64,000 bases of DNA, from the NCBI GenBank assembly GCA_020137815.1, contig CM035351.1:1364001-1428000 (forward strand), written 5' to 3'. The translations under genes and the position numbers were made by a program. The number at the start of each line of letters is the position of its first letter. The first letter of the stretch is position 1. Positions 1 through 64,000 of this stretch are shown in pieces. The notes beneath the pieces are model-generated. The model made no database searches and was not told where the DNA came from. It worked only from the letters and a program-made list of their open reading frames with translations. This stretch comes from Hormiphora californensis. Its lineage: Eukaryota > Animalia > Ctenophora.

Positions 1-499
1 GCTAAACTCCTCTAGACCGTCCTTCTCTTCTCCGCTCTATCTAATAATCTCTCCTCTCCCTCTCTATATCGCTCTCTCTCTCGCTCTCGCTATCTCGCTC
101 TCGCTCCGCTCTCTATCTCGCTCTCTTCGATCGAAAGCGCTTGCGCATGACATGCAAGAGACAGTTTAAACGAAATGAAGTCCTACTAATATAATATACC
201 GGGTGAGAGGAGACAAGGAATTGTGAGGGGGATTGTGCCCTGTGCATATTGTGAGGGTGAGCACATTTTTTAGAGAAATTGGGAAAGAAAGGAGAGTGAC
301 TCCAGTAATTAGCGTGTGTAGCTCGGCAGAGGAAAAAGGGGTTTTCATTGTTCAACTGAATATCATATTGTTTAAAAATCCACACATCGCCTCATGTGGA
401 TCTCACACATTGTCTCCCAAAATACTGCCCTCTACGAACCGGGCCGAGAGCCTGTACAATATCACAGTCGTCATGTGGAACTCACACACATATTTACAG

Positions 500-3400
500 G
501 GTGATCGGATTGGATTCTACGCTGTGTATGATGGACATGGTGGTATGGACGCTGTCGTGTACACTGTCCAACATCTCCACTTGAATATCGCCAAGTCAAG
601 TCATTTTCCAACTGATCTTCCAAAAGCCATTGCGGAGGGTTTCAAATCGACCGATAAGAATTTCTGTACAAAGGCAGCTCGTGAGGTAAGCCTGATATCT
701 CGTAGGTACTTTTTAGTGAAAGAATATTCCCCATTGCTATCCCATCTCATGGATTTATCCCGTTTTGTAAGTTTAATACCTTTTTACATCCCTCCAGAAC
801 CTGCGAAGTGGCTCGACCTCAGTAGTGATCATCCTCAGTAAGACCCACCTCCATGTTGGATGGGTGGGGGATTCAATGGCAGTTCTGGCACGAAATCAGA
901 CACACGTTGACATCATGACGCCTCACAAGCCAGAACGAGAGGTAAACACACTGTGATACATTGTTCTAACCCTCCCTTTACATTTGTATTTCGCGTGCAG
1001 GGCTCGCGAAAGACGGTCTAGCTAGGCAAGTGATACACACTCACTCTCACGTCTGTTAGGGAGAGAAATATGTGGCACAGAAAAATGTTTGATGTTTGTC
1101 AAATGTATATCCGCGTCTGTGTATCTGCGGTTGTGTGCGTGTGTTTTCCAGGAATGTGTTGTTGTGAGGCACTGAGGGCATGGGAAGAATTAACAGCATG
1201 CAGCAAAAACTCCACCTCTCTCTCTCACTTTGTATCTCTCCCTTTCTCTCTCTAGCTCACTTTGTATCTCTCCCTTTCTATTAACATCTATCCCTCCTCC
1301 CATGTGCCCTGTTTCTCGCATAGCAGCAGGGTGAGTTATTGTATTAGATTAAGCGACTTGTTTCAATTAGTGTGTTTGGAGAGAGGAGGTGTGACGGCGG
1401 GGAGTTGTAGTATCCATGGATACCCCCTCCCCTTTCTGTGACAGATGCCCCGCCAAATGCCATTACAATTGTGCAACAGAGAATGTCGAACAGACACAAG
1501 TACAGACAGACAGGCCTACCCAAAGATTAATATCGTTGATTGCATGGGATCGGTCACAGCGTCAGAGAGGTATAGAGGGAACTGCTCAGTAAGGTAGTAT
1601 GAAATATGAAAGAGCTCCTCCAGTTGCAGCAGCTGTCAATTCGATGGTGTAGGGACGCGCGCGGGATGACTTGTGTGGAAAGTTTCTTGTTTCTACGGTC
1701 AGCATAGCGCTCAGGCGAGATACCACAACAGAGCGCGCGCGCAGTCATATCTCTTTGGGTTCTGTCACTCCGTCTCCAGTCACGATTTTCACATTCAAAT
1801 TCAGAACGAGCTGGATACACATTATGACAATCTAGTGTTATTAAAGTTACACCTTTGTTAACCCCCCGGCCCCCTCTCTTCCTCAGGACGAGAAGAAGAG
1901 GATAGAGGATCTGGGAGGGTGCGTAGTGTGGTATGGAGCATGGAGGGTTAATGGAACTCTCTCAGTGTCCCGTGCCATAGGAGACTCAGCACACAAACCA
2001 TATGTTAGGTGGGTGAACCGTGCCTGTGTCTTTCACCCACCTCTATGTGTGTTTAGTACACTGCACTCTGCAGAAGTGTAATTCGCCCTACAAGTGTTAC
2101 ATTGTAAGGCGAGTAGTACCAGTATAGTAGCCCTTTAATGCAATGTTTAGTTGTACTTGTATGTCTGTTGTTTATAGCAAGTTCATTCCTATAGCCCGTG
2201 TCACTGTCAATAGCCCAATCCCTAACCCTCACTAACCATATGTTAATGTAACCCCATTATACCCCCATTTCTTACCCTGACTACTCAGCTGTTAATGTAA
2301 TCCCATTATACCCCCATTGCTAACCCACACTACCCAGCGGTGAACCTGACATTAAGAGTTTCCTGCTGGATGGATCAGAAGACTTTGTTATCATTGCCTG
2401 TGATGGACTCTGGGATGTTATACCCTCATGGGAGGTAAGAGCGAGAGCAAGTTGAGAGAGCTGTCAGACCTAGCTATTCTCATTTCTCAAGAACTGTGGT
2501 CAGAGTATTGGCCTGACAGTAACTGTAGTTGGTAAGAGTCCAATAGCTGTATTAGAGAGACTAGACTAGTAATAAACATTTTTCCCTTCCCAGGCTGTTG
2601 AGATGGTAGTGGACTATGTCAAAGATTTTGGAGTCAACGCGGACAAAGCAGCCAAGTATCTCGTGTCCCAGGCCGTAGAGAAGGGTTCCCAAGACAATGT
2701 ATCAGTAGTGGTAGTATTCTTTGAAGAGGGCCCTCTGGTAACTAGCTGTAAGTCGGGCAGGAAACTAAGGAGACTCGTCAGTCGGGCAAAGAAAAACATA
2801 AGAAAACTTACTAGCAGTTAGCAGAGAGGGAATGAGAGTGAGGTGTGAGTGTGTGAGTGTGTGAGTGTACAGTGTGTGTAAATATAGCTAAAGGGTGCAA
2901 ACAGTAAACAAAACTAAATTATATAATGCTTGTTGCAAGTTGACTTGATTGATTTGAGAGTGATTGGTTGCTGAGAGTTGCCTTGATCGACCAAACAAGC
3001 TGAAAGTGCGTGTGTATCAAATTGGAGTGAGATAATTGGAAGTGTTTTTAAAAAGCTTAGTGTCGTCCGCGTACCTACCTCTCATTATTCCAAACTACAC
3101 GACTATATCCACCCACCTGACTGCCTAGGCCGACCCGACAGAGAAGAGGACTCTCAGATCTTCCCGGTTCCCATACCGATATCTCCCGAGGCCCAGGCGA
3201 TCCTGGAGAGGTTGGACAGGAGTATGAGGGGGACCCAGGACAGTGATGCGGAGCAAGAAGAGGGGGAGGGTGGAGAAAGTGGGGAGAAACAAACTACAGA
3301 AGGGGAAACCAAGGTTAGTACTGATCCTATTTGGTCTGCCACAAATGGTACCGCTTATCTCAGCTTCCCAGGCTAAAACAACTGCCCCTACCGTTTCAAT

Positions 3401-3589
3401 GGCCAACCTTCTAAAATGACCCCACTAACACACCCTCTCTTTCCCTAGGAGCAAGGAGGAGGCGGATCAAGTAGACCGCCGACACCCCGCTCAGAGAGAA
3501 ACACCCCGAGGGGAGAGACTCCACACAAACCTGACACCCAAAGTAGAGTCACCACACCACACGGACTAGTCACAGACTCTACTCTCTGA
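500..3589 (+). CDS. PP2C-family Ser/Thr phosphatase, PPM1E/PPM1F-like; 5' part upstream of window. Exons ~500-685, 798-941, 1887-2008, 2338-2434, 2594-2747, 3129-3313, 3449-3589 (alternative read-through stop at 2821)
   Basis: Spliced translation gives [62 protein letters not shown] and GSQDNVSV; all junctions are GT-AG and phase-compatible. Confidence 0.93.
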
Positions 3590-3724
3590 ACATTATAACA
3601 GACTCTGAATGAACTCTGTCTAGTGTCTGTGTATTTTGTAGCAGACTGAGACTCTCTGAACTGTCTAGTGTCTGTATTTTGTAACAGACTAATCTGCCTG
3701 AACTGTGCACATGAACATTATTAA

Positions 3725-3873
3725 AGTCGGATTTTTTGAAGTTGTCACCCCCCTCTTCGTGCGCGGAATGTTTTTGCGCGTCACATCACATGTTAACGTG
3801 TGGTGTGCGCGTCAAAATTGATAAATTTCACATGCGCGGTCATTTTGGGGTGACAACTTCAAAAAATCCGACT
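3725..3873. mobile_element. MITE with ~27-bp TIRs and TTAA target duplication (Kolobok-like, AG...CT termini)
   Basis: TTAA|AGTCGGATTTTTTGAAGTTGTCACCCC ... GGGGTGACAACTTCAAAAAATCCGACT|TTAA. Confidence 0.8.
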
Positions 3874-4148
3874 TTAACTGTCTGTTTTTTGTCACAGACC
3901 CTCTACTCTCTGAACTCTGTCTGTGTTTTGTTACAGACTCTCTGAACTCTGTCTGTGTATTTGGTCCACTTTGTGCGTCGTGTTGTACAGTATTGTTGTG
4001 TTGCAGCGGTGTAATATTATTCGTTCATTTTGTGTGTTGTTGAAACTAAATTGAATCGCTATAAAATCATTCTCTCAAATTGTTCTAAACCACCACCAGG
4101 AGTCCTTGTTCATTTCCCTTTTCTTATTACGTCATTTCCCTGAACCTA

Positions 4149-7100
4149 TTACGTCATCTCTCTGACCCGCTGCAGTCTGCCTGGTGTCATGATAGAACCC
4201 CTTCTATCTACATAGTTGTTAGTGCTGGATAGATGAGAATTCTGTCGGGAGGTAGCACTCTCCGCCCTGCCTCCATCCCCTGCAGTCGACATCACACTTC
4301 TACTTTGGGAGGCCACACTGTTAGCACCCATTCCCCGGCGGAATTCATTTGTAGCCTTCTGTGCCAGTAACATCGTTAGTCCATTGGATTCAGTGTACCT
4401 GGGATGGTAGAGGTGCTGTTAGAACACAATCGGTAGAAAAGTGCAAGGATAAATCATCGGTGTACAGAACAAAACCAATATTCCAAACAATGCCCCCCCC
4501 CCCCAAACAATGTTTGGAATATGGGGCAACGAACAGAGGTACTACTGGTTTATGTTTTTGACTGACCTGCACAGTAGATGAATTCCACTGGCAGCAATGT
4601 GGCTCACTTGAACAACATAGTTAGAAGACTTGACAGGTTTCATGGTACTTCCAGAGGCCTTCAGCTTGTTCTTATAATCCTGTTTCCCTCCCCGTTCCTT
4701 CAAGATTAGCTTCTCACTATCTACCACCTTGATCTCCTTTGAGGGCGAGAACTGCTGGAGACAGAACTTCTTCCAGAAGTACGTCAGAGAGGGGAAGATG
4801 CTGAGTGCGGCGTCGTGGAAGATACCCCGCTCAAATATACCCGCCTCGTGTAACTTCCTAATCTCTCCCACCTTGTCATGTGTTATGTTTATCTGCACTT
4901 TCGGGGGAAGGAGAGAGTCGATATAACAAAAGTACATGCATCGTCCCTTCTGTACCAGCAGCTGCTCCTCGGCCGGATCATAGTTACCAAGTCGTGCTGA
5001 CATCTGCACCGTCTCCGCAACCTCCTTATACCTCTCAACCTCAATAAAGAAGTCAAGGTCAGCCTGGATCTTCTCAATGTCAATTAACTTGTTGTTGACG
5101 ATCTGTCTCTTTTGGGTGTTCTTGGTGCATCTAGCGGATACCTCCTGAACATATATCCCCAGGAACTCCCTAAAGTGACTACACGTGGTGGGATCCATGA
5201 TACCTCTCTTGAAATTGATCACATTGATGGTAAAATTCACCCAGAGCCTCCTGTTCTTTTCCTTCCCAAACTCCTTCTTCTCAGTTGCGTTCCTGGTGTT
5301 CATACTAATTATCTTCTCTCTAATATGGGCAGGGAATGCCTCTAGGAAGGGTAACCAGTAGACTGTCTCCATCTCTTTACAGATGAGGGTCTGGGCAGAT
5401 AGGAGGATGGTATGGGTAACTTTCTTGGAGTTGCACAACTCCTTGTAAACATGCCCGTTCTTGTCCATTAGAACCTTGCCCAACATGGGGGAGTAAGCTC
5501 CAAAGAACTGCTGCTGGATAAACTGCATTCTGTCCTGTCGCTGTTTGGGATTCCGGCATGCCTTGAGACTCTCTACTATCTGGTAGAACAAGATTGAAGG
5601 GTCCTGGTTATCCTCGTTTACGGAGAGAAACTGTCTGAATTTAGCGAGCAGTTCCCGTGTCCTCATCACATCCATGAAACTCTTGGGGATAGTGTTGAGT
5701 CTGTCAGTGGATAGGTCTAGACCGGATGTGTTGGTCAGGTTGTACTCTAGTTGAGAGAGGGTCGGGTCAGATAGATGGATCATGGAGGAGATTGCGTCAC
5801 CTCGCCTCCCACTTATAACGGGCTTTGCAGGGACCTCTACTACTTGGGGTGCCAACACGTTTATCGTGGCTTCCTGGGTGGTGAGGAAATTAGGGATAAA
5901 TTAGTGATTAGGTTATCGGTGCGGGGGAGAGTGGTCACGGCGTGCCTGGTGAAATTTTAACACGACCTAGCATGCGACGGGAAACCACCACTTGTACGTG
6001 GTAGCTGAGGGTCTACAGAATGGCGCTACGGTGCGGGAAAAAACATTCCATTCCCTAAAATCTTTTTTTTTACTTTTATTTGATTTGGGTCAAAATTGGC
6101 TATATTAAACGTGGTCCCGAAAAATCCATAATGACTTAGCACACGAAATATGTCACCCCTACCTATTTTTGCACGTAGAATCGATTGCCGTTGAAGTCGA
6201 ATCTCTAAAATGACTGTAAAATGGTCAAAAGTTGATTTTTTACCAATTTTTGGAGGTTTTTGGCCCTTAAACCATTGAAAACGTTGAGATAGGAATTTGA
6301 AACTAGTGCCAATCGTTAAAATGGTCATTTTTCTACCAAGAACCAAGTTTTCGTGTATATCCGATTTATGGTTAGATTTGGGCAAATTGTTGAAATCTGC
6401 CAACTAGGAGAACCGTAACTTGATTTTCTTGTTTTTTGGATTTTGGCATTTTCGACAAACTTCTGATTGAAATGGTCAATCGGGACCATGCTTAAGTTGT
6501 TTATGGGACAATTTTCGACTAAAATCCAAGATTTCATACCAATCCAATAACAGATCGTTGATTTATAGAAAATTTAAGTAGGCAAAACGGTCAAAATGAC
6601 AACTTTTTTTGCTTATTTTCACCGTTTTGCCTACTTAAATTTTCTATAAATCAACGATCTGTTATTGGATTGGTATGAAATCTTGGATTTTAGTCGAAAA
6701 TTGTCCCATAAACAACTTAAGCATGGTCCCGATTGACCATTTCAATCAGAAGTTTGTCGAAAATGCCAAAATCCAAAAAACAAGAAAATCAAGTTACGGT
6801 TCTCCTAGTTGGCAGATTTCAACAATTTGCCCAAATCTAACCATAAATCGGATATACACGAAAACTTGGTTCTTGGTAGATAAATGACCATTTTAACGAT
6901 TGGCACTAGTTTCAAATTCCTATCTCAACGTTTTCAATGGTTTAGGGGCCAAAAACCTCCAAAAAATGGTAAAAAATCAACTTTTGACCATTTTACAGTC
7001 ATTTTAGAGATTCGACTTCAACGGCAATCGATTCTACGTGCAAAAATAGGTAGGGGTGACATATTTCGTGTGCTAAGTCATTATGGATTTTTCGGGACCA

Positions 7101-10100
7101 CGTTTAATATAGCCAATTTTGACCCAAATCAAATAAAAGTAAAAAAAAAGATTTTAGGGAATGGAATGTTTTTTCCCGCACCGTAGCGCCATTCTGTAGA
7201 CCCTCAGCTACCACGTACAAGTGGTGGTTTCCCGTCGCATGCTAGGTCGTGTTAAAATTTCACCAGGCACGCCGTGTGGTATATTATCCGAGTCTCCAAA
7301 TCATGTACGTCAAGCACACTCACCGGAGATGTCTCCCTGTTCTCCACTTTAGCAGCCAGGGCTCGCCGGGTAGGTGGTTTCTGGTCCCCAAATAGGGTTG
7401 TTGGGGTATTTGGAGCTGAGCCACACCGGGATTCAGGGGAGGGGCTCCGTTCTGTCTTAGCAGACGACAATACCGGTAGGTTATGGCCTGAGGGGGAAGT
7501 ATGCAGTTTTTAAAACGGTTCCAAGATCATGATGGGAAAATACTTATTTTTGCCTAGCTCGACCCTCTCATCGTCGAGCTAGGAAGGAACTGGGGAGTAT
7601 AAACTACTAATTTACTGTACCTGGGTACTCTATGGCCTCTGCTAGCTGCATTGCAGCCCACATGACACGTGCATTGGGACTGCTCAATGTCTCATAGATC
7701 AGGTCTTCAGAGGTGTGATGTAGGAAAGGAGGTACGGCCCCATCTGTCTTTAGTACTGTCTGAAGGGAGAGGCAGAGGATTAAATACCACAACTGACTAT
7801 AATTTAGTAGCAAACTAGCAAACCCTCCCTAAAATATAACAACTGCAGACTCACACATTTATCTAGGAATTCATTTTCACTGTCCTCGATGTACCGCAAC
7901 CAATGATCCAGTATTCTCTTCGCTGCAAACTTCTGAGCCAGTGTCAGCCACTCTACCACGCTGTATCGATTAACAATAGCAAACCAGAGGGAATCAGTAA
8001 ATGGGTCATCCCACTGTGTGTAACGCTTTCCATCAGGATGTGTGTATTTATATAGCAGGGAGTGGAGCTCTCTCTCAAAATCACTGGTGTCCTTTCCCCC
8101 GTTTATATCTACCATCTGATCTGAAATGGGGCATATTACTAAGTCCTGGAATATATACATTGTATATGTACATTAAGTGTACATTCGTGTATACATTCGC
8201 CAATGTACACAAAATGTACTGTCTGTTTACATTCGCGCGCGCTCTTAGATCCCACATGACTCCGAGGAGCTTTTTTGAGAGTCACCCGCGTCAGGATCAC
8301 CACGAGGGAATACTCGCGCGTTACATACATGAATCACAAAACCCAAAATTGTGTGTCACAATACAAGGTCTGTCACAGTGTTGAGTGTGATATGTCACAA
8401 GGTCTGTCACACCTGTCACCTACTTTTGGTGAACGACCAGTCAAGTTGTAAGGAGTCTTGCTCAGAAAAGAATCCAACTAGACTCATTGCGTACCCCCTA
8501 GCACAGAACATTGTATAATCCTCAGTGGAATACTTGTGGGCAAATCTCTCCAAATCGACCCATAACTGATAGTTGTACAGTGCTGACGGTTCACATTTCT
8601 TGGTCAGAAATGCCCTGAAGTCCTCTGAAACAGGTTAAAATGTTGAACAAATAATCAGAACTGGAAATTGATTCCAAGCATTTTCAGATTCCGAAATAAG
8701 GTTCAAGAGTTTTATTAGGTCCTTACCCCCTCCAATGGTGTCGCTAGCGATGGAGATCTCTAACAGATTGTTAATGTCTACTTCTTTCAAACTTGTCTCG
8801 TTAAATACTTGGGTCAGGGCATCACAATAATTTTCCTGGGGAGTGGGAGGGTATAATTGTAACATATAGTAACGAGTCATTTACAACGAATGCTAGCGTG
8901 ACATTTATGACGATAGATAACGATTGATTGAGGTAAGATGCTAGGAGGCAAGGGGGGTTACCTTATATATTTCATCTCTAAGGGAGCAAGGGCAGCAAGA
9001 GAATAACTCCACTTCTTGCTGTAGAAACTTCTGTATCTCTAGCTCCCGTGTCCTGCTTAGCTTATGTCTTGACCAATCGACACTAGCTGTAGTTGTATTG
9101 GTCACCATCAATCCACTAGGTCTTCTACCGTTTTGTAGTCGCTTCAATAACCTGTGGGCGACACCGGTGAGGTGAAATGAATAAACAAAACAGTATTGTA
9201 GGAACTAGGAAAAATAAATCTCGAGAGATTCGGATTTGCAACTCTACCGTTTCTTAGCTAGATCGAATGACTCCAATTGATCTGGTGTTCCCTCCATCCC
9301 GGTTATTGACATGCTTCGTTTTCTCTCCGTAGCACCAGTCAGCGTGAACCTCCTCTGGACCCCCTGGCCGCCAACCTCACTATTTCTCCTCCTGTTAACA
9401 GCTGATTCGTCCTGAATCCTACTTCGGAGGTTCTTCAGGTTTCTCTCTGTCATACTTTGGGTTCTGGTTCTTCCTGATTGATCTGAGGAGGGAGATGGTT
9501 TCCATAGTTATATTTTCCATAGTTATATTGCTAATCAATAGAAATTAGTGTCCGCCGTCTGGGGGCTGATATCATTGCTAAAAGTGCTAATACTAATAGA
9601 TAGTGGGCAATCATTTCTCACCAGCTGTAGGGACATCCATCCTAAGTTGGGGCTCAAAAACAACCTGAGACGTCCTTCTTAGTCCATCGGAACTGCATAA
9701 CTTCATTTTCAGTGTAGAGGGAAGTACCGGTGCTATCGGATCTGTAGAATGGGTGTTATAATGTTATATATTAGAAAGTAGGGCATCTAGTTAGTAGATG
9801 TAGTTAGTAGATGTATTTAGTACATGTGTCGTGTAACAGTATCGATTAGGTTCGGTCGACTACGTACCCTCGTCTGCAGGTGTGCTAACATCAGGGGTCT
9901 GTGCAAGGAGCTTCATAATACTGCTACCACGCCGCCTTATACCCTCAAATGCTGTCTTATCTTTTAGTTCTGGAAAAAGTGAAATCAATAAACACGACAG
10001 ATCATGATAGTGAGACAACAACAAACTTTAAAAAAGGGAATAAAATACGTTTTTCAAGATGAGTATAAAACCGGTGTAACCAGTAATCCCTCAAATCCTC

Positions 10101-11202
10101 TGTTATAGCGTCTTGGAGGGGTCGGAACAACTTCCTCTCTCGCAGAAGTTTGTCTTTAAATTGTTGAAGGAATTCTTGGCCACGATTAACAAATCGTACA
10201 TCTTTGCACACCAATTTAAGTTGTTTTAGAGCCAGGGAGCGATAATGATCTGGTAGTGATCTTGAAGAGCTAGGTACCATCTGAAATGATAAAATACTGG
10301 AATTTAGTTAATCAATTAATTAATTAATTAATTAATTAATTAATCTGTATAACTTGATAGGAATACTAACAAGGTAGCTGTCGAAGATGTGTTCGAGAAA
10401 GTCAGCCTTGTCCTCATTGGCAAGGGAGTGAAGTCTCTCAACAGCCAGCCAAGTCTCTACCAGGGGTCGGCCTGATTCTTGGAGTAGCACGAAGTGGTGA
10501 AAGTTATAGAATCCCATCACATCATTTATCCTAGGAATATCCGCATCTGGAGAGGTAGAAAAATGTTGTTATACCAGATCGTTGTTGTGATACAATATAC
10601 GTCAGATCAGTGGAGAAAAGATGATTTCCACATTTTAACATCGGCATGTCATCCTCCAGACACAGCACTCACAAACAGACAAAATGGGGTGCAGTGTGGA
10701 CTACTTACACTGTGATTCCAGTGCAGTGAATGTCTCAACAAGAGGGTGATCAAGAAGCACTTCTTTGCACATACGATAGTGGAAGTACATGTGTGAACGG
10801 GTAAACATGGGTAGGCGAACCTCACTCAGCCACGCCATCACTTTCTCATTGTGAGCATTCTGTGAGATGGTGGAGGTGGGGGTGATGTGTGTCACCTAGT
10901 AGTACCGCTGCAATGGTGAGTGTCATAACTGGGTGAGACTAATAAGTCAGAATTCTAAACTCTTACGATATATCGTCGAGATAGGACTGGTTCAATAGAA
11001 AAACATTCTTTTCCAGGGAGGTATGTTATCCGCCTTGGGAAAACCTACAATGTTAATATCAAGGTAAATTGAGGAAGATAAATTGAGCTCACAATTATGA
11101 GTTAGCTTTACTTACAGGCAAGTTAAGAAACACATTAAAGTAGCTGATAAATGTTGGGTCCTTCAGAAGATGCTTCAAGTAGGAAACTGTGTAAATTGCC
11201 CC
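4149..11202 (-). CDS. Large multi-exon RGS22/RGSL1-like regulator of G-protein signalling (start codon uncertain)
   Basis: N-terminal exons read LLKDPTFISYFNVFLNLP and AWLSEVRLPMFTRSHMYFHYRMCKE, resembling the RGS22/RGSL1 N-terminus; repeated RGS-like segments (FRQFL...FYQIVESLK; FREFL...LDFFIEVERYK...QINI); large exon from 5873 downward; GT-AG junctions. Confidence 0.75.
5936..7276. mobile_element. Non-autonomous foldback DNA transposon, 656-bp arms, CAC...GTG termini, 4-bp TSD (Chapaev/CMC-like), intronic
   Basis: TGGT|CACGGCGTGCCTGG ... CCAGGCACGCCGTG|TGGT; 5936-6591 is the reverse complement of 6621-7276 with about 3 mismatches seen. Confidence 0.9.
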
Positions 11203-11548
11203 TGAAAACATGATAATGATATTACCAATACAAAAGTAAATTGTTATGAAGATTTAGATTGATTTGCATCTAAAAAAGTGAAGATGGTTAGCACTCATTA
11301 CTCAAATGAAAAAGCATTACTTTTTTGAGCGATTGAGTCGCTACGTCGCTTCATGATGTGTGTAGTTGTATCCAAAAGCTATTTAAAATCATTTTTCGTC
11401 ATCTACAAGTGTGGGAAAGGAGTAGGAATAACTTCTGAAATAGTGAACCATAATAAAGTTCAAGAGCGTCCAAAAGCGCACCAGATCCAGAAGAGACCAA
11501 ATTCAAGAGTGCACCACATCCAGAAGAGACCACTTCAAGAGCGGTATC
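10548..11548. repeat. 1-kb segment repeated at 12909-13909 (copy 1)
   Basis: Apparently identical sequence at offset 2361; identical ORFs in the track (10701-10895 = 13062-13256). Confidence 0.95.
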
Positions 11549-11945
11549 CCCAGGATCGATGTGGAGATGTAGGAGTAAGGACCCAGGGACGATGTGAGGA
11601 TTGTAGATTAGAGGACCCAGGGATCGATGTGGAGCAAGTAGGGAAAGGACCCAGGAATCGATGTGGAGAGGTAGGAGTAAGACCCAGGGATCGATGTGAA
11701 GGAGTTGGAAAATACCCAGGGATCGATGTGAGCAAGTAGGGAAGGACCCGGAATCGATGTGGAGGGTGGGTAAAGAGGAACCCATGATCGATGTGGAGGA
11801 GGTAGGAGTAGAGGACCCAGGGATCGATGTGGAGGAGGTAGGAGTAAAGGACCCAGGAATCGATGTGGAGGAGGTAGGAGTAGAGGACCCAGGTATCGAT
11901 GTGAAGGAATAACAAGAGAAAAGGGAGCCCAGGAATCATAGGAGT
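11549..11945. repeat. Minisatellite, ~38-40 bp unit (CCCAGGGATCGATGTGGAGGAGGTAGGAGTAGAGGA)
   Basis: About 10 degenerate tandem copies with a GATCGATGTG core. Confidence 0.9.
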
Positions 11946-12039
11946 TGGAACAGTTAGTTACTCAGGAATCCATGTGGATGTACCAAATGTAGGGAAGTGA
12001 GGATTATTTTGCCGATCATTGTTGTGTTGCTCTAAAGAC

Positions 12040-12808
12040 CAAGTGCGTCTTCAGGATGTTTTAAAAGTAGTAAGGGATTCTGGTCCCGATTGATGTGGTA
12101 GCTGATTCCATAATTTAGGTGCAGCAATACTGAAGCGCCTCTAGTGTTCTCTAGTGGTACTCACTCCTCCGCACCTCTTTCAGAGCGGTGACGTCATTAT
12201 CCACTCGGAGTGATTTCACTTTCTGGGGCCGCTTCACTAACATCTCACATGTATGGAGGGGATTGATCATGAAGAGTTCTTGTATACCCATCAGCAAATT
12301 TTGTACTTATTCGCTGTTTCACAGCAAGAAGTGTGATTTCATACGAAGTTTTGTTACACCGCGTTTTCCTCTTTTCCCTAATTATCGTGTCGCACTGTTC
12401 TGAACTTTCTGTAGACGTTTCAGGTCAGAGTCCTTTAATGAAACCAAAAGAGAGTTGCAATAACGATACGGCTATGAATAAGGGTTGAAACCAGCTTAGT
12501 TTTCTGTGCCTTACTCAATTTTCCGGCTATTCTCCACATCTGTACCAGTTGTAGATTGCAACTTTGACAACTTTAGTAACGTGATCGGCCATTGATAATG
12601 TGCTGTCAAACATTACGCCCCAAGTTTCTCGCTCTTGGGGTGACTTCTGTTTCGCCATCTTCTGGATTGATCAATATGTTTCTCAATATCAGGTGATTTA
12701 CTCCATTTGTTTTTCAGGATGAAGAACTTCCGTTTTCTCTGGGTTGACTTCAGCATACTATGAGCCATCCACAATTTTAGTGTGCCATGCATTTCTGTAT
12801 CTTTTCGT
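12040..12808 (-). pseudogene. Degenerate 3' end of an L2/CR1-group LINE ORF2
   Basis: Minus strand encodes frameshifted YCNSLL...KRLQKVQNSATR and RFSIAAPKLWNQLP motifs. Confidence 0.8.
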
Positions 12809-12908
12809 NNNNNNNNNNNNNNNNNNNNNNNNNNNNNNNNNNNNNNNNNNNNNNNNNNNNNNNNNNNNNNNNNNNNNNNNNNNNNNNNNNNNNNNNNNNN
12901 NNNNNNNN
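12809..12908. other. Assembly gap (100 N)
   Basis: Run of exactly 100 N. Confidence 1.
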
Positions 12909-13909
12909 TGGAGAGGTAGAAAAATGTTGTTATACCAGATCGTTGTTGTGATACAATATACGTCAGATCAGTGGAGAAAAGATGATTTCCACATTTTAAC
13001 ATCGGCATGTCATCCTCCAGACACAGCACTCACAAACAGACAAAATGGGGTGCAGTGTGGACTACTTACACTGTGATTCCAGTGCAGTGAATGTCTCAAC
13101 AAGAGGGTGATCAAGAAGCACTTCTTTGCACATACGATAGTGGAAGTACATGTGTGAACGGGTAAACATGGGTAGGCGAACCTCACTCAGCCACGCCATC
13201 ACTTTCTCATTGTGAGCATTCTGTGAGATGGTGGAGGTGGGGGTGATGTGTGTCACCTAGTAGTACCGCTGCAATGGTGAGTGTCATAACTGGGTGAGAC
13301 TAATAAGTCAGAATTCTAAACTCTTACGATATATCGTCGAGATAGGACTGGTTCAATAGAAAAACATTCTTTTCCAGGGAGGTATGTTATCCGCCTTGGG
13401 AAAACCTACAATGTTAATATCAAGGTAAATTGAGGAAGATAAATTGAGCTCACAATTATGAGTTAGCTTTACTTACAGGCAAGTTAAGAAACACATTAAA
13501 GTAGCTGATAAATGTTGGGTCCTTCAGAAGATGCTTCAAGTAGGAAACTGTGTAAATTGCCCCTGAAAACATGATAATGATATTACCAATACAAAAGTAA
13601 ATTGTTATGAAGATTTAGATTGATTTGCATCTAAAAAAGTGAAGATGGTTAGCACTCATTACTCAAATGAAAAAGCATTACTTTTTTGAGCGATTGAGTC
13701 GCTACGTCGCTTCATGATGTGTGTAGTTGTATCCAAAAGCTATTTAAAATCATTTTTCGTCATCTACAAGTGTGGGAAAGGAGTAGGAATAACTTCTGAA
13801 ATAGTGAACCATAATAAAGTTCAAGAGCGTCCAAAAGCGCACCAGATCCAGAAGAGACCAAATTCAAGAGTGCACCACATCCAGAAGAGACCACTTCAAG
13901 AGCGGTATC
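12909..13909. repeat. 1-kb segment, copy 2 (carries second copies of RGS-like 5' exons)
   Basis: Matches 10548-11548 and begins exactly at the gap edge. Confidence 0.95.
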
Positions 13910-14087
13910 TTTTGGATAGGGGGCTCTCTTGGAGTGGTCTCTTCTGGATGTGATGCACTCTTGGATTTGGTCTCTTGACTCTTTTGGATGGGGTGCCGCT
14001 CTTGGATATGGTGCACTCTTGAACTTTATTATGGTCTGTCTGGCGCCGCGACCCCATCTGAGCGCCGGCATACAGATTATGGTTCAC
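13804..14087. mobile_element. Palindromic MITE with internal CAAGAG/CCAGAAGAGACC subrepeats; right TIR interrupted by a 40-bp element
   Basis: GTGAACCATAATAAAGTTCAAGAG ... CTCTTGAACTTTATTATGGT[insert]ATTATGGTTCAC; TSD not resolved. Confidence 0.7.
14036..14075. mobile_element. 40-bp mini element (CTGT...ACAG family) with 8-bp TSD
   Basis: ATTATGGT|CTGTCTGGCGCCG...CGCCGGCATACAG|ATTATGGT. Confidence 0.8.
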
Positions 14088-14631
14088 AGTGAACCGTTCA
14101 CTTTCTGAGATAAGAAATTGTCCGAGTTTGGGCGTACGGCGTAGGCTGCATGCCCCTCTAAAATTGGACTGTAGCAGCATATGTCAAGGTTCGAGTTTTT
14201 GCTTGGTATACACTACAGAGCACAGGCCCTCGGTAGTCAGAGGATAATCCAGCGCTTTTGAAAGGTTTGAGTATGGTGGTATAAATGGCTACCCCGCATA
14301 TTTCAACTGTTTTGTGTAATAAATTCCTTGTTTACCTCTAATTCCTGAATATCTCTTAAAAATTTGGATTTTGAAAAATAAAAATCTAAAAACTAAAATC
14401 TGAAACTGGAAAAGAAAAATACAAAAAATAAAATACAAAAAATAAAATACAAAAAATAAAATAGAAAAGTAAAATTCTAAAAAATGAAATCTCTGAAAAA
14501 GAAAGAAAAAAACTGAAAAGTTGTTTTCCTGAAAAGTTGTTTTCTGGATTCATGGTAGAAATGGCTACTTGGTAGAAATGGCTACCCGCATGGCGCTGAA
14601 AAGACACGTCGATAACGAGGTAGAACAAATT

Positions 14632-17435
<2,804 letters not shown>

Positions 17436-18092
17436 ACCGATTGATTCTGGTGAGAATGAAACATATATCTGACTATCATCAGCATACATATGTATGGTTA
17501 GGTCGTATAATGCAGCAATCTTTTCCAGGTCCTTCATATATGGAGGCGAGACACTGTGTTGAGACGCGCACCATTGCGACGCGCATTGCGACGCGCATTT
17601 TGGCTTTGCGACGCGCACATGCGCGTCGCAATGCTTAAATGCGCGTCGCAATGCTTAAATGCGCGTCGCAATGCGCGTCGCAAAGCCAAAATGCGCGTCG
17701 CAATGCGCGTCGCAATGGTGCGCGTCTCAACACAGTGTCTCGCCTCCATAGGATAAACAACAACGGGCCAAGAATAGACCCTTGGGGCACTCCGATTTCA
17801 ATAGGTTTCGAACTGGACTCCGTCGATCCGATCTTAACCTTCGCAAAGCGTCCTGACAGGTAGGATTTGATCCATTTCAGAACACTACCTCCAATTCGAT
17901 ATTCATTCTCAAGTCGCCGTAACAGTTCTGAATGCGAGATGGTGTCGAACGCGGCCGAGAGGTCCAATAACACAAGAATCACCTGAGATTTGCTGTCAAT
18001 CTGCAAGAGGATGTCATTGACAATTTTCACGGTCGCCGTTTCGCAAGAATGTTTCGTTCTATAGGCGGACTGGAATTTAGCGAAAAGACAAC
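17436..18092 (-). pseudogene. Reverse-transcriptase fragment of an L2/CR1-group LINE
   Basis: FQSAYR...HSCETA, LVLLDLSAAFDTISH, GVPQGSILGPLLFILY, MYADDSQIY. Confidence 0.9.
17542..17747. mobile_element. Palindromic MITE with TGCGACGCGCAT subrepeats inserted in the LINE RT; AT TSD (ISL2EU/PHIS-like) or no TSD
   Basis: GGAGGCGAGACACTGTGTTGAGACGCGCACC ... GGTGCGCGTCTCAACACAGTGTCTCGCCTCC; excision restores the LFILYMKDL reading frame. Confidence 0.85.
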
Positions 18093-18123
18093 TCCAACGC
18101 AGAAATTTGGTAAAAAAGTAAAA

Positions 18124-18277
18124 AATGAGGCCCCTCGGAAATGTTCAAGTCATGCACAATCAAGTCACGCCCACCAATCACAGCTCAGAACGCGCGAAGC
18201 ACTCCGCGCGTTCTGAGCTGTGATTGGTGGGCGTGACTTGATTGTGCATGACTTGAACATTTCCGAGGGGCCTCATT
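18124..18277. mobile_element. Perfect hairpin element (73-bp arms, 8-nt loop), probable MITE
   Basis: AATGAGGCCCCTCGGAAATG...CGCGCG AAGCACTC CGCGCG...CATTTCCGAGGGGCCTCATT. Confidence 0.8.
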
Positions 18278-19348
18278 CCAACCAAATTTGGTTGGAATTT
18301 TGGCCAAAATGAGAATAAAATTGCGCGCCGCAAAAAAGCAGCTTATTTTGTAATATTTCGCCGCGACATGTAACGCGCGTGCACTTTTGAGCCGATTTAC
18401 GGTTTACGCGGTGCATGAGTGCACGCGAAATTTCAATTTTTTCAATTTTATTTTTATTTTTCCACTTTTTTTCAATTTTTTTTAATTTTCTTTTTCATTT
18501 TTTCTTTTTTTGTTAAAAAATTCATCGTGCACTCATGCACCGCCATAATGCTCCTTATTCGATGGCTGGGGTAGTTAAGCATGTCATACCCTTTAGCCAT
18601 AACAGGAATTAACCGCACTTTCTAGCCATTTATAATAAAAAAGAAAAATTTGGCGAAACTTCTCGTGGTTTGTTTTGTTTGTCTGTAGGTCACGGTTACG
18701 CTGATGTGACTGTCTCGATTGAAACTGGCGTGTGGTCCAAATACTGTTGTTTCAGACACATATGCATATGTACTAGAATATGAGCTAGTCATTTTAAGCC
18801 ACGTTGCCAAATGTAATGCAGATTAGCTGAACAGGGTTTCAGCAATCACAAAATCTTGGTTGTTTCATATGATAATGTACCGTCTTACATGACATGCACC
18901 ATTGCACTACATCGGAAGTGGCCAGAATCCAGATCACATATCTCAAATTGTTCTCAACCTTGAATTTGAAATGAAGTCAGGTAAATCTAGCGGTATGGTA
19001 CATAGTGCAAATATTTCTATCGTATGTAATTTGTGTGTAATCTCTGTTATAATTGTACATACTAAAACTTTTTTGTAATCTTGTAATAGTTACGATCTAG
19101 AAAACTCTGTTGTTAATCTTGTTATGTTCTAGAATTTTATTGTTTCCGCACCTAGACAAATGGCCTGGTTATGTGGTAAACAGGAGTGTACCATATTTGG
19201 AGCCCTGGAGCAGACGAATGATGGTGTTTCATGGAGTATTGAGAGACTGATGTTTAAAGAAAAGTCCAAACTTGTAATCTAACACTAGTTATAACATGCA
19301 TAAGTCACACACACACTCATTTATTGTCCTTGTATCACTAGCAATAAA

Positions 19349-20515
19349 TCACGAAAAGAAATCAAAAGTGAGAGCTTCATCTTCTTCATTCGGATCGTGT
19401 CTGTACCTGAGGTATGCGGGTCTCTCCCTACTAATATCCTCTACGCTGATCCTCTTGTCCATGTACCTGTGTCTTCTTATTCTCCTATCCGTCTCCAATC
19501 TCCCCTCCTCCGCTCTCTTATCCTGCTCAGCCCGTTCCTCCAGCAGCTTTGAACTGGTAAACTTCATCCGGGTTATTTTATCGTTCACCCCGGTTCCAAT
19601 TAGAGTTACCATCTCGTTCCTTATCATCCTCGCCTTCTCAATATTTCGCTCCTTCATCTGCTGCTTTACCAGCACGTTCTCCTCCCCACTTACAGCAAAC
19701 CTTTTGTACCGTCGAGGGTTAGGATCCCGGAGTGTACTCACCCATATAGCTTCATTCTCCTTACAGCTTATACGTCTATCAGCAAACTCTTCGTAGGAGA
19801 ACGGTTTTGCAAGGCATGACTGAAAGTAGGATTGGTGGTTATTTTTGGCAGATCGTGTCCGTTTCTCCTCCTCTGATCGTCTACTCCCTGGATCGGAACG
19901 TGCTGTTTTCGCTCTGTCCTTCTTTTCATTCTTCTCCTTCTCCCACGTTCGATGGAGGTCCAGCATGGTCCTACTAACTTTACTCCAGCTCCCATTTAAT
20001 GCAGGAACCTCAACCCCGGCCAGACCCAGCTCCTCCATTAACTCAGGGCACACCCTCAGGGCCATAGAAATGGTATGTTGCATGGAGTTGAGTCGCTGAG
20101 GAGGATCCCGTCGTGTTGGTTGTGGAGCCTCGTCCTCCTCCTCTTCTTGACAATCCTCCTCCTCTTCTTCGTGATGCTCAACAACTTCATCTTCCTCTCC
20201 GATATCTTGTCTCTGGATTAGAGATGCAGTCCTTGCTTTGATCACCGCTTCCTCCCTCGCCATCCTCTCCTCCTTTCTCTTTCTCACCTTGCTACGTTTA
20301 TACTCATTCAACAGACTCATCTCTCTGCTAACTTCCATGTAGTCCCAAATGAGGATCCGCAGCCGTGCAATCCTCTCCCTCTCCAGTCGAGTACACTTGC
20401 TCTTCTTCAGATTCCCCTCGATACTGTTCTGGCGGAGGTTCATTTTCTGGTAGAAACTCATGGAGTTGGTCTGGTATCTGAGAACTCCACCCTCGTGGTC
20501 CTGGGGATTGAACAT
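19349..20515 (-). CDS. Intronless ~388-aa highly charged protein of unknown function
   Basis: Long uninterrupted ORF with an acidic tract and E/R/K-rich segments; acceptor TTGTTTCAG about 10 nt upstream of the ATG; no family recognised. Confidence 0.6.
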   Translation of the reverse strand: MFNPQDHEGGVLRYQTNSMSFYQKMNLRQNSIEGNLKKSKCTRLERERIARLRILIWDYMEVSREMSLLNEYKRSKVRKRKEERMAREEAVIKARTASLIQRQDIGEEDEVVEHHEEEEEDCQEEEEDEAPQPTRRDPPQRLNSMQHTISMALRVCPELMEELGLAGVEVPALNGSWSKVSRTMLDLHRTWEKEKNEKKDRAKTARSDPGSRRSEEEKRTRSAKNNHQSYFQSCLAKPFSYEEFADRRISCKENEAIWVSTLRDPNPRRYKRFAVSGEENVLVKQQMKERNIEKARMIRNEMVTLIGTGVNDKITRMKFTSSKLLEERAEQDKRAEEGRLETDRRIRRHRYMDKRISVEDISRERPAYLRYRHDPNEEDEALTFDFFS

Positions 20516-21496
20516 CACCGAACCCCTGAAACAACAGGGATCTTAAATAGGACTAATGGAACATGGTGAACAGGATTTGACAGGATTTGAGTTATGCGGA
20601 CGCGAGTTACCCGCCAGAAATCCAAGATTTCTAAACCCTGTATGATATTTTTAGTACACGTACTAAAACGAGCATCCACCCGGGCATGGAAAAAATAAGG
20701 GTTTCACGTTCTTACCTAAAGCATCGTTCGGCTATTCGTGCAAGACTCGGCTTAGTAAAATGTTCCTGAGGCTTCTCCATTTCTACAAAATAATATGTAT
20801 GTTGAGAGATTGCATTCTCTGAACAAATCAACAACTAAAAATGCTTCTTATGAACAGCACTTATAATACAATCGGCAAATCAACTTCAGAGAAAGTGATA
20901 TCAAACACACGTTACAGTCAACTGCTTGTTATATCATTTGCCATACAACACAATTCCCCTTCTATTCTATCTTGATCAATCTCTCTCTAACAGTTATTCA
21001 ACGCTTTGATACGTGCCTCCTATCCGCCAATATCGCACGTACAACAGACATTTTAATTCGGAAGGCTTCATAAGTGAAAGTAAGCGCGAGTGAAAACAAA
21101 AGGGACAGAAGTGGAAGGAGTGTTAGAAAGCAGAGTTTTAACATGTAAAAGTATATATTGTGTTATAAAGTGAATAATAATGCATGATGGCGTGCACAAA
21201 GAGAGTGTATAATGCAATTGGTTAAATCGTTGCCGTCAATTGGTCTACTGGTGCCATGCTTCAGTTAGTTAGGTCCAGACTGGATATAATGTTTGAGAAA
21301 TGAACATTATTAAATCTCCTGATGATGCATTAGAAGAAAGAGTGAAGAACTCCACCGAGCATGAAATGGCGACAACTTGATAACTCCCCTGGCCCCGTTG
21401 CACTACAAAAGTGAGAACTGTGAGAGGAACGCGGAAAACAAGATTATGTGATGTAATACTGGATAGTCATGGCAAATAAAAAATTCAACAAAAGAT

Positions 21497-22030
<534 letters not shown>

Positions 22031-22754
22031 GTTTTACTATCTCTTCTACCTTTCTCTCTCTCTACTCTATTTTTCTTCTCTATCGTCTTTTCCCATTCTC
22101 TCTGGCACCAGCTTCTACATCTTTCTTCCACACTTTCTCACGTGCTTGGCAGTCCTCCCTCAAACTTCACAGGTCCAATGACAAACGTGGTACGGATTTT
22201 AAACTCTGTTTTGAGAGCTTTACCACTAAACCACCACACTAAATCACATCATGTGCTAATGGAATAACAACAAAGGAATTATATCATTCATCTTGTGATC
22301 AATTTCGTTCATAAATTCTTTACAATATGTTTTATCAACTTACACTAACATTTCCCATGAGCACTGTCAGTACAACAAATGGTTTTATGTCATCTGTGAT
22401 AAAATCATTTTGCATTTATGCACATGTAACTTTTCTTTTTCGAACATAGAGATAAGAAGAATTAGCTTTCTCGACTCTAGTTTTCGTGATCTAACAAACC
22501 GTTTTCTATAACCGAAACCTCCCTGGTTAGCAAGGTAATGGGACAATGAAGGAATGGAAAAGACGCTCAGAAAATGTGGCAGCTCCAGCGGTGGCCTCAG
22601 CCAGAGTAAGTTGTAGAGAAGTGTAAGTTAGAAATCTTTTTTTACATGAGCAGTATAAGTTGCCCGGGGGATCATATGTTTGTTAGTTTAGTTTAGTTTA
22701 GAACGCAAGGTTTTACATTTGATAGCTGACACCTCTGCTCCATATAAACAACAT

Positions 22755-22831
22755 TTCTCTGTCTATCTCTCTGTCTATGTCTATCTCTCTGTCTCTGTCT
22801 ATCTCTCTGTCTCTGTCTCTGTTTCTCTCTG

Positions 22832-22923
<92 letters not shown>
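22755..22923. repeat. (CT)n / (CTGTCT)n microsatellite immediately after the GALNT-like stop
   Basis: Direct reading. Confidence 0.95.
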
Positions 22924-24769
22924 ATTTAAAGAACCATCTGGCAAGGTTTACAGTCCATTTCTGGTTTACATTGATCACATCACATTTCATCATGATAATT
23001 CTCTCATTCTCCGGTAGCATATCCGGCCGTAGTACCGTCATTGTGATACACTTGCCACTGGGCGGGTTCTGTATCCACTGGTGCTCCTTTATAAAAACAA
23101 ACTTCTGCGAATCTCCAGGTTCACCTTCTACTGGGTGTTGTGCGTGACAAGGATTCCCCTTTATTGGTGAACCCTCATAATCCAAGTTTTCTGTGTCAAA
23201 ACATCTCGGTCCTGGTGTCATAATTGCACCGTTCTTGGTAAATGTAATCATTTGCTGGTCCATTACGTTAAGTGGGTAGTTCCTGCAGTAGTACAGGGTG
23301 GGCACCTCAAATCCAGCCATATCAAAACACATTCCAAGTGTGGCGACTGAGGACACAGAGCCCACTAGTGTGCACTGATCAGTATCGTAGCTAAGGTAAC
23401 CCTCCTGGATGTTCGATGTGAACCAATGGTAGTCGCTATGGCAACCCTGCTTCACCGGGTCGAATTGTTCCTCCCTGATTTCCCTGGATATGTTGTTGAT
23501 AAAAGCAGAGAATTCTTCCTTCCAGGTTACCTTCGACATTAGCTTCTGTCTACAGATATCATCTGAGCAGAAATTAAGGAGTTCTGCAACCGATTCTGCT
23601 ATGAGTTTTTTATTGAATTCTTTATCAAGGGAAGAATACCTCGTTAGGCCTGTGTCCCTTCCATTGGGGTGGAGTGTCTGGGGGATTCTAGGTTAGCTTG
23701 GTCTAGGGCAACGATGTAATAGAAAATGGATTACTTAAAAACATTATTCTATGCTTACCAGACTACAGTCGTTGCTCCAGACCCCATCTCCACACATCCA
23801 AGCTCTGAACGCTAGCCTGTTATTCTCCACTCCCCATCTACAGCTCCCGAACATGGGTGTCGGGTAGTAATCCAGAAGAGTGGATTTCAGTGCCACTATA
23901 CCTCCCCCCAACATTCCTGAAGAGGGGTAGGGCTCCCATGCCTCCTGGGGAAGGTTCACATTGGCATTCACCACTATCATCCCAAATGTATGGCAGATGG
24001 TTGTTACTACCCGCTGGTAATTAACATAACTATAATCATGTTCCCCTATCATTAGAATGTGGGGGACAGCCACCGCTCGGGGTTTGTCCGATATGATATC
24101 CAGCATTGGCTCCAACCACACATCCCCCATCTCCATGTGACTCTCCAGGATTGCTATTGTATCTCCCACCGCCTCCTGTATCCCCCTCAACCGGGACCGT
24201 CCTATTCCCAAGTTGTACTCATTCCTCAGGAGTCGGATTGGTATCCGCTGGGTGGCACTATACTCCACGATCTCAGCGGATATGTCCTCGTCACTACCAT
24301 CGTCTATAACAACTATCTCTACCAAATACTTGGGTAGCGTTCGGTGGACTATAGTGGTCAGGGTCCTCAGAAGGAGCGGTGCTACCTCGTTGTAGTATAT
24401 TATAACAACTGAGACCTTGTGTGGATAGGTCTTGTCCGTGTAATTTAGACAGTTTGGGTGTGTCATTCTAACTGGAGGAGGTAGCATGGCTCTCTTGTGT
24501 TGGACCTTCAGATTTCGGTGCAATCTCCCCTCCATTTCCTTCATCTTCTCCTTCTCCATACCCTCCAGCTGGTCTTTAAACTTGTACTCACTCATAAGAC
24601 GTGCTTTGAATGATGTCACGGTGTCAGCATAGTACTCCTCGCTGCCAGAAAGTGTCAGGGATATCTCCGTAGTGACGTCACATGATAGTAGGAGTTTCTG
24701 GGCGAGAATAATCAATGAAGCACACAAGATGCAGCTTGTAAGTAGGATCTGGAACAGTCTAGACTCCAT
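22922..24769 (-). CDS. Polypeptide N-acetylgalactosaminyltransferase-like protein (GT-A fold plus ricin-B-like C-terminus); exons 24769-23759 and 23677-22922
   Basis: N-terminal TM anchor, VSVVIIYYNE...LLRTL, EIVVIDDGS, ESH (DxH position), WLEPML, WGVEN, AFRAWMCG, and C-terminal C...QKF / QKW ricin-type repeats; the 81-nt GT-AG intron joins the frames. Confidence 0.85.
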
Positions 24770-25095
24770 TCAAGCACAGAACGGGAAATATCAAGCTTTT
24801 AAATAAAATTATCATGGGACCACCGCATGGAAATTGAAGGATTGCGTGGGCCGTGGCTTAGATTGTAGACGCCCAATCTTTTTTTCAAGTGTTCACCACA
24901 CCACCCCAGTTTGGTTCCAACGGGTGAGATTTATAAGGGTTTGCTCACTGTGCACCACAGGAAATTATAACCAGTTTCATAGCAGAGTACATGATGGTAA
25001 TGGTGGAATACATTTACTTCAAAATAAGCCACTATAACCGCTACTAACCTCTCTGAAAATAAAAGTTATATCAGATCAAAAAAATGATTATTGTA

Positions 25096-25732
25096 CAGGG
25101 TGTTCATTTTGGATCTTTACAAGCGTTGGGCTTCACCCAGAAAAAAGTTGACAAGATTAGGTCATGAAACTTCATACTTGGACTATTCTATACCCTCATT
25201 CAAGGTTCCTGGGGGTTTTGGAGCTTTAGGACCCTGGGAAGTGTGTTTTTGGCATCAAAACTACCAGAATGAATCTTTTGCTGGTGCTGAGACTTTGCTA
25301 AAATGTTTTTTGGGTATTTTCTATGTCAATCCTAAAGTTTCATACAGATTGGATGTGTTTTTCAGACTCAAAATTTCGTAAAAAGTGGCTGGAAAGACTC
25401 AATTTTAGCCATTTTTGAGCTGTTTTCGAGCCTTTCCAGCCACTTTTATCGACATTTTGAGTCCGAAAAACACATCCAATCTCTATGAAACTGTAGGATT
25501 GACATAGAAAATACCCAAAAAACATTTTAGCAAAGTCTCAGCACCAGCAAAAAATTCCTTCTGGTAGTTTTGATGCCAAAAACACACTTCCCGGGGTGCT
25601 AGAGCTCCAAAACCCCCAGGAACCTTGAATGAGGGTATAGAATGGTCCAAGTATGAAGTCTCATGACCTGATCTTGTCAACTTTTTTCTGGGTGAAGGCC
25701 AACGCTTGTAAAGATCCAAAATGAACACCCAG
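25096..25732. mobile_element. Tc1/mariner-type foldback MITE (~300-bp arms, TA TSD)
   Basis: TA|CAGGGTGTTCATTTTGGATCTTTACAAGCG ... CGCTTGTAAAGATCCAAAATGAACACCCAG|TA. Confidence 0.88.
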
Positions 25733-26194
25733 TATATATTGAGATTTCATTGATCACTTGATAACTGGGGACAAATGCGGCAACCAATGAGTGAGTTAGT
25801 TTTGAATAACATGTAGCGAGAAACAAAGATGACGATTATCACGTTAAATTGTATTACACACATTTACAATACCAGCTTACACTCAAGACACTCTTTAATA
25901 TTAGAGATTGTCTATTGTCCAATGTCCATACAGCAGGAGAAAACAAATACAAAAGATCTAGTGTGTTTGGACCCACTGTCTAGTTACATACCCACTGTGT
26001 ATGTTATTGTTAGCAGTGCGATCCTGTAATTGTGCCATTAACTACAGTTATTGTATGTGTAGTACATTAGTACATCATGTACACTAACAACGGTATCAAC
26101 TGACAGTTTCAATATCATCTTCCTCTTTATTCTTCTTCTCTCCGTGTAACAACGTGTTTATCAGCTAAACTAGTAATATGGCAAATACCTCATA

Positions 26195-26290
26195 CAGTCG
26201 GACCCAGATTTAGTGGCATCCTTGGGGAAAAATCCTGCCACTAAATCGAGGTGCCACTAAATCGGGGGCCACTAAGTCGGGGTCCGACTG
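26195..26290. mobile_element. Small pogo/Tc1-like MITE, TA TSD, GCCACTAAATC subrepeats
   Basis: TA|CAGTCGGACCC ... GGGTCCGACTG|TA. Confidence 0.8.
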
Positions 26291-26492
26291 TATTATGCTA
26301 GGACTCAATTCTTATCGCACATATTGATGGTACATCCATCATGTTATTGGGTTATTGTAGTCTCAGAAGCCACTGTATTGATTATATATCTGCCGGTCCA
26401 ACCTATTTTATAAAAGGTCCCACAGGATTGTACGATATTATCAGAGCCTGACAAGGATAAATATAAAAAGTAATAACCATCCTTCCTTTCAG

Positions 26493-27945
26493 ATCAGATC
26501 AGTATTACAAGTCTACCGTTTGTTATACCAAAGCGATTCCAGCTGACGGTAAGGATTGATATTTATTCTCTATACACCCTTGTTTTTTTAGAAATGGACT
26601 CCCAGTTCTGCGAACAACTATAATTAGATTCCTATATTCGGTGAAGTTTCTATTCTCTATCCCAGTAATTACACCCCTCCCCTTTTAGAAAGAGCACATT
26701 CCTGGTATGGAGTATGTCCTTGATCAACAGAGGTTTCAGGTAAGAGATCAGGGGAGTCAGTAACCACTTGTGTAATCTGTATTAAAAAGGGGTTGATGAA
26801 AGATCGCTATTTCGGTACCTGATCAAACGCCGTGTGGGGCTCGGGCGCGGTCGCCGAACGTCCACACAAGAGGGTTTTCAGCGCGGTTTGACGCGCATTA
26901 TGCACTGCGCTCTTCATTCATGTGATCACACACTCACACATACACACTTCTCTAACTACTCCTCCCCTTTCAGTATCACTTCGGGACAGAGGAGACGGTA
27001 CTAGCAGAACGTGAAACACGGCTCCAGAGGGAGAGGGAGGAGGAGGAGGAGGCGGCTCGAGCAGCAGCCGAGACAAAGACCCAGGAAACCGAGGAAACAC
27101 CAGTCACTTTTCCAGTTACATCTGAGATGTTAGTCCCTGTCACTATCAGGTCCGATAGCATCACCACTACAACTACTGCAACTCAGAACCGGCCTACAGT
27201 AGGGCCTGGAAACCACCTGGATTTCATTAACGATTTTGACAACCAAAACACAAACCCATTTGATGGTGCGGAGCTGCAGTCTCTTAGTGATTTTGACGCC
27301 CTCCGATCTGTACTGGAGATACCGTCCACCACAATTCACCGTGAGTTTGCTGCAGTTACAATCGATGATACAACTCCCACCAACACATTCGGAAATGGGG
27401 AGGGGGAAGGGGGTGAAGAACCACCACCAGAAGCAACTCTACCTACCCTCTCTGCTACAAACCCTTTTGCGAATCACGTTAATACAGAACCTGTTTACTC
27501 GACAGTAGGACCTAAAGATCCCCCTCCACCCTACCCTGGACCTGAACCTGTTAGGGCACCTGAACCTGTCAGAGCACCTGAACCTGTTAGGGCACCTGAA
27601 CCGCGGCTACCTCTACCTGAACCTGTTCCTGAACCCCCCGCGGCAGCTCAATGTCTGCTACCTGACGATCTAGTAGCCCGTATTATGAGTGAGAATAACT
27701 TTAACGAGGAGCAAAGCATGCACAAACTCCAGAACATCATGGACCTGAGAGACAAGCACCAGTGTGATTTGGAAATTGCAGAGGCGGCTGCCAAGCTAGA
27801 TAAAGGGGAGGGAGAGTTTATTACCCTTGTCAAACAGTTTATAGAACTGGGATTTAGTAAGGGAGACGTGTTGGATGGGGTGGCTGTATTTCCTGATGAT
27901 AGGGACTCCCTACTGGATTTTCTTATTTTGAAATCAAATTCATGA
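26493..27945 (+). CDS. UBAP1: Ubiquitin-associated protein 1 (ESCRT-I); exons ~26493-26548, 26688-26738, 26974-27945; first exon not located
   Basis: UMA-like LPFVIPKRF...YHFGTEETVL, HD-PTP-binding-like DFDNQNTNPFDGAELQSLSDFDALRSVL, C-terminal UBA QFIELGFSKGDV...DRDSLLDFL. Confidence 0.8.
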
Positions 27946-28377
27946 ACTGGTATATATCTCGTTCTCTCTCTTTCGTGTGTGTGAAGTTGTAATGTGAATG
28001 GAATTTTGTTCATTTTATGGACATCTATGATATGAAGAGGGCTGATGCTGAAGGACAATTTTAATCTTGAGAAACGTGTGTTATATTTTTGTGCGTGTTC
28101 CACCATGTGTTACAAACGCTTTATATCCCGTGTCTATATCTTTGTTCTCTGAGGGGATGGTGGGGAGAGCGTGTCTATATCTTTTTTCTCTGAGAGGGAG
28201 GGTGGGAGGGGGTACTGGTCAGGAGAGCTGGAGAGCATGTCTCGTGGTGTGTGATGTGATACGGTGACGGTTGATCACTGCACACCATATATGGGGTGTG
28301 TGGATGGGGTGGGAGATAACACGACGCGAGATATCCTCTCTCTCCAACGAGAGATAAGGAATCAGTCGAAAGCAATC

Positions 28378-31300
28378 ATGCTGTCCTTGCTCGCTCTTCT
28401 TGCTCTCACTGCTTGTGCCACGGGGCAACAACAAGTTCAGGAATTTGGGGATACTATTGATGCATCCTCTGTTCTTGCTGTAAGTTATCTTCCGGTTAAC
28501 AGTTTGAACAGCGCCGCGTTGTACTCTCCCTCGTCCCTGATTGCTTGTTTTTTATCCCATTTCCATGATCATCACTCCTCAAAGCCCACTCCCCTCTGTC
28601 TCCCTCCCCACCCTAACCCGTCCACTCCCCTCTCTCCCCTTCCTACCCCTTCTCCACTCTCCCACCTATAGGTCCAGTCCTAACCCTTCTCCACTCCCCT
28701 CTCTCTCCCCTCCCTAACCCTTCTCCCCACCTATTAGTCCAGTCCTAACCCTTCTCCACTCCCCGCCTATAGGTCCAGTCCTACTCCCCTCTACCTCCCC
28801 TCCCTAACCCTTCTCCACTCCATTCTACCTCGACTCCCTAACCCTTCTCCCCACCTATAGGTCCAGTCCTACTCCCTTCTACCTCCCCTCCCTAACCCTT
28901 CTCCCCACCTTTAGGTCCAATCCTACTCCCCTCTACCTCCCCTCGGCCTCCCTAACCCTTTCCCCCTATCATAGGTCCAGTCCTACTCCGGTGCAGCAGG
29001 TGTGTCACCCCAGATCCGAGAGTTTGAGATCATATCAGGGGGCTCCAGTGGAGATGGTCTCTATCTTCAAGTGGAGATACCTGTGCCACAGCAGAACAAT
29101 ACGTCATCAGAGCACAGCATCTTTGTTATCGACTTTAAACCTTTCTCAGCCACCTCCAATCCCATAGGTATTTTTGGCGGGTTATAGGAATCGTGAATCG
29201 TCCAATCGCGTTACTCAGAATAGGGTACAAACTACACAATCGAGACAAGGTTGTACCTTTCTAGGGTTCACTACAATCTAATATCCCCTCCTAACTAACA
29301 GTTTCCCTCTATATCGATCTCTCCCCTCATGCAGTGAATGATACGATAGATCCCTCTCTGTTGAGTAACTGTTCGAACATCCTGGAACCAGCCCCTCTCT
29401 CAAGCTACTTTCAAACTGAGGCTGACAATGATTCAACCGTCCCTGCTACAACTTCTGTACCCTTCTATGCGGTAAGACAGTCAGTAGTTTCTCGTAGATG
29501 TGATACTGATAATTCATCTTTTAGTGCCTAGCCTGCCCAATGCTGCAACTGTAAGGATATATTTTGTGTCTCTAACACCTAATAATCTTCCCTTTAGGTG
29601 GAGCTAGCAGAAGACAAACAGTCCATCTTGTACACATTCAATGACTCCTACTCCCGGTTCAACTCGTGTGATACTGGGCGGGATGGAGGTATGTGGATCC
29701 CCAGCTCCCAGGGACGGACCACTGAGTATTCCACGGTGTTGGTTGTTAACAATATCTTTGTAAAGGCTGATCAGGGGGAGGGTGGTGATGAGGTTTACAG
29801 TACCGCTTACAGGGCTACTACATTCATACTCACGTGAGTGCTGGGGCACAACAAGTTTCACCCGGTGATTGTGTCAGGCAGGGATGTTATATACCCGGGT
29901 TCTTTTTTGTAAGTTGGTCCCTAAGGCCAGAAAGTTTCTGGACCCTATTTTGACAGTGCGTTCAGATCTCGGCGCTGCCAGACACTTGAGTATTTTGTAT
30001 TTCCATTAACCTGCCCCATAACCTCACACCCCATGATCTCTCCAGGTGGTCTATCAGCCAGTACATCTTTGTGGATGCGGTGGTATCCTCCCAGAAGCGG
30101 GTCTCTGTGGAGCTGGCCTACACCTCCCTCTACCCAGTAATAGAGGGTGACAACAGGGTGACACGAGATATGGTCCTCAATATTGGGTTCAAGACTACCC
30201 TTGAGAAGGCCTTCTCCAACTCTAACATGATGGTACGTATCTGTCCCCTTGGCCACATTGATACCTGAGGAGCGAGAATAGGTTGCAATGGATCCAATCT
30301 GTCCCCGTCCTCAGCGCGGTACCCCTTAACAATAACAAGCTCAGATAGGATGGGCGCCGCTCACTTCGTGTTTTGCTCTCTCTTGTGCGGGTGATCTCTC
30401 CCCCTCTCCCGGCCTTCTCGAATTTCACCACTTAGTCTACCACGGTGAACCAAGTCCAGCTAGCTTCAACTACTACCAGCAATAACAACAAAGGACCAGT
30501 CAACTACAACGCTTACCTACAATCTTCTATCAGATAAGATCGTTCATTCTGTTATTCATTTATTCATTGTATTGTTATGTATGTTTCAGTAATTGTTGTT
30601 GTCAATTTCATAGTTCATAGTTGCCTGTTCACAGTTCTAGGGTGTCTTCTGTCCTGTCAGTTCGGGTATCATTGTTGACCGTGTTTCACGTGCCGGGGTA
30701 GGGGAGTATTTGGCATTAGGTTGTGTCGCCTGTCTCTGTGTTCGTGCTCCCGCACGTATTTTTTTTGGAGTTTTTTTATATAGTTGTTCAGTTCTTGTAT
30801 TTAGGCACTTGGTCCTAGCTGTACTCTTTGGTTCTGCTCCTCTGGCCTCTCCTTAGTCCCTCCCTTTCTTGTTTCCCGTTCCTAGTCAGGTCTGCGTACC
30901 CTCCGGTTGTATTGGGCTAGTGTAGGCTAAGTGTGCCGTGTGGGGTTCCCGCAGTTGTGTTTCCGTGGGGACTGGGGCCTCGTGTGGGCCAGTAGGTTGG
31001 CAGTTAGAGAGGCTTGGCTAAGGGACAGGGGCTGGGCAAGGGGGCTCTTGGTGTGGGGGAGGGGGATCTGGGTTAGTCCCACCTTACTCACTAACACCGA
31101 TCCGAATACGGGTTTCATTCACAGGGCATCTCTCCCGTGCGAGAAAGAGGTAAAGATCTCTCACTCTCCACCTAACCCAAACATGTTGCAGGATCACAAT
31201 ATAGATCTATTGTATTTATCACAATCAACCACCCATTTTCCAGGTGCTTCCTCGTTCCCAATGCTCATCTCCTGTGCAGTTCACGCACAGTGGGCACTAT

Positions 31301-34300
31301 TTCTGTTTCTAGTTGCCTTCTTGGGGCCAGTGGCGACAGCTTCTTCTCCGCTGCCTTTTTTTTTCTCTCGGCTCCCGGAGTTTTCGTCTTGTCTTGGATT
31401 AGATAGGTCTTTTCCAGTTACGGTTCTTCTTCGGATCAGGGGTTCTCTCTCTAGTTGGGACCAGTAGCAGTTTCGTCACTCTGGATCTCGTGGTTGTCTT
31501 CTATTTCATATCTTCTAGTTCGTTGGTCTCCTTCTCTATCGCCGGTCTCTCTCATCTTTATCTCTCCTGCCGATCCCTTTTCATCACCTTTTTCTCCATT
31601 CTCCAAGGGGGTTTTGGATGTCATCCCGTAATTTCTTAATGGAGGTCTTCCTGGAATGTGGAGATAATCATCGCTGTTGGCACTTAACTAATTACTGGAG
31701 GTCTAATTGGGTTCTTCACTCTGGACCCGGCTTCTATTTCGTCACCTTCCTGGAGCGGGGTTCCCTCGTCTGTCTGATGTCTCTCTGTCTCTCTCACTGT
31801 CTGTCTCTCTCATCTCACGCCTATCTCACGATCACAACGGGGGGGGGGGGATATCTGGTGTGTGGGATGGGGTTAATTGGAGTTATTATCTTTCTCGGGT
31901 GGGCCATATTATGGGAGACGATATCCTGTAGAATAGTGGTTGACCATGTATAAGGTCCAAATAAGGCACAGCACTTTTCTGAATCAGCTTTTCAAGACGA
32001 ATCCAACGCAACCGGAATTAGCTTTCTATCTCATCGGGAAGTGCTGGGTCTGGAACCTTCATTTTTAGTCATTTTTCGGTGCGCGGGCCAATCAGAGGCC
32101 TTTATTTTGAAATCCAGGCCTCTGATTGGCTCGCGCACCGAAAAATGAGCAAAAATGAGCAAAAACGAAAATGCCAGACCCAGCACTTCCCGATGAGATA
32201 GAAAGCTAATTCCGGTTGCGTTGGATTCGTCTTGAAAAGCTGATTCAGAAAAGCTCTGTGCCATATTTGGGCGTTATACATGGTCAACCACTACTGTAGA
32301 ATAGTCCATCCATAAAAAGTTATCATACCATGCAATCACCTCATAAGTACATACTTAGTTATCCAGCACGCACCTTCATACATTACATCTGCTTGCTAAC
32401 CAAGTCTTGCCTTCATTGCGTGTAGAGTTGACCAATGATTCCTTCCCTGGCCTCACTAGATCGGTTGGAGAATGGAGGGCTTTGGGGGCTACTTCTGCCT
32501 AATTAGGCTACTCCTTGGGGTTGGGGTGTTCTGTTGGGTTGGGTGGGGGATGGTAAGGTTGTCCGCTGTAGGTCTCCAGTTTTCATTGGTCGGCTCTGTT
32601 AACCCTTCTTCTATTTATCTCTCTCTCTATATCTCTCTCTCTCTCTCTCTCTCTCGCTATCAACAGTACGTAAAGTACGTTTATAGGAGCCAGCTCCCTC
32701 TCTTTCTCTCTCTTTCTCTCTCTCTCTTTCTCTGTGTTTTTTCTTTCCCTATCCCCTGAGCCTAATACCACGATGCATGAACACAAAATACAATCATGAA
32801 CAGCATACGGCGCTCACTCCTTGACACTCATGACCGATAACGAAGCATCACGAACATTGCCCTTGCCCGCTTCATTCCCCAAACTATACACATCTGTGCT
32901 GCAAAGTGCATTAAGGTTGTACCGTCAAACGCTATGCCCACAAGCCTGGTTGATTTTATACTGTAACTGCCTGTAGGGCGGAGCCAGGCCTGGGTTTTGA
33001 CACTCAAAGCGGGTCGGCACCGCCAGACAGGTAATGGCCAGCATGATTAGGCAGAGTACCAGTGATTGGGTACCTAAAGGCAGTATTCCGGCCCTAACTA
33101 CCGGGATCAAACAGGTGGCTGTGAAAATAACATCTGTCAAACCGTGGCACATATGGCCAGGATACATGGTGTGTAACAGGGAGTGACAAATGTTAGCACG
33201 GGGACGATCCAAAAAAAAAGAAAAAAGGATGGGCGCCGCCAGACAAGACGTAGGTATCACGTTATCTTTACCTAAGTCCCCCTCCCAACCACTCATGTAT
33301 TTTATATCAGGGTTCATATCAGGCTCATAACCACGGCATAATTTCTGATCCTCTCATCACTTCAGAAATACGAATCTGACAAGGCCCATCTGTTGCTGGA
33401 TGGTGCCAGTATAGCTGCCGCCTCTACCAACCCCCACCCTCGGTGTGCTGACCAAGGACCCAACGAGGATACCTGCAAGCAAACCTGGGACTTCAACTTG
33501 GTCATACCAGATACATACTTTGGTGGGTAATTTTAATTTTTATGAACAATCACCAATGTTCATAGGGACCAATTAGTTTATCACACAACCCCTACAGGAA
33601 CTAGGGAGCTGTCGGGGTCATTCTTCTACCGGTTAGAGCTGGTTAGGTGTGATGATCTGAATGGGGATCTGAACTTGTGTGCACCTCAGAGCACCGGACT
33701 GGGAGAGGAAATCGTGGCTACTATCACCCTTGATAACATCGTAGAGGTGGGTAGTAGCTGACGATGCTAGGGGGAACTTGGAGTGTTGAAGTTTGAACTC
33801 TAAGTTGGATTTGAGTCACTCATCTCCAAGTTACTCCCCCAGCATTGTCCCAAACACCCAATGTACCTACATGAGTTGGGAAAGATTGGAGAATTTTAGA
33901 CTTTATTTCTCTTTTCTAAAGTTTGATTTCTTGTTCAGGTTAGGAGTGATAAGGAGACAGGTCTACAATTGAAGGTTGTTAGTGTTCGAGATCCCTCTGG
34001 TCAGGCTGACTTCCTCTTTGGGTCTGATTCCCAATCCTCCAGGTTATAAATTGTGCCTTTTATTTTTCCTGTCTGATTCTGAAACACTCGAAAATACACC
34101 CAAATTAGATAAGTACCCGTCAGATATTAGTTCCCCCAGACAGTTCGTTCATGTGTGAATCGACATCCGGGGTTTCACCGTGAATTAGAATATTGTTGAG
34201 CTCCTGAGCTAATCCTGCTCCTTTCTTTCAGGGGTATCTACCATCGAGAAGAAGTGGAGATCTGGCTGGCACCTGCCCGGAACTACCCTCTAATCACCCA

Positions 34301-35387
34301 ATATGGGTTAGAGTTGGTTGCCTTCCTAGTCTGTATTGATAGCAAAGTGCCAGTTGGGGCAAAGAAGGTACGTTACTTTTTGAGTACCCACAGTGTGGGT
34401 CCCACACCCTCTCTCCTCCTCTCCCTAGGGCTCTCCAACACTCCCCTCTCCAACCCTCACACTCTCCCTATAGTCTCCTCTCCCAGCTCCCTCACACTCC
34501 CCCTATAGTCTCCTCTTCCTCACACCTTCCCTATAGTCTCAATTCCACACACTCCCCTCTCTATTCTGATCCCCTAAGGCTATCCCACACTTCCTCTCAT
34601 TCAGGGTTGTCTAGAAGCTGCTCAGGAAGACCGGTATATTGCCCATCTGGCTGACGACCTGGAACTAACTGTCAGTGGCCAGTTCTACAAGGCGTCTGAC
34701 TTCGAGGCTCCAAAACAGCAGCTAACAACCAACGAGTGGTTTTCTAGTAAGCAGCAGTACCAGATTGGGTTTACTAACTTGGCACTTAGTGGACAGACTC
34801 GGGTCTACAAAATTACCATGGTGTTCAAGATCAAATCTCCGGAGAGGTAATTGGGGGTTTAGGGGTTGTTTTTGAGTAGTTTACTATCCGCCATCCGGCA
34901 AGCGTTTAGCTTCTGTCTTTTGTTTACTTGTCCCCAGTCTCAAATGATCTTATATCTCCCCTCCTAACCCCCTGCCCCCTCTGTAGAACTAAACGGTATG
35001 CGATGGTGCACGAGATGGTAAGGAGATCTACCAGTGAGGAGGAGGAGGGACAGAGTGAGGCAGGGGAGGACAATGAGGACGTGTCTGTCAGTGTGAACCT
35101 GGCAATGGGGGGTTGCCCAGGAAACAAGGAATTCGTTGGAGTGGTACGTTTAGCTTTTATAACCAACTAAGTAATTTCATCTCGTAAACCCGGTTTAAAA
35201 CCGACCACAACCTCCACATAGCCAACCATGACCTCATTTTCATTCCCAACATGTTCAAGAAATTTACTAACATCTTGCACGCCAACAGGACGAGCCGTGT
35301 TCTGGAGGACAGAGGAAAAGTCGCTGTAATGTTGTGCTTGTAGCGATTTGTGTTATGATTTTTTCAATTTTTACATGTTTGAAATGA
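28378..35387 (+). CDS. Multi-exon secreted, C-terminally anchored protein of unknown family (weak resemblance to FRAS1/FREM C-terminal or ZP-like ECM modules)
   Basis: Signal peptide MLSLLALLALTACATG; about 12 GT-AG exons; basic RTKR/RR sites near the C-terminus, then a hydrophobic tail VVLVAICVMIFSIFTCLK*. Confidence 0.65.
28600..28990 (+). repeat. Intronic minisatellite built from the 3' splice site plus exon start (about 6 copies)
   Basis: CCTAACCCTTCTCCCCACCTATAG|GTCCAGTCCTA repeated; the last AG (28974) opens the exon VQSYSGAAG. Confidence 0.88.
31934..32293. mobile_element. hAT-type palindromic MITE, 8-bp TSD, intronic
   Basis: CTGTAGAA|TAGTGGTTGACCATGTATAA ... TTATACATGGTCAACCACTA|CTGTAGAA. 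Confidence 0.92.
32971..33030 (-). mobile_element. 60-bp mini element (CTGT...ACAG family), degenerate 8-bp TSD
   Basis: Reverse complement CTGTCTGGCGGTGCCGACCCGCTTTGAG...CCGCCCTACAG aligns by eye with 39999-40056; flanks GTAACTGC / GTAATGGC. Confidence 0.6.
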
Positions 35388-35801
35388 AATTAAGTTGAGA
35401 AAACAAAGTAAAATTGTCTAATTTATTGGTGTTGGGCAAGAAATGTTAACTGGAAATGTACAAAGTTACAATACAAACAATAAAATGGTGCACGGGTATA
35501 ATAGGTAGGGGCTATCTGATATCTGATAACAGGGGGCCATACACTGATAGCACACCAGCTCCGTTACTTCTTCTCTCTCACACACAATATCATAACCCAT
35601 CATAATCGCATCTCTCCCTTCTCACTCATCATTTCGTCTTCTCTTATCTTCTCACTCATAATCTCGTCTTCTCTGGGGGAATTTTAGGCTACCAACACGA
35701 ATTTAATGTCAACACACTACTACTAGGTTTCATACACTTCCTTCATATATACTTCCATCTATAAATAAAACTTCATAATATATTGTCCCTGTTCACATCT
35801 C

Positions 35802-38800
35802 TCAGTCCATGAAGTGTGGGGAACCTAGGACCGATATTCCCACATAGACTCCGCCCTCGTTGTCATGTCTGCTTTTAGTTCTCACCAGTAGACCATGATT
35901 CTCACTCCGCACCACATCACCACCCTCACTGATGTAGGTGGAGTAGAACCCAATCTGAGAAATGGAAGAAGGGAGGGGGTTAGGAACAAATTCATAGCTA
36001 ACGGCCTGTTCACTCTAATAGTTAGTGGAGGTGGTACTACCCAAGATATTCCTGTTTTCTTCTCATATATGTAACTTGTATGAGAAGAAAACATGAAAAT
36101 CAGGGGCAGTACCACCACTGGTAGTACCTGTATGTTCTCCTATTTCTCACCTCGGATACTGATTGAAGGGTGGGGGTAAACTTTCCACCCCTGAAGAATC
36201 TCATTTCTGTGACTGGAGGAGTAATGCGTCTCATCAGGATATACTGCTGTCTGGCGGGGTCCCCTGCTAGCTCCACTAGCCTGTCCCTCATCTCCCCCTC
36301 CCAGAAGTTGTTACCACCTCCCTCTCTCTGGGGCTTCATCACGTACCGCTCCGGGCTGTCTATAGCTACAGGGGAGGGAGAGTTGGTTAGAACAATCATG
36401 AGATCTTGGGTACGTGATCCCTTTCTCTCTCAGCCCCTCTCTGTTAAGAGAGGGGCACCCCGTACCCAACATGAGATCAGAGTAGATCTGGTCAGGTGGT
36501 TGTTATAACAACAGTTCTAAAATCAACAATTTACCTAGTTGAGCGTTTCTGTCCCCTTCCTCGGTAGACTCGAGGGTGAGAGTATCATGAAATAACTCTA
36601 AGACCTCATCAGCCCTATCAGTGTATTTAGACAGGATATCCCTCTTTGCCAGGGACAGTTGAAATAGTTTCATATTCACAATCTGGTGGGGTATAGACGG
36701 GACCTGGAGGGGGAGATGGTTGGTGAGTGGGCCGTGGAGCATAAACGGGACCTGGAGGGGGAGAGGGGGTTGTAAGTGGGGTATAGACGGAACCTGGAGA
36801 GGGAGAGGGGTTGTAAGTGGGGTATAGACGGGACCTGGAGGGGGAGAGGGGTGGTAAGTGGAGTATAGACGGGACCTGGAAAGGGAGAGGGGTTGTAAGT
36901 GGGTAGGAGAGGGGACCTGGAGGGAGAGAGGGGGTTGTAAGTGGGGTATAGACGGGACCTGGAGAGGGAGAGGGTGGTGAGTCGGCCGTGGGGTATAGAT
37001 GGGACCTGGAGGGGGTTTTAAGTGGGGTATAGAGGGGACCTGGAGAGGGAGAGGGGTTGTAAGTGGGGTATAGACGGGACCTGGAGAGGGGTGGTAAGTG
37101 GGGTATAGACGGGACCTGGAGGGAGAGGGGTTGGTGGAAAACTGGCATAGATAGAAAAGTAAACACATATAAGCACACTCCATCATACGGAAACTTTCCC
37201 ATAGTGGTTTTGGGGCAGATTGAAATATATCTGCCATCACCCTCCCCATTTACCTGTGTTAGTACCCACCCTCTTCAAACAAAGAGAAGTACGCCCAATG
37301 AGGCGCCCCGATCTGCCACAGCACTCATTCCCCCAGCCCCCCCCCCCCCAAATATGAATTTTGTACTCACCGGTATAGCTCGAGACAGCTCAATTTTCCG
37401 TCTCATCTCCCAAGATCCCTCTAGAAACTGGTCAGGATCGTAGAGACTCCTCAGATAGAACACCGACACCTCCTGTCCAGACACCCTGCACCTCCCATCA
37501 CCACCCACAGTGAGGTGTTTCGTCAGCTCGGCAACCTCGTACCGGACCATTCTTACACCTCTATCATTCACACTGTTTATTAAGTGCTGTGGAGAGAGAA
37601 GGGGGTGGTTGTGAATGGTGTTGAGGAATGGGGTTCAATAGTTGAACACTTCAACTTGAGAGAAGGGCAGGCCAACTTGAAACTAATTCAAAAATATCCG
37701 ATTACCTGTTGATCAAAGTAGTTAAAGTCAAGTGTGTTGCCTACACAGGCCAGCACTATATCCTGGCCCTCGAGGGAGTTCCTGGCAAGGTAGAGGTTGT
37801 GGGCAGTCACCAGTGCATCAGCGAAACCTAGAGAGATGGTATGGTACATCACATGGGGTCAAGTTAATCGACCTTCACTTGAGCTAAATCACAATAACGA
37901 AGTGGTAGCAAGGTCCTAGACATGTTCAGTACCTGCTACCGTGGAGTCAACTGGTCGAGTAGGGTTGTGGGCCCGTCCATGCATCCGATTAACCCCATCC
38001 GCTAAAGACCCCATACTGGCAGCTGCGAGATTGAACTCAACCTAGGGATATCATGTGGTTTAGTCTGGTAGAGATAGTAGGGACGATAGTGTCAGGTTCA
38101 GAGATCTAGGAAAAAGTGGTTTCCATGGAAAGGGGTGTTTGAGGCGAGTATACGGGTACACTTAGTTTTCGCTTGAAGGGCGCTGGCAAGCGTCAGGGAC
38201 GTGGTTTGTGTAAGGGTGGGAACCACGTGGGATTATCAAGATAAGCTAAGAGGTCTTGTTTAGTCCGCTATACAATGATATGATCCATCAAGATATATCA
38301 CATACCAATTTGAACTGTCCATGTCTGAAGGCATTCTCCCCCGTTGGATCGTCTGTATGAAACATGAAGTCATGTCTGTTTAGCATTAGACTCGGTTTAG
38401 ACAGGTGTTCAGGGGTCATCTCCCGGTAAATATCGAGGTGACCTGAAAGCAGGTCAATAATTTTTGGGAGAGAGAGAAATGTTATTTCCAGGCTAGAAAT
38501 AAACTACCAGGCCAATACTCCACTACACACATATCACACTCAGTCTGTATTAGTTTGACTCGCTCAGACATGTGGATGAGTAGCTGCACTAGTTCAGGTG
38601 TTTACATTTTCATTGTACTTACATCTAACAAAATCATCGTGAGATGCTATGTCACTGAGTGAGTCGATGATAAACTGTTCATCTCGGGATGCCAGATCCA
38701 GGATACGGTTTAGTTCTGGTTGGAGGTTCCGGGCAGCAGTATAAGCTGTACTGCAGATCCGGGTCGAGGAACATGCTACGGTGATGGGGACAACACTATC

Positions 38801-38986
38801 GCCCTGTGTGGGACATGTGTGAGGAAGGGGAACATGGTAAAAACCTAGATAAACATCTTAGTGAGCGAGGGGAATTTAACACAATCTTTCCCTGACAGTT
38901 AAAAACCAACTTACGTTTTCCAAAAGGAAAGCAAGGCCACGTGATAAGAGTTCTGCTTTCAGTGCCTTTTCCTCATAACTCCCCAT
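35802..38986 (-). CDS. GSS: Glutathione synthetase (eukaryotic type), multi-exon
   Basis: LNRHDFM, VEFNLAAASMGSL, VFYLRSLYDPDQF, YVMKPQREGGGNNFW, YILMRRI, VSE/IG, LLVRTK...EGGV. Confidence 0.93.
36685..37135 (-). repeat. Intronic minisatellite (~40 bp, about 11 copies) built from the 3' splice site plus exon start
   Basis: Minus strand ...CCCCTCTCCCTCTCCAG|GTCCCGTCTATACCCCAC repeated; the last CAG (36706-36704) opens the exon VPSIPHQIVNMK. Confidence 0.9.
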
Positions 38987-39591
38987 CACACCCACACCAC
39001 ACTGCTATAATAGCACACCTATAACACAACGTGAAGAGAGCAGGGGTCAGTATAAGACGTGGGAAATAATATATCAAGTCTCAGAAAAATGGTATTTATA
39101 CGATTTTGATAATGTGGAATATGTGCAAGGCAGTTTACATCATCAATGATTCAATAATAGTATTAAATTCAGTAGCACATAGAATTCCAAATTGAATTTC
39201 AACAAATTATGGCCCTTGGCCTTCTCAGTTGCAGGAAATTCCTGAGGAATTAGGTAATTCCCCCAGAATAATCCAGCTCACCAGGTCGACATCTTCAGAC
39301 AAAAGACATGATAAACAGACAAAGACGCTAAATTATCCCAATCAAAAGAAGAACTGGCACAATGAACTACCTGACACATGCCACTCTAGATCATTGTCCA
39401 GTAACTTATTTCCATGGTTTTGCATCTCTACTTCATCTCTACTTGCCATACAGTGAATCCCTCTACATATCCCTGGACCTCTAAACATACTAACCCGTGC
39501 CTCCCAAAACAAAAGAGATAAATGTCAACACTACAGTCGCTGGTACTACTAATGGTCGCCTGTATTATAGTGGGTGGAGCAACCTTGAGCT

Positions 39592-39868
39592 CCCGGTGCC
39601 CGGATATTGCAAATACCCAAGAGATTAATACCCTTAATTTGGCAGCAAATCAAGGGTAAGGCAGCAAATTGATCTAACCGGTGACCTTTTTTAGATAACT
39701 AATTGATAAGATTATGCTGCCAGCAGCAATTGGACCGATCGCGGACTGCCATCGGACAAATTTCGATTCACGAGGCAGCAAATCGGCAGCAAATTGAAAA
39801 AATTTTGGCAGCAAAAGTGACACGTGAAATCCGTATTTATCGAAAATTTTTATAATCCGGGCACCGGG
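39592..39868. mobile_element. MITE with 14-bp TIRs, 8-bp TSD and GGCAGCAAAT subrepeats
   Basis: CTTGAGCT|CCCGGTGCCCGGAT ... ATCCGGGCACCGGG|CTTGAGCT. Confidence 0.85.
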
Positions 39869-39998
39869 CTTGAGCTGCTATAGCTGTGCCGAATTTGTAC
39901 AAACTGAAGGACAGCTTGGAGTCTACAGTGACAACAGGTATTATAGGGTATTAGGGCGTCGTGTGGCTAGTGTTATAGCCTATATTGACAGTACTGAA

Positions 39999-40056
39999 CT
40001 GTCTGGCGCCGCTGACCCCATCTGAGAATCAAATGGGGTATGGCGCCGCCATACAG
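39999..40056. mobile_element. 58-bp mini element (CTGT...ACAG family) with 8-bp TSD
   Basis: GTACTGAA|CTGTCTGGCG ... CGCCATACAG|GTACTGAA. Confidence 0.82.
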
Positions 40057-40567
40057 GTACTGAATGACTGTTTGTTGCTTCTCACAGTCACCAAAGTTGA
40101 AGCCAGCAAATCAAAGAAACATGTACACTAGAAATAATCAACCTCCTCCTGTGTTTAAACACAACTACATGCACGGTATAAACAGTTAGTTGCACACTTG
40201 GTAGTTGCACACCACCACTATGCATTGTTGGACAGAGTACAGAGAAAAGTTAGGGGCTATCTCAGCCTATCTGTGCAGTTTTCTTTTGAATAAAATTTAA
40301 AAAAGGTTAAAGGGTATTGCTCATTTACTAGGTTTAACTTTTACACCACTGTTACAATTAGGTATTGCCTATTTTCAGACTAGTGGAAAGCTGTCCAATG
40401 GAGCAGTGTGGAAGAAGAGAGAGGAACTGTTTCTCCCTGTCCTATATTAATGGCACCACCCCCGTCCACTACAGGGCCTGTCTAGGGAGAAGTTTCTTTG
40501 GGGACTGGAGTGAGAAACAAGTGACTAGAGCGCTACAGAAAAAGGGAGCCCATTCCGTCACGAACTG

Positions 40568-40655
40568 TTGGTATCGAAGACACCTCACACTCGCGGCCTT
40601 CGTTTGGCGTGCTTCGCACGCCGCGCCGGCAAGGGAGGGGTAACTTCGTTACCAA
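40568..40655. mobile_element. ~90-bp TIR element with flanking direct repeat (9-bp CACGAACTG, or 5-bp CGAAC if the termini are TGT...ACA)
   Basis: CACGAACTG|TTGGTATCGAAG ... CTTCGTTACCAA|CACGAACTG. Confidence 0.72.
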
Positions 40656-40921
40656 CACGAACTGGCAGACATGCGACACTGACGGCTGTAACTAGTGCTC
40701 GCTTGTGAGAGAAAGAAGGAGTGAAGACGGGGTGAAGACACATAAACAGTGCAGAACATAAATAGAAAACGATCTAGCATATAAAATAGACAGTCGGCAA
40801 TGTTATAAATTACCACACATGTGAACTATACTATAACACGAGCCAGGAGTTGTTATTCAACTATAAGCGTTACACTTACAAGAAACAATCACAGTGACCA
40901 CATCACTCCCTTTTCCTTGTA

Positions 40922-41821
40922 TTAGAGTGATCCATAATGATTTTCAATCGCCCCTTTTGAGTCCACATTGATACTGGGGACCAAAAAATTTTACAGAAGC
41001 GATCAGTTTGGACAATTTTGGAACCCATTGACCATGTTTGAAGTTCATGATGGTTTTACGTAACCGGTGACGGACAATTTCTGAAGTTCAGCTTTTTTAC
41101 GGTCTACGTGCCCAAAAATCAGGTCTCAATGTTAGCCTTGTAGAAGCCGTCAACAGATACAGATCGAGTCAGGGCTCCTTGTAGGGCTAGAATGACCTCT
41201 TTTGAGGATATTTGAGGAAAATCAAGTTCTTTCGATTTTCACCCTTGATTTTGTGGGCTATTTTTAGATTTCAGTCAAAAAGCACTTTTTTCACTTTGAA
41301 TTGCTGTCGCCCTGGACCTAGTGGGTCTTTTGTCAAGATTTAGCGCTCAAAATATGAATTAAACCATGCTCTACATGATCCTAAAGTTTATTGATGGTTT
41401 TGAGTGTCTTAGAAGGTCTAAAATTGAAGTTGAAAAAAGTCGCCCATAAATGGGCAAATTTTTCTGGCTTTTGGGGCCATATTTTGAGCAATTATTAGCC
41501 CCCTACTCCAATCCCGCAACTTTTTCGGCCCAAATTTGGTTGTTTGCCATAAAAACTGATAGAATGGACTACTTCATGTGTAAAATAGGTCATTTCCCAA
41601 AATTTTTGCTTCCATTTTGACGATTTTTTGGAAAGTGAGACGGTATTTTGGTCAACCACTTGGAAATGGGGTGTAGCCTTGAGAAAAAAGTTTACCAGGT
41701 CTTTACTAAGGATGTTAGGAGACCGAAATTGTGTCAGGAACAAGATCCTATAAAAATTTTATGGCCCCGATAAACATGAAGCAAAAAAATCGCAATTGAA
41801 AATCATTATGGATCATTCTAA
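40922..41821. mobile_element. 900-bp non-autonomous Tc1/mariner-like element, TA TSD
   Basis: TA|TTAGAGTGATCCATAATGATTTTCAAT ... ATTGAAAATCATTATGGATCATTCTAA|TA. Confidence 0.78.
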
Positions 41822-42079
41822 TATTATGTGACTACTCACTACTCACTACAGCAATTCTTCTCACTATAATTAGAAGGTAAAGCTAGAATGCAGAGTAGTA
41901 TGCCACAGACTTCTTCATAGACAGATTCATGGAAACTGCTGCTACATAGAACAGGGGAAGGGCAGGGAAACCAACTTACACAAATATGACAAATGAACAA
42001 ACATTCTTAGAACAAACTCCCTCGATCGAACAAGACGGAAGTACAAATTAGTTAACCGCTCCTACCATCACACACACGC

Positions 42080-42081
<2 letters not shown>

Positions 42082-42135
<54 letters not shown>
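42082..42135. repeat. (GA)n microsatellite
   Basis: Direct reading. Confidence 0.95.
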
Positions 42136-42138
<3 letters not shown>

Positions 42139-42956
42139 CCGGAGTTATAAAACATATACTACATGTGAAACACCCCTGGATGTCCCTCTCTCTCACGCAG
42201 GAAAAGAACGTACGTGGTACAATATTATCACAAGAAAATGTGGGAAGCACGCTCACCTCTTCAACTTGCCGTAGATTCTTCGACTGCAACACTTAATGAC
42301 ATATCACTTCCCCGAGTTCCATAGCACCATATCTCTGTAATGGGCATGATATGAAGTATTAACAAAGTTAGAGAGAGAGAGAGAGAGAGAGGTATGTGAA
42401 CGTGATATGTGAAAGACACACACAAACAAACACGGTGGAGATCGATCCGATCAGATGCTACACAGTGTGATCGACTACGTAGGCGCGCGCTAGTTACACT
42501 GTAACCGGAGGACGCGCATGACAAGTGCTGAAAAACGTACTTTCTTCACAAATAGGACCGCGCAGCGAGCGATATGAGGAAAGGCTCAGGCCACGACACC
42601 CACACCAGTCACCACATGACCTAAATTCCACCGCGTTTGTGTGTGTGTGTGTATGTTTACAGACAGAAAAGTAAAATGACGAGTTAATCACGTTGCACAA
42701 AACTCACAAATTACACAGTCACAAAATCATCAATAGAGAAAAGCAGTCCCCGAGAGAGATCGTGTTCATTAAGAACTGAAACATAAACACAACATTATAT
42801 CCAGTTCCAACTGTCTCTTCAAATTGCGATATATGTGTAGCATACTTCGAAGAATAAAAAAGAAATAGAAGATAACACAAGATCGAGATATATATATTCG
42901 ATTCCTATCTAACACACTTGTGGTAAGGGGTATCCTAAATATAACCGGAAATATTC

Positions 42957-45900
42957 TCAACTGCTATTAAACTGTCTGGGCTTTATAAAAACACTCTTTA
43001 TTAGTTTGTTGGTGATCACTGCACTCTCTACATCTGGGTGACGTAGCAGCTTCACGCTAGGCAGGGGTACAGACAGTAGGCCATGTTTTAGGGGTACCAG
43101 GTGGTATTGGAGGAATTCCTTATCATGAGGGAGGATTTTACATCTCAAATGTTTGTGTCCCGCTAACATGAAACTCTCCCCCTGTTCCGCGATTAGATCG
43201 ACCTCCTGCACATAGCTTGATATGTTGACTATTCCTATTTGAACGGCTATGGGGGAGAAGACACCCCCACAGCTCGGCATGGTACAGCTGAGGAACACGG
43301 GCAGAGCAACTACAGGGACAGTAGGGAGGGAGACATTGGTTGTAGTATACTCCTGGACTGAGCCCTCTCTCTTCCAAACAACGGACAGGGTCCCTATAGC
43401 AGCCCACTGGGAGCTAGCTTTAGGTTGAATTGATATACAGTCATTTAGAACGTTGTGCCGACTGAGAGAGAACTGTTTCCGGGACTGGGTCTCATCATCA
43501 ATAAACCTTGCCTGATCAATATCATACCTGATATCAGATATCTCAATAGTAGTATCATGTTGTGCAGTTAGACCCGTTACAATTAGACACCTGTCACATG
43601 TCACAAGGGTTGATATTGGGTCGCCCCGGGTAGAGAGAAGGGATATTGTCTCAGCAAAGGGTGGTACACTGTGTAGTTTGAAGGTATCTCGTGACTCACA
43701 GGGGTAACAGAACTTGTTACCCTCTCCCAGGGTCACTAAGTAGCTCAGCGTGTAACTCAGATTGAAGGTAATTGTAGAAGTACAACGGAGTACAAAGGAG
43801 GTATCAATGTGTTCACCGGGTTCAAAAGAGTCCAAAGAGAAGACGAGTTTCCTCTCGAACACCCCCTCCTCACCTAATTTACTCAACATCACCTCACTCC
43901 CATCCACCATCACCGCACTAGTATCACCCTCTGTTGTCTGAGGGGAGGGTGACCCGTCACCACCACTAACACCACCACCGCTCTGAGCGGCCGTTACTGT
44001 TAGAATAACACCCTGTATAGGACACGGTTCCTGGTTTAACAGTGACACCTTCACTTGCTGTAGCTCACCAACTAGGAAGGGGCAATGGTATGCCAGGGTG
44101 ACGGGGGTGTTAGCTTTCCGGGGTGCCACCGTACACTTAGTGATAGGGAACATGTCACTGAATTGGAGGGAAATAGGATGGGATCCGGCCAGGACAAGAC
44201 GAACCGAGGAGAGACGAAGTACCCCACCACCATCACTCTCTCTGTCGGTGAAAGGATCCATTTCGAAGGATAGTACGGTTGAGGTACCGGGCACCACTGA
44301 CAGGTCCTCCCCACCCTCCTTCACAGCTAGAGGGTTATACCTCCTGTCATCAAACATTACCAAGACCCGCTGGAAGATAACAGGTTGGACAGCTGTACTG
44401 GCAAGGGTCAGAGTAAACTTTATCTTTTCATCTACTTGGAAGAGGGTTGAAGAGAAGGCAGCTCTGCACTTTAGAAAGGGAGATAGTTTAGTCATCTCCA
44501 CAGTATACTCAGGTGCCACCCTGTTCCGCCAGACAGGTTCAGGTGCTCCAGGCGGCAGGTTTCCCTCCCCAATAATCTCGATATTCCTCTGTAACTCTAA
44601 CTTCTCCTCCCTTGTCTTGTCCATATTACCACCGATCAGCTCACAGCACACTGCTATGTAGTCAGGTATGTTCCCAACCAGGAAGGCACTCTTTCTACAG
44701 AGCTCCAGCACGGAACTAAGGAGTTTCCACCACCTCTCCTTCCGGTACTCCCCAACAATACACATTCCAATAGAGAACGCTTTCTCGTAGTCACCTGCTA
44801 GGAAGTATTCGTTGCCCATCTCTAACATTAGGAACCGCTTCATACGGGTCGGTCTGTACTGTTTGAACTGTCCCACAGCTTTGTTTAGTAGAGGTATGAT
44901 AACCCTGCTGTAGTCTACCTCTAGTTCAGCGCTCTGCATCGCTAAGATACACTCGTCCCCATCGATAGTGTTCCCATTACTAAGGGAGGTACTACTATGG
45001 TCTGCCTCCCAGCCCCACTGCCCGTAATACTTTGTAGCAGGTTGTTCAGTCATCTTGACAGTCTGCCCCAACACCTCCTCCCTGAATCGAGCACTAGCCC
45101 TCCGTCTCTCCATTGTACACTGTGCTGACTGGAGGTAGTAGAACCCGGGGTGTTTGGTCTGTAGAGCATTCAGGCCAGCAGCTATAGCATCATTAAATAG
45201 ATCCCCAAAGAACTTCAAACTGGTTAGCGATCCAGTTCCAGTGCATGAAAACTAGTTCAGGAGGCTCGGTGGGTTCCTTTAAAGTGCCTGACATGTCGCT
45301 CAAACTGGGCTATAGCATCGAGAGGGGCACCCGTTCTGAAACTCAGTTGGCAGATCTTGAAATTAACAAACCCACACAGGATCTTGACCTGGTGCTTGTT
45401 GGACACCTTGATCTCCAGCAGCTGGCTATAACTCATGTTGTAGTGTTTCAAAGCAGTGGGGACATCCTTCCTTATCTCGTGGAAGAAGGACACCTTTACC
45501 AGATGTCGGGCCTGCAGCAACTGGTAGTTCGGCCTGTTTAGAGTATCCTTGTTGTTTTTAATCCGTTTAGTCTCCCCGAGATAGTATTGCGAGGCCTGCT
45601 CGAAGAATACATTCTGAAGACGGATCACATAACCTACAAGGTGATCTGCGTGCAACACCGGGAGTACAAACAGAGAGTTGGAGGTTAGCTCACACGCACT
45701 GGATAGTGATGTCGCTCTCTCCATGGCCAGGGCATCCTCCCCCTGGGGAAGGGAGTTCTTCTGGATCAACACTACTGCCAGTTTAGTGGCCCTGTCCCCT
45801 AACCCCGACCTGAGGTAGTTCAGCTGTAACCCGCAATCCAACTGTCTCTCAGCCCAGTGACTGTCATTCCAGTCCAGCTCATAGAAGAGGATCACAGCAG

Positions 45901-46177
45901 CAGGGACTAGCGTGAGGTGTTTATGGAACCAGTCTCGAGACAGGATCCCCGTGGTAGGTGGTTTGGATGGGTAACCCCGGTCAGTGCTTCGTTTCGGGAA
46001 CACATTGTAGTCCCTCACTAACACATACCTCCCAGGACCGTTATCTGAGTGGGAGGACGTGCTGAAGGCATCCCAGATACTAGCATGGAGAGGGTTCTTG
46101 AGGTTTAGACCCGCTAAACCGATGTTAGGATATAGGGGACTCCGTAGCTCATCAGGAAGGGCTAGGTCTACTTTCAT
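42957..46177 (-). CDS. TRAPPC11: Trafficking protein particle complex subunit 11 (foie gras/gryzun); intronless, split by two +1 indels at ~45280 and ~45219
   Basis: GILSRDWFHKHLTLVPAAVILFYELDW, RHLVKVSFFHE, FFGDLFNDAI...QTKHPGFYY, YRKERWW, FMLAGHK; the bridging frame reads PPELVFMHWNWIANQ. Confidence 0.92.
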
Positions 46178-46220
46178 CTCGCATTACTCTCCTTCATAGC
46201 ATGTGTCTCACTTCATCCGC

Positions 46221-48185
46221 AACTACACAGGGGATAGGAGGGATTTAGTTTTCGAGAGGGGGAGGTAGGTGGGGAGCAGGGGAGGGGAACTACACAGGGG
46301 AGAGAGGGAGGATTTAGTATTAGAGAAGGGGAGGTAGGTGGGGAGCAGGGGAGGGGAGGGGGAGGGGAGAGAGGGAGGATTTAGTATTGGAGAAGGGGAG
46401 GTAGGTGGGGAGCAGGGGAGGGGAACTACACAGGGGAGAGAGGGAGGATTTAGTATTGGAGAAGGGGAGGTAGGAGGGGAGCAGGGGAGGGGAGGGGGAG
46501 GGGAGAGAGGGAGGATTTAGTATTGGAGAAGGGGAGGTAGGAGGGGAGCAGGGGAGGGGAGGGGAGAGAGGGAGGATTTAGTATTGGAGAAGGGGAGGTA
46601 GGTGGGGAGCAGGGGAGGGGAGGGGGAGGGGAGAGAGGGAGGATTTAGTATTGGAGAAGGGGAGGTAGGTGGGGAGCAGGGGAGGGGAACTACACAGGGG
46701 ATAGGAGGGATTTAGTATTAGAGAAGGGGAGGTAGGTGGGGAGCAGGGGAGGGGAACTACACAGGGGAGAGAGGGAGGATTTAGTATTAGAGAAGGGGAG
46801 GTAGGTGGGGAGCAGGGGAGGGGAACTACACAGGGGAGAGAGGGAGGATTTAGTATTAGAGAAGGGGAGGTAGGTGGGGAGCAGGGGAGGGGAACTACAC
46901 AGGGGATAGGAGGGAGGATTTAGTATTAGAGAAGGGGAGGTAGGTGGGGAGCAGGGGAGGGGAACTACACAGGGGATAGGAGGGAGGATTTAGTATTGGA
47001 GAAGGGGAGGTAGGAGGGGAGCAGGGGAGGGGAGGGGGAGGGGAGAGAGGGAGGATTTAGTATTAGAGAAGGGGAGGTAGGTGGGGAGCAGGGGAGGGGA
47101 ACTACACAGGGGATAGGAGGGGATTTAGTATTGGAGAAGGGGAGGTAGGAGGGGAGCAGGGGAGGGGAGGGGGAGGGGAGAGAGGGAGGATTTAGTATTG
47201 GAGAAGGGGAGGTAGGAGGGGAGCAGGGGAGGGGAGGGGGAGGGGAGAGAGGGAGGATTTAGTATTGGAGAAGGAGAGGTAGGAGGGGAGCAGGGGAGGG
47301 GAACTACACAGGGGAGAGAGGGAGGATTTAGTATTGGAGAAGGGGAGGTAGGTGGGGAGCAGGGGAGGGGAGGGGGAGGGGAGAGAGGGAGGATTTAGTA
47401 TTGGAGAAGGGGAGGTAGGTGGGGAGCAGGGGAGGGGAACTACACAGGGGATAGGAGGGAGGATTTAGTATTGGAGAAGGGGAGGTAGGTGGGGAGCAGG
47501 GGAGGGGAGGGGGAGGGGGAGAGAGGGAGGATTTAGTATTGGAGAAGGGGAGGTAGGTGGGGAGCAGGGGAGGGGAACTACACAGGGGATAGGAGGGAGG
47601 ATTTAGTATTAGAGAAGGGGAGGTAGGTGGGGAGCAGGGGAGGGGAACTACACAGGGGAGAGAGGGAGGATTTAGTATTGGAGAAGGGGAGGTAGGTGGG
47701 GAGCAGGGGAGGGGAACTACACAGGGGATAGGAGGGAGGATTTAGTATTGGAGAAGGGGAGGTAGGTGGGGAGCAGGGGAGGGGAACTACACAGGGGATA
47801 GGAGGGAGGATTTAGTATTGGAGAAGGGGAGGTAGGTGGGGAGCAGGGGAGGGGAACTACACAGGGGATAGGAGGGAGGATTTAGTATTGGAGAAGGGGA
47901 GGTAGGTGGGGAGCAGGGGAGGGGAGGGGGGAGGGGAGAGAGGGAGGATTTAGTATTGGAGAAGGGGAGGTAGGTGGGGAGCAGGGGAGGGGAACTACAC
48001 AGGGATAGGAGGGAGGATTTAGTATTGGAGAAGGGGAGGTAGGTGGGGAGCAGGGGAGGGGAACTACACAGGGGAGAGAGGGAGGATTTAGTATTGGAGA
48101 AGGGGAGGTAGGTGGGGAGCAGGGGAGGGGAACTACACAGGGGATAGGAGGGAGGATTTAGTATTGGAGAAGGAGAGGTAGGTGG
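46221..48185 (-). repeat. ~2-kb purine/pyrimidine-asymmetric minisatellite (~68-bp unit, about 29 copies, two interspersed variants)
   Basis: Plus-strand unit GGGAGGATTTAGTATTGGAGAAGGGGAGGTAGGTGGGGAGCAGGGGAGGGG[AACTACACAGGGGA|AGGGGGAGGGGA]; minus strand reads TACTAAAT, pyrimidines, TGTGTAG. Confidence 0.95.
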
Positions 48186-49484
48186 GGGTAGAGTATTGTA
48201 ATTTGTAGAAGGGGAGGTAGGAGGGGATTAAGGAGAAGAGGAGGGTATTTTATTGGGGATGGGGGAGTGACGAGTGGATGGGTTTTAGTGGCGGCTAGGT
48301 GGGGAGCGAGGGGAGACTGTGAAAGAGATGTTGAGAAGTGGAGCAGGATAGAGTGAGTGAACGAAACTTACATTCTGAAATCTGCAGCAGCTATAATCCA
48401 GTTCTACACTTTCTCCTTCAACAATAAAAGACCACATACCACGCCCGTTATTGTGTAAGAGAACACTTATGTACCGCACCTTTGCTCTTACCTAACAACT
48501 ACAGCTGTGATACGGAGTTGCAATAAGTTTCACAATCACCACACCATATACAACTTAATTCAAAACTACAACTGATTTGCCGATACTGATAATTTTAACG
48601 TATCTTTTTCTGTATGTGTCAGGGCGTGTACCGTTTCCCATTCATCCCCATTCATTAATGAAAATCAACACGCATTGTTTCCATTGTTTAATTCAACGAT
48701 ATGTTTTGCCATTCACTGCGAGACCAAACATGAACAGTGAACACTGAACAGTCACCAAATTCTACGTGAAATTAGAGACCACCGTCTCATCAAAGTCATT
48801 CATTATTTAGGGTTGAACCCCTCATTCATTACAGTTGCAGATTTTAACCAAATTACCGTACACCACCCCGATACCACATTCACCAACGTGCAACTAATCG
48901 AATTAAGAGTAGGCAGCATGTTCTCTTATCTATTCTAGGAGCGGCCCTTTTTCAAAAGAATCCTGCACGCTTTTCTGCAGATTAGCCCACTAGGCTGCAG
49001 TAACTAGTTTTGTTAATTTCACAACCATAACCGGTTATAACCGGTAGCAGCATTATTCTTCTACATAATTTATGTTGCAGTAGGGAGTCACATGAATTGT
49101 GTGTGGTTCTGATAGTGCTTTGAAGGAGTACGTGACCATTGTATGTGACCGTTGTAAGTTGGGAGTGTGTTGTGAAACTACCAGTGAACAAGCTGGGTGG
49201 AGGGGGACAGGTATAACGGTGGGGATGGGGTGGTTTAACAAATGAGACACACAGTAGTTTTCAATATGTTGAATGCATCGGAAAACGAATAAATAAGTTG
49301 AGTAAACAAGAAATACTGAGTATATTAATAACAATACAATAACTACACACGGGGAAAACTAAAACCTAAATAATATAAAATATGGCGAAAATGACAGTCC
49401 AGTGTCTGATCTACATGCGTGTAATATAATACAAAAAATGTTTATGATTATTTTCTTGATCGGATTTGGGTGGATTTCAAGTGT

Positions 49485-50357
49485 TTATTCCATGCCCTCA
49501 CTCCAAACATGTTGACCCCATCGCACAGTTAGCCGGACAATATTCTGCAGGTCGTTAGCCCTGTTATTAGCAGCCTCCAGCACCTCAGCGTGGTTAGGTA
49601 CACTGCTCACCTTCACATCAGTAATACACTCGTTAGTAATGAGACTGATCCCCAGGACCTTAATACCACAATAACCCGCTACAACCGTCTCAGGGACAGT
49701 AGACATACCCACCGCATCAGCTCCAATTACCTTGAACCAATTCAGCTCAGCAGGAGACTCGTAAGTGGGTCCAGCACACATGATATAGGTACCCTGTTTG
49801 ACACAAGACAGCACACCTACATCGTCAGCGGCCTTTCTGAATATCTCCTGAAGATCCTTGTTATAGATGTTGTTGGTGGGAGGGAATCGAGGTCCAAACC
49901 TCTCATCATTAGGCCCAATTAGGGGGTTGTTACCAGTCACACCCACAAGGTTGATGTGATCTGTGATCAACATGAGATCTCCAATCTTAAACTCAGGATT
50001 CAGCCCACCAGCAGCATTGGTAACAACTAAAGCCTTTACTCCCATCAACTTCATGATAAGTACCGGGGAGGCTGTCTTCCAGATGGGATAGCCCTCGTAG
50101 AAGTGGAAGCGACCCTTCATACAGACACACTCCACTCCCTCTAGTTTCCCAAACACCAACTTCCCAGAGTGGCCCTTGACAGTGCTGACAGGGAACCCCG
50201 GAATGCTCTCATAGCTCATCTCCTCTGGATCTGTTAGGATATCCGCCAAACCACCGAGCCCTGATCCGCAGATAATCCCCAGTTTGGGTCGCTGGGCCGT
50301 CCTCCCAAGGATGGACTGGGCAATTTCATCGATCTGCTCGTACGTGTACTTGTCCAT
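49485..50357 (-). CDS. PNP: Purine nucleoside phosphorylase (trimeric type), intronless
   Basis: GIICGSGLGGL, GHSGKLVFG, MKGRFHFYEGY, TNAAGGLN, GPTYESPAE, GADAVGMSTVPE, SLITN; likely start is MDKYTYEQ after the TTTCAG acceptor. Confidence 0.95.
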   Translation of the reverse strand: MDKYTYEQIDEIAQSILGRTAQRPKLGIICGSGLGGLADILTDPEEMSYESIPGFPVSTVKGHSGKLVFGKLEGVECVCMKGRFHFYEGYPIWKTASPVLIMKLMGVKALVVTNAAGGLNPEFKIGDLMLITDHINLVGVTGNNPLIGPNDERFGPRFPPTNNIYNKDLQEIFRKAADDVGVLSCVKQGTYIMCAGPTYESPAELNWFKVIGADAVGMSTVPETVVAGYCGIKVLGISLITNECITDVKVSSVPNHAEVLEAANNRANDLQNIVRLTVRWGQHVWSEGME

Positions 50358-51333
50358 CCTGAAATGTAAGTGCTGTGTAACAGGCAGAGAGAGGCAATAA
50401 CTGAAATGTGAGTGCTGTGTAACAGGCAGAGAGAGGCAACTCAACTGAGACACTGCTGATGGGAGAAATGAGCTGATAGAGGGAGAAAGAAAGAGGGCTC
50501 GAGAAATGGCAAAATGAGCTGATCGAGGGAGAGAAATAGAGCGGAAGCAAAAAGAAGCAGTGCAGAGAGAAAGAAAAACAAAGAGGAGTCAAGCGACTAG
50601 TGCAACAAAAAGAGACATACATGTCAGAAAAGTAGAAAGAGAGGGAGAAAGAGAGGGAGAGAGAGAGGGAGAGGGAGAGAGGCGTTTCCTGCTACTCAAC
50701 AGCCAGATTTTATGTAACTAGCCTTATTTCTGATTGCTTGCTACAAATAATATGGTGAGTGGTGACGTGTGACGTGTGAATTAGTGGGGAGGGATGATAC
50801 TGTGTGTATCGGTATTCGGAGCCGGGAGGTATGTGTATCATGAGTCGCCAGTGGTTTGGGAGGGGAAGGGGAGGTAATCAGATGGTGTCAGGGGAGAGAA
50901 GGAGAGTAAAACAAACATATCTAATGAGTATGAAAAGAAGAATACGGCCGACCGGACGGCCCGGCCGTACGCCCTCCTCTCTCATAATATCATTATCATT
51001 GAATCACGCGTTATGTCTCGCGTACTAATGGTAATTCAAGGGTTTGGTTACACATATACCATGACAGAAGACAGACTTGTAGCCCCGGTGCAACATGTCA
51101 AACTACATAATTCAATATCACTCTTTATCCTGGTTTTAAAAAGGAAGTAATGTACTGTTCTTCTCACAAATAATAGCGTCTATTTACATTCTACATGCTG
51201 CAATCTACATATAGGGTACATATATCTAGCTGTCCACCAAAACAGAATTGTCCCAATCAAACATTTAATTAAAATTGTACACAAGAAAATATCATGCCCC
51301 AATTAGATAGTCTGATCCACTGATTAGCTCCCC

Positions 51334-51853
51334 TCATTCTGAACCAAACCAAGCCCTCCACTTGACAACATAGTAAATCAAGAGAAAACATCCAAACCCG
51401 AACACGACCAGATACAACGTGAATCGTTTGTTGCTCTTTGCAGCCATTATCTGAAGTCTCTTCATCGTGTTGCCCAGGAGTCCCTCCCCAAAATCAAACT
51501 CATTATCCATTCCATTGAGATACTTGTTCTGTTCTCCAACCTCGGTCCCTGGGGAGAGGGGGGGGGGGAGTTTTAGAACGAGAGATTAAGAAATGTTGAA
51601 AAATGTGTGCAAACTGAACAGTGGTGTTCTGATTTTGTGATGTGTATAAAAAGATTACGCCGAAACAAGTATAAATGCAGGAACATGCAGCATAGCTTGA
51701 AAACATCAAACAAGTCGACCAACCTATGTCAATAGTAAGGGATTTGAGGGCGGCTACTTTTCCCTGAAGTGATGAGATAAGCTGGTCGTTCTCCCTCTCA
51801 ATAATCTCACTGTTCTTGATATCATTCATGCTGCCGACTGGGGTGCGGCGCAT
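51334..51853 (-). CDS. BET1: BET1 Qc-SNARE; exons 51853-51724 and 51548-51334
   Basis: ERENDQLISSLQGKVAALKSLTIDIGTEVGEQNKYLNGMDNEFD...LLGNTMKRL plus a C-terminal TM segment. Confidence 0.92.
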
Positions 51854-52091
51854 GGTAATGGCGCTACAATGAGAGGGGGAGAGGGGTTAGAGAGAAGGGG
51901 ATAGAAGGTTAGGGAGGTACAATATGGGGGAGAGTTTAGTCAGAGAGAGGGAGGGGGACATGCACAGAGAAAGGTTTAACTACAAAACTGGAAAACTTGA
52001 TGGAAAGGAATGTTGATGAAAAACAGTAAAACATATAAAATAAAATACATCTTAAAATGAGACCAACCAAGACAGTGTCCGTTTACTCGCT

Positions 52092-53305
52092 TCACTGCAC
52101 AACCCCATCCCGCTCCATATCCAGTACCTGTCCATCACTGTAACCCAGCTCTCCCCAACACCTCCCGGGTATGCTGCCCTAACTCCGGTGGAGCCCTGTA
52201 CCCGGCAGGGTCCTCTCCCTGCCACCTGACCGGGTGTGCTACCATCCTCACTCCCTCCCTCATCCACCACCATCCCCTCAGAACCGGGCCCCTCAAATGC
52301 CTCCTTTACTGAGTTAACCGGGGAGATAGAGAAGGAGTAACCCTCAGATAACTTCACCCAGTATTCCGTCCCTTCCTCTTCAAACCTCTCACTGAGATGT
52401 CCAATAAGGGCGGCCCTGTTCTCCACCCGCAGCTCATTAGTACTAAACATGGGGTTGCTAGCCAGCCAGGGCCACCCCACCGCCTCACTCAACTCCCAGA
52501 ACTGCTGATCGTTGTTAGCTGCCACCACTATAAACCCATCAGATGTAGTGAACCCCTGGTAGGGTACAATACTGGGGTGAGAGGAGCCCCGGGGCTTGCC
52601 CACAACCCCCGAGTTGAGGTAGTTACTGGCAATGTTCACAAGACACCCTAATTGGACACGGTACATACTGATATCAAGGAATGTCCCATGTCCTCCGTTC
52701 CGCTCCCTATCGAACAGTGCCGCTGAAACAGAGCTGAGTAGATAGAGACCAGCACAGATATCAGTAATGGCTACACCAACTTTAACAGGTTGGCCCCCCT
52801 CAGGCCCTGTTATACCCATTAGCCCTCCCTCCGCTGCTATTGTCAAATCATAAGCACTCTTGTCCGGCCCGGTCTGGCCATAACCCGATAGTGAGGCGTA
52901 GATGAGACCGGGGTTGATCTCCTTCAAAGAGGGGTAGTCCAGTTTGTGTTTTATCAGGGTACCAGGTCTGCCGTTTTCAACAAAAACATCACTCATTTCA
53001 GCCAGTCTGGTGACAACCTCCCTCCCCCTCGGCGTGGTATAGTTCACTGCGATACTACGCTTATTACGGTTACACGAAGCGAAGTAGTTGCTCAGGCTCG
53101 GGGTAATGAAGGGAGGGCCCCAGGTTCTGGTATCGTCCCCAACACCTAACCGCTCAACTTTAATCACATCAGCCCCAAGGTCAGCCAGGTTTTGGGTGGC
53201 GAAAGGGGCAGCTAAAATACGGGACATATCAACCACTTTCACCCCTGATAGAGGTCCCGAAGAGGAGTTGGTAGAGAGGCAGCGGGCAAGTATGGCATTT
53301 CTCAT
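52092..53305 (-). CDS. SUGCT: Family III (CaiB/BaiF) CoA-transferase, succinyl-CoA:glutarate CoA-transferase-like, with mitochondrial presequence; two frameshifts near the 3' end
   Basis: GPLSGVKVVDMSRILAAPFATQNLADLGADVIKVE, GDDTRTWGPP, NRNKRS, SGYGQTGP; shifted frames give RAPPELGQHTREVL and ELGYSDGQV...GVVQ*. Confidence 0.88.
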
Positions 53306-53365
53306 ACTACGAAAATATATCAGTCAATTTTGTGCAAAATAAATATTAAATAACAAAGCAAAAGT

Positions 53366-54202
53366 TTATCGAGTGGTAGAAGATCTTGAGGTAGACGCCA
53401 CAGCTGCCCCACTAGGCCTCGAACTAGACGCTACAGCTGCCGCACTAGTTCTCGAACTAGACGCCACAGCTGCCCCACTGGGCCTCGACCTAGACGCTAC
53501 AGCTGCCCCACTAGTTCTCGAACTAGACGCCACAGCTGCCTCACTAGTTCTCGAACTAGACGCCACAGCTGTCCCACTAGGCCTTGAACTAGACGCTACA
53601 GCTGCCCCACTAGTTCTCGAACTAGACGCTACAGCTGCCCCACTAGTTCTCGAACTAGATGCTACAGCTGCCCCACTAGGCCTTGAACTAGACGCTGCTG
53701 CGGCTGCATTTGATCTTGAAGCACTAGATGGCCGGACACCAGCCGCTGCCGAACTGCCTGTTCCTCCTGCAGCAGCTTGTTTGGCGGCATGTTCCGCCAG
53801 GATTCTCTCCCTCTCTTCCCTCTTTTTACCCAGATACCGGGGCTCCCTTCTCTCTTGTTTCTTAGGGAGAATGTATGTCTTCAGCTGGTCTGCTATAGCC
53901 TTCTGCATGTTGATCTCGTCAGGTATGTGAACAAATCTAATCTGTTTCCCGTGAATGTGCATCGTCTCAAATTTCTGTTCCGGTTTGTACGGGATCTTAT
54001 AGGTGACCCATTTCATGTTAATGTTCATGGCCCCATCCACATGAGTCACTTCCCCCGTGATCTCTATCTCATTCCGCAGCTCTACAGTAGTTCTCATACC
54101 CTCCAGCTCCTTCAGCAAGCAGCATAGTGTACTGGAGAAGTTGGCACGCTCCCAGCCGGTTAAATTCTTGGAAAATATTTGATCTGCTTTCTTCCTAGAC
54201 AT
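53366..54202 (-). CDS. LSM10: U7 snRNP-specific Sm-like protein LSm10 with a long Ser/Ala/Arg repeat tail
   Basis: ER...TLCCLLKELEGMRTTVELRNE...GEVTHVDGAMNINM...IHGKQIRFVHIPDEIN...IADQL matches the LSm10-type Sm1/Sm2 fold. Confidence 0.85.
   Translation of the reverse strand: MSRKKADQIFSKNLTGWERANFSSTLCCLLKELEGMRTTVELRNEIEITGEVTHVDGAMNINMKWVTYKIPYKPEQKFETMHIHGKQIRFVHIPDEINMQKAIADQLKTYILPKKQERREPRYLGKKREERERILAEHAAKQAAAGGTGSSAAAGVRPSSASRSNAAAAASSSRPSGAAVASSSRTSGAAVASSSRTSGAAVASSSRPSGTAVASSSRTSEAAVASSSRTSGAAVASRSRPSGAAVASSSRTSAAAVASSSRPSGAAVASTSRSSTTR
53385..53697 (-). repeat. Coding minisatellite, 33-bp unit x9 (ASSSR[T/P]SGAAV)
   Basis: Direct reading of the ORF and DNA. Confidence 0.95.
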
Positions 54203-54399
54203 GGTTCAATGGCTCATTATATCCTGCAAGGGAGATACTTGATTAGTTGGGGGGGGGGGGGAGTGAGACCTGGGTTTTGGTGAAGCAGGGAAGGAAGAAA
54301 ACACATATTGATCGGTAAAAGAGTAATAAATTAGATTGAAAACTGTCAAATAACAGGCCACTGAGTAAAAAATGTGCTACCCTAAAAAATAACGTCTCC

Positions 54400-56751
54400 T
54401 CATTTCCGTTTGCCACCCGGCTTGCCACCTTTCTTAAAACCTCCTCCGCCACCGCCACTCTTTCCTTTAAAACCTCCACCACCACCACCGCTTTTTCCTT
54501 TGAAACCTCCACCACCACCGCTTTTTCCTTTGAAACCTCCTCCACCACCGCCACTCTTCCCTTTGAAACCTCCACCGCTCTTTCCTTTAAATCCTCCTGG
54601 CTTGTGCTGGGCTCGGTTCTTTGCCTTCACCTTCCTATCCTTGATGATGGTGTCCACGCTCTTTAGCTCGCTCTTCCCTCCCGTTTCCTTGGTGTAGTGC
54701 CAGCCTCTCCTCCTACCCTGGGGTCCCCTGCCTCCTCCACCCTCCTCCTTCTCCCCCGTGGACAGAGCAGTCTTCTTGGCCTTCGTCACCCATTCCTTGT
54801 ACCTTCCACTCTTATAACTCGCTTTCACCTTACTTCCATCTTCTGCCCTCACCGTCTTCTCATTTCCATCCTTATCCATCCGAACAAACCTCTTCTTTTT
54901 CTGGTCCCACTGCTGCTTTGCCTTCTGTTTCTTGATCATATCAATATCATCACCAGCCAAATCAAATGTTGCATCCTTCACATCCCGCTCAAATCCTAGA
55001 CTCAGTGCCCTGTCCTCTGCATCCTGATTCCCGGGTCGGGTGTACGGGATGTAACCATCGTCCTTTGTTGGTGCTGGTTTCTCCACCTCTACAAATACTG
55101 AACCCATCTCTCCCTCGGTCGCTTTGTCTGCATCTGAAACTGCCGGGAGAGACAGTTTTGGGACTTTAGCTGCTGATTTGAACTTCTCGTGGATCTCTCG
55201 TTTGCGTTTCATGATCCCTTGACATTCATTCTTGTCTGTTTTGCTGATCTCAAAGATGGTAGTCCTACCCCTGTAAGTTCTCAACTGAGCTAGAACGGAA
55301 TCCCTCTCAACAAGGGAGGCGTCTGATGGAAATTTAGGGTGTGATGCGAGAACTGGTACCTCTTTGGCACGTACCACGGACTCCGTCGCTGGGTGACCAC
55401 GAGATCGAATGTAATGTTTGTGGCCATTTCGGTAGGTTTTCTGGGTGGAATCAAGGACACAGTTGATCCTGTGGAGAGAGTTAATTCTCTCGTTCTGAGT
55501 GTCAATATGGTACTGAGGCAGCACACCAAGACAGTCCTGATCTGATGTACTGACCTCTGACCCTGCTGTAGTGAAAGTAACATTGCGACCCAGATACAGA
55601 TACAAATCGAACAGGAAGGGAAGTTCATCTCCCCCAACAAGAGAATAGGCAGTACCAGTTTTACCCGCACGTGCAACTCGACCCACCCTGTGGACGTACA
55701 GTTTGGCAGTTTGTGGAAAGTTGAAGTTGATGACATTGTCCAACAAAGGCACATCAATACCACGGGCAGCAATATCCGTGACAAGTAGCACATTAACTTT
55801 CTTGTGATAAAACTTAGCGGCTGCGATTTTCCGTGCTGTTTGATCCAAGGAGCTGTAGATTGAAGCACACGGAAGGCTAATACTGGAAAACAGCTCTGCT
55901 GCATACTCAACATGATGCTTTGTGGGAAAGAAGATGACTGTTTGCTCTGTTGAAGTGATAATGGTATGCTCCATTAGATGTAACAACACTGCCCATTTGT
56001 TTTCCTCGTTTACACGCAGGTGAACTGTTTTCAATCCATCACTCAGCTTGCTGTCAGTATCTAGCCGAACCAATACTGGCTCTTTGAGACCAGCCCGGGC
56101 AAACTCGACCACTGAACGCGGAAGAGTGGCACTAAACAAAGTTGTTTGTCGTTCCTTAGGTAACCGGCCGCAAATCTCCCCGAGCTGATCTGCGAATCCC
56201 ATTTCAAACAACCTATCAGCTTCGTCGCAGATGAGCATTTCCACAGCTGGTAGTTTGAGATTCATCTCATGAATCAAGTGGACAAGTCGACCTGGTGTGG
56301 CTATCACAATATCCGGATTATCATGAAGAGATTGAAACTGCTCACTCATGCTGTCACCACCAAGAATCAGTGTAATCCGTAGGTTCCTCCCCCGGGAGAA
56401 ATCTTTGGCAAACTTCATTGTCTGAATGGCAAGTTCCCTCGTAGGTGATAAAATAAGACATCTGATTCCAACAACAACACTGTGTTCTTTCATTAACTCA
56501 ATGGCAGGGAGAAGAAAAGCAGCAGTTTTTCCTGATCCCGTTCGGGCCATAGCAACCACATCTCGCTTATCAAGCAGTAGAGGTATTGTTTTTCGTTGAA
56601 TAGGTGTTGGAATTTTGTACCCTTTTTTGACTGCCGCTTTTACTGTCTTCGATGAAAGACCGAGGGAATAAAACCCGCCACTCTTGGATTTCTTGTTTTG
56701 CTCCTGGACGAGTTTCTGGGTCTCATCTTCGCTCCCTGACTCGTCAGACAT
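54400..56751 (-). CDS. DDX54: DEAD-box RNA helicase DDX54/Dbp10, intronless
   Basis: KKSKSGGF, PTPIQRKTIP, MARTGSGKT, DEAD, SAT, HRVGRVARAG, and DBP10CT-like WDQKKKRFV...KASYKSGRYKEW. Confidence 0.96.
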   Translation of the reverse strand: MSDESGSEDETQKLVQEQNKKSKSGGFYSLGLSSKTVKAAVKKGYKIPTPIQRKTIPLLLDKRDVVAMARTGSGKTAAFLLPAIELMKEHSVVVGIRCLILSPTRELAIQTMKFAKDFSRGRNLRITLILGGDSMSEQFQSLHDNPDIVIATPGRLVHLIHEMNLKLPAVEMLICDEADRLFEMGFADQLGEICGRLPKERQTTLFSATLPRSVVEFARAGLKEPVLVRLDTDSKLSDGLKTVHLRVNEENKWAVLLHLMEHTIITSTEQTVIFFPTKHHVEYAAELFSSISLPCASIYSSLDQTARKIAAAKFYHKKVNVLLVTDIAARGIDVPLLDNVINFNFPQTAKLYVHRVGRVARAGKTGTAYSLVGGDELPFLFDLYLYLGRNVTFTTAGSEVSTSDQDCLGVLPQYHIDTQNERINSLHRINCVLDSTQKTYRNGHKHYIRSRGHPATESVVRAKEVPVLASHPKFPSDASLVERDSVLAQLRTYRGRTTIFEISKTDKNECQGIMKRKREIHEKFKSAAKVPKLSLPAVSDADKATEGEMGSVFVEVEKPAPTKDDGYIPYTRPGNQDAEDRALSLGFERDVKDATFDLAGDDIDMIKKQKAKQQWDQKKKRFVRMDKDGNEKTVRAEDGSKVKASYKSGRYKEWVTKAKKTALSTGEKEEGGGGRGPQGRRRGWHYTKETGGKSELKSVDTIIKDRKVKAKNRAQHKPGGFKGKSGGGFKGKSGGGGGGFKGKSGGGGGFKGKSGGGGGGFKGKSGGGGGGFKKGGKPGGKRK

Positions 56752-57348
56752 TTCTGCGACTAAAAAGGGTGTAGTGGTGTTAGTTATATTCGAAATAATG
56801 GTTTCGTGACACTTAACAAGGCAAAACAGCCTGACAGTCGAGCAGAAAGATGCCAGAAAGCGAAAAAAAAATTGAGTGTAAAAAAATTTTGAAATTAAAT
56901 TTTAAAATTTTGAGTTTCATATCAATAGCACGCCGCGCGGCAGCGGTATCGCGGAATTTGTTCGCGCGTTCCATTAATTTTAAGATTCGCAAATACAAAT
57001 GTCAAAAAGCAAACTCTTAACTTCACATTTGGATTTTGATTTCAGTTTTTGTTTTTTTAAGTCAAAAAGCGCTTCACCTTCACGAGTGACGAGTGGAGTG
57101 AGGCCAGCCTGTAGCAACAAAATCAAAAACTGAGTCTTGTTATTTGTCACTTCTCCCAGAGTCCAGACAACTGTTTTACCATTTGCGATTTACCTAAAGT
57201 TTGACTGAAAACTGTTTCCTGTACTGCAGTTTTCATCAGACAGATAATTACTCATTTACTTAACAACTTGTCCAACTTAACTGTAATCAATTAAAACGTA
57301 ACTTTTTTTAAAGAAGGGAAGTTTTTGTTGCCAGAAAAGGACAAAGAT
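56752..57348. promoter_or_regulatory. Probable bidirectional promoter region between DDX54 and DNAH2
   Basis: Head-to-head starts 597 bp apart; CpG-rich patch ~56930-56970; RFX-like half site GTAGCAAC at ~57111. Confidence 0.55.
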
Positions 57349-60300
57349 ATGGCTTCGGGAGGCGCTCCTGCGTCTACTGAAGATGCACCGTATCTGGCAC
57401 CGGTACGTAGATGGTAAAACAAGTGGTTTTTATGAGTTTGTAAACTATGAGCATTAATTATAACGTCTTTTCTTCTCAGGAGGAGATCCTTAAGCCGCGG
57501 GTCTGCTTATCAGGATTGACCGCCGATATGTGGCAAGAAAGCCACTACAGTGCCATTTACCGATTCTTTTGCGACGAAAACTGTCGAGTTCTCATTGCCT
57601 ACATTGATAAGAACATGGGTCTGGTCGTTGACAACGTCGTCCCTAGCACACAGGTAGAGTATGGTGTCTTACATACTTTGTTAAAGTTTGTGTTTTCAGA
57701 CATATTTCTAACATTCCTTGTTCTACAGCCGAGTCAAGTGTCATACTTCATCAAGTTAGAGCCAGCGAAGTTATCCAAAACGAACTTCAACAAGTCCGTG
57801 ACTTATGGCTCCTGTAACGCTGATTATATGCACAACTTGCTGGGCTCCATGCACTCCATCTTTGCCCCAGTATTCTTCAAGAATACCACCTGGCCAGAGA
57901 GTAAGTTTATCTGCAAATTATATTTTAGTCATTTGAGCTACCTGATATCTATGACGCTGGATTATGACCCTTCTCTTGCTCCACAGGTGTGCGGAACGAC
58001 TTTGCAGGACAGCTCCACAAGTTCATGGCGTGTCTAACGGACACCGCCCATAAGATCGAGGGAAAGACTGTTCTGTACATTCCAGAGGAAGATGTCAGTA
58101 CCTCCCTGGAGACGTGTGCCAGGAACAAGGATCTTGTAGCACGACTTGAAAGTACGTTCACAGAAAATGAAAAACTTACTTTGATATTGTTGGGTTTTAC
58201 TGGAGGACTATAACAACAACATTTCAGCATCTGTTATTCACTGGACGAGGCAAATCAAGGAAGTCCTCAGTGCTCAGGATGCGCTAGAGATGAGTGAGAG
58301 CAGTGGTCCTCTAGAGGAGATAGCGTTTTGGAAGAGTCGCTGTACTGATCTCTCTGGAATATCGAAGCAGCTAGACCAGGATGGAGTACAGTCAATCAAG
58401 GAGATTCTACGTCTGTCAAAGTAATTTCAACCCACATTACATCTGATTATCTACTGATATTATGATATAATGATTTTCTGACACCAGATCTAGATCTGTT
58501 CTTAATTGAATATTAGTACTGCAAAATCGTTGATTCTCTTTAATTACCAGATGTTTCTCCCCTAACATTTAACACTCTTATTTCAGGTCCTCATATCTAG
58601 CTCCATTTGCTAAGCTCGCTAAGCAGATCCAGGAGAATACCGTCCAGGCTCAATCCAACCTCAAATTCCTCTCAACTCTTAAAGAGCCCTGTGAGGATCT
58701 GGCCAAGTCTGAACCTGCCAGTATCCCTCCAATGCTGTCCAAGATTCTCAATGTGATCCGGGTGATCTGGACCAACTCTGAGCATTATCGGAGTAGGGAG
58801 CGGCTCACTGCACTTCTCAGGAAATTCTCTAACGAGATTATCCAGAGGTGCTGCACCAAGATCTCCCTAGAGGACATCTTTACTGGCCAGGTTGAGAGGA
58901 GTCTGGAGGGACTGGACCAGAGTATAGAGTGCTGTGAGGCCTGGAAGGATGCTTACAATCACGCTGCAGCTACCCACAACCGCTTTAGCGAGGTCAAGTG
59001 GCTGCTTGATAGGAATAGCATCTTTGCCCAGATCGATGCCTTTGTACAGAGGTGTCGGGATCTGAAGGAGGTGTGCGAGGGACAGAGTCAGTTTGGACGG
59101 TACTCCAACGGACAAAAGAGGCCCCTGCCTATCTTCGCGGGTCTAAAGGGTCCCGAGATTGCCAGAAGTTTGAAGGATATCGAGGATGCCTTCGAGAAGA
59201 ATCTGAACATTCTGAGGAAGGTGAAGGCTACAATTCTGGATGTCAAGTCTACTGCCTGGCATGACGCTTACAACAAGTACGTAGTGTTGGCTTCTAAAAC
59301 AGTAGATTCATCATCTAGGACTTGAAGCTACTTGCCTTTTCGTTTTGTAATTCGTCGGTCAAATCATTATGTTTCCCAGGTTCCGTATGGGAGTCAAGGA
59401 TTTGGAGGTGATGATGCAGAATGTTATTTCTTCTGCATTTGAAACAGTCACCACTGTGGAACTAGGTGTTCAAGTCTTGGATGTCTTCCAGCATCTATCT
59501 TCCAGAGAAGTACGGGTCTTTAGATTTTCGGAATCAGCTCTTACTCACTCGATTTCTCCTTTAGATAATAATTAAGTTTTTGTCAATATTCTAACATTCT
59601 TGATATCTCAGGCAATCCGTCGTACCATTGACAAGAAGACTGTGGATGTGTACCAGAGGTTTAACGAGGAGCTGAACTTTGTCAAGAAAGAGTTCAACAC
59701 GAAGACCCCCAACCTGACTCCCACCCAGCCCAAGTTTGCCGGCGCTGCTGCCTGGGCCAGGGCACTCAAGAGACGTATCGACAGGCCAATGGATGTGATC
59801 AACAAGGCGTACTACCTACCCCGTATTGGTGCTGGTGAGGAGATCAGGAACCAGTATACTCAGCTTAGTCAGGCGCTGGAAGAATTTGTCGGGAAGACCT
59901 TCCAGGAATGGGCACTGTCAATAGACAAGGTATAAAATACACCCAAAATACACTGCACTTACAAAGAGGTTGAATCGTATTTATAAAACAACACTATTTC
60001 CAAAAACCATCCCATTCCCTTATTCGACTAACGCTGAACTCCAAGTTTTACGCTCAGGATCTATGTCATCTCCTGGATGCCCCTTTGATGACACGATGTG
60101 CAGACAAGACATCCATGCTCGACGTCAACTTCGATAAGTAAGTAGTACCTTCTGATTGGCTCCACCATTGTTACATGTCAAGTTCCGACCTAGAAGTCAG
60201 ATCATGAGTTTACCACTTCTAACCTATCCCCCCCCCCCAATCTAGGACGCTACTGAAGCTGTTCCGTGAGATCTACTACTGGGAGCGGCTCAAGTTTGAG

Positions 60301-63002
60301 ATCCCTCACTACGCTGCAGAGGTGTACGCTAAGGAGGAGGAGCTAAGATCCCTCAGAGAGAATGTTCTGCTTGTGGTTCGGGACTACAACAGGATCATAT
60401 CGGCTCTCAATACTGAGGAAAGGGGCCTCTTCAAGGTTTGTTGTAGTGCTACTTCAACTATCATTTCTTGTTTTTTGTAATACTCAGTGTCATGATACAA
60501 TCCAGGTAGTTTCTAACACCCTGCCCCTACTCCAGGTAGTTTCTAACACCCTGCCCCTACTCCAGGTAGTTTCTAACACCCTGCCCCTACTCCAGCTGGA
60601 TTCAGGTAGTTTCTAACACCCTGCCCCTACTCCAGGTAGTTTCTAACACCTGCCCCTAATCCAGCTGGATCCAGGTAGTTTCTAACACCCTGCCCCTACC
60701 CCAGGTAGTTTCTAACACCCTGCCCCTACTCCAGGTAGTTTCTAACACCTGCCCCTACCCCAGGTAGTTTCTAACACCCTGCCCCTACCCCAGCTTGATC
60801 CAGGTAGTTTCTAACACCCTGCCCCTATCCCAGCTGGATCCAGGTAGTTTCTAACACCCTGCCCCTACCCCAGGAGCGTATCAAGTTCCTTGACAAGAAG
60901 GTCCATGCCGGCCTCACCAAGTTGAGTTGGGCCACTAAGGGACCCACTACTGAATACTTCATGAACGAGTGTAGGAACCACGCCAGCAAGGTCCAGTCCA
61001 TCGTGGACAGCTATAAACATGCCAACAGATCCATCCAGGGCCTGTGTAAGAGGATCAGTGAGTCTCTCCTAGTACACATTGATAGCAAGAGGATCTACGA
61101 AAATAATGAGGTGAGAACAGGAACACTAACCATAATTCTATGGTTTACAGCTACTAATACACAGCTACTAGACTAAAACTTGTTCAACTATTATAACCTC
61201 CCATTCCCCTTTCGAGATGTATTCTCTCTGACCCCTCTACTCCCAACAGTTCGAAACAGAGCAACAGAAGCACAGGAGTGTCCAACAGACCAAGTTAGTC
61301 CATCTTCACGAGGAGATAATCAGTATTATGAAGACCACATACGAGACTTTCAAGAACGATGGGGCAGATGTTCAGATGCACTGGCACCGGTACACAGAGA
61401 AAACAGACCGGATGGTGGAGGAGGCGTTCCGATTGAACATCAAGAGGTCCCTACAGGAGTTGTCCAGAGCTATCCATGGTGATGGCAAGACGGCTCCTAA
61501 CCCACTCTTCAAGGTCAAGGTTGTCCTTCACGAGGGAGATAAGGTACGTTGTGGAAAGTGCTGGGGGAGATAAGGTAGTTCTTGTTGGGGTGGTAGATTT
61601 GGTGATTACTGACCTCGATATATATCGTAGTTATAACTAACAAGGATCTAGATTTTCACCAGCTTTGAAACATCTAACATCCACGTTTACAAACTAACAT
61701 CTCTCCAGCCTAACTAACATGTAACATTTCTCCAGCCCAACTAACATGCTAACATTTCTCCAGCCCAACTAACATGCTAACATTTCTCCAGCCCAACTAA
61801 CATGTAACATCTCTCCAGCCTAACTAACATGTAACATCTCTCCAGCCCAACTAACATGTAACATCTCTCCAGCCCAACTAACATGTAACATCTCCCCAGC
61901 CCAACTAACATGTAACATCTCCCCAGCCCAACTAACATGCTAACATCTCTCCAGCCCAACTAACATGCTAACATCTCTCCAGCCCAACTAACATGTAACA
62001 TCTCTCCAGCTCAACTAACATGTAACATTTCTCCAGGTTGATTTCTCGCCTACTACCAAGAAACTGGCTGATATTGTGAACATGTGTGCTAAGGATCTAA
62101 CCACCTGTATTTCTATTGTACCCCGTCTACCTGAGGTGCTATCTAAGAGGAAGGGAAACAGAGAGACCCTGGTAAGTAGTGGATGGTTTATACTCATATT
62201 TTTGAACTAATTGTGCAAAAATTAAACTTGAAGCCCATCAAGTTCGTAGTTAGAACTAAACACTGAGGGGCATTAAAGAGAAATGTGTCAACATTGCAAT
62301 ACCTGACTAACCCCTCTCTCAGCGAACTTTTAACCTACTAAGCAAGCAGGAGGTAAGCGTAATAACAGTGCAGCAAAAGTGATTCAAATTTACATCATGA
62401 ACGCTCTAGAACTGATTTAACCAAATTAATTCCTGCCTTTAAAACGCACACAAATCCCATTTCTTTCTCCTTGGACCATTCAAATGCTATCCTGAATATA
62501 TCCCGGGGCTTTTGATCAGCATGCCTGTGATGTGAAACATCATACACTTGACACACTTTTAACACATTTCTGTTAACATTACCTAACATTGTGCTATTAC
62601 TTCTCAGCCCATCTACGCTGTGATCTCAAACGATGAGGAAACGAAGAAGTTGAAGACACAGATCAACGCGTGCATGGCAACTAACGCAGGTGGGTGCAGA
62701 ATATCACCACCACCTTCCATTTTCCACCTTTACCAAGGTTTGCCTCAAACTAACTATCTTCTCCTTATTCAGGTCACCTGGTTAGCTATCTACACACCTG
62801 GGACAACTGTAGGGAGCTATGGGACATCAATAAGGATGCCTTCATTCGCAGATACCAGAAACTCAAACCTCTAATGAGCAAGTTTGATGCTGATATTAGC
62901 CGATACTCCGAGGTGGCGAACAATATCCAGAAAGAGGAAACTGTACAGACGATCCAGTTTGTACTGCTCGATTGTCAGCCCCTCAAGTTTGCTCTTCTCC
63001 AG
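57349..63002 (+). CDS. DNAH2: Axonemal inner-arm dynein heavy chain (I1-beta/DNAH2), N-terminal tail exons; continues beyond window
   Basis: WPESVRNDFAGQLHKFMACLTDT...TVLYIP, IHWTRQIKEVLSAQ...GPLEEIAFW, IRVIWTNSEHY, IFAQIDAFVQRCRDL, AIHGDGKTAPNPLFKV. Confidence 0.93.
60502..60873 (+). repeat. Intronic minisatellite: 11 copies of a ~30-nt GT...CTAAC...CAG unit ending at the real acceptor
   Basis: (CCAG)GTAGTTTCTAACACCCTGCCCCTACTCCAG; the exon ERIKFLDKK starts at 60874. Confidence 0.93.
61690..62036 (+). repeat. Intronic minisatellite: 13 copies of a 27-28-nt branch point/acceptor unit ending at the real acceptor
   Basis: CCCAACTAACATG(C)TAACATYTCTCCAG; the exon VDFSPT starts at 62037. Confidence 0.93.
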
Positions 63003-63116
63003 GTAAACAATAAACCGCTATATTAGTTTAGACCGCAATAGCCACTACAGACAATAAACAACTGCACTAGTTTAGGCCACTCTTCAAACAGATGAATTGA
63101 TCAACTAAGTGAGATA

Positions 63117-64000
63117 TTAGGTTGTCCAGTAAATATTTTCGTTTGGCTTTTATTGGGAAAATGGTTTGAGATAGAGCAAAATGGACTTCACCACAGTTTT
63201 TCTCACGCGATTTTGGATCGGAATATCATGCCTGATATCGGTATTTGGCTGTTCTCGGTTCCCACCAGGCTATTTACTCTACACCACTCTTGATGCTGCT
63301 GCATATGAAAAATCGCTATTTTCGAGTTTTAGCACTAAAGCTGCTGTACTTCCTAAAAATGGTACCTGAGTGATGTTTTGTTGCATCAAGCTTGTTCATT
63401 GGACAATTATCTATCGTTTAAGATGTAATAAAAGATTCTATCTTTATTTTGTCACTTAGCAATGGGCCTCCAAAAAGTTTTGGTCAAAATTAGAAACTTT
63501 CACTTCCGGGTCTCACCAGGATTGGCTCATAATCAAAAACTCTGCAGTAAAAGATAGTTCTAAGTCAGTTCTACGACGTAGTGAACCCAATTATGTGATT
63601 GGTTGACTTAAAAAGCGAGTTTTTGACGTTTTCGAACACACCCGTAAAACAGGCCAGATGTTTTTGCGCCTTTTCGATTTTTGATGTTAGATTTACTGTT
63701 CTAGTGGTTACTATCGAACGCGTAGAGACCCAAATCGCGTATACATTTTATCCTTGGACGATTTGCTATCGATTAAGCACCATTGGAGCTAAAAAGACTG
63801 TACCAGTTTTCTTAGGGAAGCGTTTAAAAAACTTTGGTGACCCCGTGCAGCGGCAACAACAGCGGGGTAGAGAAAATAGCTTGCTGGCACCCCAGAAAAA
63901 CTATATACCGATATCAGGCATGATATTCCGATCCAAAATCGCGTGAAAAAAACTGTGGTGAAGTCCAATTTGCTCTATCTCAAACCATTTTCCTAATAAA
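63117..64000. mobile_element. Mariner-like MITE with long TIRs in a DNAH2 intron (right end just beyond window)
   Basis: TA|TTAGGTTGTCC start; 63149-63245 is the reverse complement of ~63905-64000. Confidence 0.75.

Follow-up and report, generated by a model that had tools for sequence, protein, structure and literature searches.

Tandem arrays of acceptor regions at intron 3' ends in a 64-kb window of a ctenophore genome

In a 64-kb stretch of Hormiphora californensis DNA (the window), a tandem array of the intron's own acceptor region was found at the 3' end of 6 of the 61 introns, about 1 in 10, with up to 29 copies. These arrays are probably young, neutral tandem duplications of intron 3' ends, of the type known as mirages, that would have originated at the DNA level and from which the last copy would be spliced.

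Arrays at acceptors and the anatomy of their units

The introns of this one window were annotated by hand from GT..AG boundaries and frame continuity. Their median length was 139 nt, 48 of 61 were at most 250 nt, and the smallest were 43 and 48 nt. The five arrays and two doublets described in an earlier sequence-only reading were all recovered by Tandem Repeats Finder (TRF), and the last five repeats of Table 1 had been missed from that list. The window is rich in duplications overall, with 43 clusters, 25 of them outside introns. Of 18 non-microsatellite intronic repeat clusters, 8 had their end no more than 20 nt from an acceptor, and no cluster had its start that near a donor (3.0 expected; P = 0.003, a post hoc value as the window was chosen for its arrays). 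The enrichment at acceptors that the sequence-only reading had proposed to check with TRF was thus seen at the scale of the window, as was the lack of comparable arrays at 5' splice sites. A stricter ungapped 20-mer test gave a weaker bias: 5 acceptors versus 0 donors of 61 at 15/20 (P = 0.057), 6 versus 3 at 14/20 (P = 0.49), and 6 versus 0 with two probes pooled at 16/20 (P = 0.027).

Table 1. Acceptor-related repeats and their host genes (positions within the window)
Feature	Position	Strand	Context
Gene X, acceptor-junction array (TRF)	28621..28989	+	Intron 1 (28480-28974)
Glutathione synthetase (GSS), acceptor-junction array (TRF)	36686..37133	-	Intron 37370-36704
TRAPPC11, acceptor array, 69-nt unit (TRF)	46221..48187	-	Upstream of start codon; Foie-gras_1 match
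DNAH2, acceptor array, 30-nt unit (TRF)	60500..60874	+	Intron 60436-60873
DNAH2, acceptor array, 27-nt unit (TRF)	61694..62036	+	Intron 61544-62036
PP2C, acceptor doublet, 49 nt (TRF)	2222..2338	+	Intron 2009-2337
Purine nucleoside phosphorylase, acceptor doublet, 42 nt (TRF)	50359..50448	-	Immediately before start codon
Gene X, degenerate acceptor-like repeats (..CCCTATAG)	34431..34557	+	Intron 34368-34604; stops 47 nt before working acceptor
BET1-like gene, 21-nt doublet of branch-point region	51871..51916	-	Upstream of gene; 7 nt before acceptor
Smaller duplication of intron 3' part	9499-9529		
Smaller duplication of intron 3' part	9788-9827		
Smaller duplication of intron 3' part	8166-8236		

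Read in the sense of the host gene, every unit type contains a branch-like motif, a pyrimidine tract, and YAG. When nine arrays were compared all against all, the only common sequence was one 15-nt C-rich match, which bears out the claim that the arrays share an architecture and not a sequence. Related copies, as would be left by a dispersed mobile element (Introner or MITE), were not observed within this window.

Exon bases were included in the units of two of the seven named arrays (15 and 18 nt), and the other five carried 0-2 nt. The gene X array, in an uncharacterised signal-peptide gene, has five upstream TAG acceptor copies whose units contain up to 15 nt of exon 2 joined as AG/GT; a Pfam search with two exons gave no match. 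In GSS, ten upstream copies of 34-48 nt each begin with up to 18 nt of exon (AG/GT). These two arrays run 15-18 nt into the exon, the repeated unit being the junction, and to this extent the description of arrays as ending at the functional acceptor needs correction. The 60500 array is built of GTAG..CTAAC..CCAG units with a 5-nt direct repeat, CCAGG, at the unit ends; 10-nt inverted inserts are interspersed among the units, and a 12-nt palindrome lies at 60659. The 61694 array comprises 12 upstream copies that join the exon as AG/CC with zero exon bases, and its unit contains an in-frame stop. Among the 29 units of the 46221 array, AG is present in 19. The PP2C doublet starts with a 12-nt copy of the tail of the upstream exon, 92 nt before the acceptor.

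The copy that would be spliced

The last copy is predicted to be the acceptor used. In all five coding arrays, splicing to the first copy would bring in a frameshift or a stop, and three array junctions keep collinearity with homologous proteins only when splicing is to the last AG; the part of the earlier claim that concerns acceptor use is thus inferred from frames and homologues. The working AG of gene X would be 28973-28974, and that of GSS would end at 36704, where homologues are collinear at the junction. A word-index search with one GSS exon matched 0 of 34 candidates. Of 8 matches in a full scan with the following GSS exon, P0126 and P0127 were taken into the comparison, and P0125 was dropped as a chance match to a bacterial repeat protein. 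In DNAH2, the exons flanking the 60500 array intron adjoin between residues 698 and 699 of chain 8j07_k9. The 46221 and 50359 repeats resemble acceptors, as had been noted, but lie upstream of start codons, in 5' UTRs or at trans-splice sites. The host intron of the former would span 48371-46223, in the 5' UTR, and the latter is possibly a trans-splice acceptor, with no donor assigned.

RNA contigs were examined in five run-by-region comparisons (X7 and X8 over 48300-63200; X7, X8, and X15 over 28300-38950), in which joints were found at ordinary introns only and no array intron was crossed. In all, 5 of 18 listed sequencing runs were compared with the window. At one of these, from 59929 to 60046, the joint used the first AG, 12 nt before a CAG.

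The upstream copies contain cryptic splice signals whose scores come close to that of the working site or exceed it. Under a local weight matrix, an upstream YAG scored as high as the last one in 8 of 11 cases in GSS and in 5 of 22 in the 60500 array. A selection rule by which the last acceptor is the stronger was therefore rejected, and context must decide. The acceptor would be committed jointly with the exon's enhancers and the downstream donor, so that the copy adjoining the full exon is chosen; no more than 18 nt of exon follow any upstream copy. Once commitment has occurred, the ordinary rule of the first AG after the branch point would apply. In one report (PMC9225289), the preference for the upstream 3' site is weaker under exon definition, which is the direction that the arrays require, and short introns in human favor the upstream acceptor, the opposite of what is needed; the arrays here begin from short introns. 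Some use of upstream copies could be tolerable in two arrays: 5 of the 10 GSS copies keep the frame without a stop, and in the 60500 array a CAG lying 30 nt upstream is in frame.

Origin and turnover of the arrays

In the origin that we favor, short direct repeats at an intron end rich in C would give rise to the first duplication, through slippage, template switching, or microhomology-mediated repair. Later slippage or unequal exchange would then amplify and turn over the units, and the arrays would be kept as correct mRNA is still made. The C content of array acceptors was 0.36-0.61 (7 introns), compared with a mean of 0.34 in the other group (54 introns; P = 0.01), and three arrays have 3-10 G4 motifs on the template strand; both observations favor this origin, as does the abundance of duplications in the window overall. 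Four of the seven named arrays lack G4 motifs, which speaks against it. The 5-nt direct repeat and the palindrome of the 60500 array support an origin resembling DNA repair. Exact direct-repeat seeds were not in excess at acceptors relative to donors (ratio, 1.1-1.4; n = 39; P > 0.2), so plain microhomology does not explain the acceptor bias.

This leaves the 8-versus-0 bias without an explanation by microhomology density, which speaks for a link between the first duplication and transcription or splicing at the acceptor, through polymerase pausing, R-loops, or RNA-templated repair, with the arrays neutral afterwards. We regard such coupling as possible but rather unlikely. The arrays that lack G4 motifs are in line with coupling. 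So is the exon-tail copy in PP2C, as none was expected from the cross-intron null; however, such a 12-nt match occurred in only 1 of 61 introns, and a general transfer of upstream exon tails into introns was rejected. Nascent RNA rich in C forms R-loops poorly, which disfavors that route. Moreover, each unit is collinear with genomic DNA and lacks any spliced junction, and the palindromic inserts point to DNA template switching. The proposal of a mutational process at intron 3' ends with distal acceptor choice is retained as the best reading, as the acceptor bias and the need for the last copy hold within this window, but nothing examined here singles out R-loops or reverse transcription.

Sister-species DNA was ~5-9% diverged in the aligned pieces. 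There, 61700 is joined to 62035 with nine letters between, skipping the 61694 array; the short side of this joint is only 20 letters, and the same run holds unit-like contigs of high depth (61815-61842). A unit-to-unit joint, 28868-28647, was found at the gene X array. The sister species therefore seems, from these contigs, to lack one array and to share another. Its intron is also shorter at 34468-34601. The 5' parts of the GSS array intron are much shorter, and summed depth over the array is near 45; arrays may be present in this intron. The pattern of presence and absence fits fast neutral turnover.

Assembly stutter or collapsed haplotypes are a very improbable source of the arrays. A 1001-nt sequence is repeated at 100% on both sides of an N gap, the TRAPPC11 frame breaks near 45255, and the length of the ~2-kb 46221 array body is known from the assembly alone. 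Against this, unit sequences vary through substitutions and indels (TRF matches of 68-95%), and the sister species has its own unit-to-unit joint in the 28621 array. Another DNA run of the species also matches the edges of the 61694 array: one contig is identical over 61981-63116, reaching two units into the array, and a second enters it from the left, to 61724.

That the arrays are functional, as U2AF/U2 platforms, as decoys for regulated nonsense-mediated decay, or as AG/GT ladders for recursive splicing, we consider improbable. AG/GT is present in three of the five large arrays (three of the seven named arrays), which is unremarkable against 16 of 61 acceptors overall. The GSS units match the smallest introns in size, and CCAG/GT is kept in 10 of 10 of them while 22 of 41 columns vary, a count that is biased by the units having been cut at this motif. 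Conversely, GT is absent after AG in the 61694, 46221, 2222, and 50359 units, so that the AG/GT expected at each step of a recursive ladder is confined to three of the seven arrays, and AG itself is lost in 10 of the 29 units of the largest array. The units are unrelated between genes, the host genes are without evident common regulation, and the 61694 array is apparently missing from the sister species.

Relation to known boundary duplications

Arrays of this kind had been thought undescribed, which no longer holds: two amphioxus reports (PMC3087553, PMC3902484) describe mirages, tandem duplications of exon-intron boundaries that leave splicing undisturbed, in Adh3, the globins BflGb6 and BflGb9, troponin C, and PGBD5, with their origin stated as unclear. 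As described there, amphioxus mirages resemble the present arrays in being minisatellite-like boundary copies with cryptic splice signals at several loci per genome. The BflGb6 unit consists of the intron 3' end and the exon start, as in the gene X and GSS arrays. Periods of 27-69 nt in 2-29 head-to-tail copies also lie within the 10-160 nt units of mirages. In the same accounts, however, mirages are found at 5' as well as 3' boundaries, whereas acceptors only are involved here (8 versus 0). Normal splicing and copy-number polymorphism were demonstrated there; here normal splicing is predicted from frames and homologues, and the length differences seen are those against a sister species. Five of seven units with 0-2 exon bases, a ctenophore host, and short introns are further differences. 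By their units, the gene X and GSS arrays are classified as mirages and the other five as mirage-like and acceptor-only. The arrays are likely harmless repeat clutter of the type known from lancelets.

In the human CBS allele c.844_845ins68 (PMC7490669), the duplicated segment comprises 52 nt from the end of an intron and 16 nt from the start of the exon; splicing uses the downstream acceptor and removes the upstream copy. As reported there, this is a single extra copy at one locus in a polymorphic allele, neither an array nor a genome trait. Intron gain by duplication likewise involves the intron 3' side and exon 5' side, or an AGGT segment, and gives new splice sites; here, by contrast, the mRNA would be unchanged, with no new intron. 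The main texts of open-access literature yielded no earlier ctenophore report and no report of a genome-wide acceptor bias.

Single cases are thus known and harmless, and it is the density and one-sidedness that could matter. If about 1 in 10 introns carry ladders of equal acceptors, RNA-seq data already in existence would be a direct test of how a choice is made between identical 3' sites; in short introns, the human data predict that the first one is used. If the bias is genome-wide, it constrains how mirages are born and bears on intron gain by duplication. A bolder reading, which we offer only tentatively, is that a process-specific hot spot of duplication lies at 3' splice sites across the ctenophore genome (~1 in 10 introns), in a trans-splicing lineage whose acceptors are defined from the exon side, short introns included, so that the last of many equal acceptors is picked; if true, the arrays would amount to a genome-wide natural experiment on how acceptors are chosen and could continually supply new introns. 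The arrays can also mislead gene prediction and read alignment.

Repeats at intron acceptors

Introns were annotated by hand from the sequence, with GT..AG ends and frame continuity verified, and the 18 non-microsatellite repeat clusters in these 61 introns formed the set for the position test. TRF recovered all seven repeats of the sequence-only reading, which had listed five arrays and two doublets as unrelated in sequence, and comparison among the arrays agreed. Eight of the 18 clusters ended within 20 nt of an acceptor, with six of these touching or passing it, and 13 lay nearer to the acceptor than to the donor (P = 0.05); random placement of collapsed units gave 3.0 expected at acceptors versus the 8 seen (P = 0.003), both tests being post hoc and on one chosen window. 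None of the 18 clusters started within 20 nt of a donor, consistent with the earlier claim that 5' splice sites in the window carry no arrays. An ungapped copy test was weaker (P = 0.03-0.5 depending on threshold, post hoc, 61 introns); chance copies were rare in it (0.15 expected versus 5 seen at 15/20). Tandem duplication is general in the window, with 43 clusters, 25 of them outside introns. Within this window, the arrays are real, recurrent, and one-sided. The C content was higher at array acceptors than at the rest (7 versus 54 introns, P = 0.01). Direct-repeat seeds showed no excess at acceptors over donors (n = 39), and a G4 motif was absent from four of the seven named arrays.

Positions of repeats and other features in the window
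Feature	Position	Strand
Gene X array	28621-28989	
GSS array	36686-37133	
TRAPPC11 array	46221-48187	
DNAH2 arrays	60500-60874; 61694-62036	
PP2C doublet	2222-2338	
PNP doublet	50359-50448	
RGS gene, small branch-point-region duplications	9788-9827; 9499-9529; 8166-8236	minus
Gene X (signal peptide)	28380-35330	
RNA contigs in 3.1-kb intron of gene X	31101-31491	
Five-gene tight run: DDX54-like, LSM, CoA-transferase III, BET1-like, PNP	49488-56760	minus
LSM-domain protein tail, coding 33-nt repeat	53385-53696	minus
36-nt repeat, 10.6 copies	11549-11908	
1001-nt duplicate	10548-11548; 12909-13909	
TRAPPC11 frame break	~45250-45260	minus
Long palindromic MITE-like elements	5940-7280; 31930-32300; 25090-25730	

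Cutting the introns at each AG revealed two unit types: a junction unit in gene X, an uncharacterised gene, and in GSS (glutathione synthetase), and an intron-end unit in the five others. Arrays had been described as ending at the acceptor; this holds for those in DNAH2 (two arrays), TRAPPC11, PP2C, and PNP (purine nucleoside phosphorylase), with 0-2 exon bases per unit, but not for gene X and GSS, which run 15 and 18 nt into the next exon. A 5-nt direct repeat that takes in the AG and first exon base flanks the DNAH2 array at 60500, which contains inverted 10-nt inserts and a palindrome at 60659; the direct repeat and inverted inserts suggest template switching. The TRAPPC11 and PNP acceptors lie upstream of start codons. 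In PP2C, the last 12 nt of the exon before its final G (1997-2008) recur at 2232-2243. This copy sits 92 nt upstream of the acceptor, as though the intron's place of origin were marked by an old direct repeat. The RGS duplications lie 16-46 nt before acceptors.

Choice among acceptor copies and proposed origin of the arrays

RNA-contig joints were found at ordinary introns only (59276-59380, 59929-60046, 60137-60246, and 35954-36151), with pieces flanking 59510-59611. At 59929-60046, the first AG after the branch motif (AAG) was used, 12 nt before an in-frame CAG (60030-60057), so ordinary second-step scanning operates. Because use of the first copy would shift the frame or add a stop in all five coding arrays, we infer that the last copy must dominate. 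For gene X, even the working TAG reads as an in-frame stop. The exons on either side of the 60500 array meet at DNAH2 residues 698/699 (PDB chain 8j07_k9), and homologous proteins are collinear across the 61694 (P0122) and GSS (P0126 and P0127) junctions. In GSS, five of the ten copies preserve the frame and contain no stop, which leaves room for minor upstream use. An acceptor weight matrix built from 55 other introns did not rank the last copy first among the copies; context must therefore decide.

We favor, with reasonable though incomplete confidence, a mechanism in which DNA-level duplication at C-rich intron ends would be amplified by slippage or unequal exchange, and the arrays would be tolerated because the acceptor adjoining the whole exon would be committed first. 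This mechanism leaves the acceptor bias without a cause. Introns in the window are also short (median, 139 nt), which counts against it, since human data indicate that short introns favor the upstream acceptor (PMC9225289). In our view, a trans-splicing lineage, recognising acceptors without an upstream donor, may favor exon-side definition. Mutagenesis coupled to splicing is an unlikely alternative, and functional or recursive arrays are improbable; the arrays are most likely neutral.

Possible turnover and relation to known repeats

That the arrays are an artefact is very improbable, as the units are not identical to one another (68-95% matches by TRF) and a contig from X2, a DNA run of the same species, is identical over 61981-63116; a second X2 contig reaches 61724 from the left. 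X2 is probably another individual because it differs from the window elsewhere. Short-read contigs do not give copy number. X11, a DNA run of a sister species, diverges from the window by ~5-9% in aligned pieces. One of its joints links 61700 with 62035 through nine letters (short side, 20 letters only) and appears to read as a single acceptor; contigs resembling the 61694-array unit are also abundant in X11. The gene X array shows a unit-to-unit joint there (28868 back to 28647), and the intron at 34468-34601 is shorter than in the window. Two X11 joints in GSS drop 237 and 517 nt; one of them carries inserted letters similar to the exon start, which may be a seed. X11 keeps its depth across the GSS array, so an array may be present there. 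These differences agree with array turnover at the sister-species scale. At 38065-38248, in a GSS intron, ~180 nt are missing in X11; by this loss, intron length appears to change fast here even without arrays.

The arrays had been thought undescribed as a system, but amphioxus mirages are already a known kind: tandem copies of the boundary between exon and intron, at either end, that carry cryptic signals and vary in length while splicing stays normal, their origin being unclear (PMC3087553, PMC3902484). The gene X and GSS arrays fit this boundary-spanning definition, and the other five are acceptor-only relatives; whereas mirages occur at both boundaries, the window arrays lie at acceptors, with none at donors. 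CBS 844ins68 is a human two-copy case (PMC7490669), and potato RdRp shows that such duplication can create an intron (PMC4974935). Searches of an open-access library found no ctenophore report of such arrays and none of a genome-wide acceptor bias. The window arrays are a variant of an already described repeat type, and they would matter more if the acceptor bias proved genome-wide and independent of composition and if short introns strictly used the last copy.

Gene run and other features

In the five-gene run, stop-to-next-acceptor gaps are ~60-190 nt for the first four genes, the ATG of each gene comes after a branch motif and acceptor, in several genes, including PNP, directly so, and a poly(A) end was observed at 49258. 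Since spliced leaders occur on at least 56% of Iso-Seq reads of the related Hormiphora (PMC8527503), some of these acceptors may be trans-splice acceptors. The run looks like a trans-spliced operon. X2 departs from the window at several positions of the LSM repeat, one of them a 6-nt gap.

Pfam named PP2C, RGS, Foie-gras_1/TRAPPC11, CoA_transf_3, LSM, and DHC_N1, and DNAH2 was named from PDB sequences. The window is eukaryotic. Its PNP shares 72% identity with Mnemiopsis leidyi and, over 53% of the query, 100% with P0037 (EP00116_Pleurobrachia_bachei); by this match, the source is P. bachei or something very closely related to it. GSS is presumably correct from the sequence of P0126 and P0127, and we take DDX54, BET1-like, and GALNT as gene names. 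Gene X had no Pfam match in two exons; parts presumably recall the FRAS1/FREM C-terminal region, and its large intron perhaps holds a nested gene. The 1001-nt copies, 100% identical and flanking a 100-N gap, are likely a scaffolding artefact, and the break of TRAPPC11 into two ORFs is probably an assembly indel. Read on the minus strand, the 36-nt repeat gives an open Ser/Thr-rich frame and may be coding. Among the palindromic elements, seen by eye, that at 31930-32300 had very high depth in X11.
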